A stretch of 64,000 nucleotides of DNA from an uncultured Chloroflexia bacterium (GTDB taxonomy: Bacteria > Chloroflexota > Anaerolineae > JAAYZQ01). Location: positions 416,001 to 480,000 of the forward strand of contig CAVOXA010000010.1 in NCBI GenBank assembly GCA_963700285.1, given 5' to 3'. The notes beneath the pieces are model-generated. The model saw nothing but the letters and a program-made list of their open reading frames with translations. It was not told the DNA's origin and made no database searches. Positions 1 through 64,000 of the stretch are shown piece by piece. The stretch's first letter is position 1, and each line of letters begins with the position of its first letter. A program made the translations under genes and the position numbers.

Positions 1-569
1 ATGCAGTGCACTTTTCCGGGGTAGGTGACTGCGAGGCCTATCACGAGGGCTTTTTCCCCTGGCTGCTGGATCTGGAGGCTCTGCGGGGCCTGAAGTTGGG
101 CACGCAGATGACGGTCCGCTGGCCAGGTTACGCGGAAAAAGCAAGTGTGCTCTGGGAACTGGGACTGGTCAGCCCGGAGCCCATCGATGTAGATGGTACG
201 CAGGTTGCGCCCAAAGCCCTGCTGGACGCGCTGCTGTATCCCCACGTCAAGATGGAAGAGGACGACCGGGACATCACCTGCTTCCGCGTAGAAACCCTGG
301 GCGTAAAAAACGGGCGGCCGCGCTACTACAAGATCGAAATGGTGGACCGCTACGACGAGGACCTGGGCTTCACTTCCATGGCCCGCACCACGGCCATGAC
401 CGGGGCCATCGTCGCCCGCATGATCGCGCGCGGCGACATCCAGGCCCGAGGCTTTCTGACGCCAGAGCAGGTCATCACCGGCTCCCTAGTCGGCAAGTTG
501 GTGGACGAACTGGCCGCCATCAATGTCCGGTTCGAGATAACAACGAGAAAGGTCAAGACCCTGGAATGA
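1..569 (+). CDS. Saccharopine dehydrogenase / lysine 6-dehydrogenase family protein, C-terminal part (truncated by window edge)
   Basis: Collinear with the C-terminal half of the next gene (FPGVG..E, QMTVRWPGYAEKASVLWEL, LGFTSMARTT). Confidence 0.85.
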   Translation, partial: AVHFSGVGDCEAYHEGFFPWLLDLEALRGLKLGTQMTVRWPGYAEKASVLWELGLVSPEPIDVDGTQVAPKALLDALLYPHVKMEEDDRDITCFRVETLGVKNGRPRYYKIEMVDRYDEDLGFTSMARTTAMTGAIVARMIARGDIQARGFLTPEQVITGSLVGKLVDELAAINVRFEITTRKVKTLE

Positions 570-680
570 GCATCTAGCTTCCCCCGCGCCTGGCCCTCAG
601 GCCCTCCCGAGAACGGATTTTTGGTCCGGGTCGAGGGGAGCGCCAATGGGGGCAGGGGAGGGGGAATGAGGGAGGCTATC

Positions 681-1859
681 ATGAAAATCCTGGTACTGGG
701 TAGCGGGCTTATTGGCCCGGCGTCGGCCTACAACGCCATGTCGGACCCGGATGTGTCCGGCGTAACTTTATGTGATATAAACCAGCAGCAGTTGGACGCT
801 GCACAGGCGAAACTCTCGAGCCTGAAGGGCGGCGAGAAGCTGACCACGGTTCAGATCGATGTTCGCGACCAGGCGGCAACAGCCAAGCTGATGGCTGGGC
901 ATGATGCTGTCGTCGGCGCCCTGGACCGGCCGGCAATCGGCCTGGGAATCCGCGCGGCAGTGGCGGCCAAGACGCCCCTGGTAGACCTCCTTTGGCCCCT
1001 CGAGGAGGAGGCGCCAGCATTGAAGCAGCTTGTACAGGGCTCTGGCTCGCTGGTCATCGTCGGCTGCGGCGTAGAGCCCGGCATGACCGAGATCATGGCC
1101 CGCTATCTGGCCGAAAAGCTGGACCGCATTGACGAGCTGCACATCAAGTGCGGTGGTATCCCTACAGAGCCAGTCCCACCCCTGGGTTACAAAATCGTCT
1201 TTGGTGGGAAGCGCATGCCACTGTGGGAGGGTAATTCCCACATCGTCGAAAACGGAGAACTCAAAGAGGTACCCCGCTACTCCGGCTCGCACGCGGTCCA
1301 CTTTCCCGGCGTGGGCGAGGTCGAGGCCTGGAATGAGGAGTTCTTTCCCTGGCTGATGGACCTGGAGGTCTTGCAGGGCCTGAAGAAGGGTACCCAGATG
1401 ACGGTACGCTGGCCCGGCTACGCCGAAAAGGCGTCGGTACTCTGGGAGCTGGATCTGGTCAGCACCAAACCGATCGAGGTAGATGGCGTCCAGGTAGCGC
1501 CCAAGGACCTGCTCGACACGCTGCTCTACCCTTACGTAAAGATGGAAGAAGGCGACCGGGATTTCACCTGCTTCCGTGTGGAGGCCATCGGCGAGAAAAA
1601 GGGAAAGCCGTGCCGGTACAAGATCGAGACCGTTGACCGTTATGACGAGGAATTGGGCTTTACCTCCATGGCCCGCACCACGGGCTTTGCTGGCGCCATC
1701 GTGGCCCGCATGGCGGCTCGCGGCGAGATCAAAGCGGAGGGCATGCTCAACCCGGAGCAGATCATCGCCGGCCCTCTGTTTGACAGGCTGATCGAGGATC
1801 TGGCTGAGATGAACATCCGGTTCGACCTCACGACAGAAAAGACCAAGGCGTTGAACTAG
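681..1859 (+). CDS. Saccharopine dehydrogenase / lysine 6-dehydrogenase family protein
   Basis: Rossmann start MKILVLGSGLIG, then GCGVEPG, CGGIP..P.PPL.Y and TSMARTTG. RBS GGAGG precedes ATG 681. Confidence 0.85.
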   Translation: MKILVLGSGLIGPASAYNAMSDPDVSGVTLCDINQQQLDAAQAKLSSLKGGEKLTTVQIDVRDQAATAKLMAGHDAVVGALDRPAIGLGIRAAVAAKTPLVDLLWPLEEEAPALKQLVQGSGSLVIVGCGVEPGMTEIMARYLAEKLDRIDELHIKCGGIPTEPVPPLGYKIVFGGKRMPLWEGNSHIVENGELKEVPRYSGSHAVHFPGVGEVEAWNEEFFPWLMDLEVLQGLKKGTQMTVRWPGYAEKASVLWELDLVSTKPIEVDGVQVAPKDLLDTLLYPYVKMEEGDRDFTCFRVEAIGEKKGKPCRYKIETVDRYDEELGFTSMARTTGFAGAIVARMAARGEIKAEGMLNPEQIIAGPLFDRLIEDLAEMNIRFDLTTEKTKALN

Positions 1860-2028
1860 GCACTACCTGGCGGTGGTGCGAACTGCTTCACAACCAGACG
1901 GCGCGGGCAATCAAGCGGGATTGCTCCATCGTCGCGAAGCCGCCAGGAACAACGTGATCATCGATGTGCCCTGTCACCTGTAGCGCTGATGTGATTCAGG
2001 TGTATCCCCAGGAGGAGTATAAGCGCGC

Positions 2029-3042
2029 ATGAAAGACCGTCTCGCAGAGTTGCTACATTCTGTAGCAGGAGCAAGCGAGATCCTGATCCTGCCCCACAAC
2101 GATCCCGATCCCGACGCCATCGCCAGCGCCATGGCTCTGCGACACCTGCTGACGGAGAAAGCTGGGGTTGAAGGCCACATTGCCTACCGGGGTATCATTG
2201 GCCGGGCTGAGAACCAAGCCATGGTACGCTACCTGGACCGCCCCCTCCACCGCCTGAGCAGCAGGGACCTGCGCCAGGAAAGACCCATCGCCCTGGTCGA
2301 TACCCAGCCGGGAACGGGCAACAACGCACTGCCCGCTCATATTGTACCGACGATCGTTTTTGATCATCATCCCTGGCGTGAAGGGACGGCCGCTGCTGCC
2401 TTTGCCGACGTCCGCACCGGGCTGGGTTCGACCTCTACCATCCTGGCGGAGTACCTCCAGGCAGCGGATGTCGAACCAGCGCCTCCTTTGGCTACGGCCT
2501 TGTTCTACGGCATCAAGACCGATACCTTGGGATTGGTCCGGGGTGCCAGCCCGGCCGATGTCGCCGCTTACTTTTACCTCCAGCCCCGGATTGAGGTTGA
2601 AGCTCTGATGAGAATCGAGCGTGCCCAGGTTCCTGCCGAATACTTTGATAGGCTAGACGCTGCCCTGCATGCGGCCCGAGTGTATGACAGCCTCGTTATC
2701 TGCTACATAGGCTCTATGCGTCACCCAGACTTTGCGGCAGAGATGGCAGATCTTCTTTTGCGGGTACAGGGCGCGCGCTGGGCAGTCTGCATGGGCGCGT
2801 ACAAGGGCGAATTAATCCTGGCCGTCCGCAGCCAGAGCCGGCAGATCGGCGCGGGACAACTGGTCCGAGCCGTTGTCGCTGACCGGGGCACGGCGGGTGG
2901 GCACGGCACCATGGCCGGCGGACAGGTGCCACTACGAGGTTCAGATCCAGAGCAGATAGCCCAGGAGTACATCCTGCGTGTGCTGCAGCATCTGCGAGTG
3001 CCAGAGGATGTGGAAACCCCCTTGCTGATGGAACATAGATGA
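2029..3042 (+). CDS. DHH/DHHA1 family phosphoesterase (NrnA/PAP or cyclic-dinucleotide phosphodiesterase-like)
   Basis: Motifs HNDPDPDA, LVD, FDHH, GIKTDT and GGH..MAGG. RBS AGGAGG upstream. Confidence 0.88.
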   Translation: MKDRLAELLHSVAGASEILILPHNDPDPDAIASAMALRHLLTEKAGVEGHIAYRGIIGRAENQAMVRYLDRPLHRLSSRDLRQERPIALVDTQPGTGNNALPAHIVPTIVFDHHPWREGTAAAAFADVRTGLGSTSTILAEYLQAADVEPAPPLATALFYGIKTDTLGLVRGASPADVAAYFYLQPRIEVEALMRIERAQVPAEYFDRLDAALHAARVYDSLVICYIGSMRHPDFAAEMADLLLRVQGARWAVCMGAYKGELILAVRSQSRQIGAGQLVRAVVADRGTAGGHGTMAGGQVPLRGSDPEQIAQEYILRVLQHLRVPEDVETPLLMEHR

Positions 3043-3192
3043 GCGTCTGAACAAGCATCAGGATGGCTCGAGCCGGCCACTGGCTGGAGACAGGGTTGGT
3101 TCCAGCGGCGCGGCCAGAGGTATCGGGGCCATCTGGTTGTTGAGAACGGCGTGCCCACAGCGGGGCCGGGTCCGCCTGGCCGTAGGACGCAC

Positions 3193-3221
3193 TTGACACC
3201 AGCCGTGATCGCGTATAAAAT
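3193..3221 (+). promoter_or_regulatory. Sigma70-type promoter for the K+ transport genes
   Basis: TTGACA (3193-3198), 17 bp spacer, TAAAAT (3216-3221). Confidence 0.7.
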
Positions 3222-3230
3222 TCGGCGCAT

Positions 3231-3356
3231 GGGCCGTTGAGAGGCGGCTTTTGCTTCGGCGGGGATGATCTATTGCCCGCCAGCCGGCCAAAAAGGGATG
3301 GCATTGAGGCACCTGGGAAGCCAGGTGCCTTGTTGGATCGGTCTTGAGACCAAGAC
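3231..3356 (+). ncRNA. Structured 5' leader, possible ion-sensing riboswitch/attenuator
   Basis: Successive stems: GCCG-loop-CGGC followed by a U-run; CGGC..GGG..CCC..GCCG-GCCAAAAAGG; a perfect 10-bp hairpin AGGCACCTGG/CCAGGTGCCT (3307-3330); GTCTTG/CAAGAC. Confidence 0.4.
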
Positions 3357-3363
3357 TATCGTC

Positions 3364-5331
3364 ATGACAACGATCGAAGAGAAGAATGGCGTGACGGTTC
3401 TGCACCGCGAGGGCGAGTACCACGCTCCTCGTTCCTGGCGCACCTGGCTCATCGGCCGGCCCCTGCCCACCGCCGATGCGCCGCACCAGACGATCGGCAA
3501 GTTGGTCGGCCTGGCCGTGTTTGCCTCAGACGCGCTGTCGTCCACCGCCTACGCTACCCAGGAGATCCTGGCCGTCCTGGTGGCTGCGGGCACGGCGGCC
3601 TTTGTGTTTGCCTTGCCCATTTCGGTGGCCATCATCGTGCTACTGGCCATCGTTACCCTGTCTTACGAGCAGGTCATCCACACCTATCCCAATGGCGGCG
3701 GCGCCTATGTCGTAGCCCGTGACAATCTGGGGGAGCTGCCGGCCCTAGTCGCTGGTGCCGCGCTGTTAACCGACTATATCCTGACCGTGGCTGTTTCGGT
3801 CTCTGCTGGCGTAGCCCAGATCACGTCCGCCTTTCCCCTGCTGATGCACTACCGCGTAGTACTGGCCGTGGTTATGGTCCTGTTCATCATGATCATCAAC
3901 CTGCGGGGGGTGCGGGAGTCGGGGGGAGTCTTTTCCATCCCCAGTTACTTTTTCCTGGTCATGATGTTCCTCACGGTAAGTGTTGGCCTTTACCAGTATC
4001 TGACTGGAACGTTGGGTACCGTAGTCAATCCCCCGCCCGTGGAAGCGACCATTGCCAGGGCGCTCACCCCGTTCTTGATCCTGCGCGCGTTCTCCAGCGG
4101 GACGGCAGCCCTTACCGGCGTGGAGGCCATCTCCAACGGCACCACGGCCTTTCGCGAGCCTCGTAGCCGCAACGCCGGGATCACGTTGTTGTGGATGGCG
4201 GCCATCCTAGGAACGCTGTTTCTGGGCATTACCTTCCTGACCGTGCTCATTGGCGCAGTCCCCTCCGAGGTGGAGACGGTGATCTCGCAGCTTGGCCGTA
4301 CTGTGTATGGGGGAGAGGGCCTGCTCTATCTGGGCCTAATCGGTGCTACTACGCTGATCCTGATCATGGCTACCAACACCTCATTCGCCGGGTTTCCCCG
4401 GCTGAGTGCTCTGTTGGGCGAGGATGGCTTTCTGCCCCGGCAACTCGCGTTTCGGGGCAGCAGGCTGGTCTACTCGCAGGGCATCATGGCCCTGGCAGCC
4501 ATCGCTTGCCTGCTGATCATCCTGTTCCAGGCGAGTGTGACGGCGCTGATCCCCCTGTACGCCATCGGTGTGTTCTTGTCCTTCACCCTGGCCCAGGCGG
4601 GCATGGCCCGGCGCTGGTGGCGGAGCGGACATCTGCCTGCCGGGCAGGCCAGGGAAGGGTATGGCGTTACCCTCTACCACGAGCCGGGCTGGCGGCCAAG
4701 AATGATCACCAACGGCTTTGGCGCTGTGTGCACGGCGGGTGTCATGGTCGTCTTTGCCGTCACCAAGTTCCACGACGGAGCTTGGATCGTCCTGCTGCTC
4801 ATGCCGGCGCTAGTGGCGGCCTTTGTCTACATTCACCGTCACTACCAGGGCTTGGCCGCTGACCTGTCCCTTGAAGACTATGGTGCACCGCCGCCCGTCT
4901 CTCGACATCGGGTGATCCTACCCATCAGCGGCGTACACCGCGGCACCCTGGCGGCGCTGTGGTATGCGCTCCGGCTGTCGGACGACGTGACCGCTGTGCA
5001 CGTATCGACCGACGAGGGCGAGGCCGAACGAGTACGGCGGAAATGGGAGCTGTGGGGCGAGGGAGTGCGTCTGGTGATCCTGGATTCACCCTACCGTCTG
5101 CTCCTAGAGCCGCTGCTGGGCTACATCCAGGAACTGGCCGACCAGCGCCAGCCCAACGAAACGATCACCATTGTAGTGCCCAGCTTTGTGCCCAGGCGAT
5201 GGTGGAACAGTCTGCTGCACACTCAGGCAGCCTTTATGTTGCGCCTGGCCCTCCTATTCAAGCCAGGCATTGTGATCACAGAGGTGCCCTATCAGGTGGA
5301 GCAAGCGCTTGAGGGGAAGGGTGACAGATGA
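3364..5331 (+). CDS. kimA: APC-family permease, KimA/YdaO-like K+ importer
   Basis: Motifs FASDALSSTAYA, YPNGGGAY, DYILTVAVS, TGVEAISNG and LIPLYAIGVF, plus a cytoplasmic tail SPYR..LHTQ.A. Start codon is uncertain. Confidence 0.85.
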   Translation: MTTIEEKNGVTVLHREGEYHAPRSWRTWLIGRPLPTADAPHQTIGKLVGLAVFASDALSSTAYATQEILAVLVAAGTAAFVFALPISVAIIVLLAIVTLSYEQVIHTYPNGGGAYVVARDNLGELPALVAGAALLTDYILTVAVSVSAGVAQITSAFPLLMHYRVVLAVVMVLFIMIINLRGVRESGGVFSIPSYFFLVMMFLTVSVGLYQYLTGTLGTVVNPPPVEATIARALTPFLILRAFSSGTAALTGVEAISNGTTAFREPRSRNAGITLLWMAAILGTLFLGITFLTVLIGAVPSEVETVISQLGRTVYGGEGLLYLGLIGATTLILIMATNTSFAGFPRLSALLGEDGFLPRQLAFRGSRLVYSQGIMALAAIACLLIILFQASVTALIPLYAIGVFLSFTLAQAGMARRWWRSGHLPAGQAREGYGVTLYHEPGWRPRMITNGFGAVCTAGVMVVFAVTKFHDGAWIVLLLMPALVAAFVYIHRHYQGLAADLSLEDYGAPPPVSRHRVILPISGVHRGTLAALWYALRLSDDVTAVHVSTDEGEAERVRRKWELWGEGVRLVILDSPYRLLLEPLLGYIQELADQRQPNETITIVVPSFVPRRWWNSLLHTQAAFMLRLALLFKPGIVITEVPYQVEQALEGKGDR

Positions 5332-5386
5332 AGCGTGTACTGTGCATCGCGGGGCGCAAAACATCCGGCACCTGGAGAAAGGTGAG

Positions 5387-6046
5387 ATGAAGGTAATCGT
5401 CATCGGCTGCGGACGGGTCGGGTCCGGGCTCGCCTACAGGCTGTACCAGCGAGGTCACAGGGTAACAGTGGTTGATGCGGTGTCCGCATCTTTCAGCAAC
5501 CTCCCCTCCGACTTTCGAGGGCGAACCGTTGAAGGGGAGGCGCTGAACCAAGATGTGCTGCAGCGGGCCGCTATCGAGCAGGCCGATGGGCTGGCTGCGG
5601 TGACCAACTCTGATGCGCTCAACGCCGTCATCGCCCACCTGGCCCGCGATCGCTACCATATACCCAGGGTGATCGTGCGCAACTACGATCCACGCTGGCG
5701 AACTTTGTACGAGTCCTTTGGGCTTCAGGTGGTCAGCTCGGCCAGTTGGGGTGCGCAGAGACTTGAGGAACTACTCTACCAGGATGAGATCCGCACCATC
5801 TTTTCGGCTGGCAACGGAGAGGTAGAGATCTATGAGCTGCCCGTCCCGGCGGCCTGGCAGGACCAGGAGTTGCGGGGCCTGTTGCCAAGTGGTTGCCTGG
5901 CCGTGGCACTGACGCGCGCGGGCCGGGCAGTCCTGCCCACGGTGGATAGCCTCGTGGAAGCAGGCGACGTTCTACTCCTGAGCGCCACTCTGGAGGGCAT
6001 CGAGGCGCTGCGGAAGCGACTGCCCAAACCCGAGGAGGTATCATAG
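5387..6046 (+). CDS. trkA: TrkA-family potassium uptake regulatory protein (RCK_N + RCK_C)
   Basis: MKVIVIGCGRVG, AVTNSDALN and a C-terminal TrkA_C domain (GRAVLP..AGD). Confidence 0.9.
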   Translation: MKVIVIGCGRVGSGLAYRLYQRGHRVTVVDAVSASFSNLPSDFRGRTVEGEALNQDVLQRAAIEQADGLAAVTNSDALNAVIAHLARDRYHIPRVIVRNYDPRWRTLYESFGLQVVSSASWGAQRLEELLYQDEIRTIFSAGNGEVEIYELPVPAAWQDQELRGLLPSGCLAVALTRAGRAVLPTVDSLVEAGDVLLLSATLEGIEALRKRLPKPEEVS

Positions 6047-6751
6047 ATGTTCGTGCTGATCGCTGGTGGCGGCCGGACGGCGGCCCAACTGGCTACCCTA
6101 CTGTTGGAGCAGGACCACCGGGTCCGCCTTGTCGAACACCGTCAGGACCGCCTCTGCCAGCTCCACCACGGGTTGCCCACGGAGGTTATCTACGAGGGTG
6201 ACGCCACTGATCCCCTGGTACTGGAACAGGCGGGCATCCGCAGCGCCAATGTACTGGCGGCGTGCACACCCGAGGATGCCGACAACCTGGTACTCTGCTA
6301 CATAGGCCGCACACGCTTTGACGTGCCCCGTACTATTGCCCAGATCAACAACCCACGCAATGCGTGGCTGTTTGACCAGACGTTTCACGTGGATGTGGCC
6401 CTCAACCAATCCGAGATCCTGGCGAGTTTGATCGAGGAGGAGATGTCGCTGGGCGACATGATGACCCTGCTCAAGCTGCGTCGCGGCCAGTACTCGCTAG
6501 TAGCAGAAAAGATTCCGCCGGGGGCCATCGCGATCGGCGTCACCATCCAGGACCTGGGCCTGCCGGAGGAGTGTGTGATCGCGGGCATCATCAGGGCCGG
6601 CCGGATGGTGGTCCCGAGGGGAGTGACAAGGTTGGAGGCCGGTGACGAGGTGCTGGCCGTTACTGACCGGCAGGGAGCCAACCGGTTGGCAGCACTCCTT
6701 GCGCCGCCCTCAGAACCCGAGTCGGACTACACCGATCTGGGAGGTCTCTAA
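6047..6751 (+). CDS. trkA: TrkA-family potassium uptake regulatory protein (second subunit)
   Basis: MFVLIAGGG, GDATDP, DADNLV, INNPRNAWLF and IIRAG..VVPRG. Confidence 0.9.
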   Translation: MFVLIAGGGRTAAQLATLLLEQDHRVRLVEHRQDRLCQLHHGLPTEVIYEGDATDPLVLEQAGIRSANVLAACTPEDADNLVLCYIGRTRFDVPRTIAQINNPRNAWLFDQTFHVDVALNQSEILASLIEEEMSLGDMMTLLKLRRGQYSLVAEKIPPGAIAIGVTIQDLGLPEECVIAGIIRAGRMVVPRGVTRLEAGDEVLAVTDRQGANRLAALLAPPSEPESDYTDLGGL

Positions 6752-7046
6752 GGCCTGGCTGGCTTCTGGTAGCCAGGCCGCGTCCGATGCAGGACTTTGG
6801 AACAGGCGGAATTGGCAGCGGCCGCCAAACTCTGCCTTGCGCTAGAGCCGCACTCGCCGGTAGAATGCGCGTTTGGCTGCCTCTGACGCCAGCATATACA
6901 GCCCCGTAATGCCTAGCAGGGCTAGCAGGAGCGGTGGGGGCAGGGGGGTGAAGCCAAGGGGCTTGGCGAGTGGCGAGTAGGGGGAGACTGGTCAGGGATC
7001 ATCACATGGCCTTTGCCTTGGCGTCCACCGGCCCAGCACACGGAGC

Positions 7047-8978
7047 CTAGCGATGCCGGCGTCGCAGCGGCGCGACGGTCAAGGACTCGCCGCTCATCAT
7101 CAGCCACGCCGCTCCGGCCAGCGACAGGGCCAAAATCAACCAGCGCACCGGCTGCAATTGGTTGAGCGCCGGCGCCCAACGAGCTGCCCAGCTAGAGGCT
7201 ACCGCTTGCGACTGTGGCGGTACGCGGGACAATGCCCACTCTGCCGCTGCCTGAACCTCGATTTCCGGGTCGCTTCAACTGAGCTCGGTCCAGGACCTTC
7301 CGCGCGGCCGGATCTCCGATCTCGCCCAATGCCCAGGCCGCCTGACCACGCACCGTTGCGTCGCTGTCCTTCTTGAGCGCGTGCACCAGGGTCTCGATGG
7401 CCGACGACGACCCAATCCAGCCCAGCGCCTGAGCTGCGTTGGCCCGAGCGTCGACACTTTTTGTGTCCAGCATCGCCACCAGCGGTGCGACGGCCGGCTC
7501 GCCCATCTTCTCCAGAGCGGCCATGGCCACGTGCCAGCGGGCCGTCGGCTGCGGATCGGCCAGAGCCGTCAGATAGCGCATCGGTGGCCGCCGGTCCCCC
7601 GATGCGGCCCAGGGCTTCGCCGGCGACGGCTAACTTCCCTGTCCATCGCCCCGGAGAAGCATGGCCCGCAGCGGCTCAACGGCTGCCTCGACCCCCATCA
7701 TGCCCAGCGCCCGCGCCGATCCCATCCGGATCTGTTCTGATGGATGCTCCAGCGCGATCAAGAGGCCGGGAACGGATGCCGGGTCGTTGATCCGGCCCAG
7801 GGCATCGGCGGCAGCCAGGCTCACGGCTGGCTCAGGATCATCCAGGGCGGCCAAAAGCTCGTTCCACACCCCCAAACGGTCGGGCGATGCCCAGTTGGCG
7901 GGCAGCGGATGCCCGCATCTTGGGGTCGTCGCTCTCCAGGGCAGCCAGAATGCCCATCACGTCAGGCGCGTAGCCCTGCAAACCCGCAGCCGTCACGGCC
8001 TGGGCGTAGAGTGGCTTGCCTGGCGCGACCACCAGCCCAGATGCTTGCTCCGCCTCGGGGAACGCAGGTCCGGCCAGCGGCTGCCACGAGGTGCCGCCAT
8101 CCACTGTGACATAGAGTCCCGGCAGCACTGGCGTAGACGTGGGTGCTGCCCACGACGTGGTCCACCGCAACGTAGAGCACGCCCGGTTCCGACAGGATCG
8201 GCGCGCAGCGCGGTGACCTTGACCATCTGGCCAGCAGCCAGGCCCAGGCCCTCCCAGGCCGGCTGCCAGGTCCGCCCGGCATCGGAGCTTTTGTAGACGC
8301 CGGCCGTCGCTGTCCCAACGTAGACCGTCTGCGGATCGATGGCCGCGATGGCGGTGACCTGCTCCGGCAGCGCGCGTGCTTCTGGCCCACGTGACGCCGC
8401 GGTCCTCAGTGTGAAAGAGGACGGTGGGCGTCGCGGCAAAGAGATGGCCTTCGACCAGGGACAGATCCACAATCTGTGCCGAGGCCAGTTCCCCTTGCAT
8501 CATCGAGATGTCCAGCAAGGTACCATCGGCGTGCCAGGCGGTAGATACCTTGACCCCTCGTGCCCAGGTAGAGACCGCCGTCGTCATCCCAGACCAGGCT
8601 GGAGACGGGGAGACCTTTGGCTGCGCCCGTCCAGGTGTTGCCGAGATCGTCGGACCGAAGGATGGAGCCGTCGCCCGTGGCGACAGCCACCCGCTGGCCA
8701 CCGTCACCTGCCCAGACCAGCGGGGCAGCACCACCAGGCAGAGCCAGGGGCAACCAGGTTGCGCCCTCGTCCGTGCTGCGGAACAGGCTCGGCTGCTCAC
8801 CGCCGTCCAGTTGCCAGGCGGCATAGAGCGCTGCGACCGGTGGCTGTTCGGCTACCGGCGCCGGTCCGGCCAGACGGGCCACCTCGCCCCAGGCCCACGT
8901 CGTGCTCAGCCCCACCACCACCAGGAGCACACCCAGAACCCGTCGAACGCTTTTGATAATCCTTTGACACATGTCCAT
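7047..8978 (-). pseudogene. Exported BNR/Asp-box beta-propeller + HEAT-repeat protein with C-terminal membrane anchor, split by multiple frameshifts
   Basis: Consecutive fragments in different frames: signal peptide; Asp-boxes STDEGATW, SDDLGNTW, SSDAGRTW, TVDGGTSW; HEAT repeats (AADALG, AAQALG, AAWALGEIG); hydrophobic tail followed by RRRHR. Confidence 0.75.
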
Positions 8979-9042
8979 TGTACCCTCTCCGATAGGCAAC
9001 TTTCAGAGTCCAGCCAGAGCTACCGCTGCTGGCTGCTGCATT

Positions 9043-9490
9043 TCAGACGCTCCGCTCCGAATTTTGTTCCAGGTTCAGCCTACGCTCGGCCATCAGCGTC
9101 GCCAGCAGGCCGGTCTCCGGAAGCTGGCGTGATGCAAGCTGGCGGATGGTCTGTAGCAGGTCTGCGGCTCCTCCGCACTTTTCCAGGAAGGCCTGGGCGC
9201 CGGCTTGCTGCGCCCGTGCGCGAGTGTCCTCGTCGCCGTGAAGGGTGAGGACAACGACGGGCGGCAGCAGGAGCCGCAGCCCGCAGGCGCTTGACGATGT
9301 TCACCCCCTCAGCGCCCCGCATCTCGATGTCCACCACGATCACGTCGGGGTCGAGGGTCTGGGCCAGCGCGAGGGCTTCCTCGACGTTGCCCGTCTCGCC
9401 GACGACGACCATGTCCGGCTCGATGGCCAGACGCATGCGCAAACCCCAGCGTACCTCGGCCTGTCCGTCAACTATCAAGACTCGAATCAT
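9043..9490 (-). pseudogene. Stand-alone receiver-domain response regulator (one frameshift near 9260)
   Basis: MIRVLIVD...PDVIVVDIEM. After removing one base the frame continues VVVLTLHGDE..AGAQAFLEK to TGA at 9043-9045. Confidence 0.75.
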
Positions 9491-9640
9491 CCCCCATCCC
9501 CCTTCCGTGCCAGTGCGACCACGATTTTGATCCTGTGCACGCTCGTATTATAATCAAAGGGGAGATAGCCTGCATCGGGCAAGGGACCGGTCTTGTCTGG
9601 GACATTTGCCGTACGGTCGGCAGGGCTGAGGAGGAGCGTA

Positions 9641-10282
9641 ATGGGGATTCGTATCCTGATCGTGGACGATCACGGTGTGGTCCGCCAGGGACTGCGCATG
9701 TACCTGGCCCTGGACCCCGAATTGGAGGTGGTGGGCGAGGCGGCCAACGGCGCCGAAGCCCTGCGCCTGGCCCACGAACTGGAGCCGGACGTGGTGCTGA
9801 TGGACCTGCTGATGCCGGTCATGGACGGCATCGCCGCCACCGAGGCCATCCGCCGGGAGCTGCCCGAGGTCGAGGTGATCGCCCTGACCAGTGTATTGGA
9901 AGACAGCGCTGTCTATGGGGCGATGCGCGCCGGGGCCATCGGCTATCTGCTCAAGGACACCCAGGCCGACGAGTTGTGCCGGGCCATCAAGGCCGCGGCG
10001 GCCGGGCAGGTGCAGATGTCGCCGTCGGTCGCGGCGCGGCTGCTGCGCGAGGTGCCCGCTCCCCAGCAGCCTGAGCCGCTGACCGAACGGGAGACCGAGG
10101 TGCTGCGGCAGCTGGCCCAGGGCAAATCGAACAAAGAGATCGCCGCGGCCCTGGTCATCGCCGAAAAGACGGTTCGGACCCACGTGAGCAACATCCTGGC
10201 CAAGCTGGGGGTGACCAGCCGCACCCAGGCCGCCCTCCACGCCGTGCGCAGCGGCCTGGTGTCGCTGGACTCGGCGGAGTAG
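9641..10282 (+). CDS. NarL/LuxR-family response regulator
   Basis: IRILIVDDH, LMDLLMP, GYLLKD and HTH LTERETEVL..GKSNKEIA..TVRTHVSNILAKL. Confidence 0.95.
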   Translation: MGIRILIVDDHGVVRQGLRMYLALDPELEVVGEAANGAEALRLAHELEPDVVLMDLLMPVMDGIAATEAIRRELPEVEVIALTSVLEDSAVYGAMRAGAIGYLLKDTQADELCRAIKAAAAGQVQMSPSVAARLLREVPAPQQPEPLTERETEVLRQLAQGKSNKEIAAALVIAEKTVRTHVSNILAKLGVTSRTQAALHAVRSGLVSLDSAE

Positions 10283-10415
10283 ACGTGATGGCACGCTTGA
10301 GGTCACGGCTGTGGGCTGCTGCACGCCGGCCCGACGGCAAGGCACTGCTGGGTCAGGAATGTGCAGTGATGGGCAAGGTTGGAAGCCGGCATTGTTTCAG
10401 CGTCATTCGTGCGAG

Positions 10416-11090
10416 TCAATACACTGGGTTGTACCTCCTGACCTTGCTCGTCGAGATACCGTACTTGACCAGGCCTGTGGCAATGATAAGCGCGCAGACG
10501 ACGCCATCCAGGACGGGAGCCCCCAGTTCCTCCGAGAGGGACTTGTCCAGACCAGACATCCCAGCGCAGCCCAGGACAAGGACCTCTGCCATATCCTCGT
10601 CAAGCGCCATCTGGGCTGCTTTCAGGTATTTCTCTTTCTCACTGGCACCGGCCATTTCCTCCGGGGGCGCTTTTACCGAAGCAAGCATGCCTTCCAAGTA
10701 CAGTTTTCTAACCTGAGCCTCCTTGGCAGGGATAGAGTGTTTGGAGGTGGTGACCACCGAAAACCGGTGCCCCAGCATGGAGGCCATCTTCATGGACGCC
10801 TCGCCAATGCCCACCACTGGCTTGCGGGCCATCTCCTTCATGGCGTCGAGGTTGGGGTCGTCGTGGCAAGCGATGATGATGGCGTCAAAGTGGTCCTCGT
10901 TCTCTCTGAGCAGCCTGACCATGCCTGGCGCTGCCTGGATGACGTCGTTGCTGGTTTCGATGAATACCGGTGCGCCCGGCGTGGGCTTGCACACGACATC
11001 AAAACCCCCATCGGCATAGCCATCGGCAGTCTTCTGGATGACGGCCGTCATCTCGGGGTCACTGTTGGGATTGATGATCAGGATCCTCAC
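10416..11090 (-). CDS. Hydantoin/allantoin racemase (Asp/Glu racemase family)
   Basis: MRILIINPNS and both catalytic Cys (IACHDDP, LGCAGM), plus PVLDGV. Confidence 0.9.
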   Translation of the reverse strand: MRILIINPNSDPEMTAVIQKTADGYADGGFDVVCKPTPGAPVFIETSNDVIQAAPGMVRLLRENEDHFDAIIIACHDDPNLDAMKEMARKPVVGIGEASMKMASMLGHRFSVVTTSKHSIPAKEAQVRKLYLEGMLASVKAPPEEMAGASEKEKYLKAAQMALDEDMAEVLVLGCAGMSGLDKSLSEELGAPVLDGVVCALIIATGLVKYGISTSKVRRYNPVY

Positions 11091-11100
11091 CTGCCACCTC

Positions 11101-12805
11101 CTACTGGAGTTCCACCTCCACAGTTACGAGGCCGGCGCGCTCGTGGCGGGCTTTCAGCTTTGCAGTGCCACCTCCAGGCGCGCGCACCACCCATTCCACC
11201 TTGGCGCGGTCCTCCGTGGGGTCCCCAGGGCTGAATCCGCCCGGGACCGAGGGCTTGTAGGCCCGGCCCTCCAACTGGCCCACCTCCTGCCTCTGCTCGC
11301 CGCTCTCCAGCGTCGCCGCTTCTGGCAGTTCGATCTCGCACACTACAGCCGCGGACCAGCTTTTTCTCCAGGGCCTTCTTGGTCACATAGGTCGGCAGCC
11401 AGCCGGTGTTTTGGACCACCAGGCGCACGTGGTAGGCATCCTCTCCCAGGGCCTTGACGCTCACGTCGTACAGCTCCAGACGGGGCGAGATCAGCAGGTG
11501 CCATACCAGCCAGTCGGCAAAGGGCGCAATCTCTTTCTCCAGAAAGCGCCGGTGGCGGGTTCCTGAAGGCATAGCAGATAGTTCCAGCCGCCCAGCTCCA
11601 CCTGGCCCAAGTTGGGGGTGGTCAAAGGGGTACCAATCCACGTAGCCTTTGCCCTCCAGCACCTCGTCGCTCCACTTGAGCATTTTCAGGTCATCCTCCA
11701 GCGGATGCTCGCGGTCCCAATCGATGTGGTCATACTCCTCGATGCCTGCCTGCTGCTGGGGGCTCCAGATCTCCACGACCCAGCCAAAGGCACCCATCTG
11801 GTCGTACAGCCAATCGTTGAAGGTGCCGGTGATCACCTTACGGGGGTGATAGCGAAAATCGTGGTAGACAGAGATGGCCGGATAGCCGGTGATTTCGGTG
11901 CCCTTTTTCCCGATCTTTTCGTAGGTCCACAGATCCTCGGCAGGCAAGCGCTTCGTCGTTCTGGTCGCCGTAGGGGCGCAGCAGCACCCCACTCCAGGTA
12001 TGAAAGGCAACGCCGCCGGTGATATTGGGATGGCTGGCGATAAAACCGGTCGACGGCGTGGATCTCTGGCTCCGACGTAGGATAGGGCCCCGCCCCTGGT
12101 TGCTCGTACTCCTGCCGCCAGTTCAATGGGGAAAGTTGCGGTTCAGATCCAGCCCCTCCTTGTTGGGCTGAATGCGGATCAGGGCGCCATCATAGTCCTC
12201 GATCCGCCCTTCGGGCAGCAGGCGGTAGTACTGGCCGCCAGTCTCGACCGGATCGCGGCGCACCAACAGGCGCGGATCCTCGTCAGCAGGCTTTCCAGGG
12301 GCCATTGGGATCGGGGATGCGCATCATCAACATGCGCCCGTCGCCGTCTATGTCCTCCTTGACCAGGCCGCCGATGGGCTCCTCATCGTAGGGGTAGGGG
12401 CGCGTGCTGGAGCGGATGAGTTTGGGCTTGTCTGCCAGCGCCAGCTCGGCGCCATCAGGGTTCAACCTGCGGGCAGACGTAGAAAGCGCGCGTATCCATG
12501 CAGCGGGTGACGTCTGGATCGGAGCCGTAGCCTGTGACCAGGTGATTGATGAGGTAGAGGCAGGCGCTGGAGGGCGAGACCTCGCTGGCGTGGATGTTGC
12601 CGTCTACCCAAAACGCGGGCTTGTCCTGGTCCTCGCCTGTCTCAGTATTGGTGACTGCCACAGCCCAGATGTCGCGTCCCTCGTAACTCTGGCCGATGCT
12701 CTCCAGACGCACAAATTGAGGATACTCCTCCGCAAAGCCCTGCAGAATACGGGTCAGATCCTCGTAGCGATAGTAGGTATCGAATCGAACTTTCGGCATT
12801 TCCAT
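11101..12805 (-). pseudogene. M14-family zinc carboxypeptidase, split by multiple frameshifts
   Basis: Fragments in order: ESIGQSYEGR, DGNIHASE (HxxE), NPDGAE, DIDGDG, DLNRNFP, SEPEI, WVVEIW and a C-terminal beta domain. Confidence 0.85.
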
Positions 12806-12867
12806 CTCCTTTCAATTTTCCTGCAATCTCTCAATCCCTGCCCTTCGCAAGGGTGAATCAACGCACT

Positions 12868-13791
12868 CTATTGCAGGGCAACCTTGGGCTGCCCGTGACG
12901 CCGCCACGACTCGAGGCCAGCCTGCACCATCCTGATACCCGAGGCCACAGTAACCTGGCTGCCCTCACCTTGGTTAAAGACCGAAACGACGGCCAGCGCC
13001 ACAACTTTTCCGGTGGCCATGACGGCATCGATGGCAGTCCCTACCTGCTCCAGGTTTGGGCCATCCGGTTCGGCCGTGATGTGATCGGGTACGTAGGCTC
13101 TATCGAGTATGTCCAGGTCAATGTGCAGATAGATCATATCACAGCGACCAGCCAATTCGGTGACGGACTGCTGCAAGTCCTGTCCCGGGAAACCAGGAGC
13201 CGGGGCGGCAACGACAGCACCGGTAGCGCGGATGAGCTGTTCTTCGGCCGGATCCAGGTTGCGGACGTCAACCAACAGGATGCGGTCCGTGGGCAGGGGG
13301 GCAGCGATGTGAGAGCCTTCACGCCAGCGCGGCCAGGCCAGACCGGCACAGACGGCGACCGGCATGCCGCCCAACATGCCCGTGAGCGTCGTGGTCGGGG
13401 TGTTGAAATCGCCGTGGGCATCGAACCAGACCAAGCCGATGCGGGCAGCCGGACCGTAGGCATCCTGGAGGCCACCAAGGATGCCGGTGCTGTGGACGCA
13501 ATGCCCGCCCGTCATGAGGATCGCACTTCCGTGGCGACGCGCCGCGGCCGCCTCGCTGGCAATGGCCCCGCTCATCAGGCCCAGGTTGGTGATTTCATCT
13601 TCTGCCCAATGGCCATCCTGTACCCTCGGCTCGATGATGTCGACAGGTACGCCTGCTGCCTCATAGGCGCCTGAGGCAGCGAGGGCATCCAGGGAAAGCT
13701 CGTCCCGCTGGGCCAACCTGCTATCCCAATATCGAATACCAATGACCTGCAGACCCGATAGTTCCTCAGTAGTCATTCCTGTCACTCCCAT
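12868..13791 (-). CDS. Arginase/ureohydrolase family protein with atypical active site
   Basis: WFDAHGDFNTP and HIDLDILD are retained. GGDH is replaced by GGHC and HGMP by GGMP. Confidence 0.85.
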   Translation of the reverse strand: MGVTGMTTEELSGLQVIGIRYWDSRLAQRDELSLDALAASGAYEAAGVPVDIIEPRVQDGHWAEDEITNLGLMSGAIASEAAAARRHGSAILMTGGHCVHSTGILGGLQDAYGPAARIGLVWFDAHGDFNTPTTTLTGMLGGMPVAVCAGLAWPRWREGSHIAAPLPTDRILLVDVRNLDPAEEQLIRATGAVVAAPAPGFPGQDLQQSVTELAGRCDMIYLHIDLDILDRAYVPDHITAEPDGPNLEQVGTAIDAVMATGKVVALAVVSVFNQGEGSQVTVASGIRMVQAGLESWRRHGQPKVALQ

Positions 13792-15145
13792 GCTCTTTCG
13801 CGAGGGCTCTCACGGCATCCATGGTTGCCATCAGATGCTCACCAGTGATGAGAGGCGAGATCACGACCAGGCGCAGGACGGCCCTCCCATCCAGCTTGGT
13901 CATGGAGATGGTGCGCTCTCCCCCCGTCATGATCCGGTCGTACACATATTCCTGAAGCTGGTTCAGGGCTTCCTCAGGGAAGCCTTGCGGTGTGATACGA
14001 AAACAGAGGATCCCGGTATCAGGCTCATGGCACAGCTCCAGGTCATCTTGGGTCCTGAGGTAGGCTGCCAGGGATTGGACGGCTTCAAGGGGAGCACGCA
14101 GGTTCCGGCGCATACCCCTCAGCCCTTGATGGCATATCGACGTGGTGAGATTCAGGGCGGAAAAGGGCCGGGTGGAGGGCATCGACTTGAGTCCGGGGTT
14201 CGGTTCGATGTCCCTCTCCCGGTTGAAGTAGTCGCTGTGCAGCGTAAAGCGGCCAAAATCTGCCCAGTGACGGACAAACAGCAGGGAGCTGGGGATCAGG
14301 ACCCGGAACTGTTTGTGCGGATCCCAGCACACCGAATCGGCCAGCTCCATGCCTGCGAATAACGACTGCCTCTCCGGAAGTAAGCTATAGATCAAACCAT
14401 AGGCGCCATCCACGTGCGACCAGGCACCCAGCTTCTCCGCCATCTCGACGACAGGCAGAATAGGGTCTATAGAACCGGTGGAGGTCGTGCCAGCCGTAAC
14501 GACGATGCAAAAGACCTCCTTCACGCCAGAAAGCTGTCTCAGAGTTTCGCCCAGGTGCTGGATATCCATCCGGCGGTTCTCGTCGACGTCGATGGTAACG
14601 ACGCAGCCATCGCCGAGCCCCATGATGCGCACCGCATGTTTCAGGGAAAAGTGAGCGTCCCGGGAGCAGACGACCACCAATCGAGACGGATCCTGAAAGC
14701 CCAGCAGCCCCTTTTTAGCCAGGTCAAAGCCCTCCCTTTCCGCCTTGCGGTGGAGGGCCATGTAGAGGGCATGCAGGTTAGCATAGGTCCCGGCCAGGGT
14801 AAAGGTGGCATCGGCGGTGGAGGCGAGCCCGAATAGGCGGCACAGACTCTGGCCGCAGATCTCTTCCAGCGTAGCCGCGCCCGGTGAGATCTGCCAGTTG
14901 GTCACACCCGGATTGTGGACCAGAGCGAACCTGCCCCCCAGAGCCGCCCCCTCTTCTGGATAGGCATTGTACATCGACTGGAATTGGGGCAGCTCGTAGT
15001 TCAGCAGGTGCGGAGCCAAACGCTCCTTCAACAGCCCCTCCAGGGTTTCCAGTGACACCCCATCTTCCTGAAAGTCGACGAGGGGTGCCAGGTCGGCTGC
15101 TACCTGCTGGGGCGAAGCACCGGAAAAAATGCGCGTCTGGGACAT
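13766..15145 (-). CDS. Group II PLP-dependent amino-acid decarboxylase
   Basis: AHFSL, TAGTTSTGSIDP, HVDGAYG and the PLP-lysine motif DPHK. Confidence 0.9.
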   Translation of the reverse strand: MSQTRIFSGASPQQVAADLAPLVDFQEDGVSLETLEGLLKERLAPHLLNYELPQFQSMYNAYPEEGAALGGRFALVHNPGVTNWQISPGAATLEEICGQSLCRLFGLASTADATFTLAGTYANLHALYMALHRKAEREGFDLAKKGLLGFQDPSRLVVVCSRDAHFSLKHAVRIMGLGDGCVVTIDVDENRRMDIQHLGETLRQLSGVKEVFCIVVTAGTTSTGSIDPILPVVEMAEKLGAWSHVDGAYGLIYSLLPERQSLFAGMELADSVCWDPHKQFRVLIPSSLLFVRHWADFGRFTLHSDYFNRERDIEPNPGLKSMPSTRPFSALNLTTSICHQGLRGMRRNLRAPLEAVQSLAAYLRTQDDLELCHEPDTGILCFRITPQGFPEEALNQLQEYVYDRIMTGGERTISMTKLDGRAVLRLVVISPLITGEHLMATMDAVRALAKEHGSDRNDY

Positions 15146-15156
15146 GGGCTGCCCTC

Positions 15157-16596
15157 CTACAGTGAAGCTCGCAATGAGGGATCCAGGGTACGATACAGAT
15201 AGCGTCCCCGTCCCTTCTTTGCCAGGCACTGGTCACCGTCGACGATGAGTTCCCCCCGGGAGTAGACCTGGAGTATCTTGCCCGTTACTTGGATTCCGTC
15301 ATAGGCGGCATAATCTGTGGCCATGTGCAGGCTCTCCAAGTCCATGACCCACTTGGCCTGGGGATCAAAGAGGACAATATCGGCATCGGCCCCTGGCATC
15401 AGGGTCCCCTTGTGCGGGGCCAAGCCAAAGAGCTGGGCCGGCGTGCTGGACACAACCTCTACGAACCTCGGCAGGGACAGGCGTCCTTTGGCCACACCCT
15501 CGGAATATAGCAGGCTGAGGCGAACCTCGATGCCTGGCAACCCATTGGGGACCAAATCGAAGCGGTTCAGGCCATAGAGCTTGGCTTCCCAGGGATAGGC
15601 CGCATCATCGGAGCTGACCAGCGAGATCCGGCCATCTCGCAGCGCCGTCCAGAGCCGGTCCTGGTTCGCAAGACCCCGTATGGGAGGCGAGCAGATCCAC
15701 TTCAGACCGTCTTCACGTTCCAGCATCTCGTCGGTGAAAATGAGATAGTGGGTACAGGTCTCGGCAAGGATGTCCACGCCCTGGGCCCGCCCCATGCCCA
15801 CAAGTTCAGCCCCTGCGGCGGAAGATAGGTGGACAATGAATACCCGGCAGCCGGTGTCACGAGAGATCTCGATGCACTGCCTGATGGCCTTGTCCTCAGC
15901 TTCGGGCGGTTTGGCCTTGGTGTGGTAGGGATACGCGGTCAAACCTGCGTGAACAAACTCGGAGGCTTTGCGGGTGATGGTCTCATCGTCCTCAGCATGG
16001 ACCAGCAGCATTCCGCCGGCCTCGTGGAGACGCGCAGCAACAGGCTTGAGCTCGTCCGCGCTGATATAGAGGCCATCCTCGCGATAGGTCATGTAGCACT
16101 TGATGGAGGGCGCTCCCGCAGCCACAACCAGGGGGATCTGGTCCAAGGTTTCGGGGGTTGGATCCACGATACAGGGATGAATGCCCCAGTCCACCAAGGG
16201 CAGGTTACCGGCTTCCTCCCGCTTGTAGGCCAGGGTATCGATCAGGGGCTGGCCATGCCTCTGGTTGGAAAAATCGATGACGGTGGTCACACCACCATGA
16301 GCAGCAGCCAGCGTACCGGTATAGTAGTCGTGCACGCTGACGGTATTCATGAAAGGATCGTTATAGTGCACATGGACGTCGACCGCTCCCGGCAGCACGA
16401 GCAGACCGCCGGCGTCCAGCGTGACATCGGCCTTGAAGCTGGATAGGCTGCCTACAGCGGCAATGAACTCCCCCTGGATGAGGACGTCCTGCTGGGAAAC
16501 CGCCTGTCCCAGGACAACGGTGCCGCCCCGGATCAGTGTTGACTTGAGTTCTGTCACAAGTGCGAACTCCTCCCCCTGCCATAGCCTGACCCCCAT
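15157..16596 (-). CDS. hydA: Dihydropyrimidinase / D-hydantoinase
   Basis: PGAVDVHVH, GGVTTVIDF, SIKCYMTY, HAED, VHLSS, ETCTHYL, CSPPIR and GADADIV. Confidence 0.9.
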   Translation of the reverse strand: MGVRLWQGEEFALVTELKSTLIRGGTVVLGQAVSQQDVLIQGEFIAAVGSLSSFKADVTLDAGGLLVLPGAVDVHVHYNDPFMNTVSVHDYYTGTLAAAHGGVTTVIDFSNQRHGQPLIDTLAYKREEAGNLPLVDWGIHPCIVDPTPETLDQIPLVVAAGAPSIKCYMTYREDGLYISADELKPVAARLHEAGGMLLVHAEDDETITRKASEFVHAGLTAYPYHTKAKPPEAEDKAIRQCIEISRDTGCRVFIVHLSSAAGAELVGMGRAQGVDILAETCTHYLIFTDEMLEREDGLKWICSPPIRGLANQDRLWTALRDGRISLVSSDDAAYPWEAKLYGLNRFDLVPNGLPGIEVRLSLLYSEGVAKGRLSLPRFVEVVSSTPAQLFGLAPHKGTLMPGADADIVLFDPQAKWVMDLESLHMATDYAAYDGIQVTGKILQVYSRGELIVDGDQCLAKKGRGRYLYRTLDPSLRASL

Positions 16597-16611
16597 CGCA
16601 AAGTCAGATCG

Positions 16612-17790
16612 TTAGAGGCTATCCAGGGCCTGTCTCAGATCGCCCTTTAGATCCTCCACATCTTCAATGCCCACGGCGTAGCGGATCAAGCCCTCAGGGA
16701 TGCCTGCTTCGGCCCGTTCCTCAGCCGTCAACTCGACGTGGCTGGTGGTTGCCGGTGGACCGACAATGGTCTCTACCTGGCCCAGGTTGGCCGCCATATA
16801 GGCATACCTCAGGCGGGGCAGGAAACGGGTCACGGCCTCAAAGCCACCCTTGAGTTCAAAGCTCAACACGCCGCCATAGCCCGTCATCTGCCGCCTGGCA
16901 ATCTCGTGGCCCGGATGGCTCTCGAGGCCGGGATAATAAACCCGTTCGACTTTGGGCTCCCCTTCCAGAAAGTTGGCCAGCGCCAGGGCATTCTCATTGT
17001 GTCGTTGGACGCGCAGGCCCAACGTCTTTAGACTGCGCAGCAGCAAAAAAGCATTGAGGGCCTGCAGCGAAGGTCCGGTAAGCTCACGGTGATGATAGAT
17101 CCTGGCCACCAGGTCCTGGCGGCCGCAGACGACACCGCCCAATACATCTCCGTGCCCGTTCAAGAACTTGGTCGCGCTGTGAATGACCAGATCAGCCCCC
17201 AGGTCGATGGGCCGCTGGTTGATGGGGGTAGCAAAGGTATTGTCGACAACGGTGACTGCTCCCACTTTCCTGGCCGCTGCCGCGAGGCGAGCCAGGTCCA
17301 ACACCTTCAGCGTTGGGTTAGTGGGAGACTCTAGATAGAGCAAGTCGCAGCCCTGCGCCATGGAGGCCTCGATGGCCTCGTGATCCTCCGTATCAACCAC
17401 CTCGCAGACCACGCCAAAACGGGGAAGGATCTGCGTAAAGTGGAGGTAGGTCGCACCATAGGTATCTCGCACCGACACGGCGCGCTGTGAGGGGCTGAGC
17501 AGGGCAAAGAGTGTCGTACTGATGGCCGCCATTCCCGTGGCAAAGCTGGTGGCGCTTTCCGCACCCTCAAGGGCAGCCACTCTTTCTTCGAGGGCGCTGG
17601 TGGTGGGGTTTGAGTTGCGGCTGTAGATATCGCCGGGGGTCTGGCCCAGCGCGACGGCGCGCCAGCTTTCCACATCGTCGTAGGCAAAGGCCGCGTTGGC
17701 GACAATGGGCGGCACCACCGAGTGGGTACTCGGATCGGTACCTTGGCAGAGGTGCACCGATCTGGTTGAGGGTCCTTCACGTCGATCCAT
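16612..17790 (-). CDS. Cys/Met-metabolism PLP gamma-lyase/synthase (cystathionine gamma-synthase family)
   Basis: YSRNSNPT, GMAAI, ESPTNP, DNTFATP, HSATKF, NLG.VET and GIED. Confidence 0.9.
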   Translation of the reverse strand: MDRREGPSTRSVHLCQGTDPSTHSVVPPIVANAAFAYDDVESWRAVALGQTPGDIYSRNSNPTTSALEERVAALEGAESATSFATGMAAISTTLFALLSPSQRAVSVRDTYGATYLHFTQILPRFGVVCEVVDTEDHEAIEASMAQGCDLLYLESPTNPTLKVLDLARLAAAARKVGAVTVVDNTFATPINQRPIDLGADLVIHSATKFLNGHGDVLGGVVCGRQDLVARIYHHRELTGPSLQALNAFLLLRSLKTLGLRVQRHNENALALANFLEGEPKVERVYYPGLESHPGHEIARRQMTGYGGVLSFELKGGFEAVTRFLPRLRYAYMAANLGQVETIVGPPATTSHVELTAEERAEAGIPEGLIRYAVGIEDVEDLKGDLRQALDSL

Positions 17791-17812
17791 ACCATCATCT
17801 CCTTCAATGTGT

Positions 17813-19060
17813 CTAGTGGCCCAGCAGCAAGGCTGCATGCAAGAGGACATTGGCCCCATTCACACAATCGTGCCACTCGGTGAATTCCTGGGAAGAGTGG
17901 CTGAACCCATCCACCGACGGCACAAATATCATACCTGTGGGACAGACGGATGCCAAAACCTGGGCATCGTGGCCCGCACCGGAAGGGAGAAACCTGTGGG
18001 GCAGATCCAGCGCTGAGCAAGCCCTGACAAAAGCTTCCTGGACCCGGGGTTCCATGGGTGCCGGGGCGGTCCTATCCAGGCCCTCGACCTCCAGATCCAA
18101 CCCAAAACGCTCCGCAGCGAAGAAGGCCTGATGCCCTAACTCGGCCTCGATCTCGTCCAGCCTGGTCTCGTCCTCCGTCCGGAATTCCAGGGAGACGGCG
18201 ACCTGGTGGGGAACGACGTTAAAAACACCCGGAGCAAAGACCATATTGCCCACTGTAGCGACGCAGTCCGGGAAGCGCTTCATCATGGTTTCCCGGACTG
18301 ACAGGGCAAAGGCACTCGCCCCCTGGCTCGCGTCGAGGCGGCGGCCCATGGGGGTTGTCCCAGCATGATCGGCCCGTCCGCAGAACCGCACCTGGAACGA
18401 CCGGATGCCCACAATGCCGGTCACAATACCAATCTCCACACCGGCCTCGGCCAATCGCCCCCCCTGCTCGATGTGTAGTTCCAGATAACCAGCCAGCGTG
18501 TTCGGGTCCCTGCCAGCACTGCAAAGGGAAGCGTTGCTCAAACCGGCCTGCTGCAACACCTGCTGGAAGCGCTCGTGACCGCCGCGCGGCTGCTGAAGCT
18601 GTTCCGGGGTCAGCCTGCCGGTTAGTCCCAAACTGCCCACAAAGTTGGCGAGATGCCCTTCCTCGTCGGTGAAATCGATGGCCTCCAGATGGGTGTTCAG
18701 GGAGAGGTTCTGCTCCTTTACGACCTGCAGCGATTCCAGGGCGGCCACTACCCCAAGCGCTCCGTCAAAGCGCCCACCGTCGGGTACCGAGTCCAGGTGT
18801 GATCCCAGCAGCAGCGTCTTTGCGCCGGGCGGGCCACAGCGGAGGAGGGCCGAATGGTTTCCAGCCCCATCCACCCGCGTATCCAAACCCGCTTCCTGGG
18901 CCGTAGCCAGAAACCAACGGCGGGCTTGCCTATGCGCCTCGCCGAATGCCGGCCGGTGGACTCCGCCCTCAGGCGTGGCGCCGACGGCTGCCAACGCCTC
19001 AAAATTGGCACGAAAGCGCTCGGCATTGACCCGAAGGGCAGATAATGTATCCCGCATCAT
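17813..19060 (-). CDS. N-carbamoyl-L-amino-acid amidohydrolase (M20, allantoate amidohydrolase/beta-ureidopropionase-like)
   Basis: GSHLDSVP.GG.FDG, DEEG, ELHIEQG, HAGTTPM, SGAGHDA and SH..E. Confidence 0.92.
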   Translation of the reverse strand: MMRDTLSALRVNAERFRANFEALAAVGATPEGGVHRPAFGEAHRQARRWFLATAQEAGLDTRVDGAGNHSALLRCGPPGAKTLLLGSHLDSVPDGGRFDGALGVVAALESLQVVKEQNLSLNTHLEAIDFTDEEGHLANFVGSLGLTGRLTPEQLQQPRGGHERFQQVLQQAGLSNASLCSAGRDPNTLAGYLELHIEQGGRLAEAGVEIGIVTGIVGIRSFQVRFCGRADHAGTTPMGRRLDASQGASAFALSVRETMMKRFPDCVATVGNMVFAPGVFNVVPHQVAVSLEFRTEDETRLDEIEAELGHQAFFAAERFGLDLEVEGLDRTAPAPMEPRVQEAFVRACSALDLPHRFLPSGAGHDAQVLASVCPTGMIFVPSVDGFSHSSQEFTEWHDCVNGANVLLHAALLLGH

Positions 19061-19074
19061 CCTTCCCCTTGACG

Positions 19075-19524
19075 TCAATCGAGGGAACGTCTCAGCGCAA
19101 CCAGTCTCATTGTATACTCGGGGGTGAGGCCGTGCTCCTGGGCGCCCACAATCATGTCTTCGACATAGCCCTTCGACGCAGTGTAGGGCCCTGCTGGTGC
19201 AGAGACCCTGTACAGGTCGGCCCTGTGCCATTTCCCATCTTCTCCCAGCACGAGAAAGGTATCGCGCCGGTACAGTCCTTCGGGAACGCTCTCCAGGATA
19301 TCCAGATCGACGATCTCTTGTTCAGGAACCTCATAGATGACGCCCTCCACCAACTCGCCTGGCGCCTCGATGATGCTGCTGATCCCGCCCTGTCTGTTCT
19401 CAGAGTAATGGCGGAATTCGACCTGAAAGTTCGGTAGTTCCGCTTTCATGACAAAGACTGCACCAGGACAGTATTTTTGAACGTACCGGGTAGAGAGGTT
19501 TGACCCATAGGCATAGTAGTACAT
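19075..19524 (-). CDS. Gamma-glutamylcyclotransferase family protein
   Basis: YYYAYGSNL, VEGVIY, LDILE and Y...M..GA.EHGL..EY. Confidence 0.88.
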   Translation of the reverse strand: MYYYAYGSNLSTRYVQKYCPGAVFVMKAELPNFQVEFRHYSENRQGGISSIIEAPGELVEGVIYEVPEQEIVDLDILESVPEGLYRRDTFLVLGEDGKWHRADLYRVSAPAGPYTASKGYVEDMIVGAQEHGLTPEYTMRLVALRRSLD

Positions 19525-19607
19525 GGGGCGGGCGACTCCTTTTCAGGGCCCCAGTTGGCCCATTTCTTGAATGCCTGACCTGAACATGGAAACCAGAGAG
19601 CGTGTGG

Positions 19608-19636
19608 ATTATACATCAATAGGCCGCAAAGCACAA
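19608..19636 (-). promoter_or_regulatory. Putative sigma70 promoter of the hydantoin operon
   Basis: On the minus strand: TTGTGC, 17 bp spacer, TATAAT, about 85 bp upstream of the GGCT start. Confidence 0.55.
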
Positions 19637-19694
19637 CCATATTACCCCGCAGTGGGCCAAGTTCTCCTGGCTTCGGGCCAGCGTTGGGCAGGTT

Positions 19695-20110
19695 TTGAAT
19701 GCCCCGTCGATCAGTAGCGGCGAGGACCTCGGCCGGAGGGCTTGGATCACCCTGGCCGGCGAGAAAGGTTGTCTACGCCTGTCCTGTGCCGACCTGGATC
19801 ACCTGGTTTTCCTGCCTGCAGGCGACGCTGCGCTGACGCGGCGTTCGCGCCAGCACTCGAGGCTCTCTCCTGTGGTACTAAAGTGGAGCCGCGCTCGGAA
19901 ACGGTATGAGCGCCAGGGCGTCCTGTTGGTCGATCGGCGACGGCCAAGGCTCTGGACCAAAAAGCCATAGGACTGGCTGTCATGGCCCATATTCGGCATG
20001 TCGAGACGAACTATGACAATCTTCTGGCAGAAGGCTATGACCGGCACGAGGCCCGGGCCGAGGTCAAGGAACAGCTTTGGTCGGTGCTGGCAGCGTGGAA
20101 AGGAACGTAG
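19695..20110 (+). pseudogene. DUF2293-family remnant with internal deletion
   Basis: Frame 1 reads CADLDHLVFLPAGDAALTRR..WSRARKRYERQG. After the junction near 19930, another frame reads GRSATAKALD..AHIRHVETNYD.LL..G.DR.EAR..W to a stop. Confidence 0.75.
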
Positions 20111-20290
20111 CCAGATTTGCAGTCGAGCAGTCACGAATGGCCTAGTTGTAGAAACGGGTCGCGTTCGTGTTCAAGAGGGCGTCTCTGGGCTAATCGTCCA
20201 GCGCGATCCGCCATGCGTAGCAAGTCGCTGGCTGTAGCACTGAAGCCTCCCAGCACACCGAGGTGGGAGTGGGCATTTGATCATTGGGGC

Positions 20291-21910
20291 TTACCCACGG
20301 GGTGGGTCAGCAAGCGGCCCAGGGACTTCGATGAGCCCCGGTTTTCCCGAGGCAAAGGCGGCATCCAGCGCACCGGGCAGTTCGTCCATGGTCTCGATGT
20401 GCAGGCCGGTGGCGCCGTAGGCCTGGGCCAGGCGGGGAAAATCGGGGTTGACCAGATCGGCGGCAAAGATCCGCCCGCCATAGTTCCGCTCCTGCTGGCG
20501 GCGGATGGCGCCAAAGGTATGGTCGTTGACGACAACGGTGACCACGTTCAGTTCATGCTGAACCGCGCAGGCCAGTTCTTGCCCGGTGAACAAAAAGCCG
20601 CCGTCACCGCACAGGCAGATCACGCGCCGGTCGGGGTACGCCGCCTGTGCGCCCAAGGCGGCCGGCAGCCCAAAGCCTAGCGTACCAAAGCCCAGGGGGA
20701 AGAGAAAGGTACGCGGCTCGTACACAGGTTGATGCCATAGCTGCCAACCCCCAACGCAGGCAGCATCGCCAGTGCTAATGCCATCGCGCCCCAGAGCCGC
20801 GCTCAACGCCTGAACGAGGGCCAGGCCATCGGTTCCGGCTGCTGCATCACGCATCTGGTGGCGCACGGCCAGGGCCTCTGTCGCCCAAGGAGCCACAACG
20901 CCGGGCCCAGGCCCATCCAGGGCCTCTGCAAGCTGCCGCAGTACGACCCTGGCATCGCCGGCGAGGCCTACGTCTACCAGATAGTTGCGGCCGATCTGAG
21001 CAGGGTCTATGTCCACCTGTACGAGCCCGATGGGAGGCGGCAGTTGCCAGCCGCCGGTGGTGATCTCATCCAGGTCGGTGCCGATGGCCAGCACGGCATC
21101 GGCCTGCTGCCACAGATTCATGATTGGTTCGAGGCCAAAGACCGCAAAGCCTAGAGCCAGCGGGTGGTCGTCGGGCAGTGCGCCTTTGCCATTGCAGGTG
21201 TTGGCCACCGGCGCACCCAATGCCTCGGCCAAGTCCGCCAGCGCAGCGGTCGCGCCGCTCCAGTGTACCCCACCCCCGGCAAAGATCAGGGGCCGCGTCG
21301 CCTCTCGCAGGATGCGCGCGGCCTGAGCCACGAGTTGTGTGTCAGCGGCAGGCGGGGCCAGATGGGGCGCCGGGGCGATCTCGAGGTCAGCCTCGGCAGC
21401 CAGAACGTCTTCGGGGATCTCGATGTAGGCTGGGCGGGGGCGGCCAGATGTCATAGCCAACCAAGCCTCGTTCACCGCCGCGGGAATGTCGGCCACTCGG
21501 GTAACACGGCGGCTCCACTTGGTGATAGCCCGCGCCATGCCTAGCTGGTCCCGCATCTCGTGGAATACCCCCCGGTCCTGGCCGATGAACCCGGAGGTGA
21601 TCTGGCTGGCGATGACCAGAACGGGCACCGAGTCGCGGTAAGCATCGCCCACTGAGCCCATGATGTTGCCCACCGCCGGACCGGTGGTGACGATGGCGAC
21701 GCCGGGTTGGCCGCTGGCGCGGGCATAGCCATTGGCCATCAGGCCGGCCCCGCACTCGTGGCGGGCCAGGATGTGGCGGATGGATGTCTGTTCGTGATAC
21801 AGTGCATCGTAGATGGGCAGGTTGTGCGTGCCTGGAATACCAAAGACCGTGGTCACGCCGTTGGCCTTCAGAGTTTGCACCAGCACTTGCCCGCCTGTCA
21901 TGCGTGTCAT
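20291..21910 (-). CDS. Thiamine-diphosphate-dependent enzyme (acetolactate synthase / 2-oxoacid decarboxylase family)
   Basis: FGIPGTH, ARHE, TTGP, GTLGFGLPAALGA and the ThDP motif GDGGF..ND. Confidence 0.9.
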   Translation of the reverse strand: MTRMTGGQVLVQTLKANGVTTVFGIPGTHNLPIYDALYHEQTSIRHILARHECGAGLMANGYARASGQPGVAIVTTGPAVGNIMGSVGDAYRDSVPVLVIASQITSGFIGQDRGVFHEMRDQLGMARAITKWSRRVTRVADIPAAVNEAWLAMTSGRPRPAYIEIPEDVLAAEADLEIAPAPHLAPPAADTQLVAQAARILREATRPLIFAGGGVHWSGATAALADLAEALGAPVANTCNGKGALPDDHPLALGFAVFGLEPIMNLWQQADAVLAIGTDLDEITTGGWQLPPPIGLVQVDIDPAQIGRNYLVDVGLAGDARVVLRQLAEALDGPGPGVVAPWATEALAVRHQMRDAAAGTDGLALVQALSAALGRDGISTGDAACVGGWQLWHQPVYEPRTFLFPLGFGTLGFGLPAALGAQAAYPDRRVICLCGDGGFLFTGQELACAVQHELNVVTVVVNDHTFGAIRRQQERNYGGRIFAADLVNPDFPRLAQAYGATGLHIETMDELPGALDAAFASGKPGLIEVPGPLADPPRG

Positions 21911-21958
21911 ATCATTCCCTCCGTGGTTGTTGTCGCTCGAACTCTTGAACTTGCGCTG

Positions 21959-24190
21959 TTACCAACTCTCCTGCATAGTGTGCAGGGCCAACAGCATGTA
22001 CTCCTGGCGCTCCGCCCCAAACTCATCCAGTCGCTGCGCGCAGTCGCGGAGGATCTCGGATGGTATCTCCCCAACGCTATCCATGGGCAACGAGGCGATG
22101 ATGATACGCCGGAGCAACACCGCCCCCGATTCCAGTTCCCTCCTGGCCAGCGCTTCGGCACATTCCTCCATGGCAGCCACGAGCGATGGATCGCTGACCC
22201 TGCGACCGGCCTTTCTCCTCACCGAGGCAACAGCCTGCGAGCTAGCGGTACCTGGATCGATCCGCATCCCCCGCCACAGGTGGATGAAGTGATGCTCATT
22301 GCCGATCAGGCGCGCCAGGGCCAGTGCCAACTCCAAACGCCTATCCTCGCTCGGGCTTTTGTAGAGCATGGCCAGCAGATCGGGAGCGGCCTCTTGCACC
22401 CCCAGGGCACCCAGCGCTGCACCGAAGGCGACGCTCAGATCCTCGTTCGTTTCGGATTGCAGCCGGTCCAGCAGGAGGGGAACCGCTTCGGTATCGCCCA
22501 GGCTGCCCAGCGAGCGAGCACAGTGGGCCTGGACCGAGCGGTATTCGGAACCGAGGCCCTCGCGCAGCACGGGGAGCGCATCCCGGTCCCCCATGCGACC
22601 CAGTGCCCAGGCAGTAATGACGCTCAGGGCTGGTCCCCCTCTATGCAGAACTTTCACCAGGGCACTCGTCAGGCGAGGATCCGAACCGCCGCGCGCGATA
22701 GAGACGATGGCCTCGAAACGCACGTAAAAACGGGGATCATCGAGGGCTTCCAGAAGTTCATCCACCGCCAGAGGGCTCCTGGACTGACCCAGACGCTCAG
22801 TCACCGACACGGTGGCACGCTCGCTTCTGACCAATTGGTACCGGATCAGCGACTCCACTGCACGAAGCGGGTTGCCCCGGAGAAAGAACCCGGCGAACCT
22901 TGCCACGCCGATCTCGCCTTCGGCGCGCACACCTCTGAGAAGCAGCGCGTTCAGCAGGGGAAGGAGGATCGCGGCCAGGAACAAGAAGGAATAGGAATCC
23001 AGGGGAAAAATCAAGAAATAACCCGAGACGCCGACAAACCGGTCGAGCACTCGACCGCCGAGCAATTGCCCAAAGCCTTCGACGATGCTGATCCAGGCAT
23101 AGTACAATGCCAGATAAGAATTATTCTTGTCGGGCGGAACGACGCCGACGAAGAGCAGCCGGCCCAGGCCAATCTGCCAGCCCAGGGTAGCGATCCCCTG
23201 GAAAAAGGCGATGACCAGGGCGACGTAGAGGCTGAGACCAGATTGTCTCGGGAGCAGCCACCAGAGCAGCGCCTGGAGGGCCAGGAGATAGGCCCCCGAG
23301 GCCATGATCGGCTTGCTGCCGTAGCGGTCCGCGGCCCAGCCCCACACGTAGCTTGAGGCCATCCCACCGATCATGGTTCCGGCCTGCAGCCAGACCACGG
23401 CGCCGGAAGGCAGACCCACGTCATCCCGAAGGAACAGAGGGAGAAACGAGACCAGAGGTCCGATGGCCAGCAGCGTCAAACCCACACCCACCGCGAGCAG
23501 GACAAAGTTCTTGTCGCGAGCTGCGATTGTCAGATCCAGGTGAGAGGCTCGCGCAGACCGGCTGCTCTCTACAGGTGCGCCACCAGGAATGAAGGTGGCA
23601 GCGACTAGGGCGATCAGACCAAAGGACACGCCCACAGCAAAGAGGACGTTGAAATCCCGCAAGGTGGGTGCTGAACCCAATACAATTCCGCCCAGCGTGA
23701 CCGCCAGAAAGGACGCCAAGCTCCAGAAGATCTGGTTGATGGCCGAATACTTGCCCCGCACACTGTTGGGTACATATTCTTGGATCCAAGGAAAGACCGC
23801 GGTTATGGCCACAGCGCGGGAGACGGCAAAGGCTGCGACGATGCCAACGATGTACCAAATCACTACCTGTGACCCAAAGGTGGCCAGAACCCAGGGGGTG
23901 AATAGCAAAAAGACGGCGATAAGCTTTCTGCCCCCGAAAAAGATCAGGTAGGTACGCTTGTAGCCATGGCGGGCTACCGCTGGGGCGATGAACAGAGCGA
24001 TGAGGCCGGCAAAGGGCAGGAGGGAGAGGAGGCTGCCGATCTGCGTCTTGGACAGGCCCAATTCGCTAAGAAAGAGTACAAACACCGAGCCAAAGAAGGT
24101 GAGATAGTAAAAGACGGCGTTTGTCGCTTCGGAAAAGATGCTCCACGGAAGCCGGCGCAACTTTTCGGCGTTCGTTAGTTCGCTACTCAT
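21959..24190 (-). CDS. MFS transporter fused to C-terminal HEAT repeats (paralog A)
   Basis: About 12 TM segments with WGWAADRYGSK, followed by HEAT repeats (ALDDPRFYVRFEAIVSI, AWALGRMG, ARSLGSLG). Confidence 0.85.
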   Translation of the reverse strand: MSSELTNAEKLRRLPWSIFSEATNAVFYYLTFFGSVFVLFLSELGLSKTQIGSLLSLLPFAGLIALFIAPAVARHGYKRTYLIFFGGRKLIAVFLLFTPWVLATFGSQVVIWYIVGIVAAFAVSRAVAITAVFPWIQEYVPNSVRGKYSAINQIFWSLASFLAVTLGGIVLGSAPTLRDFNVLFAVGVSFGLIALVAATFIPGGAPVESSRSARASHLDLTIAARDKNFVLLAVGVGLTLLAIGPLVSFLPLFLRDDVGLPSGAVVWLQAGTMIGGMASSYVWGWAADRYGSKPIMASGAYLLALQALLWWLLPRQSGLSLYVALVIAFFQGIATLGWQIGLGRLLFVGVVPPDKNNSYLALYYAWISIVEGFGQLLGGRVLDRFVGVSGYFLIFPLDSYSFLFLAAILLPLLNALLLRGVRAEGEIGVARFAGFFLRGNPLRAVESLIRYQLVRSERATVSVTERLGQSRSPLAVDELLEALDDPRFYVRFEAIVSIARGGSDPRLTSALVKVLHRGGPALSVITAWALGRMGDRDALPVLREGLGSEYRSVQAHCARSLGSLGDTEAVPLLLDRLQSETNEDLSVAFGAALGALGVQEAAPDLLAMLYKSPSEDRRLELALALARLIGNEHHFIHLWRGMRIDPGTASSQAVASVRRKAGRRVSDPSLVAAMEECAEALARRELESGAVLLRRIIIASLPMDSVGEIPSEILRDCAQRLDEFGAERQEYMLLALHTMQESW

Positions 24191-24377
24191 CTACGCGATT
24201 GGTACTCTTTTTCAGCATGGTGTTTTGGTCTGCTATGCCGGACCTTGCCCAAGCGCTCAAGCTGGCTGAATACAATACGATACACTGTGAAACGGTGTAC
24301 GTAAGATGCGGTCCCGCGCACTTGACACCGTACCTCAGGTCACAACCCAACACGGAAGAAGGTCTTGGGCTGCAGCC

Positions 24378-25520
24378 TCAGCGGGTGCCATACTTGCGCA
24401 CCAGCTCTAGCACCAGTTGGTAGCGCTCGTAACTAACCTCTGGTGGAACCGAGTGATCGGAGTGATAGATGTAGCCCCCGCCGCCGGCGACAAAGGGCGT
24501 GATCTTGGTCCGGATCTCCTCCTCGATCTCCTCGTCGGTGCCGTTGGCCATGTTAATGACATCGATGTTGCCCCAGAAGGTCAGCCGGTCGCCGTAGGTT
24601 TTGCGCAACTCCCGTACATCCAGGCCAGACTTGGCCTCAAGGGGCTGGATCACCTGCAAGCCACAGTCGATGAGATCCCCAAAGACTGCCTCTGCATTGC
24701 CGCAGCAATGCATCCAAAAGTCGATACCGTTGGCGCTGAGAAACTGGCCCAGTTGGCGGATGAGTGGCTTAAAGATCTGGCGCCAGGTGCGCGGTGACAT
24801 CAGCATGCCCTTGGTGTAGGCTAGGTCTTCGATCATGAAAACACCATCCGGCTTGATGCCCTCATCCAGGCAACGCTGCAGGACAGCGATCAACAGATCC
24901 ATGTAGGTCGAGGCCATTTCGATGACAAAGTCGGGATCGGTGACCAGGTCCATCAGCAATTCGGTAAAGCCCCGATGGCGCCAGGTGGATTCCCAGGGAC
25001 CGTAGGCGTTGCCCAGCACGTAGCGTCCCCGCTGCTGGATCCCGTCAAAAATGCCCTTGGCCTCTGCCCAGGTGGGATAGGGATCCATGTGCATGAAATA
25101 ACTGGCCTGGTCCACACGGGCCGTACCATCCAAGTCCAAGACAAAACGCTCCTTGATCTGATCCCAGGCATCCTTGTCCTTGGTCACATGGTCCATGAAA
25201 TCCATGGTACGGGACTTGCCCTTGGACTTTTTCACCGTATAGCCAAAGCGGTCCTGGTAGATGACATACTCGCCATCATCGCTCAACAGCTTTTGCTCCA
25301 GCCGGGGCGACGCATCCAGCGAAATATAGTCAAAATCAAAACCAAAGTACTCGGGAATGCCGCCCACCGCCTCGCTGAAAACGTCGTTGCTGACCGCTTC
25401 CCGCGAAAGTCCCTCGTCGTACCAGCCGGTGAGAGTGTCCTCCCAAAATGCATCGGTCATCGGTACCCGGTCTGGGTGCTCACGGTTCAGGGTACGAATG
25501 ACCCGTTCTCTGCTATCCAT
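24378..25520 (-). CDS. URO-D/MtaA-fold protein (putative corrinoid methyltransferase MT1-like)
   Basis: M.SRERV....DRVP, EDLAY..G.L.SP, HCCGN, WGNID and GGYIYHSDHSVPP. Confidence 0.85.
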   Translation of the reverse strand: MDSRERVIRTLNREHPDRVPMTDAFWEDTLTGWYDEGLSREAVSNDVFSEAVGGIPEYFGFDFDYISLDASPRLEQKLLSDDGEYVIYQDRFGYTVKKSKGKSRTMDFMDHVTKDKDAWDQIKERFVLDLDGTARVDQASYFMHMDPYPTWAEAKGIFDGIQQRGRYVLGNAYGPWESTWRHRGFTELLMDLVTDPDFVIEMASTYMDLLIAVLQRCLDEGIKPDGVFMIEDLAYTKGMLMSPRTWRQIFKPLIRQLGQFLSANGIDFWMHCCGNAEAVFGDLIDCGLQVIQPLEAKSGLDVRELRKTYGDRLTFWGNIDVINMANGTDEEIEEEIRTKITPFVAGGGGYIYHSDHSVPPEVSYERYQLVLELVRKYGTR

Positions 25521-25616
25521 GCCTTTCCTCTCTGGCCAGCCCGCAGAAGAAGGCAACGCGCAAACAAGGCCGTGCCTTGTCTGCGTGTTGCCTGATCCAC
25601 CTCCGGACTTGCGTTT

Positions 25617-26546
25617 CTAACCTTTGTACTCAAACATCTCCGGGTAGCGTTTCCGGCTGCCCTCAGTAAGCTGGGCCATCTCCTCATCTGTCAGAGGGAT
25701 GTAGGGCGCTCGGGTGACCCGGCTGCCCTTGAGCCAACCGACCATCTCCTGGAAAGCCTTGTCCAGCGTCGGGTCCAGATGGCCCGCCGCGATCAGGGGG
25801 TAGACATCCTTGACCAGCCAGCGGCTGATCCGCCACTGGATCTCTATGGCCTCTTCCCATTCACGCCGTTCGCACATGGCGTACCAATCAAGGATGAACT
25901 CGGGGTTCATCAGGGCATGGGAGCAGTACATACCTTTGGCCCCAAACATCATGCCCATGACCAGGTCGCCCTCGCCGACAAAGTGATTGAGTTCAGGCCC
26001 GTTGACCTGCAGCTCCATCCAAGCGGCGAATTCGGAACTGCAGAACTTGGTGCCGATGAGGTTGGGAACCTCGGCGCAGATTCGTTGATAGTCCTTGCCA
26101 TTCAAGAAACGCTTGGCACGGCGGATGTTATAGTGCACAATACCCACGTCAGGGCAGGCACTACTCAGGTCCACAAAGTACTTGAGCACTTCATCATCGT
26201 TGAGTTCTATCCAGAAGGGCACGGCCACCTGCACGCCGTCGATGCCCCTGTCGGCCGCATAGCGCGCCATGCGGATCGAGTCCCGCGTATTCATCCAACT
26301 GCAACCCACCTGGGTCAGCACTTTGCCCGCCGTGTCTTCCACAAAGATGTCCACCATACGCTCAAATTCGTCAAAATCGAGCGTATGGAACTCGCCGGTG
26401 GAGCCGGTGGTATAAAGGCCGTGCACCCCGCCCTCGATGAGCTTGGCCACATTCTCACGGAAGATCGCCTCGTCCAGATTGCCGTCCTCGTCCCACGGCA
26501 TGGTGACGGACACCCAGACACCTTTCAGATTCTCTTTTGTCAGCAT
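25617..26546 (-). CDS. DapA/NanA-family class I aldolase/lyase
   Basis: GSTGEF, HYNI and the Schiff-base Lys in IGTKF. Confidence 0.88.
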   Translation of the reverse strand: MLTKENLKGVWVSVTMPWDEDGNLDEAIFRENVAKLIEGGVHGLYTTGSTGEFHTLDFDEFERMVDIFVEDTAGKVLTQVGCSWMNTRDSIRMARYAADRGIDGVQVAVPFWIELNDDEVLKYFVDLSSACPDVGIVHYNIRRAKRFLNGKDYQRICAEVPNLIGTKFCSSEFAAWMELQVNGPELNHFVGEGDLVMGMMFGAKGMYCSHALMNPEFILDWYAMCERREWEEAIEIQWRISRWLVKDVYPLIAAGHLDPTLDKAFQEMVGWLKGSRVTRAPYIPLTDEEMAQLTEGSRKRYPEMFEYKG

Positions 26547-26636
26547 GTTCTGCTCTCCTTGTTTGTGCAGCCGAGATTCCCTCCGCGCCTCAGGCGCGCT
26601 TCACTCCAGCTCGCTACGGCTCAGGATTTCCCTTTT

Positions 26637-28871
26637 CTACTTTTGCCAACCCTCATCCATAGCATGGAGGGCCAGCAACAGATACTCCCTTCTTCCATCC
26701 CCAAACTCATCCAGACGTAGAGCACACTCGGCCAGGATCAAAGCCACGGTTTCGCCGGCCGTATCTACAGGCAGCATGGGGATCATGCGGCTGATAGAGG
26801 CCGCACCCTGCTCTAGTTCATCCCGGGCCAGCACCTCAGCGCAGTCCTCCATGGTATCCATGAGAGCCTGGTCATTGACCACACGGCCGACCATTCTCTT
26901 TGCCGTGCTTATGGCCTGCGAAGCCACAGTCCCCGGCTCGGTCCGCATGCCCCGCCAGAGGTGGATGAAATGATGCTCGTTGCCGATCAGGCGTGCCAGC
27001 GCCAGTGCCAGCTCAAGGCGCCCATCTTCATTCTGATTCACGTAAAGCAGTTCAAGCAAATCAGGGGTGGCCTGCCACGCATTCAGCGCTCCCAGTGCCG
27101 AGCCAAAGGCAACGCTCAGGTCCTCGTTTTCCTCCGACCGCATGCGCTCCAGCAGGAGGGGAACAGATTCGACGTCGCCCATGCTGCCCAGTGACCGGGC
27201 ACAGTGGGCCCGAATCGACCGGTACTCGGCGTCGAGGCCCTCGCGCAGGTCAGGGAGCGCATCCTGAGCGCCAATGCGACCCAGTGCCCAAGCGGCAATC
27301 ACACTCAGAGCAGGTTCCTTGCTATTCAGAACCTCGACCAATGCCTCGGTCAGGCGCGGATCCGACTCTCGGCGTGCGATGGAGACGATGGCTTCGAAAC
27401 GCACATAGAACCGGGGGTCGTCCAAGGCCTCCAGTAGCTCATCCACCGTGAGTGGGCTCCTGGACTGGCCCAGGCGCTCGGTCACCGACACTGTGGCCCG
27501 CTCATCCCTGGCCCAGTGGTACCGGATCAACGATTCCGCGGCACGAAACGGGTTCCCTCGGATAAAGAACCCGGCGAATTTTGCCACGCCGACAGTGCTT
27601 TCGGTATGCACGCCTCTGAGCAGCAGGGTGCTGAGCATCGGCAGGACAGCGGCAATAATAAAGAGAACCGAATAGGCGTCAACAGGGAGGAACAGGAACT
27701 GACCAGAGAGGTCCGCAAAACGATCCAGCAGCCGGCCACCATACAACTGCCCCAGGCCTCCGACGACGCCGATGAAAGCATAGTAGAGGGCCATGTAGCC
27801 AGCCTTTTTTTCAGGCGGAACGACGCCAACGTAGAGCATTCGGCCAGAACCGATCTGCCATCCCAAACTGGCCACTCCCTGGAAGGCGGCAATGGCCAAG
27901 GCAATGTACAGGCTCACGACTGATTGGCGCGGCATCAACCACCACAGGAGCGGCAGGACTGCCAGCAGGTAAGCGCCCGAGGCCATGATCGGCTTACTAC
28001 CATATCGGTCGGCTGCCCAGCCCCACACATAGCTGGCAAGGAGGCCGCCCGCCAGGGTTCCTGCCTGCAGCCAGACCACAACGCCAGTGGACAGCCCCAC
28101 TTGGTCACGTAGGAAAAGGGGCAGAAATGACGCGACAGGACCAGTGGCCAGCATTGTGAGCCCCACACCCACCGCGTGCCGCACAAAGTTGCTGTCGCGG
28201 ACTGCTGCGGCCATGTCCTGGTGCGGGGTCCCTTCTGTCTGACCTTTCTTGACCGGCGCACCGCCCGGAATAAAGCTTGCAGCGCCCAGGGAGACTAGGC
28301 CAAAAAACAGACCCACGGCAAACAGGATGTTGAAATCGCCCAGGTTGGGATCTGAACCCAACACATAGCCGCCCAGTGTGACGGCCATGAAAGAGGTCAA
28401 GCTCCAGAATACCAGGTCAATCGCCGAGTATTTGCCCCGCACACTGCTGGGCACGTATTCCTGGACCCAGGGATAGAGGGCAGTGATAGAGACGGCGCGG
28501 CAGACGGCAAAGACAGCGACGACGCCAACGACGTAGCGGGTCACGGCCTGGGACCCAAAATGAGCCAAAACCAGGGGGGTCAGAAGCAGAAAGACTGTAA
28601 TGATCTTTCTGCCCGCAAAGAAGGTCAGGTAAGTTCGCTTGTAGCCGTACCGGGCGACGGCTGGGGCAATGAATAGGGCGATGAGGCCAGCGAAGGGCAA
28701 TAGAGAGAGAAGGGTACCGATTTCTGTTTTGGTGAGCCCCAGCTCGTTGAGAAAGAGCACAAACACGGAGCCAAAGAAAGTAAGATAGACGTATACGGCG
28801 TTGGTTGCATTGGCGAGTATGCTCCAAGGCAAGCGACGCAGTTTCTCGGCGTTCGTCGGTTCACTGGTCAT
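26637..28871 (-). CDS. MFS transporter fused to C-terminal HEAT repeats (paralog B)
   Basis: Full-length collinear paralog of 21959-24190 (744 vs 743 aa). Confidence 0.85.
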   Translation of the reverse strand: MTSEPTNAEKLRRLPWSILANATNAVYVYLTFFGSVFVLFLNELGLTKTEIGTLLSLLPFAGLIALFIAPAVARYGYKRTYLTFFAGRKIITVFLLLTPLVLAHFGSQAVTRYVVGVVAVFAVCRAVSITALYPWVQEYVPSSVRGKYSAIDLVFWSLTSFMAVTLGGYVLGSDPNLGDFNILFAVGLFFGLVSLGAASFIPGGAPVKKGQTEGTPHQDMAAAVRDSNFVRHAVGVGLTMLATGPVASFLPLFLRDQVGLSTGVVVWLQAGTLAGGLLASYVWGWAADRYGSKPIMASGAYLLAVLPLLWWLMPRQSVVSLYIALAIAAFQGVASLGWQIGSGRMLYVGVVPPEKKAGYMALYYAFIGVVGGLGQLYGGRLLDRFADLSGQFLFLPVDAYSVLFIIAAVLPMLSTLLLRGVHTESTVGVAKFAGFFIRGNPFRAAESLIRYHWARDERATVSVTERLGQSRSPLTVDELLEALDDPRFYVRFEAIVSIARRESDPRLTEALVEVLNSKEPALSVIAAWALGRIGAQDALPDLREGLDAEYRSIRAHCARSLGSMGDVESVPLLLERMRSEENEDLSVAFGSALGALNAWQATPDLLELLYVNQNEDGRLELALALARLIGNEHHFIHLWRGMRTEPGTVASQAISTAKRMVGRVVNDQALMDTMEDCAEVLARDELEQGAASISRMIPMLPVDTAGETVALILAECALRLDEFGDGRREYLLLALHAMDEGWQK

Positions 28872-28943
28872 TGTACAGCCGCTATCCTATCATGATCTCA
28901 AAGCCGCAGAAAAGATGTCCAATATCCATGGCCCTGCGCACCC

Positions 28944-30071
28944 TCATCCAGCCAGTGGATAAGCGCCCTCCTCTGCCCAGAATCGGGCGATCCACTGGAT
29001 CCGGTGAAAGAGCGCATCGGTGGGTACATTGTCCCCAAAGCCCAGGATGAACCTATTGCCAGGGGCAATGGTCCGGAACAGCTCCTCCATGTAGCGCTGG
29101 AATTCGCCATCGGTATAGGTGGACGTCAGAATGGTCGAGGGAATGCCGCCCCACGCGGCTACGCGGTCGCCCCAAAGCTGGCGCGTGGCTGCCAAGTCAA
29201 TGGTCGTCATTGGTTTGGGGGTGAGCGCCTCCACCACCTGTATTCCACTGGCCATCAGCTTTTCCAACAGCGCCCGCATCTCGCCGTCGCCGTGGACAAC
29301 CATGATCTTGCCGCCCCCGTCCAGGGTCTCTCGCGCCTCCCGATAGAAGGGAGCAAAGAAAGTGTCAAACACCGGCGGGGGCGTCATCTGCTCGTCATAG
29401 TTGCCCCCCACCTCGATGGCCTGGGCCGGGCAGGCAGCAGCCAAGGCCAGGATCTGGCGTTGCTGTTCCGTGAGTACCCCGACTAGCGCATCCAGCTGGG
29501 TGGGGTGGTCGTGCAACTGGTAGTAGAACGTCTCGTAGCCCATGAAAAAGATCATGAGTTGATGGGCCGCCAAGTGTCCGGTATAGGGAACGGCCAGACC
29601 ATCAATACCAATGTCATCTACGAACCGGGCGTACTCTTCATAGTTCTCAACGACCTCGGTGTGCTCGACAAAGAAACGCAGGGCGTCATAGTCCTGGGGA
29701 CCCTTGAAAGGGTACTCGATCCGGGCCGCCGTACCTGCTGCGTCCCGCAACTCGACAGACATCCGGTCGCGGCAGGTCAACGTCCCGTAGGGAGTGTGGT
29801 ATTGGATCGTCGACAGGTCCCCCTCTACGTTCTTTGTGACCTCGACGTCGTGGTGGACCAGGCGGTAGCACGAAGCGCTCCAGGCCCCAAAACCAAATAT
29901 GCCAATGCCCAGGTCGCGTTGGATGTCCCACAGGCTGGCGCGTTCGTATGGCGGCGGCAGCGTCCCTCCGTTGCGATGGAACTCGTACCACAGCTCCATG
30001 CGGGCGATAAAGGGAATGTGGTCGACAGGTTGGCCGCGCATGGCGGCCAAGGCCAGGTCCCGGTGATTCAT
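28944..30071 (-). CDS. URO-D-fold protein
   Basis: TPYGTL, NYDEQMTPP..F, VHGDG, WGGIP and GFGDNVP. Confidence 0.8.
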   Translation of the reverse strand: MNHRDLALAAMRGQPVDHIPFIARMELWYEFHRNGGTLPPPYERASLWDIQRDLGIGIFGFGAWSASCYRLVHHDVEVTKNVEGDLSTIQYHTPYGTLTCRDRMSVELRDAAGTAARIEYPFKGPQDYDALRFFVEHTEVVENYEEYARFVDDIGIDGLAVPYTGHLAAHQLMIFFMGYETFYYQLHDHPTQLDALVGVLTEQQRQILALAAACPAQAIEVGGNYDEQMTPPPVFDTFFAPFYREARETLDGGGKIMVVHGDGEMRALLEKLMASGIQVVEALTPKPMTTIDLAATRQLWGDRVAAWGGIPSTILTSTYTDGEFQRYMEELFRTIAPGNRFILGFGDNVPTDALFHRIQWIARFWAEEGAYPLAG

Positions 30072-31174
30072 GATACTTGCTCCTCCGCAACGGATTTGCT
30101 AGGTTTCGGAAAGCGTCGGAAGTCTGGTCGAGAGCGATGTTCCTCAGCAACCTCCACCAGAACCTTGAGATTGCACAGGGGCGTGGTCAGGGGCACCGCG
30201 CATTCAGGCGACAGGATCTGGACGCCGCCATGCACAGCACGGCGGCAAGCTGCGGCGACGTCCTCGGGCGTGCCCCGCAGCAGGGTTTCTGGATTGTTGA
30301 TATTGCCGATGAGCGTCATCCTGCCCGCCGCAGCCGCTACCGCGTCGTAAATCTCGACTTGCGACTCGAAATGATAGCAGTCAATGCCTGTTTGGGCAAA
30401 ATCACGCAGGCGATCGGTCGTGTTGCCGCAGCAGTGCAGGACCGTGGGGCAGCCAATCTCTTGGACAATCTCCTGGTGCAGGGGCAATAGCATGTCACGG
30501 TACATGATGGGAGAGACCATGCCACCGGTGGCATGGTCAGCCAGGCAGACAATGTCCGCCCCGGCCCGCACCTGGGCCCTGGCAAAGGCGATGGGTACCG
30601 GCAGCAGCGCCTCAAGGGAGCGCTGTGCTCTGGCCGGATCCTTGATAGTACTGACAAGAAACTCCTCCACACCCATCATATGGTAGGACAGGGTCCAGGG
30701 TCCCATTACCTTGCCTACGATGACGACCCTGTCGCCCAGCGCCTGGCGCAGCAGACACAGGGCATCGAGTACAGCTTGGATAGGAGGCTCCTCCATCCAC
30801 CCTGGCGGGATGGAAAATTGGTGTCCTTCCCGCGCATCGTCGGCCATGGAAAAAGGGTGCGAAGTGACGCCAGGCATCATCTCGGGATTACCCCACTCCA
30901 TCTCACAGCCCAGGGCGGCTGCCTCCTGGGTAACACTAAACACAGGCATCACCGTATCATAGCCCAAGACTTCATAGCTTGTGGCCGCCAGCGCGGCCAT
31001 GGTTTCCGCATCCAGGTGCGCCACAGGGAACCATGCGTCTGCGGTTGCCATCAGATCCTGGGTGATCACCGACACAACGTTGCCCACCGGCGTACGGTCC
31101 GCCACTCCACCCAGGAGCGCCGTCAGGAAGCGGCGTTTGGGTCCCATCGGCCTCGGAAGCGGATCAAAGCTCAT
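30068..31174 (-). CDS. MtaA/CmuA-family methyltransferase (methylcobamide:thiol methyltransferase-like)
   Basis: AHLDAE.MA.LA, EAAALGC, GPWTL and the Zn motif LHCCG...SPEC, plus GNINN and TPL.NL. Confidence 0.85.
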   Translation of the reverse strand: MSFDPLPRPMGPKRRFLTALLGGVADRTPVGNVVSVITQDLMATADAWFPVAHLDAETMAALAATSYEVLGYDTVMPVFSVTQEAAALGCEMEWGNPEMMPGVTSHPFSMADDAREGHQFSIPPGWMEEPPIQAVLDALCLLRQALGDRVVIVGKVMGPWTLSYHMMGVEEFLVSTIKDPARAQRSLEALLPVPIAFARAQVRAGADIVCLADHATGGMVSPIMYRDMLLPLHQEIVQEIGCPTVLHCCGNTTDRLRDFAQTGIDCYHFESQVEIYDAVAAAAGRMTLIGNINNPETLLRGTPEDVAAACRRAVHGGVQILSPECAVPLTTPLCNLKVLVEVAEEHRSRPDFRRFPKPSKSVAEEQVS

Positions 31175-31176
31175 AT

Positions 31177-32349
31177 TTATCTCCTTGATAGCTGGCCGTA
31201 CTTCCAGGCAGCATCCCGGAAGGAAAGCAGGTTCTCGTAGGGTGTCAGCGGCGACGTGTTGCAGCTAGAGCCAAAAAGAAAGCGCCGCTTGTCGCCCATA
31301 GAGGCGAATAAGTCGCGTACGTAGGCATCGATCTGCCCCGCGGCGCGCGGGCCGGCAAGCTCCTGCTGGGGCGCCGCCATGCCGCCAGTCACGATCAAGC
31401 GCTCGCTCAGTTCCCGGGCTTGGTGCAGAGGCCAATCCCCCAGAGGGGGCGGCGCCTGGCCCTCAACGCAATCTAACTCCGCTTCCAGGAAGAGCGGTGC
31501 CAATGCCTTGAGCTGGCCGCAGGCGTGCAAAAAGAGGTACTTGCCCCGAGCGTGGACCACTTTAGCCGCCTTTTGCAGGGTAGGAAGACAGAAAGACCGG
31601 AACAGGCGCGGGCTGTAGAAAAGGCTGTCCACGTTGTCTGATACTTCCAACACGTAGGCGTCGTCCAAGTCCACAACCTCTTCCAGGAATTGCAGGAGGT
31701 TGCGTTCGTGGATCTGCGCCAGTTCCTGCATCTCCCGGGGGTGGTCGAGCATGAAATAGGTTGCCTGCTCCTGGCCTGCCAGCCAGTGGAACTGCTTCAG
31801 CGGCGTGGGCAGCAGGATGACGGGGATGATGCCATCATCGCCCACCCGCTCCACCCGCCGGTGCCATAGATCCGCATCCAGGTGGACCTCGGTATCCTCC
31901 AGCCAGTAGCGGATGGCTGGGTACTCCGATTCAAAGTCTTTCCACCAGTGTTCGGATTCGAAGGGCGCCCCGCTCTCCGGCCGGTACTCCCAAGTCTGAG
32001 TCAGTGTACCAAAAGGCGTTTCGATCTTTTCCTTGCGAATCGTTCCGGCGTCAAAGGTGGTAAACGACGTGAGGACCGTGTCTGATGGGACTTTCCCATC
32101 AAATTCAACCGAGTGACCACAGTTGGGATAGGTACGCTTGCTCACCTGGCCATCGTGGGTAGAATAGATGTCGGCCCCCATCTCGTTGAGCACGTCAACC
32201 GGGTTTTGGGTCCAGCCAAGGTGTTCCGGCAGCGTGCCCCGATACTTGTTCACATAGAACCACTGAAAGATATTGGGTATGAAAGGCACGCGGTCGGGCA
32301 ACTCCCCCGATAGAGCCGCCAGGCATCGCTCCTTGCCTGTCATGGTCAT
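31177..32349 (-). CDS. URO-D/MtaA-fold protein
   Basis: MTGKER.LA...PDRVP, TPFGTL, DNVD..YSP..F, HACG and GSSC..TP.EN. Confidence 0.82.
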   Translation of the reverse strand: MTMTGKERCLAALSGELPDRVPFIPNIFQWFYVNKYRGTLPEHLGWTQNPVDVLNEMGADIYSTHDGQVSKRTYPNCGHSVEFDGKVPSDTVLTSFTTFDAGTIRKEKIETPFGTLTQTWEYRPESGAPFESEHWWKDFESEYPAIRYWLEDTEVHLDADLWHRRVERVGDDGIIPVILLPTPLKQFHWLAGQEQATYFMLDHPREMQELAQIHERNLLQFLEEVVDLDDAYVLEVSDNVDSLFYSPRLFRSFCLPTLQKAAKVVHARGKYLFLHACGQLKALAPLFLEAELDCVEGQAPPPLGDWPLHQARELSERLIVTGGMAAPQQELAGPRAAGQIDAYVRDLFASMGDKRRFLFGSSCNTSPLTPYENLLSFRDAAWKYGQLSRR

Positions 32350-33497
32350 GATCCTGCCTCCAAGCCTTTCAGGATCTGGCGCCCTTCGTCGAACGAGTCC
32401 ACGGTCACCACAAAGGCGGCCCCAGTAGGAAAGGTCTTGACGGCCTTCAAGCTGTGCAAGGTATCAGGCGTGAAACCCATGCGGCTGGCCGCAACCCGGT
32501 GCTGGCTCAGGCTCTCGGCCCAGGCCGGAAAGTCGATCATGTCTGGCTGGCTGATGTCGGCCGTCTCCAGTCCCGCTGTTGAGACAAATTCCTGCCGCCA
32601 CTGGTCGCCCGAGCCGCAATAATGGATGCCGCCTCCGCCCAGCCCTGTCAGGACCTTTTCGTTGGCGGGCTGGATAAAGTCGGTGTACATGCGCGCGGAA
32701 AGCAGCGTCGACGAGTCGTCCTTGATCAGGCAATGGCCTTTGATTACCGACCAGTGCAGGCAGTTAAAACCATCGCCAACCGACTGGGTACTGAGAGAGC
32801 TGAAGGCGCGGCAGACCTTAATGTAAGTCTCGGCCACCAGGTCCAAGAGCTCCCGAACAAGCTCTGGGCAGTCATAGAGCGCGGTCAGGATCTCGCCCCC
32901 CCAGAGTTGCATGGCGATATCAAAAGGGCCCTGCAGGTCCGGTTGGGTAACGTGGATGGCCGCACTGCACTTGGGATAGGGGGCCAGCGCCTGGCGATAG
33001 TAAGCCATGGTGTCTGCGACCTGGCGATAGATCCCGGTCTCCAGCTCTGGCAGTCCGCGGGCCAACCAGGCCTTGGTACGTTCTGGACCGACCCCCTCCG
33101 TCCAGGGAAAGTTGTCCTCGACCTGGCAGACCTTTGCGCCAAAGAGCGAGGCGATCACGCCATTGCCATAGTTGGCTCTGATCTGCAGGGGGAAATCGTC
33201 CTTCAGCAGAACACTATTGACTACACTGGGTATGGGTCCCAGACCGGCCGAAGCATCAACCAGCTCATTGACCAGCATCTTGACCGGATCACGAAAGGCC
33301 TGGCTGTAGGGGTAATACGGAAAGCGTTGAGAGGGAGGGGCACCAACGGTCACCGGTGGGTGGTCCACATGTTCCCAGCTCAGTGCGCGCCGCTGGCGCT
33401 CCTCTACCCGGGCGACGTGGTCCAGGTCCAAATGCTCCTCGAGCCAGTCGAGGATCAAAGTCAGCACTGAAGTTGGGTCAGATGCGGCTACGGTCAT
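32346..33497 (-). CDS. Divergent URO-D-fold protein
   Basis: DLQGPFD.A..L.G, YD.PE.V.ELL, DDS..LLS..MY.DF and IHYCG. Confidence 0.7.
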   Translation of the reverse strand: MTVAASDPTSVLTLILDWLEEHLDLDHVARVEERQRRALSWEHVDHPPVTVGAPPSQRFPYYPYSQAFRDPVKMLVNELVDASAGLGPIPSVVNSVLLKDDFPLQIRANYGNGVIASLFGAKVCQVEDNFPWTEGVGPERTKAWLARGLPELETGIYRQVADTMAYYRQALAPYPKCSAAIHVTQPDLQGPFDIAMQLWGGEILTALYDCPELVRELLDLVAETYIKVCRAFSSLSTQSVGDGFNCLHWSVIKGHCLIKDDSSTLLSARMYTDFIQPANEKVLTGLGGGGIHYCGSGDQWRQEFVSTAGLETADISQPDMIDFPAWAESLSQHRVAASRMGFTPDTLHSLKAVKTFPTGAAFVVTVDSFDEGRQILKGLEAGS

Positions 33498-33511
33498 GAG
33501 TTACCTTTCTT

Positions 33512-33581
33512 GGTCGGGCAAGATACCGTCCTGTTTTGCCCGGTTGCCGGGATGGTGGGGCAAGATGGCATCTTGCCCTAC
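33512..33581. repeat. REP-like palindromic repeat (one perfect and one degenerate copy)
   Basis: GGGCAAGATG-G-CATCTTGCCC-TAC at 33558-33581 and a degenerate copy at 33516-33541. A related copy lies at 52611-52631. Confidence 0.65.
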
Positions 33582-33587
33582 CCGAAT

Positions 33588-33920
33588 CTAGGCCGGTGCA
33601 TCCTCCAGGTCCCAGCGCTCCAGGAAGAAAACGACCGGCCTCAGCCCATCGGTACAACAGGCAGTCGCTGTACCCGGTTCTGCCATCCAGGGGTAATTGG
33701 CGCCGAACCGCAGGCCGCTGATGTAGCGATAGATGTCATCAAAGGCAGCCTGGCAGAAACCCCGCGGCGGTTCGCCCACGTCAAGCATGAACTCGTCACC
33801 CACATCAAATAGGGGACACACCGGCTCAAAACCTGGCGCGCTGCCGCCACCGCCTTTGGGGTGCACGTCCCTCATGTCCAGCTTGTTGATCACCGTAACC
33901 TTGATTCTGGGAATGCTCAT
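33588..33920 (-). CDS. TIGR04076-family small Cys-rich protein
   Basis: KVTV, CP.F.VGDEF, P.GFC..A and CCTDGLRPVVF.LER. Confidence 0.85.
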   Translation of the reverse strand: MSIPRIKVTVINKLDMRDVHPKGGGGSAPGFEPVCPLFDVGDEFMLDVGEPPRGFCQAAFDDIYRYISGLRFGANYPWMAEPGTATACCTDGLRPVVFFLERWDLEDAPA

Positions 33921-33950
33921 ACGTTTCTTTCTCCAGGCGTGTCTCTCACT

Positions 33951-35165
33951 TTAGCCATCCTCGGCCAGCATGCCGTCGAACAGCAGCACCAGATACATCA
34001 ACGCACGCGGGATGTGAAAGGCCGACTTGACCTTGGACCCTTTGTCGCCCACCTTGACACTGCCGTCGCGATAGAGATACTTGTACCACTCACCATATTC
34101 CGGATCGTAAAAGTGCTGCTGAGTGTAGTCGTGCACGTGCTGAAAGTGCTGCCAAAAGTCATCACGCTCACTCAGGTGGGCAGCCAGGGCCAGAGTGTAG
34201 AGCGCCTCGGAATGGACCCACCAGATCTTGCTGGCCCAGCCCTCCCCCAGATCCTTGACAACCTGGGGCACATAGGGCTCTTTGCCCTCAGGATCGACAA
34301 AAGCCAGGATACCGCCCTGCTCGTGGTCGAAGCCCTTTTCGACCATCCACTCGCAGATCTGGATGGCCCTTTCGACCATCGCACGGTCGCCTCGAGCACG
34401 GGCCTCGTGCAGCACGAACCACATCGACTCCAGTGCATGACCAGGGTTGATCATGCGCCCTTCATGGCTATCTACTAATCCCCCGTCGCGGGCTACCATC
34501 TCAAACAGAACCCGCTGTTCGTCCTTGGCAAAAACGTTCAGCACCTTGTCCAGGCAGTAGTCGGTGATGGGACGGGTGCGCTCCTGGCCCAGCACCGGGG
34601 CTGCCACGTTCGCAACGTTGACGGTGATCATGTAAGGCCCATGGTAGAGATACTGGGGGTTGAGGGTGAAGTGATGATATTGGTCAAAGGCGGGATCGTA
34701 GAGATTCCGCTGATAGCGGTCAAATGCCTGGTGTATGAGGTCCAGGTCCTCGTCACTGCCTGAAGCCAGCGCATACTCACAGAGGGCCAGGATGGCAAAA
34801 CCGTCGGTGAAGAGCGAAAGGTTGGGAACGACCACGTTCCCCTGCCGGTCGAGGTGGTAATACCAGCGACCACCGCCAGCGTGGGCACGTTCGACCAGGA
34901 AATCACGGCCGTGGCGAGCGAGGTCCAGCCATTTTTGGCGCTTCTCTATCTGGTTGTATAGGGCTGAGAACATCCAGACCTGCCGGCCCTGGCACCAGGT
35001 ATACTTGTCACCGCTGGTGAGTTGCCCCTCCCGGTCAAAGCAGGTCAGATATCCACCATACTCCCGGTCCTGGGTACGCTCCTCCCAGAAGGGCATGATG
35101 TCATCCAGGAGGTGCTGCCGGTAGAAGCCGGCATATGCTTGCAGTTCGTCTCTGGTCGGGCCCAT
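33951..35165 (-). CDS. N-acylglucosamine 2-epimerase (AGE family)
   Basis: IMPFW, D.EYGGY.TCFDR.G, QGRQVW, PGHALE, WWVHSEALY and FHIPRAL. Confidence 0.92.
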   Translation of the reverse strand: MGPTRDELQAYAGFYRQHLLDDIMPFWEERTQDREYGGYLTCFDREGQLTSGDKYTWCQGRQVWMFSALYNQIEKRQKWLDLARHGRDFLVERAHAGGGRWYYHLDRQGNVVVPNLSLFTDGFAILALCEYALASGSDEDLDLIHQAFDRYQRNLYDPAFDQYHHFTLNPQYLYHGPYMITVNVANVAAPVLGQERTRPITDYCLDKVLNVFAKDEQRVLFEMVARDGGLVDSHEGRMINPGHALESMWFVLHEARARGDRAMVERAIQICEWMVEKGFDHEQGGILAFVDPEGKEPYVPQVVKDLGEGWASKIWWVHSEALYTLALAAHLSERDDFWQHFQHVHDYTQQHFYDPEYGEWYKYLYRDGSVKVGDKGSKVKSAFHIPRALMYLVLLFDGMLAEDG

Positions 35166-35264
35166 ATTGGCCTCCTCTCTCGTGGTAGCAGACCCCTTGC
35201 GCTTGTGCGGCTGGATTCATTCCCAGCGCCTGATCGCGCGCCTGGCGGGGCGCACTATAGTGGC

Positions 35265-35744
35265 TCAGATGACGCCATCGTCGCCGATGGCGGTGTCGGC
35301 AAAAAAGTTATCCTGCCGCAGACTGGGCATCGAGACCTCCAGCAGGAGCGCAGGCCCCACGCCGGTGAAAGAATGGCGCTGGCCGGGCGGCATCACCAGG
35401 GTGTCTCCTTCTTGCAGGATCATCTCTTCCCCGTCTACAATCAAGCGGAGCGTGCCCTTAACCAAAAAAAAGGTCTCGTGCTTCATGCCATGATGGTGGT
35501 AGGGGCAGGTCTGGCCGTCAGCGACAAAGAGGAATTTGCCGCAATAGCCGGTCTCTTTGTCGTTGGCCACCCAGTATTCAATCTCGCCGATCTCATCGAA
35601 CCTGCCCAGGCCAAAGTCCAGAGCCAGCGGCTCGACGGCAGGCATCGTCAGGCCCCAAGCCCGGATCGTATCCTGGCAGTATACCAGGGCCCGGGCACGC
35701 TTCTCGCCAGTAATCTGAAAGGGAAAATCCAACTCCTCGCTCAT
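35265..35744 (-). CDS. Cupin-fold D-lyxose/D-mannose ketol-isomerase family protein
   Basis: DFGLG.F, YCGK.L, QTCPYHHH..K.E, H.F..LLEVS and DN.F. Confidence 0.85.
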   Translation of the reverse strand: MSEELDFPFQITGEKRARALVYCQDTIRAWGLTMPAVEPLALDFGLGRFDEIGEIEYWVANDKETGYCGKFLFVADGQTCPYHHHGMKHETFFLVKGTLRLIVDGEEMILQEGDTLVMPPGQRHSFTGVGPALLLEVSMPSLRQDNFFADTAIGDDGVI

Positions 35745-36742
35745 GATTCATCTCCTTGGTTCGCTTTCCAGCTTTCTGACAACCTATCCAGCAAAGGCCC
35801 ATCAATCTGCCGCCCCATCTCCCGCCAGGCCAGGAACAGGGTTCCGACCACGGGCTCAAAGGCAGGCTGAGGGAATAAAGCCTTGGGCAGCACCTTCCGG
35901 ACAGCCGCTTGAAAAGAAGGGACGAGGTAGCGGCTCTCGTGGCGTAGGCCGCCCGTGAAATAGACCTTCACCGGTGCGCCCTGCATGTCCAGTGCCCGGG
36001 CTACCGCCACTGCCGCCTCGGCCAGGTATTGGCCGGCCTCTCTAAGAAGCCCTTGAGCTGTGGCATCTCCCCTGGCCGCGATCCGGGCCACCAGCGGGGG
36101 CAACCCGGCGATGTCCTGGAATCGAATCTCTCCACCCAGGATGGCGTACTTGAGCCCCACCGGGTCGGAGGCCTGAAAATGGCGCAGTATTGGATCGACC
36201 ATCTGTGTCGGGGGATCGCGACCATCCAGGGCGCGGAAGACGCTGTTGATGGCAGCTCGTCCGATGTTATAGCCGCTGCCCTCGTCTCCCACAGCATAGC
36301 CCCAGCCACCGGCCGCCCACGAGCGGCTGTCCTCCGTGAACCCATAGGCCACGGCCCCGCCACCAGCGATGACGACGATGCCAGGCTGTCCAGCGCTGGC
36401 GCCCAGGAGATTGGTCACAGCATCGTGGACCACCCGGTAGCGTCTGGCCCGGACCGCATCCTCCACGGCCCGCTGAAAGGCCTCTATCAAGGGAGAACTT
36501 GGCTCTGCACCTGACATACCCAGGACGGCCATCTCAAAAACCACATTTTCCCACGACCCAATGATGAGCGCATCCTCCAGGATTTCCCGCAACCGGCGTT
36601 CCAGGCTTTCGGAAAAATCGCCGTCGAGATTGGAAAACGCGGAGGCGACTTGAGCATATCCAACCACCTGGCCGTCCAGGGTCGCCAGCACCACCTTGGT
36701 CGATGTCTGGCCACCGTCCACGCCCAAGATGAACTCCGACAT
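35741..36742 (-). CDS. BadF/BadG/BcrA/BcrD-family sugar kinase (N-acetylhexosamine kinase-like)
   Basis: LGVDGGQTST, HDA, VIAGGG and GGWG..VGDEGSGY. Confidence 0.9.
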   Translation of the reverse strand: MSEFILGVDGGQTSTKVVLATLDGQVVGYAQVASAFSNLDGDFSESLERRLREILEDALIIGSWENVVFEMAVLGMSGAEPSSPLIEAFQRAVEDAVRARRYRVVHDAVTNLLGASAGQPGIVVIAGGGAVAYGFTEDSRSWAAGGWGYAVGDEGSGYNIGRAAINSVFRALDGRDPPTQMVDPILRHFQASDPVGLKYAILGGEIRFQDIAGLPPLVARIAARGDATAQGLLREAGQYLAEAAVAVARALDMQGAPVKVYFTGGLRHESRYLVPSFQAAVRKVLPKALFPQPAFEPVVGTLFLAWREMGRQIDGPLLDRLSESWKANQGDES

Positions 36743-36760
36743 GTTTTCTCCACCATAGAT

Positions 36761-36811
36761 CAGACCTCAGAAGGCACGAACCTCCGGCTTGATGGAGACC
36801 TCCAAGGTCTG
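36761..36811. repeat. Short palindromic intergenic element (AGACCT-N3-AGGTCT type)
   Basis: AGACCTCCAAGGTCT at 36796-36810, plus an upstream CAGACCT that can pair with AGGTCTG. Confidence 0.35.
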
Positions 36812-36820
36812 TATTAGGTT

Positions 36821-37522
36821 CTAGGTTCCAGAAAAATGCGCCCGAATGGCGTCGACGAAGCGGAGTGTGATGTCATCGGGCCGGGTGATGGCCGTCCCCA
36901 CGACCACCGCATGGGCTCCGAGTTCAAAAGCTTTGCATACCTGAGACGGGGTCCAATATAGACCTTCGGCCACGACCGGGACGGACAGGTTCTGGGTCAA
37001 CTGGCGCAACAGGTCAAAATCAGGCGTTTCCCGGCCATGGAGAGCAAAGGTTGGAGCCACCAGGTCTGCCCCCAGATCCTGCGCCCGCAGCGCCCCGTCA
37101 AAAGTGGCAATGTCGGCCATGATCACCAGGCCCAGTTCCTCACGTGCCCGAAGGAAAAGATCTCCCAGGCGCGTACCATCCGGGCGCTCCACGCGGCGGC
37201 TGTCCACGGCAACAATGTCCGCTCCGGCGCGGGCCACCGCAGCGGCTTCTTCAAAGGTAGCTGTGATCCATAGCTGGCCTGCCGCATCGTGGCTCTTCTG
37301 GATGCCAATGATGGGCAGACGCGGCTCGTGGTGCAGAGCCGTGGCAAGTGCCGCAGCAATTGCCGCAATATCCTCCACTCCGTTGGCGCGGATACCAACT
37401 GCGCCACCCTTCTCCGCCGCCTGGGCCATAGCCGCCATGTAAATCGGACCGTGCAGCGGGCTGTCAGGCCAGGCCTGACAAGAAACGATCAGCCCATTGT
37501 GGATACGCTCGATCGGATTCAT
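36821..37522 (-). CDS. nanE: N-acetylmannosamine-6-phosphate 2-epimerase
   Basis: GLIVSCQA, GGAVGIRANG, PIIGI.K, ITAT, MADI, VAEG and VVVGTAITRP. Confidence 0.92.
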   Translation of the reverse strand: MNPIERIHNGLIVSCQAWPDSPLHGPIYMAAMAQAAEKGGAVGIRANGVEDIAAIAAALATALHHEPRLPIIGIQKSHDAAGQLWITATFEEAAAVARAGADIVAVDSRRVERPDGTRLGDLFLRAREELGLVIMADIATFDGALRAQDLGADLVAPTFALHGRETPDFDLLRQLTQNLSVPVVAEGLYWTPSQVCKAFELGAHAVVVGTAITRPDDITLRFVDAIRAHFSGT

Positions 37523-38715
37523 TCATCAGCTCCTGGCGCGCCGGCACGGGCGCCGCGGATGAAAAGATCCACCCTCTCCGGCGGGGTGGTCAGGGTGACC
37601 GGGCTGCCCAGGCCCGCAATGAAGGCGCCATCGTACCCGGCCATACGCACCTGTCGCGCCACCTCAGCAACCAACTCGGTCTCGGCAGCTTTCTCGACCA
37701 TACCATAGGCGTCGACATTGCCCATGAGACAGAGATCGGGACCTATGGAGGCCCGGACCTCGCCAATCTCAATGACAAAGCTCTTTTTGCTCTCTTCCAC
37801 CATCAGGGCATCAATTGGCAATTGGCGAAGCGCAGGTAGGCGGGGCATAACGTCACCGCAAAAATAGAGGATGCTCTTGAGCTCCATACGGCGAAGCTGC
37901 TCGAACAGCCGCTCTTCATAGGGTAGTACAAAGCGCTCGTACATGCGGGGCGAGATGATGTCCGCTGAGACCAGGCACTCCTCGATGCGGATGCCGTGCC
38001 CGCCGGCATCCTTGAAGGCCTGGGCATACTCCAGCGTGGCCTGCAGCGAGGCATCCATGATCTCAAATACCAATTTGGGTGCGTCGTACAGGGCCGTCAG
38101 CATGCCCTCAAAGCCCAACAGGTCATAGAGCATCCAGAATGGGGCGCTGCCGCCGGCATAGATAAAAAAGTCGTCGCCCTTCTCGCCAGCCAAGATCTCA
38201 ACCAGGCGCATATTGCCGCGGGCCGCGCGGGAAGACTCTTGATGCTGCGCCAGTTCTTGCCTCAAGCTGTCCTGGCCCAGGCCAAGTTGGTGGGTCCATT
38301 CGAGCCTCCGGCGTATCTCTTCCGTCTTGGATTCCTGGCCATCCAGCAGCAGTTGGCGGCGCTCTCCGGCTGCGCGGTCTAGCTCAAAAACCTGGTCACC
38401 TTCCAGCACCAACTCGCGCTGGCCCAACACCCCGGGGATCGGGACGCCAGAGACTTGGAGCCAGTCATCCTGCTCCTGGAAGCAGGTATGGGCTTGCAGG
38501 AGAGCTTGAGCCCGAATTTCTACATCCTCGTCGGGATCCAGACGCACGCGCCCCTCACGCTCCAGGCGCGGGCGATAGGCTGACACGTAGGCCCCTTCGA
38601 TGCGTTCGGCAAGGTAGAGGAGCATATAGTCGACGGCCACCGGGGTAACAGGTGGTCGTCCGCCCGCCAGGGCACTGAGCAAACGATCCTTGCCGGTCAT
38701 GGCATCTCGCTCCAT
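37519..38715 (-). CDS. URO-D-fold protein
   Basis: MTGKDRLL, APF..L.GFE.ML, S.DIISP..YERF.LPY, YFCG, GNVD and TPPE.V. Confidence 0.8.
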   Translation of the reverse strand: MERDAMTGKDRLLSALAGGRPPVTPVAVDYMLLYLAERIEGAYVSAYRPRLEREGRVRLDPDEDVEIRAQALLQAHTCFQEQDDWLQVSGVPIPGVLGQRELVLEGDQVFELDRAAGERRQLLLDGQESKTEEIRRRLEWTHQLGLGQDSLRQELAQHQESSRAARGNMRLVEILAGEKGDDFFIYAGGSAPFWMLYDLLGFEGMLTALYDAPKLVFEIMDASLQATLEYAQAFKDAGGHGIRIEECLVSADIISPRMYERFVLPYEERLFEQLRRMELKSILYFCGDVMPRLPALRQLPIDALMVEESKKSFVIEIGEVRASIGPDLCLMGNVDAYGMVEKAAETELVAEVARQVRMAGYDGAFIAGLGSPVTLTTPPERVDLFIRGARAGAPGADE

Positions 38716-38722
38716 CCTCCGC

Positions 38723-39850
38723 CTAGCTGATCTTTAGCTTGAACCAGCGGATATTAGAGACACAGTCTTCGTAGCCCCAGAAGGCGACAAAGACCGTCCC
38801 ATCCGGCAGGGCAGTGATGCAGGGAGCGCCGAAGCGCAGCACCTGAAAGTTCTCTACCATATTCTCAGACGCGCCGGTCAGGCCTGAGGCGCCCGTTCCC
38901 CAAAGTCCGAGGCAGGAATCGTTTACCCAGTCGTCGCCCTCCAAATGGGACAGGTTCGCCCAGAGGCCTGGCTCGTCGGTGCGGCGGTATATGGACAAGA
39001 TCCGCCCATCGGGGAGGACAAAGGGAGTCAAGGTCTGGCCCATGAGCCCCGTCGATGCCGGCGTGGACCACGTTGCGCCGCGGTCATCGCTGATGGCATA
39101 CTGGTTGGGCCGGTCCTGGGCCGCAGCCCGATCGTAGGCCCAGGCGACTGCAAGCAGTCGATCATCGGCCAGCTCTACGATCTTGGACTCCCAATAGACA
39201 ACATGCTGCTCCGGGTCCCTCATCACCGCCACGTATTCCGGCCAGGTTACACCGTGGTCGTAGGAAACGAGGGCCAGCATCATATGGCCGTTGGGATTGT
39301 ACCCGTCCCAGCCTTGCCAGGTGGAGGTGGGCAGAACCCACCTGCCGTCCTGCAAGGGCGTGATAGGGCAGCACAGCTCAAAGCCCGGACCAACCAACGG
39401 AGGAGCTATGGGTACGGGTTCGCTCCACGTGCGGCCATGGTCGGTCGAACGCAGAAGCAAAAGCTCAGTCGGAACAAAGCCCAGATTCTCCGGGTTGGTA
39501 AGCCCCTCTTCCGGATGATCGCTTCGGTCAGACCGCACCATAAAGGCCAGCAATTCACCACCTGGCAGAGCGGTAAGCCGGGACCCATCCGAAGTGAGGC
39601 GATCTGTCATACCGGGGTAGATGGGGCCGAGCAACTGCCAGCTTTCGCCCTGGTCACCCGAGCGCGCGATATAAGTATGGCAATCAGGGGATTCGAATGC
39701 CTCGCCCAGCACCAGCGAGCAGAGCAGATCGCCATTGTCCATGAGCACCACAGAGGGAAAATAGGCATGAATGCTGCGCACGTGTGCTTTTGGGTTGCGA
39801 TAAACGAGGCCTGTTCCGGTGCATTCGATCTCAGAGCCCATTGCAGTCAT
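38723..39850 (-). CDS. BNR/Asp-box sialidase-like protein (no signal peptide)
   Basis: Four Asp-boxes: SGDQGESW, STDHGRTW, SYDHGVTW, SDDRGATW. Confidence 0.8.
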   Translation of the reverse strand: MTAMGSEIECTGTGLVYRNPKAHVRSIHAYFPSVVLMDNGDLLCSLVLGEAFESPDCHTYIARSGDQGESWQLLGPIYPGMTDRLTSDGSRLTALPGGELLAFMVRSDRSDHPEEGLTNPENLGFVPTELLLLRSTDHGRTWSEPVPIAPPLVGPGFELCCPITPLQDGRWVLPTSTWQGWDGYNPNGHMMLALVSYDHGVTWPEYVAVMRDPEQHVVYWESKIVELADDRLLAVAWAYDRAAAQDRPNQYAISDDRGATWSTPASTGLMGQTLTPFVLPDGRILSIYRRTDEPGLWANLSHLEGDDWVNDSCLGLWGTGASGLTGASENMVENFQVLRFGAPCITALPDGTVFVAFWGYEDCVSNIRWFKLKIS

Positions 39851-39883
39851 TTGAACGACGCCTCCTGGCAAAGACCAGAACAT

Positions 39884-39911
39884 AGCATAGCACATTTCCC
39901 TCTCGTGTCAA
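39884..39911 (-). promoter_or_regulatory. Leftward sigma70 promoter of the catabolic island
   Basis: On the minus strand: TTGACA (39911-39906), 16 bp spacer, TG-N-TATGCT (39889-39884). Confidence 0.55.
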
Positions 39912-39947
39912 GTTGGTTGGTCAATAGTAGCCAAAACAGAACAAGAT

Positions 39948-39976
39948 TTGACATGAGCCTATTCCTATGATATGAT
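39948..39976 (+). promoter_or_regulatory. Rightward sigma70 promoter of the catabolic island
   Basis: TTGACA (39948-39953), 17 bp spacer, TG-N-TATGAT (39971-39976). Confidence 0.7.
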
Positions 39977-40128
39977 GCACTCCGTCGCGCAGGTCGTGGC
40001 CGGCTTCAGATGGCAGATGTTGTTCATTTATGCTCGTTTCTGCGCCATTACGACCAGCAACGTACATGGGCTTTGATCCGATTGCATGACGCACGCGAGA
40101 GCATCTTTGCGCCCTTTAGGCCAGGTAG

Positions 40129-40389
40129 ATGACGATTGTGATTGCCGCTGAAAGACTCGAACGCATCGACCAGATGGTTCGCTGGATCGGGCAGCCTTCC
40201 TTCGACGCCCCCTTTACCGCATGTGTACGGCACTCCGTGCCAAGAGAATGCGAAAACAGCCAGATTGCGGTCGAGCTGATCTGTGGCAGTCAAGTAAACC
40301 CTCGAAAGCATGGCCTTATCCGGTCGCGATGCCTGCCTGCAGGGTCCTGCACGTCAAGGGCACATCGCAATCTGGGCGATACCTGTTGA
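40129..40389 (+). pseudogene. Possible decayed DeoR/GlpR-type regulator fragment
   Basis: AAERLERI resembles a DeoR N-terminus and NSQIAVELICGSQVNPRKHGLI resembles a DeoRC segment. Too short for an intact gene. Confidence 0.3.
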
Positions 40390-40443
40390 AGCACCCAGTA
40401 CCCTAAGGCGCACTCTGCATCCACAATAAACAAGGAGAAAAGG

Positions 40444-41379
40444 ATGAAAATCTCGGAAGTCAAAAAAGTCATGCGAGGGCCCTTGGCCCCTGTGCTGACG
40501 GTCTACAAGGAAGACCTGTCCCTCGATCTGGACGCGACCCAGGAGAATGTGGACCAACAGATCCGCCGCGGGATGGCCAAGGGGAAAGGCATTCTGCTCG
40601 CCGCCGGCGCAGGCGGCGATTTTCCCCTCCTGAGCCACGACGAGCGCAAGGCCGTCATTAAGGCCGTTGCGGAGGCTGCCGGAGACCGGGGAACGGTACT
40701 GGGTACTGCCCAGTCGCCCCTGACCCAGGAAGCGATTGAATTTGCCCAATGGAGCCAGGAGGTTGGCTGCTATGGCATCCAGCTCAGCCCCACTTGGTAC
40801 TATCCACCCAATGAGGCCCAGGTCTACGCACACCTAAAAGCCGTGGCTGAGAGCATTGACATCTGCGTCATGGTCTACCACACACCCTGGCTCGGCTCTG
40901 AGATCAGTAACGACATGTTCCTGCGCCTGGCACAAGAACTGCCAAACGTACGGGCCATCAAGTGGAGTTCTCGGGATGCAGCCATCGTGATGGATGGCTA
41001 CATCGGGCTCTCGGACACATACGCCATGATCAACAATCACCCCAGTCTGCTGCAGGCGGCGTTGATGGGAGCCACAGGCTTTGTCACCCATCTGGCCAAC
41101 GTCTGGCCCGAGCATCAGGTAGCCTTGTGGGAGATGCTCGAGCGTGGAGAGTACCAGGCGGCAAACCAGGAATTCGTAAAGGTCCAGTGGCCCTGGCGCG
41201 GCCTGCGTGCCTGGGCCTCCAACAACGTCGCCCGAGGCGAGTCCCTGGCGGTCAAACCCGCCGCCGAGATGACCGGCTTTCACGGCGGTCCCAGCCGGCC
41301 GCCCATGGTCACCTTTAACGAGGACCAGCGGGCTCACGTACGCTCAATCCTGGAGAGCATGGGCGCTCCCTTGGTTTAA
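40444..41379 (+). CDS. DapA/NanA-family aldolase/lyase, divergent
   Basis: GAGGDF in place of GTTGE, LS.DERK, MVYHTPW and the Lys in RAIKWS. Confidence 0.85.
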   Translation: MKISEVKKVMRGPLAPVLTVYKEDLSLDLDATQENVDQQIRRGMAKGKGILLAAGAGGDFPLLSHDERKAVIKAVAEAAGDRGTVLGTAQSPLTQEAIEFAQWSQEVGCYGIQLSPTWYYPPNEAQVYAHLKAVAESIDICVMVYHTPWLGSEISNDMFLRLAQELPNVRAIKWSSRDAAIVMDGYIGLSDTYAMINNHPSLLQAALMGATGFVTHLANVWPEHQVALWEMLERGEYQAANQEFVKVQWPWRGLRAWASNNVARGESLAVKPAAEMTGFHGGPSRPPMVTFNEDQRAHVRSILESMGAPLV

Positions 41380-41464
41380 TACCTATCCGAGAATGCTTTG
41401 GACGCCCTTCGAATACGGGGGCTGAGAGCGAATTTTCGCCGAGTTTTCAGCAGGAGGAGAAGAG

Positions 41465-42412
41465 ATGGCACAGGAGCCGGATCTGCGTCTGGCGATGTTG
41501 GGCATGGTAGATGGCAATGGCCACCCCTACTCATGGAGCGCCATGTTCAACGGTTACGATCCTGAGGTAATGGCTGACTGCCCCTATGCTGGGATCCCCG
41601 AATACCTGGACAAGGAACCCAAAGAGACGCTCCAAATCCCGGGCGCGCGGGTGACCCACATCTGGGCCGACGACCCTGCAGACGCGGTGCACGTGGCCCG
41701 CGCCAGCCTCATTCCTCATGTCGTGGCTCGAGCGGAAGACGTCATCGGCCACGTGGACGCGGTGATCGTCGCGACCGACATGGGCTACGAGCACGTGGAG
41801 CGCTGCCGCCCCTTTGTGGAAGCCGGCCTGCCCGTCTTTGTGGACAAGCCTTTGACCGATAATGAGCCGGACCTGGTACAGTTTGGGGAATGGGTGAGGG
41901 CAGGTAAGCGCATCATGTCCTCAAGCTGCATGCGTTACGCCAAGGAATTCTGGCCGTACCGGACTTCAACCCACGAATTGGGCGAGTTGCGCTACGCTTC
42001 CATCACGACGCCCAAGAGCTGGGAGCGCTATGGTATCCACGCCCTGGAGGGGGTATATCCAATCCTGGGTCCAGGGTTTGTCTCGGCTCGCAACACCGGC
42101 ACGGAGGATCGCAACATTGTCCACCTGGAGCACGAGTGCGGCGCCGACGTGGTCATTGCCGCCATCAGCGATATGTATGGCGCCTTTGGGGCGCTGACCC
42201 TGGCCGGAACCAGCGGGCACGTCGCAGTCAGCTTTGGCGACACGTTCTATGCCTTCAGGACCCAACTCGTGGCCTTTGTCGAGTATCTGCGGACGGGTCA
42301 ACGGGCGTTCCCGTTCTCGGAAACGGTCGAGATGATAAAGATCATCATTGCCGGCATTCGCAGTCGTGAGGAAGGCGGGCGCAAAGTGCTACTGGTCGAG
42401 ATCGAGGGCTAG
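41465..42412 (+). CDS. Gfo/Idh/MocA-family oxidoreductase
   Basis: VDAVIV, H......AGLPVFVDKPL, SS.MRYA and YGIHALE. Confidence 0.85.
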   Translation: MAQEPDLRLAMLGMVDGNGHPYSWSAMFNGYDPEVMADCPYAGIPEYLDKEPKETLQIPGARVTHIWADDPADAVHVARASLIPHVVARAEDVIGHVDAVIVATDMGYEHVERCRPFVEAGLPVFVDKPLTDNEPDLVQFGEWVRAGKRIMSSSCMRYAKEFWPYRTSTHELGELRYASITTPKSWERYGIHALEGVYPILGPGFVSARNTGTEDRNIVHLEHECGADVVIAAISDMYGAFGALTLAGTSGHVAVSFGDTFYAFRTQLVAFVEYLRTGQRAFPFSETVEMIKIIIAGIRSREEGGRKVLLVEIEG

Positions 42413-42415
42413 GCC

Positions 42416-43543
42416 ATGGCCATGACTGAGCGCGAGCGGCTGCTGGCGGTCTACCGTGGGGAGACGCCAGACCGCGTACCCTTTTTCCTGGACCTCTCCC
42501 ACTGGTTCTACCAGAAACACAGCATTCCTTTCGATCTATCGGTACCGCACCTGGAGCCCGAATGGGATCTGATCGACTATCACAAAAAAGTGGGTGCGGG
42601 ATTCTACGTGCCCAACCTCAATTCTTACTTTGACGTGACCCTGCCCCCCGACGTGGTGGCCACGACGACCAAAGAAATGACAGGCCAAGGGCCCGAGATC
42701 ACCTGGCGCATCGAGACGCCTATCGGCGCCATCGAGCGCAAGCGCCAGTGGGAGGAGCAGAGCTACTCCTGGAACGTCTCCAAGTGGGGCGTGCGCACAG
42801 AGCAGGATCTGCGCGTGCTGGGTTATGCCCTCGGCCACTACCAGTATCAGCCCGCATGGGAACGCTATACCCCATGGGTAGAGTCCCTGGGCGACTATGG
42901 CGTGGTGTATATCTCTGTCGGCTACAGCGCCATGGGCCACCTGCTGGGCTATTGGATGGGCATCGAAGGTACTATCTATGCCTCGGTCGATATGCCCGGC
43001 GTTCTGCGCGAGGTAGTAGACCAGATCAACAACAACATCTTGAACTGTGTGGACATGGTCTGTCAGAGCCCGGCCGAAGTCATCATCATGGGCGATAATT
43101 TCAGCGGCGACATCCAGCCGCCGAGCTTTTTCAAGAGGTGGTCGGAGCCGTTTTACGCGGAAGCGATCCGGCGCGTGCGCGAGGCGGGCAAGTACAGCGC
43201 CATCCATATTGACGGCCGCCTGAAGGGTATTCTCAGGTGTTTTGCTGATCTGGGCGCTACTTGCGCCGACGCCGTAACGCCTGCCCCGATGGGAGATCTC
43301 ACCCCGCGCCAGTGCCGTGAGGAAGCCGGGCCAGAAATGGTACTTTCGGGTGGGGTGCCGCCCAACCTCTGGCTGCCAGAGGTCAGCGACGAGACGTTCA
43401 AACATTCGGTGCTGGATTGGCTGGAGATCCGCAAGCTGAGTCCCGGTCTCGTGGCCAACGCCGGCGACCAAGTGCCGCCCGGCGCGCCGGAATACCGCAT
43501 CGAGATGATGCGCGAGTTGGTGGAAGAACACGGGAGGTACTGA
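42416..43543 (+). CDS. URO-D-fold protein
   Basis: MTERERLLA...PDRVP, TPIG.I, GDNFSG..PP.FF, IHIDG, TPAP.GD and GDQVPP. Confidence 0.82.
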   Translation: MAMTERERLLAVYRGETPDRVPFFLDLSHWFYQKHSIPFDLSVPHLEPEWDLIDYHKKVGAGFYVPNLNSYFDVTLPPDVVATTTKEMTGQGPEITWRIETPIGAIERKRQWEEQSYSWNVSKWGVRTEQDLRVLGYALGHYQYQPAWERYTPWVESLGDYGVVYISVGYSAMGHLLGYWMGIEGTIYASVDMPGVLREVVDQINNNILNCVDMVCQSPAEVIIMGDNFSGDIQPPSFFKRWSEPFYAEAIRRVREAGKYSAIHIDGRLKGILRCFADLGATCADAVTPAPMGDLTPRQCREEAGPEMVLSGGVPPNLWLPEVSDETFKHSVLDWLEIRKLSPGLVANAGDQVPPGAPEYRIEMMRELVEEHGRY

Positions 43544-45862
43544 TGGTAGAGAACTGGACGTTCACGGACCTGGACGGTCAGGTGGCGCAAGAGCTGCAAG
43601 ATTTCCTGCCGGAGCGTGTTTTTGACGCCCATGCCCACGTCTATCGCGTAGACGATCTAAACGTGGAGGGAGCGGGTCTGTTCGGGGAAGGGCCGCCAGA
43701 GGTGGGCACCGGTACCTGGCGCGAGTTCGGCGCCAGGATTTTCGGGGAAGCCCGGCTGCAGGGGGGGCTGTTCCTGGCTACGCCCACGGCCAACTGCAAC
43801 CCAGAGCGCGTCAACGCCTATCTGCTCGCCCAACTCGAGGCTGAGCCTGGCAGCCGCGGCTCGATCCTGGTCACGCCGGATGACACAGCCGCGGGGCTCG
43901 AGCCCCTGCTACAGCACCCACAGGTAGTGGGTTTCAAGCCCTATCACGTTTTCAGCTACGACAAACCCACTTTCCAGGCACCCATCCCCAGCTACCTGCC
44001 CGAATGGGCCTGGGAAGTGGCTGATGCGCGGGGCTTGACCATCACGCTGCACATGGTCAAGAGTCTGGCCCTAGCCGACCTTGACAACCAGCACCACATC
44101 CGGAGCATGTGCCTCAAATACCCTGGCGCCCAGCTTGTCCTGGCCCACGCGGCGCGGGGCTTTCACGCCCCCAACACAGCCAGGGGCCTGCATGCCCTCC
44201 GGGGGCTGGAGAACGTCTGGTTCGACATGTCAGCGATTTGCGAGCCGGAGGCCCTGGTCGCCATCCTGCGCGCCTTTGGCCCGCGGCGGCTGCTTTGGGG
44301 CAGCGATTTTCCCGTCTCCGAGTCGCGGGGCCGGGCAGTGACGGCGGGAGACGGCTTTGTCTGGCTCCAGGCGGACACCGTGAACTGGGACAAGGTTTCT
44401 CCGGAATGCCAGCCGGTTCTCGTCGGGCTGGAATCGCTCCGAGCGCTGAAAGGGGCCGCCGACAGTTTTGGCCTGAACGATGAGGATGTACAGGATGTCT
44501 TTTGTGACAACGCCTGGCGCCTGCTGAGTCTCAAGCCCGAGTCCGGCACGCTGACGCAGGATCGATACAGAGAGGCCAAGCAGCGTATTCCCGGCGGCGT
44601 ACAGTTGCTCAGCAAGCGGCCCGAGCAATTTGCCCCGGACCAATGGCCGGCCTATTTCCGCGAGGCGCGTGGCTGCGAAATATGGGATCTGGACGGCCGG
44701 CACTACTGGGACATGTCCATCAACGGCATCGGGGCCTGCCTGCTGGGCTACCGCGACCCGGAGGTGACACAGGCCGTGCTACGGCGGGTCAACCTGGGCG
44801 CCATGTCTACCCTGAACCCACCGGAGGAGGCCGACCTGGCCGATCTGCTGTGTGAGATCCACCCCTGGGCCGAGCAGGTTCGCTTTGCCCGCAGCGGGGG
44901 GGAGATCGCTGCCATCGCTGTGCGCATTGCCCGGGCGACGACGGATCGCTCGCTGGTGGCCATCGGCGGCTATCATGGCTGGCACGACTGGTACCTGGCC
45001 GCTAACCTGGGAGATGATGATTCCCTACGCGGCCACCTGCTGCCGGGCCTGGAGCCACTGGGGGTTCCTCGAGAGTTGCGCGGAACGGTCCTGACCTTTC
45101 AGCACGGCGACCGGGAAGCGCTGCAGAATATCCTGGACGAACATGGAGACCGTCTGGCGGCTGTGATCATGGAACCGTGCCGCCACCACGATCCGGAACC
45201 AGGCTATTTGGACTTTGTGCGCGAGGGTGCACACCGATGCGGGGCCCTGCTGATCTTTGACGAGATCTCGATCGGCTGGCGCCTGGCCTGCGGGGGGGCA
45301 CACCTCAGGCTCGGCATCGAGCCGGACATGGCGATCTTTGCCAAGTCCCTGGGCAATGGGCATCCCATTGCGGCCGTCATCGGCACGCGGGAAGCGATGG
45401 ATGGTGCCCATGCGTCCTTTATCAGCAGTACCTACTGGACGGAGAGCGTCGGTCCGGCCGCGGCCCTGGCAGCGGTGCGCAAGATGCAGGCGTTGGACGT
45501 TCCAGCGCACGTCGCGTGGGTCGGGGAGACTGTGTCGGGATTCTGGCAACGCTACGGCGAGCGGCATGGCCTGCCTGTGGTGACCGGCGATGGTTATCCC
45601 TGCCTGGCCCATTTCCGGTTTGACCATGAACTGGCGGACGAAGCTGAGGACGCTCTACACCCAGCTCATGCTGGAGCGCGGCTTCCTGGCCAGCCCCTCG
45701 ATCTATGCCACGCTGGCCCACACGGAGGAGATCCTCGGGCTTTACGGCGAGGCAATTGACGAGGTCTTTGCCGAACTCGCGGCTGCCCTGGCAGCAGGCG
45801 ACGTCCAGGTACGGCTCAAAGGGCCGGTGGCCCATACTGGCTTCAGGCGGCTGATCGACTAG
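43543..45862 (+). CDS. Fusion: amidohydrolase (TIM-barrel) + class III aminotransferase (GSA-aminomutase-like); one frameshift near 45641
   Basis: N-terminal FDAHAH, FKPYH, LAHAARG, WGSDFP. C-terminal WDLDG..Y.D, LLGY, YHGWHD, LIFDEI..G.R, FAKSLGNG. The C-terminus continues in another frame (LRTLYTQLML..GFRRLID*). Confidence 0.85.
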
Positions 45863-46038
45863 GCGGGCACAAGCTACAGCCAGCGGCCGATCCACTGCCG
45901 GCAGCACAGGGAGAGTGCGAAGCATGACATCACGTCCTTGCAGGCAGGTGGGAGAACATCGTCGCCTTTTTTCAGGCCATTGAGGAGTTCGGATATTATC
46001 GAGAGAACCGACTGTAAAGATTTGAAACGTAGTAGAGC

Positions 46039-46094
46039 GTCGAACAAGTTGGTGTAGCGGACGGCTGGCCGCCGCCGCTGAACAGGGGTGAGCC
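46039..46094 (+). mobile_element. Degenerate solitary integron attC-like site
   Basis: GTCGAAC (R''-like), then AAGTTGGTGTAGCGGACGGC-TGGCC-GCCGCCGCTGAAC, then GTGAGCC (R'-like, 1 mismatch to GTTRRRY). It follows a short ORF end. Confidence 0.45.
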
Positions 46095-46135
46095 AAGGGA
46101 ATGCGGATCGAGGGTAACGCACAAGGAGGGGAGGA

Positions 46136-47518
46136 ATGATCAAGCCTAGAATCGGATTTGTTGTCTACGGAGTTCACAAAGACGGCCTGCTTGATCCTAT
46201 GGGCGTGCCTTTCATCGACGACGAACTGATCGAGAATGCTCAAGAGTCCCTTCGCAACGCAGGGCTGGAACTTGTCGTCCATGACCTGGTCATTGCCTCA
46301 AAGCAAGAAGCGCGGGAGTGCTTTTCCAAGTTCAAAAAGATGGAAGACGTGGATGCCTTGATCCTGTTCTCAGGGACGTGGGTCTGGGCCGCTCACCTGA
46401 TCGGCCCGCTCCGCGACTATTCGTTCACAGGCAAGGGCATCGTGCTCTGGACCCATCCCGGTTCGCAGGGCTGGCGGCCGGTCGGCGGCCTGGTCCTGCA
46501 CGGCGCGCTCAAAGAGGTCGGCATCCAGCACCGCTTCGTGTACGGCAGCCACGACGCCCCCATAGAGATCAACCGCATCGTCTCCTACTGCCGGGCCAGC
46601 CACGAGAAGAACCAGCTGAATATGGGCACCATTGGCGCTTTCGGCGGACGTGGCATGGGCCAGACCTGCGGCGTGGCCGACCCCTCCCAGTGGATGAGGG
46701 TCTTTGGGCTGGATATTGACAGCCGCGACACCACCGAGCTGATCGAGACGGCCAAGCTGATTTCCCCGGAAGAGGTCCAGAAGGCGCGGGGCGAGATCCA
46801 GCCGCTTTTTTCCGACCCCATCCCTGACGACGAGATGGCCGAGCGCTCCATCCGGCTGTATCTGGCCATCAAGAGAACCATCGAAAAAGAGGGTTGGGAT
46901 TTCTACACGATCCAGTCCTTCCCCGGCCTGGGCGACGATTACAGCGCCACCTGCTTGGCCCAGAGCATGATGCTGGAACACGGCGTCGGCACCTCCACCC
47001 TCAGCGACTTCAACACGTGCCTGACGGTCAAGCTGATCACCGACTTGAGCCAGGAGCGGGTGTATTACGGCGACCTACAGCACATCGACAAATCGAGCAA
47101 CGAGATCAAGATCATCGGCGACGGGACCTGTCCGCCCTCCCTGGCGGGTGAAGTCGGACCGGCGGGCTTTGCCGAACACGGCATCCCCACCGAAGGCGAA
47201 GCCGGCGGTTTGTCCGTCAAGCTGGTCTGCAAGGCCGGCGAGGGCGTGCTGGCCCGCCTGGGCCGCGTCAAGGGCCGGTTCAGGATGGTCGTCACCCGTT
47301 GCTCTGTCTTCGAGCCGCCCGCCGAGCAGTTGCAAGAGCGCCGCCTGGAGTGCGGCATCCCCTTCTGGCCCCACGCCTTTGTCACCGCCCACTGCGACAT
47401 AGACGCGTTGATCGACACCTGGAGCAACGAGTACGCGGTGCTCGGCTACGGCGAGCACCTGTATGACGATCTATTGGCTTTCTGCGAGCTGACGGGTATC
47501 GAGGCCATCGCGCTGTGA
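46136..47518 (+). CDS. L-fucose/L-arabinose isomerase-family protein
   Basis: Isomerase-like organisation (YLAIK..IEKEG.D, CLA.SM..E.G, K.GEG.LARL, WPHAF). The usual E.D metal motif appears altered. Confidence 0.7.
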   Translation: MIKPRIGFVVYGVHKDGLLDPMGVPFIDDELIENAQESLRNAGLELVVHDLVIASKQEARECFSKFKKMEDVDALILFSGTWVWAAHLIGPLRDYSFTGKGIVLWTHPGSQGWRPVGGLVLHGALKEVGIQHRFVYGSHDAPIEINRIVSYCRASHEKNQLNMGTIGAFGGRGMGQTCGVADPSQWMRVFGLDIDSRDTTELIETAKLISPEEVQKARGEIQPLFSDPIPDDEMAERSIRLYLAIKRTIEKEGWDFYTIQSFPGLGDDYSATCLAQSMMLEHGVGTSTLSDFNTCLTVKLITDLSQERVYYGDLQHIDKSSNEIKIIGDGTCPPSLAGEVGPAGFAEHGIPTEGEAGGLSVKLVCKAGEGVLARLGRVKGRFRMVVTRCSVFEPPAEQLQERRLECGIPFWPHAFVTAHCDIDALIDTWSNEYAVLGYGEHLYDDLLAFCELTGIEAIAL

Positions 47519-48585
47519 CGCCAGACACAGGGAGAAAGACAACGAATCCGCTCTATTTCCGCGACCACAGCCGGAAGGAACTCCTGGAACACGTCGGGCA
47601 CATGGACCAGGTGGCGGGCGTCCAACTGCTCGAAGCCGGCGATGGGTTGGCGCGAGGCAGCCGGGTGCTCCAGGTATGGACCGGCACCGGGCTGTCGTTC
47701 GACGTTCTAGCCGACCGGGCGCTGGACATCTCCGCCTGCCGCTACAAGGGCGTTCCCCTGGCCTGGATTTCGCCAGTCGGCGACGTCCATCCCAGTTACT
47801 ACGAGCCGGATGGCGCGGGTTGGCTGCGCTCCTTCCAGGGCGGCCTGCTGGTCACCTGCGGCCTGGACCACTTTGGCTACCCCTCCGACGACGGGGGCGA
47901 AGCATTGGGCCTCCACGGACGGGTGAGCAACCTGCCCGCCCGCTACGTGAGGCACCGCGCGGCCTGGCAGGGCGACGAGTACAAGCTCGAGGTCAGTGGG
48001 CAAGTGCGCCAGGCGCGGGTATTCGGCGAGAATCTGGTGTTGCGCCGGCGCATCTCGACGCGCCTGGGCTCCAATCGGATATGGATCGAGGACGAGGTTG
48101 CCAATGAGGGCTTTGCACCCCAGCCACACATGATCCTCTATCACTTCAACCTGGGCTTTCCCCTGCTCAGTGAGGACACCCGCCTGCACGTCGAGGTAGA
48201 GGGCACGGCCCCGCGCGATGCCGATGCAGAGGCCGGGCTGGCTGATTGGATGAGGTTTCAGCCGCCGACCGAGGGGTACCGGGAGCAGGTCTTTTGCCAC
48301 GTGCCCAAAGTCGGTGCCGACGGACGGGTCCGGGTGGGGTTGGAGAATCCGACTCTGGGCCTGGGCTTGCGCTGGACCTACGACCGGGCCAGTCTGCCAC
48401 ACCTGTTCCAGTGGAAAATGATGGGCCAGGGACTGTACGTGCTCGGGGTGGAGCCAGCCAACAGCAGCGGGATGCAGGGCCGCGCCTCTGCCCGGCAGAG
48501 CGGCGACCTGCCCTATCTGGCGCCAGGTGAGAGCCGCCGCTACGCGCTAGAGCTCGAGGTGGTCGAGAGTTCGCAGTCGAGGTAG
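47515..48585 (+). CDS. Aldose 1-epimerase-family protein (DUF4432)
   Basis: DRALDI, F.GGLL.TCGL, LHGR.SN.PA, LYHFN.G and LGVEP. Confidence 0.88.
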   Translation: MTPDTGRKTTNPLYFRDHSRKELLEHVGHMDQVAGVQLLEAGDGLARGSRVLQVWTGTGLSFDVLADRALDISACRYKGVPLAWISPVGDVHPSYYEPDGAGWLRSFQGGLLVTCGLDHFGYPSDDGGEALGLHGRVSNLPARYVRHRAAWQGDEYKLEVSGQVRQARVFGENLVLRRRISTRLGSNRIWIEDEVANEGFAPQPHMILYHFNLGFPLLSEDTRLHVEVEGTAPRDADAEAGLADWMRFQPPTEGYREQVFCHVPKVGADGRVRVGLENPTLGLGLRWTYDRASLPHLFQWKMMGQGLYVLGVEPANSSGMQGRASARQSGDLPYLAPGESRRYALELEVVESSQSR

Positions 48586-48615
48586 CGGCAGAGTGATGAG
48601 AGGAGGAATTATCCT

Positions 48616-49614
48616 ATGAACTCGTTGCATAGCCGTCCGGCCATTGACGCTCACGTACACGTTCATCCGGACTCAATAGCCGACCTAGCATTCATCATGA
48701 AGGCCAACAATCTGAGCCAGGTGGTGAACCTGGGCATCCTGGAATTGCTCGGCATCCCGGTCGAAGAGGGGATGCGTACTTTCCGCCGGGCGCTAGGCCA
48801 GCATATGGCCTATTTTTCCACACCCGATTTCAGGGATACCTCTCCTGGCTTTGGCCGGCGCATGGCGGACGAACTGGCACGCAGAGTGGAAGCCGGGGCC
48901 GCCGGTCTCAAGATCTTTAAGGAGCTGGGGTTGCGGCACAAGGACGCCAGCGGCAACCTCATCCCCGTGGACGATCCGCGCCTGGACCCCCTGTGGGCCA
49001 TGGCCAGCGAGCTGGGCGTGCCCGTGCTCATCCATACCGCCGACCCGGTGGCCTTTTTCCAGCCGCTGGAACCAGACAACGAGCGATGGGAGCAATTGCA
49101 GGTCCATCCTGACTGGCACTTTGGCGGGCCCGAGTTCCCCGGCCACGACGACCTACTGGCCCAACGAAACCGCGTCATCGAGCGGCATCCGGAGACCACG
49201 TTCATCGGCGCGCACCTGGGCAACTACCCGGAGGATCTGGCCTACGTGGCTGCCTGCCTGGAGCGCTATCCCAACTTTAGCGTGGACACCAGCGCCCGCA
49301 TCGGCGAGTTTGGCCGTCACCCTGTCGATAAAGTGCGAGCCTTCTTTGCCAAGCACCAGGATCGCATACTCTTTGGTACCGATTCAACAATCGGCTGGGA
49401 CGCCTCTGACGGAGTACCGGAGAGTGTGACAGAGTTGAACCTCTTCTACGATGCGCACTGGCGCTACTTTGAGACCGACGCACGACAGATAGAGGATCCA
49501 TTCTACCCCATCCACGGTCACTGGCATGTGGATGCTCTCGATCTGCCGGACGAGGTGTTGGACAAGCTGTACATTCAGAATGCGCGACGGCTGATCCCCG
49601 GCTTGCAGGTTTGA
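48616..49614 (+). CDS. Amidohydrolase_2 family protein
   Basis: IDAHVH, GLKIFK.LGL, PVLIHTADP, IGAHLG and RILFGTD. Confidence 0.9.
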   Translation: MNSLHSRPAIDAHVHVHPDSIADLAFIMKANNLSQVVNLGILELLGIPVEEGMRTFRRALGQHMAYFSTPDFRDTSPGFGRRMADELARRVEAGAAGLKIFKELGLRHKDASGNLIPVDDPRLDPLWAMASELGVPVLIHTADPVAFFQPLEPDNERWEQLQVHPDWHFGGPEFPGHDDLLAQRNRVIERHPETTFIGAHLGNYPEDLAYVAACLERYPNFSVDTSARIGEFGRHPVDKVRAFFAKHQDRILFGTDSTIGWDASDGVPESVTELNLFYDAHWRYFETDARQIEDPFYPIHGHWHVDALDLPDEVLDKLYIQNARRLIPGLQV

Positions 49615-49657
49615 GCCACACCACACAACGACGTTCTGCTATCAAGCTGGTGGAGGT

Positions 49658-49845
49658 GTGCTGGTTCAGCGTGTGGGGTTCCATATCCACGAACAGTATG
49701 AAACAAGGGGAGTTCCACGATGAACAGGGTGACTGTCAGCCAAGTGGAGCAAATCCAACGAGCGACCAAAGATCTGCTGGAAAACGTCGGTGTGCAAGTG
49801 ATGCACCATGGGCTGTTGTAGCGCACCTGCACTGCGGGGGTGCAG
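49658..49845 (+). repeat. 188-bp diverged direct repeat, copy 1 (upstream region and 5' end of the mttB-like gene)
   Basis: Aligns without gaps to 51061-51248 and carries TAG at 49819 where copy 2 has CAA. Confidence 0.9.
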
Positions 49846-49932
49846 CCGGCCGTGCTCACCGTGGTCCTGGATGCCAAGCGCATCAACGAGGCGCAGTCCT
49901 TGATCGACTTTTTTGAAGGGGGCGAGTCGTGA
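49720..49932 (+). pseudogene. Chimeric remnant: mttB-like N-terminus (with nonsense codon) joined in frame to an unrelated C-terminus
   Basis: MNRVTVSQVEQIQRAT..HHGLL*RTCTAGVQ followed by PAVLTVVLDAKRINEAQSLIDFFEGGES*. The stop overlaps the next start (GTGA). Confidence 0.65.
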
Positions 49933-50924
49933 AGTTTTTACAGGTAGGCCTGGGTTCCATGGGCAAGCGGCGCATTCGCTGCGTGCACGACCTGCGCGCG
50001 GGGGAGGTGATCGGCTTTGATCTGCGGGCCGATCGCCGTGAGGAAGCGGAGCGCCTGTACGGCATCCGCACGGTGCAAGACTTTGAGGCGGGCCTGGCGA
50101 CCGAGCCGGACGCTGTCATCATCTCCACCCCGCCCAACCAGCACGTCGAATACGGGCTGGCGGCGCTGGCCGCGGGCAAGCCGTTCTTTGCCGAAGAGAC
50201 GATCATGCTCGACCCGGGGGCGCTGGATCCGCTCATCGCCGCTGCTGAGACGAGCGGCTTACTCGCTGCCCCCAGTTGTACCATGCGTTCCCACCCAGCC
50301 ATCAAGCAGATCAAAAAAGTTCTCGAAAGCGGGGAAATCGGCCAGCCGTGGAACTTTAACGCCCACTGTGTAAGCTACCTGCCCGGCTGGCATCCCTGGG
50401 AGCGTGTCCAGGATTTCTACGTCCGCAGCCGGGTCAGCGGCGGCGGGCGGGAGATGGTGGCTTTCGAGCTGGACTGGCTGGAATGGCTTTTTGGACCGGT
50501 GACGTCTGTGGCTGCCGATATCGGCAAGAGATCGGACCTTCCTGCCGATATCGACGACACCTTCCAGATGTTGTGGCACTTTGCCGGGGGGCTGCCCGGC
50601 AGCCAGACCGTCAGTGTGGCCTACCACGTGCCGGGGCGGGGAATAGAGATCAGCGCTAGCGAGGGACAGATCATTTGGAACGGCCGCATCCACCAGGTTG
50701 CCGTCTATACCGCCGGCGACGGCAAGTGGCGGCGGTACATGGAAACGGACAGCTTGGTTTTTGGCTACGACCGCATGTACATCGAGGAGCTGGCTCACTT
50801 TGTCCGGGCCTTGCAGGGCCAAGAGAGCTATGGGCGCAGTTTTCGCGACGCGCAGCGGATGCTCCAGGTGTTGCGCGTAGTGGAGCGCAGCGCCAGCGAG
50901 GGTCGGCGGCTATTGTTGGCCTGA
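49929..50924 (+). CDS. Gfo/Idh/MocA-family oxidoreductase
   Basis: KFLQVGLGSMGKR, ISTPP..H, SYLPGWHPWE, GGG....ELD.L.WLFG and MYIEE..HF. Confidence 0.9.
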   Translation: MKFLQVGLGSMGKRRIRCVHDLRAGEVIGFDLRADRREEAERLYGIRTVQDFEAGLATEPDAVIISTPPNQHVEYGLAALAAGKPFFAEETIMLDPGALDPLIAAAETSGLLAAPSCTMRSHPAIKQIKKVLESGEIGQPWNFNAHCVSYLPGWHPWERVQDFYVRSRVSGGGREMVAFELDWLEWLFGPVTSVAADIGKRSDLPADIDDTFQMLWHFAGGLPGSQTVSVAYHVPGRGIEISASEGQIIWNGRIHQVAVYTAGDGKWRRYMETDSLVFGYDRMYIEELAHFVRALQGQESYGRSFRDAQRMLQVLRVVERSASEGRRLLLA

Positions 50925-51060
50925 GCGAGGGTTGCACGCGCATTCTGGATCGAGCAGCGTCGAGGATAGCGCTAGTTGGCAGAAGATTCGATGCTCATCG
51001 AAGCTGTACCTCAGGGGGACTGACAGGGTGGGGGGGATTGCCCAGGCAAAGAGACAGGCC

Positions 51061-51248
51061 GTGTTGGTTCAGAGTGCGGGGTACCGCATCCACGAACACT
51101 ATGAAACAAGGAGAGTTCCACGATGAACAGGTTGACTGTCAGCGAAGTGGAGCAAATCCAACGAGCGACCGAAGATCTGCTGGAAAACGTCGGTGTGCAG
51201 GTGATGCACGATGGGCTGCTGCAACGCGCCCGGGCCGGGGGGGCGCAG
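51061..51248 (+). repeat. 188-bp diverged direct repeat, copy 2
   Basis: Matches 49658-49845. Confidence 0.9.
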
Positions 51249-52526
51249 GTGGACGAGGCCAGCGGCGTGGTGCGCCTGCCGGCGGCGCTGTTGCGGGAGT
51301 TGCTAGCCCATGCGCCGGCGCAGTACCAAATCTCCGACCTGTTTGGCAACGAGTTTACCGTTGGTGGCGAACAGAGCGGTTGTCTGGCCATTGTTACTGA
51401 CCCGTGGATCATTGATTTTGCGACGCAGCGGCCGCGCCGGCCCTGCCTGGAGGACCTACGACGGCACACCATCATCGCCCAGAAACTGGAATCGGTGGTG
51501 GCTGTCAGTTGCATGGACTACCCTGTCACCGATGTGGAAGGGCCTACCTCCAACCTGCGTGCATTTCAAGAGCATCTGACTCACTATAGCAAGCACATCT
51601 ACATCCTGCCCACATCGGTGGAGAGTTTTGAGCGCTGGCTGGCGATCGGCGAGGTTCTGACCCAGGAGAGAGAACTGATCGGGAGCAGGCTCTTTACCAT
51701 CGGCATTCCAGTGCTTTCGCCACTGCGACTCACCGAAGCCAACGCCGAGCTGCTGATCAGGTCCTGCGCCTACGATTTTCCCATCGTGTCCACCGTCTGC
51801 CCCATGGCCGGGACGACCGGGCCCTACAACCAGATGGGAACACTGCTGTTGGGCAACGCCGAGAACGCCTTTCTGGCAGCCATGACGCAGATCGTCCGGC
51901 CCGACCAGCCATACCTCTACGCCCAGGGTCCTTCGCGGACCGAGATGAAGTCGGGCGACGACATGTATTACACCCTGGACAAGGTGCTCTGGAAACTTGG
52001 GGCTGCACAACTGGGCCAGGCCTACAACCTGCCGGTGTCCTCAGAGTGCGGCGGCACAATGACCTACCGCTACGACCAGCAGAACGGTGCCGAAGGGATG
52101 CTCTTTATGCTGGCGGCCTGTGAGTCAGGGGCAACTCTCCTGGCCGGGATCGGTTCCTGCTACAACGCCGTCGGCATGTCGGCAGAGATGATGGTCATCC
52201 AGACAGCCTGGCTGGAAGCAGCCAGGTTCCTGGATCGAGGCATAGACAGTGAGGGGTTGGGCCCGGCGCTGGACAGCATCAAGCGGGTCGGCCCGGGCGG
52301 ACACTATCTGGCCGACGAGCTGACACTCAAAACCCTGCGCACCGGTGAGTTCTTTGAGCAGGAGATCTTTGATCACACCGGCGCCTACGGACCCTACCCC
52401 TCCATGCTGGAACGAGCTCACGCGAAAGTGGAGCAGATGGTGTCCGGCTTTGAGAGTCCCCTGCCTGGCCAGGTCCAGGAGGATCTGAGGCGCCATTTTC
52501 ACGATCTGTACGAGAAGCTGGGGTAG
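51123..52526 (+). CDS. MttB-superfamily (trimethylamine methyltransferase family) corrinoid methyltransferase, non-pyrrolysine
   Basis: I..AT..LLENVG, SPL, PMAG.T.P....GTL...NAE.., YNLP, D.Q.G.E and VGPGGHYL....T. No in-frame amber codon. Confidence 0.85.
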   Translation: MNRLTVSEVEQIQRATEDLLENVGVQVMHDGLLQRARAGGAQVDEASGVVRLPAALLRELLAHAPAQYQISDLFGNEFTVGGEQSGCLAIVTDPWIIDFATQRPRRPCLEDLRRHTIIAQKLESVVAVSCMDYPVTDVEGPTSNLRAFQEHLTHYSKHIYILPTSVESFERWLAIGEVLTQERELIGSRLFTIGIPVLSPLRLTEANAELLIRSCAYDFPIVSTVCPMAGTTGPYNQMGTLLLGNAENAFLAAMTQIVRPDQPYLYAQGPSRTEMKSGDDMYYTLDKVLWKLGAAQLGQAYNLPVSSECGGTMTYRYDQQNGAEGMLFMLAACESGATLLAGIGSCYNAVGMSAEMMVIQTAWLEAARFLDRGIDSEGLGPALDSIKRVGPGGHYLADELTLKTLRTGEFFEQEIFDHTGAYGPYPSMLERAHAKVEQMVSGFESPLPGQVQEDLRRHFHDLYEKLG

Positions 52527-52610
52527 AAGCGAGCGCGGCGAGGCATTGCCAGGAACGAGGACATGGAATGATGCCTGGCCAGAGGCAAGGCAGTTTCTTG
52601 GCCGCAGGTT

Positions 52611-52631
52611 GGGCAAGTTGGCAACTTGCCC
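52611..52631. repeat. REP-like palindrome
   Basis: GGGCAAGTTG-G-CAACTTGCCC, the same family as 33558-33578 with a compensatory change. Confidence 0.65.
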
Positions 52632-52663
52632 CGCTATTGGAGTTAAGGAGCGAGGGGATAACC

Positions 52664-53443
52664 ATGGGTGTATTGGAGAGTTTTTCTTTGGCTGGGCGAG
52701 TGGCGGTCGTGACAGGCGGAGCCGGGCTCTATGGGCGGCAGATCGTCGAGGCGCTGGCCGAGGCCGGGGCCTATGTCTTTGCGGCGAGCCGCAACCTCGG
52801 CGCTCTGGAGGAGCTAGCTTCCGAATTGGGCAAGAGGGGCTTGCAGGTGGAGGCCCGCCAGTTGGACCTGGCGAGCGAAGAATCGATTCTCGCCTTGTGC
52901 GATGCGATGATGGGGCAGATGGGCCGGGTGGACATCCTGGTCAACAACGCGGTGCTGCGCCCCATGCGCAGCCACGACGCACCCAAGGAGCAGTGGGAGC
53001 AGAGCATGGCGGTCAATGCCACCGGCCTGTTCCTGATCAGCCGCGCCTTTGGCCAGCTCATGGCCGGGGCTGGCCGGGGGAGCATCGTCAACATCGGCTC
53101 CATCCAGGGCATGATCGGGCCTGATGATTGGCTCTACGAAGAGGTGCCGTGGACCGGATTCATCCCCGACTATTTCTTCCACAAGGGTGGCATGCTCAAC
53201 CTGACGCGCTACATGGCCGCAGTTCTAGGCCCCAAGGGCGTCCGGGTGAACACCCTCAGTCCCGGCGGCTTTTTCAATAACCAGGGCGAGGGGTTTGTGT
53301 GGCGCTACGAGCGTCGCACTTTCCTGGACCGCATGGCCGACGAGACGGATCTCAAGGGAGCAGTTGTCTTTTTGGCCTCCGATGCCTCGGCCTATGTGAC
53401 CGGCGCTAATCTGGTCGTGGATGGTGGGTATACGGCCAAGTAG
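52664..53443 (+). CDS. SDR-family oxidoreductase (resembles PtmA-like nonulosonate-pathway SDRs)
   Basis: VTGGAGLYG, ILVNNA, GSIVNIGS, YxxxK (YFFHK), VRVNTLSPGG and VDGG. Confidence 0.9.
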   Translation: MGVLESFSLAGRVAVVTGGAGLYGRQIVEALAEAGAYVFAASRNLGALEELASELGKRGLQVEARQLDLASEESILALCDAMMGQMGRVDILVNNAVLRPMRSHDAPKEQWEQSMAVNATGLFLISRAFGQLMAGAGRGSIVNIGSIQGMIGPDDWLYEEVPWTGFIPDYFFHKGGMLNLTRYMAAVLGPKGVRVNTLSPGGFFNNQGEGFVWRYERRTFLDRMADETDLKGAVVFLASDASAYVTGANLVVDGGYTAK

Positions 53444-53551
53444 CTACACACAAATCATGACTCGGCCGGAAGCCTGGGTCTGATGACAGATCTTCGCCCT
53501 TCCACGAGAAGAGAGTTCGCCCAGCTTGAGCCCGGCATGGTGAGAGAGAAA

Positions 53552-54484
53552 ATGGAAAAGAGTATCCTCGATCTTGGTTTTTCGCGGCTGGCCGTGGGCA
53601 CGGTACAGTTCGGCCTGCCCTACGGGGTCGCCAACCGGACCGGTCAGCCCTCCTTCAAACAGGTCTGTGAGATCCTGGCCTGCGCCGTCGAGAACGGGGC
53701 GACGACGTTGGATACCGCGGCAGCCTACGGCGAGAGCGAGTCGGTCCTGGGGCGGGCGCTGCGCGAGATCGGCGCCCTGGATCAAGTGACCATCGTCAGC
53801 AAAGTGCGCCACCTCAAGACCATGGGACAGGAACACACCCCGGAGAACATTGAGCGCTGGATCCGGGACTCTGTGACCTCGTCGCTGCAGAACCTGGGCA
53901 TCGACAGCCTGCCGGTATGCCTCTTTCACGATACCGTCGACGTGGCCCACATGGACGTGCTGCTCGCGCTCAAGCGAGAGGGATTGGTGCAACACGCAGG
54001 GGTATCGGTGGTCAGGCCTGACCAGATGGAGATGGTCCTCTCTACTCCAGGTATGGAAGCCATCCAGGTTCCCATGAACATGCTGGACCAGCGCATCCAG
54101 CGTTCGGGGGATCTGGCCAGGGCGGCGGAGGCCGGGATGGCGGTGTTCGTGCGCAGCATCTACTTGCAGGGCCTGCTGGTCATGCCCCTGGACGGGATCA
54201 TGCCGGCGCTGCACCAGGTCGTGCCTGTTCGCCAGGTACTGCAGCAGATCGCCGGCGATGCGGGCTTGACGATGCCCGAGATGGCCCTGCGCTATGGCCT
54301 GTCCCTGCCCGGGGTGACCAGCATATTGACCGGCGTGGAAACCGTGGAGCAGATGGAGGCCAACGCCAAGATCGCCACCCGGGGCCCTCTGCCACCGGAG
54401 GTCGTCAGCGCAGTCGACGGGGCTGTGCCTGATCTGTCAGACACCATCGTTCTCTCACCCTGGCTGTGGCCGGGGTCGATGTGA
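53552..54484 (+). CDS. Aldo/keto reductase
   Basis: LAVGTVQFGLPYG..N, DTAAAYGESE..LG, GVSV, IQVP.N.LD and RSIYLQGLL. Confidence 0.9.
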   Translation: MEKSILDLGFSRLAVGTVQFGLPYGVANRTGQPSFKQVCEILACAVENGATTLDTAAAYGESESVLGRALREIGALDQVTIVSKVRHLKTMGQEHTPENIERWIRDSVTSSLQNLGIDSLPVCLFHDTVDVAHMDVLLALKREGLVQHAGVSVVRPDQMEMVLSTPGMEAIQVPMNMLDQRIQRSGDLARAAEAGMAVFVRSIYLQGLLVMPLDGIMPALHQVVPVRQVLQQIAGDAGLTMPEMALRYGLSLPGVTSILTGVETVEQMEANAKIATRGPLPPEVVSAVDGAVPDLSDTIVLSPWLWPGSM

Positions 54485-54543
54485 GGTTGTCCTTATCGGC
54501 TACTGTTTGGAGCTGGCCAGGAACGAGCATCTCTTTGCAATAC

Positions 54544-54572
54544 TTGACATTGCGCATCGCCTGTGATATAAT
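54544..54572 (+). promoter_or_regulatory. Consensus sigma70 promoter upstream of the ABC transporter operon
   Basis: TTGACA (54544-54549), 17 bp spacer, TG-N-TATAAT (54567-54572). Confidence 0.8.
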
Positions 54573-55043
54573 TCCCGGTGCCCATTGGGGAGGGAGCGTC
54601 CAGTTTATGGCAAGTCATGCTCATTGTTGCAAACATCATGGAACATTGCAGTCTCCCTTCCCTGCTCTTCTTTTCGCCCACTGATGATCTGATCGAGAAC
54701 GAGGGTGTCGTTTGTTTGGAGATGGCACCAAAGTCCGGTATCAAGGCCGGTCGTGCATATGCTAATGGGGCGCAATCCAGGACACTGCAGGAGCCAGAGG
54801 GGATCCCAGAAACGGCAGTCATCGTGCGTGGCGTAGCCTTGATCCGCAGGTACCTCACCCAAGCTCTTGGCGAGTAGGAAACCGTGCTAGCTATGGTCCA
54901 GTACTCCCCGGGAGAAGAACGTGGAAAGGAGGCGGAGGAAAACTGACAAGAGGGTGTCTCGTGGGTAAAGGGAGCGAACCATCACAAAAGCTCGCTCCGG
55001 CAGTTCTGATTTTGATCAACCAGACGAAAAAAGGGAGGAATAA

Positions 55044-56441
55044 ATGAAGAAGGTACTTGCGCTGTCCCTCGTATTGTTGATGCTATTGGTGCTGATCGCG
55101 GCCTGTGCGCCCTCGGAGCCACAGGTCGTCAAAGAGACCGTGGTGGTCGAAAAAGAGGTCGAAAAGGTCGTCGAGAAAGAGGTGGAGAAAGAAGTCGTGG
55201 TCACCGCCACCCCGGAACCCACGCCTTCCGAGCGCCCCCAGATGACCTTCTGGATGAACTACAACTTCCAGGAGGCCGTCAACGTTCTGGTCAAGAGCCA
55301 GGTACAGGAATGGGCCAAGGCCAACAACGTGGACGTCGACATCCTCATCGCCCCAGACACCGACCTGCACACCAAGTGGGCCGCCGGCATCGAAGCGCCG
55401 GAGACCCTGCCCGATGTCTCTACCATCTTTTACCAGTGGATGCCCAAGTTCTACGCCGCCGACCTGATGCTGGACGTGAGTGATGCATTTGAGGCGAGCA
55501 ATTCGCTGGCCGGCGGATTCTTCCCCGCAGCCAACGAGGTGGCCACCATTGACGGCAAGCAATACGGTGTCCCCTACATCGGTTCTGTGACCCCGGCCTA
55601 CTGGCGCACAGACAAGCTGGAAGCAGCCGGGCTAAGCGAGCCGCCCGCGACCTATGCCGAGATGAAGGATTGGTGCGAGAAGGTCAACGAGCCCGGGAAA
55701 TTCTGGTGCTATGGCCTCGGCCTTGGCGGGTACTCGGACAACGAAGTTCAGATGAGAAACCTCCTCTGGAGCTACGGCGCCAAGGTCACAGAAGAGGATG
55801 GCAAGACCATCGCCATCAACTCGCCCGAGACCCTCGAGGTACTCAACTGGCTCAAAGAGATGAACGACATGGGCTCCTTCCCACCCGATATGCTGGTCGC
55901 AGACGATGCCGGCAACAACAAGTACTACCAGACCGGTGTGGCCGGCGCAGTGGTCAACACCGGTAGCATTCTGGCCTGGATGCGCGAGAACGACGAGGAA
56001 CTTCTGAACAATACCGTGCTGGGCCCCAGCCCTGGCGGGCCGGCCGGAACGCACGCGGGTGGTGGCTTTGGTGCTGTGCTCGGCGCCTTTAGTACGACGG
56101 AGCACCCCGAGCTGGCAAAGAGCCTGATCGAATGGTTCACGCACCCCGATCGGGCCTGGGCCCGCGCCGAGGCGGTGAGTTTCGGCAACCTGCCCACCCA
56201 TGTGGATGCGGCCAAGGACCCGGTGTGGGAGGACCCCTACCTGAAGCCCTTTATCGAGCAGATCCAGTATGCGCACCCCGCCTGCTACCCTGGCCCCGCC
56301 AGTGTGGCCTGTGCCGAGGTGCAGAGCCAATTGGTACTGAGCCGCATGGCGCAGCGGGTGATCGATGGCAGCCAAACCCCAGAGGAATCGATGGCACAGG
56401 CTGAAGAAGAGATCATCAAGATCTACGAAGACAACCCGTAA
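55044..56441 (+). CDS. Sugar ABC transporter substrate-binding lipoprotein (CUT1)
   Basis: Lipobox IAAC, a VVKETVVVEKEV repeat linker, DGKQYGVP, YWRTD and a strong RBS. Confidence 0.92.
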   Translation: MKKVLALSLVLLMLLVLIAACAPSEPQVVKETVVVEKEVEKVVEKEVEKEVVVTATPEPTPSERPQMTFWMNYNFQEAVNVLVKSQVQEWAKANNVDVDILIAPDTDLHTKWAAGIEAPETLPDVSTIFYQWMPKFYAADLMLDVSDAFEASNSLAGGFFPAANEVATIDGKQYGVPYIGSVTPAYWRTDKLEAAGLSEPPATYAEMKDWCEKVNEPGKFWCYGLGLGGYSDNEVQMRNLLWSYGAKVTEEDGKTIAINSPETLEVLNWLKEMNDMGSFPPDMLVADDAGNNKYYQTGVAGAVVNTGSILAWMRENDEELLNNTVLGPSPGGPAGTHAGGGFGAVLGAFSTTEHPELAKSLIEWFTHPDRAWARAEAVSFGNLPTHVDAAKDPVWEDPYLKPFIEQIQYAHPACYPGPASVACAEVQSQLVLSRMAQRVIDGSQTPEESMAQAEEEIIKIYEDNP

Positions 56442-56472
56442 ACTCGGCAGAGAAATGAGATTCTGAGGCCAC

Positions 56473-56502
56473 GAGGGCGAGCACTCGCCAGTGCTCGCCC
56501 TC
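56473..56502 (+). terminator. Strong intergenic hairpin after the SBP gene (mRNA stabiliser/partial terminator)
   Basis: GAGGGCGAGCACT-CGCC-AGTGCTCGCCCTC forms a perfect 13-bp stem with no good U-tract. Confidence 0.6.
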
Positions 56503-56612
56503 TGTGTGCCAGGCCCAGGGATGGCGGTGCTCCAGCCGGGACGCGGTCCCGGGCTCGAATGTCTAGCAACGGTTCATTGTTTGGAAGTAGCATGCAAGAG
56601 GCAGGAGGTGGT

Positions 56613-57542
56613 ATGCAGGAGGCAAACAGGCTCCCACAACCAAGGGAGGGGATTCCCCAGAAACTGCGTCGCATCTTTGGGAGGGATGCTGGCCTCGGCT
56701 ATCTGATGCTGGTGCCCCTGGTGATTTTTGTGATAGGCATGCTGGCCTATCCTTTTTTCTACGCCCTGTATCTCTCATTTACGAAAAAGATCCTGGGGCA
56801 AGCGCCCATATTCATCGGTCTGGCGAACTATATCGAACTGCTCACGCAAGATCTTCGCTTCCGCAAGGTCGCCTTCAACAGCATCATCTATGCCCTGTCG
56901 GCCGTGGCCCTCAAATTGGGCTTTGGCATGATCATGGCCCTCGTCTTGAACCAACCCATCCGGGCCCGGGGCTTTTTCCGGGGGCTGCTGTTGCTGCCCT
57001 GGGTCATGCCTACGGTCGTCACAGCACTGACCTGGAACTGGATCTTTGACGGTACTTTTGGCGTACTGAACCACATTCTGCTGAGCCTGCACCTTGTCAG
57101 CGCGCCGATACCCTGGCTGGCCGACCGGACCATGGCCATGGTGGCCCTGATCCTGGTCAACGCCTGGCGCGGCTTCCCTTTCTTTGGGGTCAGCCTGCTG
57201 GCCGGGCTGCAGACCATTCCCCAGGAGCGGTACGAGGCAGCGGAGGTCGATGGGGCTTCTCTTTTCCAGCGTTTCCGCCATATCACGCTTCCCGGGCTGC
57301 GGGGGGTCATCATCGTCACCACGATGCTGTCCACCATCTGGACCTTCAACGACTTTGCGCTGCCCATGATCCTGACCCGTACCGGACCCAATGATGCCAC
57401 CAACATCTTTGGGACCTATACCTACCAGGTTGGCTTTATCGGCAGCCGGCTCGGCTACGGCATCGCGGCCACAGCGATCATGATGCCTTTCCTGTTTGCA
57501 CTTATCCTGTTTCTGAGCCCCATGATGTGGCGGGAGGAGTAG
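56613..57542 (+). CDS. Sugar ABC transporter permease
   Basis: FIGLANY, LLLPW and the EAA motif YEAAEVDGAS..QRF..ITLP. Confidence 0.93.
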   Translation: MQEANRLPQPREGIPQKLRRIFGRDAGLGYLMLVPLVIFVIGMLAYPFFYALYLSFTKKILGQAPIFIGLANYIELLTQDLRFRKVAFNSIIYALSAVALKLGFGMIMALVLNQPIRARGFFRGLLLLPWVMPTVVTALTWNWIFDGTFGVLNHILLSLHLVSAPIPWLADRTMAMVALILVNAWRGFPFFGVSLLAGLQTIPQERYEAAEVDGASLFQRFRHITLPGLRGVIIVTTMLSTIWTFNDFALPMILTRTGPNDATNIFGTYTYQVGFIGSRLGYGIAATAIMMPFLFALILFLSPMMWREE

Positions 57543-57546
57543 GGTC

Positions 57547-58392
57547 ATGATCAAGAGCCGAAAACTCCAACATCGCATCCAGATGGTTGTGACTTACTTT
57601 CTCCTCTTTGTTTATGTCATAGTGGTGCTTTTTCCACTCTATTGGGTCCTGCTCACCTCGGTGCGCACGCCCCGGCAGGTCTACAGCCCGGAAAGCATGC
57701 TCGTCCCCAACAATCCGACCCTGGCCAACTATGTGAAGCTGTTCTCGGGCACGCCCATGCCCAGTTGGATCCTGAACTCGATGATCGTGACTGGGGTGAC
57801 GACCTTTGCCAGCCTGCTCATCGCAATCTTTGCCGCCTATGCTCTGGCCCGTCTAAAGTTCCGAGGTGCTCAGACCCTGGGCAAATCTGTGCTGTTTATG
57901 TATCTGCTGCCCGCGACGTTGTTGTATATCCCTCTGTTCGTCCAGTTGAACAACATGCAGATCCTGAACACGCGGGCGGCGCTGTTTCTGACCTATCCCA
58001 CCTTCTTGCTACCATTCATTACCTGGCTGCTCTTTGGCTACTTTAAGAGCCTGCCCGAGGAGCTGGAGGATGCCGCGCGCATCGATGGTTGTTCACGATT
58101 CGGGGTCTTGTACAGGATCGTACTACCCCTGGCGGCGCCGGCCATCATTACGGCCGCGGTTTTTGGCATCACCAACGCCTGGAACGAGTTTCTCTATGCC
58201 CTGGTCTTTATCCAGAGCGACACCCTGTGGACCCTGCCCATCGGCATCCGGTCGTTCCAGCTGGCAGACACGATGTTGTGGGGCGTCACTATGGCCGCCG
58301 CGGTGTTGACTACCCTGCCCCCGATCATCGTCTACATGGTGATGGCCAAATACGTGGTAGGTGGTTTGACGGGCGGCGCTGTAAAAGGATAA
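57547..58392 (+). CDS. Sugar ABC transporter permease
   Basis: AAYALAR, the EAA motif ELEDAARIDGCS, and WNEFLYA. Confidence 0.93.
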   Translation: MIKSRKLQHRIQMVVTYFLLFVYVIVVLFPLYWVLLTSVRTPRQVYSPESMLVPNNPTLANYVKLFSGTPMPSWILNSMIVTGVTTFASLLIAIFAAYALARLKFRGAQTLGKSVLFMYLLPATLLYIPLFVQLNNMQILNTRAALFLTYPTFLLPFITWLLFGYFKSLPEELEDAARIDGCSRFGVLYRIVLPLAAPAIITAAVFGITNAWNEFLYALVFIQSDTLWTLPIGIRSFQLADTMLWGVTMAAAVLTTLPPIIVYMVMAKYVVGGLTGGAVKG

Positions 58393-58408
58393 TCACGGAG
58401 GACTAACC

Positions 58409-59392
58409 ATGGATATGCGCGCAGTACAAATCGTTGCGCCAGGAAAAGCTGAATTCGTGACTACACTGAAACCGACACTGCAGCCAGGCCACGCATTGAT
58501 GCGCACGCTGCTTCTGTCACTATGCGGCAGCGACGTACACCTGCTGCACCACCTCCCCGCTGAGGAGTATCCACTGCAAGTCGGAACAACGGGCCACGAG
58601 GTGATCGCCGTGGTCGAAGCCATCGATGCGCCTGAGTCGGGCATCAAGGTTGGCGACGTGGCCCTGACCTTGGCACCTCCTCAGAATGCCATGGCCGAGT
58701 ACTATGTGGCGCCGGTAGAGGATGTGATGGTGCTGCCTGAGGGTCTGCCGCTGGAACATGGCCTGATGGCACAGCAACTGGGCACGGTGATCTATGCCTG
58801 CAAGCGCTTGCCCAACATCATGGGCCGGGATGCTGTTGTCATTGGGCAGGGTTCAGCGGGCCTGCACTTTAACGCCATGCTGCGGCGCATGGGCGCCGAG
58901 CGCGTGATCGGGCTGGACGTGAAGGATGCCCGGGTCGCGGCCGGCCTCAAGTTCGGCGCCACCCATACCCTGAACAACGCCCAGGTAAACGCGCTCGAGG
59001 CCGTAAAAGAGATCACCGATGGCAAACTGGCCGGTGTCGTGATCGAAGCCGCTGGTGAGGTCGAGAGCATCAACCTTACGCCCCACCTGGTACAGGTCGG
59101 AGGCAATCTGCTGTTCTTTGGTGTTCCGAGAGCCACTGACTTTGACTTTGATTTCTGGACGTTGTTCAGGAAATACTGCTACACGACAACTTCGGGGGCC
59201 TCGGCCTTTGAACCGGGGCGTACCTCCTTCAAGATGGCGCTGGATCTCATCACCAAGGGGGCCATCGACGTTACGCCGATGCTGACCCATCGCCTCGCCT
59301 TTGAGCAGGTCGTGGACGCCTACGAACTGGCCAGAACGAGGGACGATGGCGTCATCAAGATCGTCATCGAGATGCCAGGCTATTCGCCCTAG
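58409..59392 (+). CDS. Zn-dependent (MDR) alcohol/polyol dehydrogenase lacking the structural-Zn loop
   Basis: CGSD, GHE and VIGQGSAGL. No four-Cys lobe. Confidence 0.88.
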   Translation: MDMRAVQIVAPGKAEFVTTLKPTLQPGHALMRTLLLSLCGSDVHLLHHLPAEEYPLQVGTTGHEVIAVVEAIDAPESGIKVGDVALTLAPPQNAMAEYYVAPVEDVMVLPEGLPLEHGLMAQQLGTVIYACKRLPNIMGRDAVVIGQGSAGLHFNAMLRRMGAERVIGLDVKDARVAAGLKFGATHTLNNAQVNALEAVKEITDGKLAGVVIEAAGEVESINLTPHLVQVGGNLLFFGVPRATDFDFDFWTLFRKYCYTTTSGASAFEPGRTSFKMALDLITKGAIDVTPMLTHRLAFEQVVDAYELARTRDDGVIKIVIEMPGYSP

Positions 59393-59430
59393 GCATCACC
59401 AACCACAAACGGTGGGGAGCCCGGAAGAAT

Positions 59431-60510
59431 ATGACGTCACTGATCCGGATCAAAGACGGGGTCGTACGTGAGTTCATTGCGAATGTATTTCAACGTCTGG
59501 GCGTAGGCCAGGACGACGCCTGGGTCGCGGCCGATGTGCTCGTGCGGGCCGACTTGAGAGGGGTTGAAAGTCACGGCGTCAACAACCTCTGGCAGTACGT
59601 AGACCCGCTGCGCGCGGGCACGCTAAACCCCACCCCTGATATCAAGGTGGTGCGCAGCTCGCCTGTCCTGGCCTCGGTGGATGGCGATGGTGGCATGGGC
59701 CTGGTGGTGGGTGTCAGAGCCATGGAGATGTGCATCGCCAAGGCCCAGGAATACGGGCTGGCGGCGGTGACAGTCCGGCGGAGCCGGCACTTTGGCATGG
59801 CCAGCTACTTTTCCCTGATGTGTCTGGAACACGACATGATCGGCTGCTCGATGACCAACAACTCTGGCGTCGCCGTGATTCCCACCTTTGGCCGCGAACC
59901 GATGCTGTCCACCAACCCCATCAGCGTCGTGGCGCCCACCAACCACGAGCCGCCTTTTGAGATGGATTTTGCCACGTCGGTCGCCGCCATGAGCAAGATA
60001 GGACTGGCGCTGGCCACAGGCGGCAAGATCCCACTGGGCTGGGCCCTGGACGACCAGGGCCAGCCCACCGACGACCCGCAAGCAGCGTGGGATGCCCGAA
60101 GTTTGCTGCCCTTGGGCAGCACGCGCGAGCTGGGCAGCCACAAGGGTTATGGCCTGGCGGTCGTCGTGGATATCCTGACCGGTGTCCTGGCCGGCGGGAT
60201 GTATGGCAATTCGTTCCTGCGGAATCCGCCGGAGGATGACAAACTCCGGATCAGTTCTTCGCACTTTTTCGCGGCGCTCCGGGTAGATATGTTGCAGCCC
60301 ATCGACGAATTCAAGGCTACGATGGACGACATGCTGCGGGCCCTGAAAGAGTCCGAAAAAGCTGAAGGGCAGGACCGCATCTATACTCACGGCGAGATGG
60401 AGTTTGAGGCGGAGCAGGAACGACTGAGAGACGGCATCCCTTATCACCCCGCCCTGGTGGCCTATCTACGCGAACTGGCCTCCGAGTTTGACATTCGTCT
60501 CGAGGTTTGA
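59431..60510 (+). CDS. Ldh_2-family (malate/L-sulfolactate/ureidoglycolate-type) dehydrogenase
   Basis: ADLRG.ESHG, DG.GG.G, HFGMA, GREPMLSTNPI, DFATS and HKGYGL. Confidence 0.92.
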   Translation: MTSLIRIKDGVVREFIANVFQRLGVGQDDAWVAADVLVRADLRGVESHGVNNLWQYVDPLRAGTLNPTPDIKVVRSSPVLASVDGDGGMGLVVGVRAMEMCIAKAQEYGLAAVTVRRSRHFGMASYFSLMCLEHDMIGCSMTNNSGVAVIPTFGREPMLSTNPISVVAPTNHEPPFEMDFATSVAAMSKIGLALATGGKIPLGWALDDQGQPTDDPQAAWDARSLLPLGSTRELGSHKGYGLAVVVDILTGVLAGGMYGNSFLRNPPEDDKLRISSSHFFAALRVDMLQPIDEFKATMDDMLRALKESEKAEGQDRIYTHGEMEFEAEQERLRDGIPYHPALVAYLRELASEFDIRLEV

Positions 60511-60516
60511 CTTGAT

Positions 60517-60545
60517 GTGGCCCTGCCTCTCCCAGGCAGGGTCAC
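60517..60545 (+). terminator. Hairpin after the Ldh_2 gene, possible terminator
   Basis: GTGGCCCTGCCT-CTCCC-AGGCAGGGTCAC. Confidence 0.45.
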
Positions 60546-60906
60546 TATGGAGGTCGTGGCCTCAGGCTTCACTTGAACCTCATGCTGTACCTGCTAGTGA
60601 CATCGACTCATCGCAAGAACTTGCTTGCGCTGGACTGTGGTCTACACAATACGGGAGAGCGCCCTCGTGGCGTGGCCCCTTACGCTCACGTATATGCGCA
60701 TGCGACGGCTTACTCGCTTGAAAGGAGCAACTATCCAGGCAGGGAAGGGCACGCATGTTTGGAGCCAAGAGCGTGGGGCTCAATGACCCGGGAATGGTGG
60801 TCATCAAGCGCATGCTCGAGAGCCTATAGGGTGGCGCTGTACTGCCGCCACTCACTTAGGACAAGGTATCTTCCGAATAGAAGCGTGGTCCGAAAAGGGG
60901 AAGAGG

Positions 60907-62490
60907 ATGTATGACTTGATACTGCGTGGCGGCCGCATCATGGATGGTACGGGTTCGCACTGGTACCACGCAGATGTGGCCATCGCCGATGCGCGCATTG
61001 CCGCCATGGGTCGGGATCTTGGCGGAGCCGGACGCGAGATCGATGCCAGCGGACTCGTCGTCTCTCCAGGCTTTGTCGATATGCACGCCCACTCTGATGT
61101 CACCTTGCTGGTTAATCCGCGCGCCGAGAGCGCCATACGGCAGGGGGTAACAACCCAGATCGTCGGCCATTGTGGTTTCTCCGCAGCGCCAGTACACCCC
61201 GAAAAGCAGGAAGCACTCCGCCGTGACAGCTTTATCTTTGCCTTTGAGGGCTATGATTGGACCTGGAACGACATGGCGGGCTATCGCGCAGCACTGGCCC
61301 ACGCCCGACCAGCCGTCAACGTGGCTACGTTGGTGGGGCACGGCGCACTGCGCCAATACGCCATGGGGCAAGCGGCGCGTCCCGCCACGGAGCAAGAGTT
61401 GGCCGTGATGAAGGTCGAGTTGGACAAGGCATTGGCACAGGGTGCACGGGGCCTTTCCAGCGGCCTGACCTATGCGCCAGGCCGCTTTAGCGACACGGAT
61501 GAGCTGATCGAGCTGGGCAAGGTAATGCGTCGCCACGGCGGCATCTATCACACCCACATGCGTGACTATTCCCGCTTTATCCTGGACTCGATGCGAGAGG
61601 CAATTCGGGTCGGGGCGGAGACCCATGTGCCGGTCAACATCTCGCATCTAAATCCGCCCAAAGGGAAGAATATGGTGGGCGACCTGACGGCCTTCATCGA
61701 AGATGCGCGGGCGCGAGGTGTCCAGGTAACCTTTGATAATACGATATGGACACGCGGCGGCGGGCCCTATATGCAAATGCTTCCTGACTGGGCCCAGGAA
61801 GGCGGGATCGCGGCCATGAAGGAGCGCCTGGCAGATCCGCTCACGCGCCGAGAGATTGCCCGCCAGTTGGAGGAGGGAGCGCCCGACTGGCAGGGCTGGA
61901 CGCCACCGAATTGGGAAGATTCGCTCATCGCCCGGACTGGCCGGCGCGAACACGACGCCTGGTGCGGACGTACCATTGCTGAACTGGCTGCGGAGAGGGA
62001 TTTGCCGGCAGCAGAAACCGCCTTGATCTTGCTCCTGGAAGACAATGGGCAGTTCTGGACAGCCCCTACGATCAAGTTACAGGACGATCTCAATCAGATG
62101 CTGAGCCATCCGTTGTCCGTTCCCATGTCCGACGGCTTTGCGCTGGCCCCCTATGGGCCGTTGTCCCAACCGACCATGCCTCGCTCTTACGGCACGTTTC
62201 CACGCGTCCTGGGGCGCTACGCGCGGGACTGGAACGTTCTACCCATGGAGGTAGCGGTACAAAAGATGACATCCATGCCGGCCCAACGAATGGGGCTGAT
62301 GGACCGGGGCCTGCTCCGTCCGGGCTTGCAGGCTGACATCACCATCTTTGACGCTGAGACGATCCTTGACCGCGAAACCTACCAGGACCCGCACGCATTT
62401 CCCTCCGGCATCGAATATGTGATCGTCAATGGCCAACTGGTGGTCGAGCGCGGGGAACAGAACGAGACCCGCCCCGGGCGAGTACTATAG
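60907..62490 (+). CDS. N-acyl-D-amino-acid deacylase (D-aminoacylase)
   Basis: PGFVDMHAHSD, QGVTT...G.CG.S, SSGLTYAPG, HMRD, PRSYGTFPRVLG and ADITIFD. Confidence 0.92.
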   Translation: MYDLILRGGRIMDGTGSHWYHADVAIADARIAAMGRDLGGAGREIDASGLVVSPGFVDMHAHSDVTLLVNPRAESAIRQGVTTQIVGHCGFSAAPVHPEKQEALRRDSFIFAFEGYDWTWNDMAGYRAALAHARPAVNVATLVGHGALRQYAMGQAARPATEQELAVMKVELDKALAQGARGLSSGLTYAPGRFSDTDELIELGKVMRRHGGIYHTHMRDYSRFILDSMREAIRVGAETHVPVNISHLNPPKGKNMVGDLTAFIEDARARGVQVTFDNTIWTRGGGPYMQMLPDWAQEGGIAAMKERLADPLTRREIARQLEEGAPDWQGWTPPNWEDSLIARTGRREHDAWCGRTIAELAAERDLPAAETALILLLEDNGQFWTAPTIKLQDDLNQMLSHPLSVPMSDGFALAPYGPLSQPTMPRSYGTFPRVLGRYARDWNVLPMEVAVQKMTSMPAQRMGLMDRGLLRPGLQADITIFDAETILDRETYQDPHAFPSGIEYVIVNGQLVVERGEQNETRPGRVL

Positions 62491-62504
62491 GAGGAGGTGG
62501 GATC

Positions 62505-63485
62505 ATGGAACTATCCCCCCACGATCTGGTAGAAATGTACCGGTTGATGCTCCTGGACCGGCGCTTCACCGAGCATGTGCTGGGCTGGTACAAAGAAGGA
62601 CGCATCTCTCAAGGAATGCACCCCAACATTGGGCAGGAAGCTGTAGGGGTAGGCGCTTGCTATGGCTTGCGCCCCAAGGACTGGGTCATTCCCTCTCTGC
62701 GTACCAGCAACGCTTATTGGGTCCGCGGTGTCACCCTGTTGCAGCAGATCAATGCCATGTTTGGCAACGCGGAGAGCATCTCTCACGGCAAGGAAACAGC
62801 ACACCACGCAACCTACACCGAGTACGGCATCCTGCCCGGCACCGGCATTGTTGGGGGCTCTATCCCGGTCGCAGTGGGTGCGGCCCTGGCCTTGCGGATG
62901 CAAGGGACCGACTCCGTAATCCTGGATTTCTTTGGCGATGGGGCTAGCAACCGGGGCGATTTTCACGAAGCGTTAAACATGGCTGCTCTCTACAAAGCCC
63001 CGGTCGTCTTTGTCTGCGAGAATAACCTCTACGGACAGACCGTAGGGGCCAAATCTGCGATGGCCATCACAGACATTGCGGACCGAGCCATTGGCTATGG
63101 CATGCCGGGCGAGATCGTCGATGGCCAGGATATCCTCGCGGTTTTCCAAGCTACCCAAGCAGCCGTGGCCCGGGCTCGGGAAGGGGAAGGCCCAACCCTC
63201 TTGGAATGCAAAACCTACCGCTTTTTGGCCCATTATCCCATCTTTGAAGAAGACCGACCACCGAACGAGATCGCAGCGTGGCTTGAGCGTGATCCTTTGA
63301 CCATTCATGGCGATCACCTCAAGGAAGGTGGATTATTGGACGACGCGGCCATTGAGGAGATGGACCAGGCGATCTTGCAGGAACTGGACGAGGCCATTCT
63401 TCAGGCCGAAAGGACGCCGCCTCCAGATCCAGACGGGGTCTTCCAGTCGGTCTATACCGGACCGGCAGAGGAGGGAGGGCGATGA
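62505..63485 (+). CDS. 2-oxoacid/acetoin dehydrogenase E1 alpha subunit
   Basis: H..IGQEA, the ThDP motif GDGA..G.FHEALN..CENN, VDG.D and E.KTYR. Confidence 0.92.
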
Positions 63486-64000
63486 GAACACTGCGCTTCA
63501 ACGAAGCAGTACGCGAGGCGTTGGCCCAGGAGATGGCGCGCGATGAGCGAGTATTTGTGTTTGGAGAAGACATAGCCCATCATGGTGGTGTCTTTCGCGT
63601 GACCGAGGGGCTGCTGGCACAATTTGGGCCGGAGCGGGTCTTTGACACGCCGATCGCCGAGTCGGGCATCGTGGGGTTGGGCGTCGGCGCGGCGCTGATG
63701 GGCATGCGGCCAGTGGCTGAAATCCAGTTTACGGATCTGATCACTGTCGCGATGGATCAATTGGTCAGCAGCGCGGCCAAAGCGCACTTTGTCACGGACG
63801 GAGCCATGCATGTACCCCTCGTCGTACGCACCGTCAACCTGGGCAAGGGCACTGCCTACTCCGGCCAGGCACTGGAAGCTTGGTTCACGCACGTGCCCGG
63901 CCTGAAAGTGGTCATGCCCTCCAACCCTCATGACGCCAAGGGGCTGTTGATCTCGGCCATTGAGGACCCTGACCCGGTACTGTTTATCGAGCACCGTGAC
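63482..64000 (+). CDS. 2-oxoacid/acetoin dehydrogenase E1 beta subunit (truncated by window edge)
   Basis: Manual translation [50 protein letters not shown]. Starts in an ATGA overlap and is absent from the ORF track. Confidence 0.92.

Follow-up and report, generated by a model that had tools for sequence, protein, structure and literature searches.

The window, the whole 64-kb stretch of DNA analysed here, carries between 20291 and 54484 two arms of genes that point away from each other (Table 1). An earlier note on this DNA had placed back-to-back promoters between the arms, and we confirmed this arrangement: two sigma70-like promoters, scoring 11/12 and 10/12, were found against 0.4 expected, and both are kept in two relatives. 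The length of homologues and the place of the promoter put the start of the BNR gene at 39850. Neighbouring genes overlap at 6 of the 26 junctions of this stretch, where the note had remarked on overlapping stop and start codons, and a further 3 junctions are spaced by 2-7 nt. The gene inventory also stood: seven URO-D-fold genes, MttB, NanE, a kinase, an AGE-like epimerase, isomerase-like genes, a ThDP enzyme and transporters are all present, and the four oxidoreductases are two Gfo proteins, an SDR and an AKR.

Table 1 Genes and promoters of the divergent cluster, in window coordinates
Feature	Position	Strand	Remarks
ThDP-dependent enzyme, acetolactate-synthase-like family	20291..21910	-	not conserved outside the lineage
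MFS transporter fused to HEAT repeats, copy 1	21959..24190	-	
URO-D-fold U1	24378..25520	-	putative metal site H-x-C...H
DHDPS-family class I aldolase 1	25617..26546	-	GSTGE, Tyr and Lys present
MFS-HEAT transporter, copy 2	26637..28871	-	
URO-D-fold U2	28944..30071	-	H-x-D...D
U3, MtaA/CmuA-family methyltransferase	30068..31174	-	zinc motif H-x-C...C
URO-D-fold U4	31177..32349	-	H-x-C...C
URO-D-fold U5	32346..33497	-	weak match (26 bits); H-x-C alone
TIGR04076 small Cys protein	33588..33920	-	missed by the earlier note
AGE-like N-acylglucosamine 2-epimerase	33951..35165	-	
Cupin, lyxose-isomerase-like	35265..35744	-	orthologues of 71-75% in 3 module loci
BadF/NagK-type sugar kinase	35741..36742	-	PF01869
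NanE, ManNAc-6-P epimerase family	36821..37522	-	single copy in the genome
URO-D-fold U6	37519..38715	-	Y-x-C...S; no His ligand
BNR/Asp-box propeller	38723..39850	-	core module; no hydrophobic segment, no RIP motif
Leftward sigma70-like promoter	39884..39911	-	
Rightward sigma70-like promoter	39948..39976	+	extended -10
DHDPS-family aldolase 2	40444..41379	+	atypical GAGGD motif
Gfo1, atypical Gfo/Idh/MocA oxidoreductase	41465..42412	+	core module
URO-D-fold U7	42416..43543	+	core module; H264-x-D266...D348
Amidohydro_2 + class III aminotransferase fusion	43543..45862	+	core module
L-fucose-isomerase-like protein	46136..47518	+	within the 45875-51150 block
DUF4432 protein	47515..48585	+	
Amidohydro_2 protein AH2	48616..49614	+	
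Remnant of an mttB 5' end, not a gene	49658..49861	+	85% copy of 51061-51264; also missed by the earlier note
Gfo2, Gfo/Idh/MocA oxidoreductase	49929..50924	+	orthologues of 62-70% in other module loci
MttB superfamily, non-pyrrolysine, distinct subfamily	51123..52526	+	core module
SDR	52664..53443	+	core module; PtmA-like among best NCBIfam matches
Aldo-keto reductase (AKR)	53483..54484	+	core module
Sugar ABC transporter, Zn-ADH, Ldh_2, amidohydrolase, E1 alpha	55044..64000	+	continuation of the cluster past 54484

Long antisense reading frames (such as 21707-23356) match no family and were discarded, as was a 101-aa frame at 49611-49916, which is a duplicated mttB start. The 64-kb window has no Rfam match, and its 460-nt leader does not fold above shuffled sequences (z about +1).

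The stretch had been described as an island ending at 54484. Neither part held. Its GC content is 0.57-0.65 against 0.608 for the contig, it lacks a tRNA, and its flanks are syntenic in a genome of the same genus (G001); with no composition shift, no tRNA or integrase border and flanks shared with a relative, a mobile genomic island was rejected. The cluster runs about 75 kb further, to about C10:544,000, and totals about 108 kb in the host genus. Beyond 54484 lie its best NanA-like, NagA/NagB-like, PseC/LegC-like and sulfatase genes. A 5.3-kb block, 45875-51150, is missing from the relatives G001 and L092. The host genome has two heme-copper oxidase loci, so the host may not be a strict anaerobe.

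All seven URO-D-fold genes match PF01208, at 26-222 bits (cut-off 23.9). They are not HemE uroporphyrinogen decarboxylases: TIGR01464 reaches at most 55 of 303 bits, and RQAGR, the HemE motif, is absent in the 47 proteins aligned, a set that leaves out U5. U3 is a full member of the MtaA/CmuA family, passing TIGR01463 and PRK06252 (256 > 235 and 274 > 244 bits) with its motif aligned to 4ay7; as an MtaA-type enzyme it may demethylate the corrinoid. U1, U2 and U4-U7 stay under the MtaA/CmuA cut-offs (at most 89 bits; motifs HCH, HDD, HCC, HC-, YCS and HDD, respectively), and five of these six keep the H-x-C/D site. The site of U7 is kept in 12 of 13 orthologue rows, and its best fold match is MtaA (TM 0.62-0.63, against 0.59-0.67 for UroD). 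The URO-D fold is known from O-demethylating MT1 enzymes of acetogens and methanogens that act on aromatic methyl ethers. The operon differs from those systems in that it has no cognate corrinoid gene and sits among genes of sugar catabolism. The URO-D proteins are probably further O- or N-demethylases for other substituents; the URO-D genes of the left arm have no conserved context.

The nan-type genes of the left arm fared unevenly. NanE was borne out (NF002231, 227 > 189 bits; PF04131, 153 > 27). The AGE-like protein passes PF07221 (183 > 23), falls below the cut-off of NF052547 (353 < 600) and has the Arg/His/His motifs that are catalytic in AGE. The kinase is there, but of BadF type rather than a ROK NanK, and the NagK model gives 94 of 370 bits. 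The two MFS-HEAT transporters are 71% identical to each other.

Both aldolases belong to the DHDPS family and have the Schiff-base Lys and the Tyr, but they are not NanA as had been proposed: PRK04147 gives 86 and 73 bits against a cut-off of 281. A NanA-like gene lies outside the window at C10:528,463-529,368; it reaches 240 bits with the same model, and GSTGE, YNIP, KFTS and GxDE, the NanA sugar-binding motif, are all present. Together with NagA/NagB-like genes, it is found 45-60 kb to the right. The sialidase-like protein retains four Asp-boxes, but it is not a canonical sialidase. GH33 sialidases have a (F/Y)RIP motif that holds the first Arg of the triad; at that place the BNR family has AYFP in 25 of 26 aligned rows and ATFP in one. 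Sialidase structures give weak local matches only, and homologues of the window protein, 63-90% identical to it, occur in many phyla. For this protein and for the amidohydrolase domain ESM Atlas returns generic names only; no solved relative of the latter was found. Compared with Neu5Ac catabolism (NanA, NanK/NagK, NanE/AGE, NagA, NagB, NanM and YhcH), the window thus shares NanE, the AGE-like gene and a kinase, whereas its aldolases are not NanA, its kinase is BadF-type and its BNR protein lacks RIP. The predicted demethylases, aminotransferases, amidohydrolases and several oxidoreductases of the cluster go beyond what Neu5Ac needs.

In the right arm, the amidohydrolase and the aminotransferase, listed before as separate genes, are fused into one gene, whose reading frame is broken by one additional base near 45641. 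Two relatives lack this frameshift, and the extra base is probably an assembly error. The DUF4432 protein may be aldose-epimerase-like.

MttB matches PF06253 with 180 bits (cut-off 25), and its predicted structure (pLDDT 90.9) superposes on MtgB/MttB with a TM score of 0.86. It is not the pyrrolysine trimethylamine methyltransferase: its 467 residues contain no in-frame stop, and TIGR02369 gives 179 bits against 525. The fold (TM 0.84-0.86) and the absence of an in-frame stop are shared with MtgB of Desulfitobacterium hafniense and with MtcB, MtpB, MtyB and MthB of Eubacterium limosum, as are the host's corrinoid proteins, RACE and THF/Wood-Ljungdahl route. However, identity to these enzymes is about 23%, and the conserved Arg and betaine-binding residues described in the accessible part of PMC13080624 are missing. 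By sequence alignment, Y97, R312, H348 and F356 of MtgB map to V91, S306/307, A341 and A349. With all four substrate residues replaced, an MtgB-type betaine methyltransferase was rejected, and the active site is unlike that of any tested member of the superfamily. As far as the available text of PMC13080624 goes, every member whose function was tested has a small methylamine or an acidic quaternary amine as its substrate, and mtgB has corrinoid, RACE and pterin-methyltransferase genes nearby. The window gene instead has sugar-acid enzymes as neighbours and no corrinoid gene, and in its module a PhyH dioxygenase is found where RACE is missing.

The right arm together with the BNR gene is a module conserved across many uncultured phyla, made of BNR, Gfo, U7, the fusion, MttB, SDR and AKR; this module is the new part of the finding. 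Its core, common to several phyla, comprises MttB, U7, the aminotransferase, BNR, SDR, Gfo and a pyruvate-type aldolase. Metagenome loci of the MttB subfamily contain at least one further window orthologue in 54 of 79 cases and at least two in 35; collapsed at 90% identity, the counts are 42 and 28 of 59. Partners in the 59 collapsed loci are the aminotransferase (22), amidohydrolase (20), BNR (18), U7 (13), SDR (10) and Gfo1 (9); many of the 25 partnerless loci among the 79 are short contigs. Over C10:380-600k, 22 ORF frames have orthologues in at least two foreign loci; a control stretch has 0 such frames. Some of the 22 are shadow frames, which also dominated de novo clustering of neighbours.

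Counted by genome, the MttB subfamily occurs in 14 of 49 carriers of a BNR orthologue, against 1 of 60 relatives and 0 of 120 members of the phylum. The 49 were hand-picked from 80 and include kin that are not independent; four had been picked for an MttB already seen, which leaves 10 of 45 as an independent count. All 14 MttB-bearing genomes have the aminotransferase, while NanE is found in none, a NanA-like gene in 6 and AGE, unlinked, in 13. Of the conserved co-occurrence that the note had made a test of its idea, the MttB/U7/aminotransferase/BNR/SDR/Gfo/aldolase core stands, with the nan genes proper outside it. Neighbours of BNR and MttB orthologues include NanM-SSF fusions, YhcH, AGE, GDSL esterases and DHDPS/HpcH aldolases. 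To read all genes as one single pathway was overstated. Neither the left arm nor NanE shares the conservation of the right-arm module; the left arm was added in this lineage only.

The genome does encode corrinoid machinery, without which the methyl-transfer idea was to fall: 16 B12-binding_2 matches, RACE, pterin-binding methyltransferases, an AcsB-type CdhC and FTHFS. Host corrinoid proteins are encoded at C10:1,096k and C14:430k. None of the machinery is in the cluster, so it could act in trans at best. Corrinoid, RACE and pterin-methyltransferase genes are absent from the window, from all 79 MttB loci and from all 80 BNR loci. Such a count (corrinoid genes in 0 of 159 loci) would be expected if the MttB and URO-D barrels had been repurposed as cobalamin-independent metal enzymes, acting as hydrolase, lyase or deaminase on amino-sugar acids with no methyl transfer. 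The loss of the MtgB binding residues would fit as well, with D93, H158, C226, D286, E308, C309 and E355 invariant instead, and so would U7, which has H-x-D...D where MtaA has H-x-C...C and matches UroD nearly as well as MtaA. The distribution across genomes nevertheless speaks for methyl transfer: all 14 MttB genomes have RACE and a stand-alone corrinoid protein, compared with 24 of the 35 remaining ones (Fisher p=0.02), the MttB subfamily is found in 0 of 11 RACE-less genomes, and URO-D genes number 1 in two RACE-less genomes against 6-27 in RACE-bearing module genomes. We thus hold repurposed barrels to be decidedly unlikely, and corrinoid-dependent demethylation by the window MttB to be likely.

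In genomes without RACE, the place of MttB often seems to be taken by PhyH, an Fe/2OG dioxygenase. A PhyH orthologue is present in 8 of 11 RACE-less genomes and in 0 of 16 MttB genomes. Where the aminotransferase locus of a RACE-less genome was seen, a PhyH gene stood no more than 10 kb from it in 5 of 8 cases, against 0 of 79 MttB loci. One such locus (L201) has PhyH, the fusion, an HpcH aldolase, AKR, Gfo1 and SDR: the module without MttB or URO-D. PhyH is also encoded in L202. In two RACE-less genomes the aminotransferase stands alone beside ftsH. As PhyH requires O2, one would not look for it in anaerobes in any case, and enzymes of this family also hydroxylate or deaminate.

The two best annotated matches of the aminotransferase (52% and 48%) and the sole SDR match (47%) are encoded in NeuB/PseI clusters with cytidylyltransferases, and those two aminotransferases form one clade with the window enzyme (support 100/99). 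The module thus shares with the nonulosonate tailoring genes beside neuB/pseI an aminotransferase subfamily and an SDR; matches of Gfo and AKR are weaker. Gene tables of PMC3694923 and passages of PMC7371886 show the same neighbourhood of aminotransferase, cytidylyltransferase and AKR/SDR/Gfo. A Pseudosulfitobacter cluster (L186) has pseB, pseC, AKR, the aminotransferase and pseI, and natural 8-amino-nonulosonate and Kdo8N are described in the accessible part of PMC3210612. The nonulosonate idea of the earlier note gains independent support from this biosynthetic context and from the NanA-like gene outside the window, although neither NanE nor NanA is a module member. A biosynthetic role was ruled out: NeuB, CMP-transferase and glycosyltransferase are missing among the annotated cluster genes, and NeuB is represented genome-wide by one partial match of 43 bits. 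Unlike nonulosonate biosynthesis clusters, the module cluster has aldolases and importers in their stead, from which we infer a catabolic direction.

Among solved structures, the aminotransferase finds its best relatives only in generic members of class III, aminoglycoside C-6' aminotransferases among them, and the solved relatives of PhyH include SnoK/SnoN and EvdO2, whose substrates are antibiotic sugars. With the FAD amine-oxidase (DAO family) genes of four loci, these matches could point away from surface-glycan sugar acids to an N-methylated aminoglycoside, aminocyclitol or opine-like natural product. The structural matches are, however, far more distant than the 48-52% matches in NeuB/PseI clusters, and pyruvate-type aldolases, NanM-SSF, YhcH and SusC/D genes fit keto-deoxy acids derived from glycans; such a natural product is highly improbable. 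An ulosonate-type substrate is predicted with fair assurance. N-methyl-8-amino-nonulosonate in particular would be a doubtful guess.

There is also the question of whether the cluster works as a unit. It might be a loose scavenging region, where independent operons serve O-methyl and amino sugars, the nan genes are mere neighbours and the module substrate is not a nonulosonate. The supposed island-specific expansion of URO-D and MttB is in fact genome-wide: only 7 of about 57 URO-D loci are here, the other 50 lying elsewhere, with further clusters on C10 and C14, and the genome has 59 MttB matches. The seven URO-D proteins share 21-30% identity pairwise, and the unconserved left arm and NanE and the missing 5.3-kb block agree with such a region. 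Yet right-arm parts and parts of the distant C10:487-532k block are adjacent in foreign loci (for example L149, L016, L019 and L181), and the matches of the aminotransferase and of the SDR lead to clusters that make ulosonates. A loose scavenging region is therefore unlikely.

On balance we slightly favour a module for the catabolism of N-methylamino and amino ulosonates via demethylation, transamination, reduction and aldol cleavage, all of it predicted chemistry. The substrate would come from microbial surface glycans with amino- or N-methylamino-substituted ulosonic (nonulosonate-type) acids. MttB would transfer the N-methyl group to a corrinoid protein encoded elsewhere, and from there it could pass through a pterin-binding methyltransferase and THF to the Wood-Ljungdahl cluster on contig C22. 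The amidohydrolase-aminotransferase fusion would remove acyl and amino groups, SDR, AKR and Gfo would reduce ketones, and the pyruvate-type aldolase would cleave the backbone. A ManNAc product could be handled by the NanA-like and AGE-like genes, the kinase, NanE and the NagA/NagB-like genes of the 108-kb cluster, and other aldoses by its isomerase/FGGY-kinase genes.

Both the surfaces of microbes and the biofilm matrix widely carry modified nonulosonates, according to the accessible text of PMC8053191. In the literature searched, mostly outside subscription journals, we found no description of a breakdown route for them or of this module. Tentatively, the module may be the missing bacterial degradation of amino- and N-methylamino-nonulosonates: Leg/Pse tailoring would be reversed, the new MttB would be a cobalamin-dependent N-demethylase sharing one corrinoid hub in trans, and PhyH would replace it in aerobes. 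If so, surface-glycan turnover would feed methyl groups to the Wood-Ljungdahl pathway in Chloroflexota, Planctomycetota, Verrucomicrobiota, Latescibacterota and Hydrogenedentota. An MttB with an amino sugar as its substrate would extend the range of the superfamily, and a family of at least 547 proteins would gain a function; it would also suggest a reason for the dozens of URO-D-fold genes in glycan-degrading anaerobes. The MttB/PhyH swap and the biosynthetic kinship of the aminotransferase narrow the open question to a short list of enzymes and substrates.

Finally, Gfo2 has no match on plasmids at 1e-30; the plasmid matches H3-H6 stand at 34-37%. Homologues of the small TIGR04076 Cys protein adjoin MttB in 7 of 59 clusters.

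The genes of window 20291-54484 include a core module that is real, conserved, uncharacterised and probably catabolic, its parts all coming from known families: a BNR protein, Gfo1, the URO-D-fold protein U7, an Amidohydro_2-class III aminotransferase fusion, MttB, an SDR and an AKR. For the BNR protein there are 1,436 homologues, of which the top 120 share 63-90% identity with it, and for MttB at least 547 at E<=1e-80; the two sets come from overlapping phyla. Two samples were examined: BNR loci from genomes (the 80 best among 208) and 79 MttB loci drawn from the 80 best among 137 metagenome matches (38 of the 79 under 8 kb). At least one window orthologue accompanies MttB in 54 of these 79 loci, and at least two in 35. 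Clustering at 90% identity reduces these loci to 59 groups; the partners found in them are the aminotransferase (22), amidohydrolase (20), BNR protein (18), U7 (13), SDR (10), Gfo1 (9), TIGR04076 (7) and AKR (5). HpcH aldolases occur in nine MttB and three BNR loci, DHDPS-family aldolases in others; further neighbours are GDSL esterases (10), NanM-SSF fusions (3), YhcH (1) and NanM adjoining MttB (1). On the host contig, 22 ORF frames of C10:380-600k have orthologues in at least two foreign loci, against none in a control stretch.

The window's MttB subfamily is found in 14 of 49 BNR-bearing genomes (hand-picked from 80, four of them since MttB had already been seen there), against 1 of 60 relatives and 0 of 120 phylum members. 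All 14 carry the aminotransferase, 13 AGE and six a NanA-like gene. A conserved neighbourhood, as sought by the earlier note, is seen for the core partners, which recur in MttB loci, but not for NanE, absent from all 14 genomes; among the sampled loci, NanE and the kinase are confined to the near-identical L001 and L092, save one 28% kinase match.

In the host genome (7.05 Mb, 89% complete, 6.5% contamination), of which the window spans C10:416,001-480,000, profile matches recover every gene class listed in that note, and 6 of the 26 junctions overlap. Its back-to-back promoters are borne out by a scan that found two near-consensus promoters between the arms against 0.4 expected, both kept in the same-genus genome G001 and in L092. 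In the right arm's long leader, folding is unremarkable and Rfam gives no match; an ORF inside it, whose first 23 codons are almost unchanged in G001 and L092 while the remainder diverges, is possibly a leader peptide or a remnant of a gene. Amidohydrolase and aminotransferase form a single fused gene; the additional base near 45641 is likely an assembly error, because both relatives lack it and many MttB matches in the assembly are likewise split. L001, the nearest foreign locus (labelled Chloroflexia), keeps the gene order at 86-96% identity, and on that ground the host is taken to belong to Chloroflexota.

A mobile island is contradicted by ordinary GC, the lack of a bordering tRNA and flanks syntenic in G001. 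Within the two arms a single block is missing from G001 and L092, and the mttB 5' end is duplicated in it (204 nt, 85%). The cluster continues on the same strand beyond the right arm (Table), and its gene order there is shared by G001, with identities of mostly 83-98%.

Features of the window, its wider cluster and related loci
Feature	Position	Strand	Content
Amidase operon	13766-19231	-	Hydantoinase/carbamoylase-like amidase, Cys/Met PLP lyase, dihydropyrimidinase, PLP decarboxylase; syntenic in G001
Left arm	20291-39850	-	
MFS transporters with C-terminal HEAT repeats	21959-24190; 26637-28871		71% identical to each other
U3	30068-31174		MtaA/CmuA family
U6	37519-38715		URO-D fold
BNR protein	38723-39850		
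Promoters	39884-39911; 39948-39976		Divergent
Leader ORF	40130-40390	+	86 codons
Right arm	40444-54484	+	
U7	42416-43543		URO-D fold
Fusion	43543-45862		Amidohydro_2 + class III aminotransferase
Block absent in G001 and L092	45875-51150		Isomerase, DUF4432, amidohydrolase, Gfo2
mttB 5' duplication	49658-49861; 51061-51264		
MttB	51123-52526		
Cluster beyond the arms	55044 to ~C10:544,000	+	ABC transporters, two PseC/LegC-like aminotransferases, PIG-L deacetylase, two sulfatases, second BNR type, FGGY kinase, second isomerase, six more URO-D genes, second MttB, NagA-like (178 of 226 bits), NagB-like, creatininase-family hydrolase, Fe-ADH, HpcH aldolase; best NanA candidate of genome (240 bits, cut-off 281; all motifs present)
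~150-aa family, host member	C10:496,196-496,663		No Pfam match
~300-aa conserved protein	C10:521,193-522,161; L077:9091-9984		No Pfam/NCBIfam match
MttB arrays	C14:389-431k; C1:297-312k; C6:169-191k		Large, with corrinoid proteins; RACE too on C1
Wood-Ljungdahl cluster	C22:26-39k		Pterin methyltransferase, RACE, CdhC/AcsB, FTHFS matches
MttB orthologue with URO-D-like C-terminal part	L019:1658-3745		696-codon open frame; possible fusion

Two window aldolases had been read as NanA/DapA; their scores on the NanA model (86 and 73 of 281 bits) do not bear out NanA, and they are DHDPS-family enzymes. The window sugar kinase is BadF-type. The BNR protein is sialidase-like in its four Asp-boxes but lacks a RIP motif and a hydrophobic leader. 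A genome-wide search found no real NeuB.

The expansion of URO-D and MttB proteins, formerly attributed to the island, is genome-wide (52 and 59 matches). A home-made URO-D profile marks 57 loci, seven in the two arms and 13 in the wider cluster, within which lie the two densest 35-kb bins. Among U1-U7, U3 is the only full MtaA/CmuA member; the others have variant H-x-C/D sites, U6 without the His. The fold of U7 matches MtaA best, with UroD close behind. A HemE identity was rejected for all seven.

As to the substrate, the best annotated match of the aminotransferase (52%) lies in a Halorussus cluster that also encodes NeuB, a cytidylyltransferase, Gfo and a SAM methyltransferase, and the second (48%) in a Pseudosulfitobacter pseB-pseC-AKR-pseG-pseI cluster, fused there to a cytidylyltransferase. 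A tree of 41 rows groups both with the window enzyme in a 30-member clade (support 100/99). The only such match of the SDR (47%) has a class III aminotransferase on one side and NeuB on the other; that aminotransferase and the host paralogues fall outside the clade. In published work, the same aminotransferase gene adjoins pseG and a cytidylyltransferase in gene tables (PMC3694923), an AKR-cytidylyltransferase fusion lies within a Pse cluster (PMC7371886), and the structures of an 8-amino-nonulosonate and of Kdo8N are known (PMC3210612). Such 8-amino-type ulosonates would be made by oxidation and transamination, and SAM enzymes may N-methylate them; we infer that the module reverses both.

Does MttB transfer methyl groups? 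Against it, corrinoid, RACE (corrinoid activator) and pterin-methyltransferase genes are absent from all 159 loci (79 MttB, 80 BNR), and the four substrate residues given for MtgB in PMC13080624 are replaced in the window subfamily. The invariant Asp, Glu, Cys and His in their place would suit a cationic amine other than betaine. In favour of a methyltransferase, the MttB fold is retained (predicted structure, pLDDT 90.9, TM 0.86). The host genome does encode the corrinoid machinery that the earlier note proposed to look for: 16 B12-binding_2 matches, RACE, pterin methyltransferases, CdhC and FTHFS. Each of the 14 MttB genomes has RACE and a stand-alone corrinoid protein, compared with RACE in 24 of the 35 others (Fisher p=0.02 for RACE, kin among the genomes not being independent). 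Several of the 14 have just one corrinoid protein, which agrees with a shared hub. Module genomes that have RACE count 27, 20, 14 and 6 URO-D matches (E<=1e-20); two that lack it have 1 each. Two heme-copper oxidase loci are present in the host as well.

Genomes without RACE retain the aminotransferase or the entire fusion. In five of the eight with a visible locus (G109, G071, G090, G094, G085), a PhyH-family Fe/2-oxoglutarate dioxygenase that has an H-x-D site is encoded within 10 kb of the aminotransferase, adjacent or nearly so in four; this is not so in G080, G081 and G068. Locus L201 combines fusion, HpcH, AKR, Gfo1 and SDR with PhyH, and lacks MttB and URO-D. No PhyH occurs in any of the 79 MttB loci, and a PhyH orthologue is found in 0 of 16 MttB genomes versus 8 of the 11 that lack RACE, a count that takes in the genome of the query itself. 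Enzymes of this class routinely demethylate their substrates oxidatively, so the simplest reading is that MttB and PhyH are two solutions to one step, although PhyH enzymes also hydroxylate or deaminate. The exclusion between genomes would be expected from oxygen use alone; the real evidence is the adjacency. The combination of genes, the MttB subfamily and this swap were not found in the part of the literature that was searched. Orphan aminotransferase copies adjoin ftsH in two planctomycete genomes (L205, L207), without module genes.

Gene content and co-occurrence are observed, and from them we infer every reaction of a pathway. MFS-HEAT and ABC transporters would import the substrate, and MttB and URO-D proteins would demethylate it, passing methyl groups in trans to a corrinoid protein and onward to THF and the Wood-Ljungdahl cluster. 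Next would come deacylation, then transamination to a ketone that SDR, AKR or Gfo could reduce, and aldol cleavage would yield pyruvate and an aldose. AGE, the kinase, NanE and the NagA/NagB-like enzymes would process ManNAc, while isomerase and FGGY kinase would take up other aldoses. This scheme assigns no step to the BNR proteins.

The ~150-aa family adjoins BNR orthologues in 9 of 80 loci (L005, L011, L024, L025, L026, L033, L039, L047, L055). The ~300-aa conserved protein is shared by five BNR loci and the host cluster at 59-62% identity.
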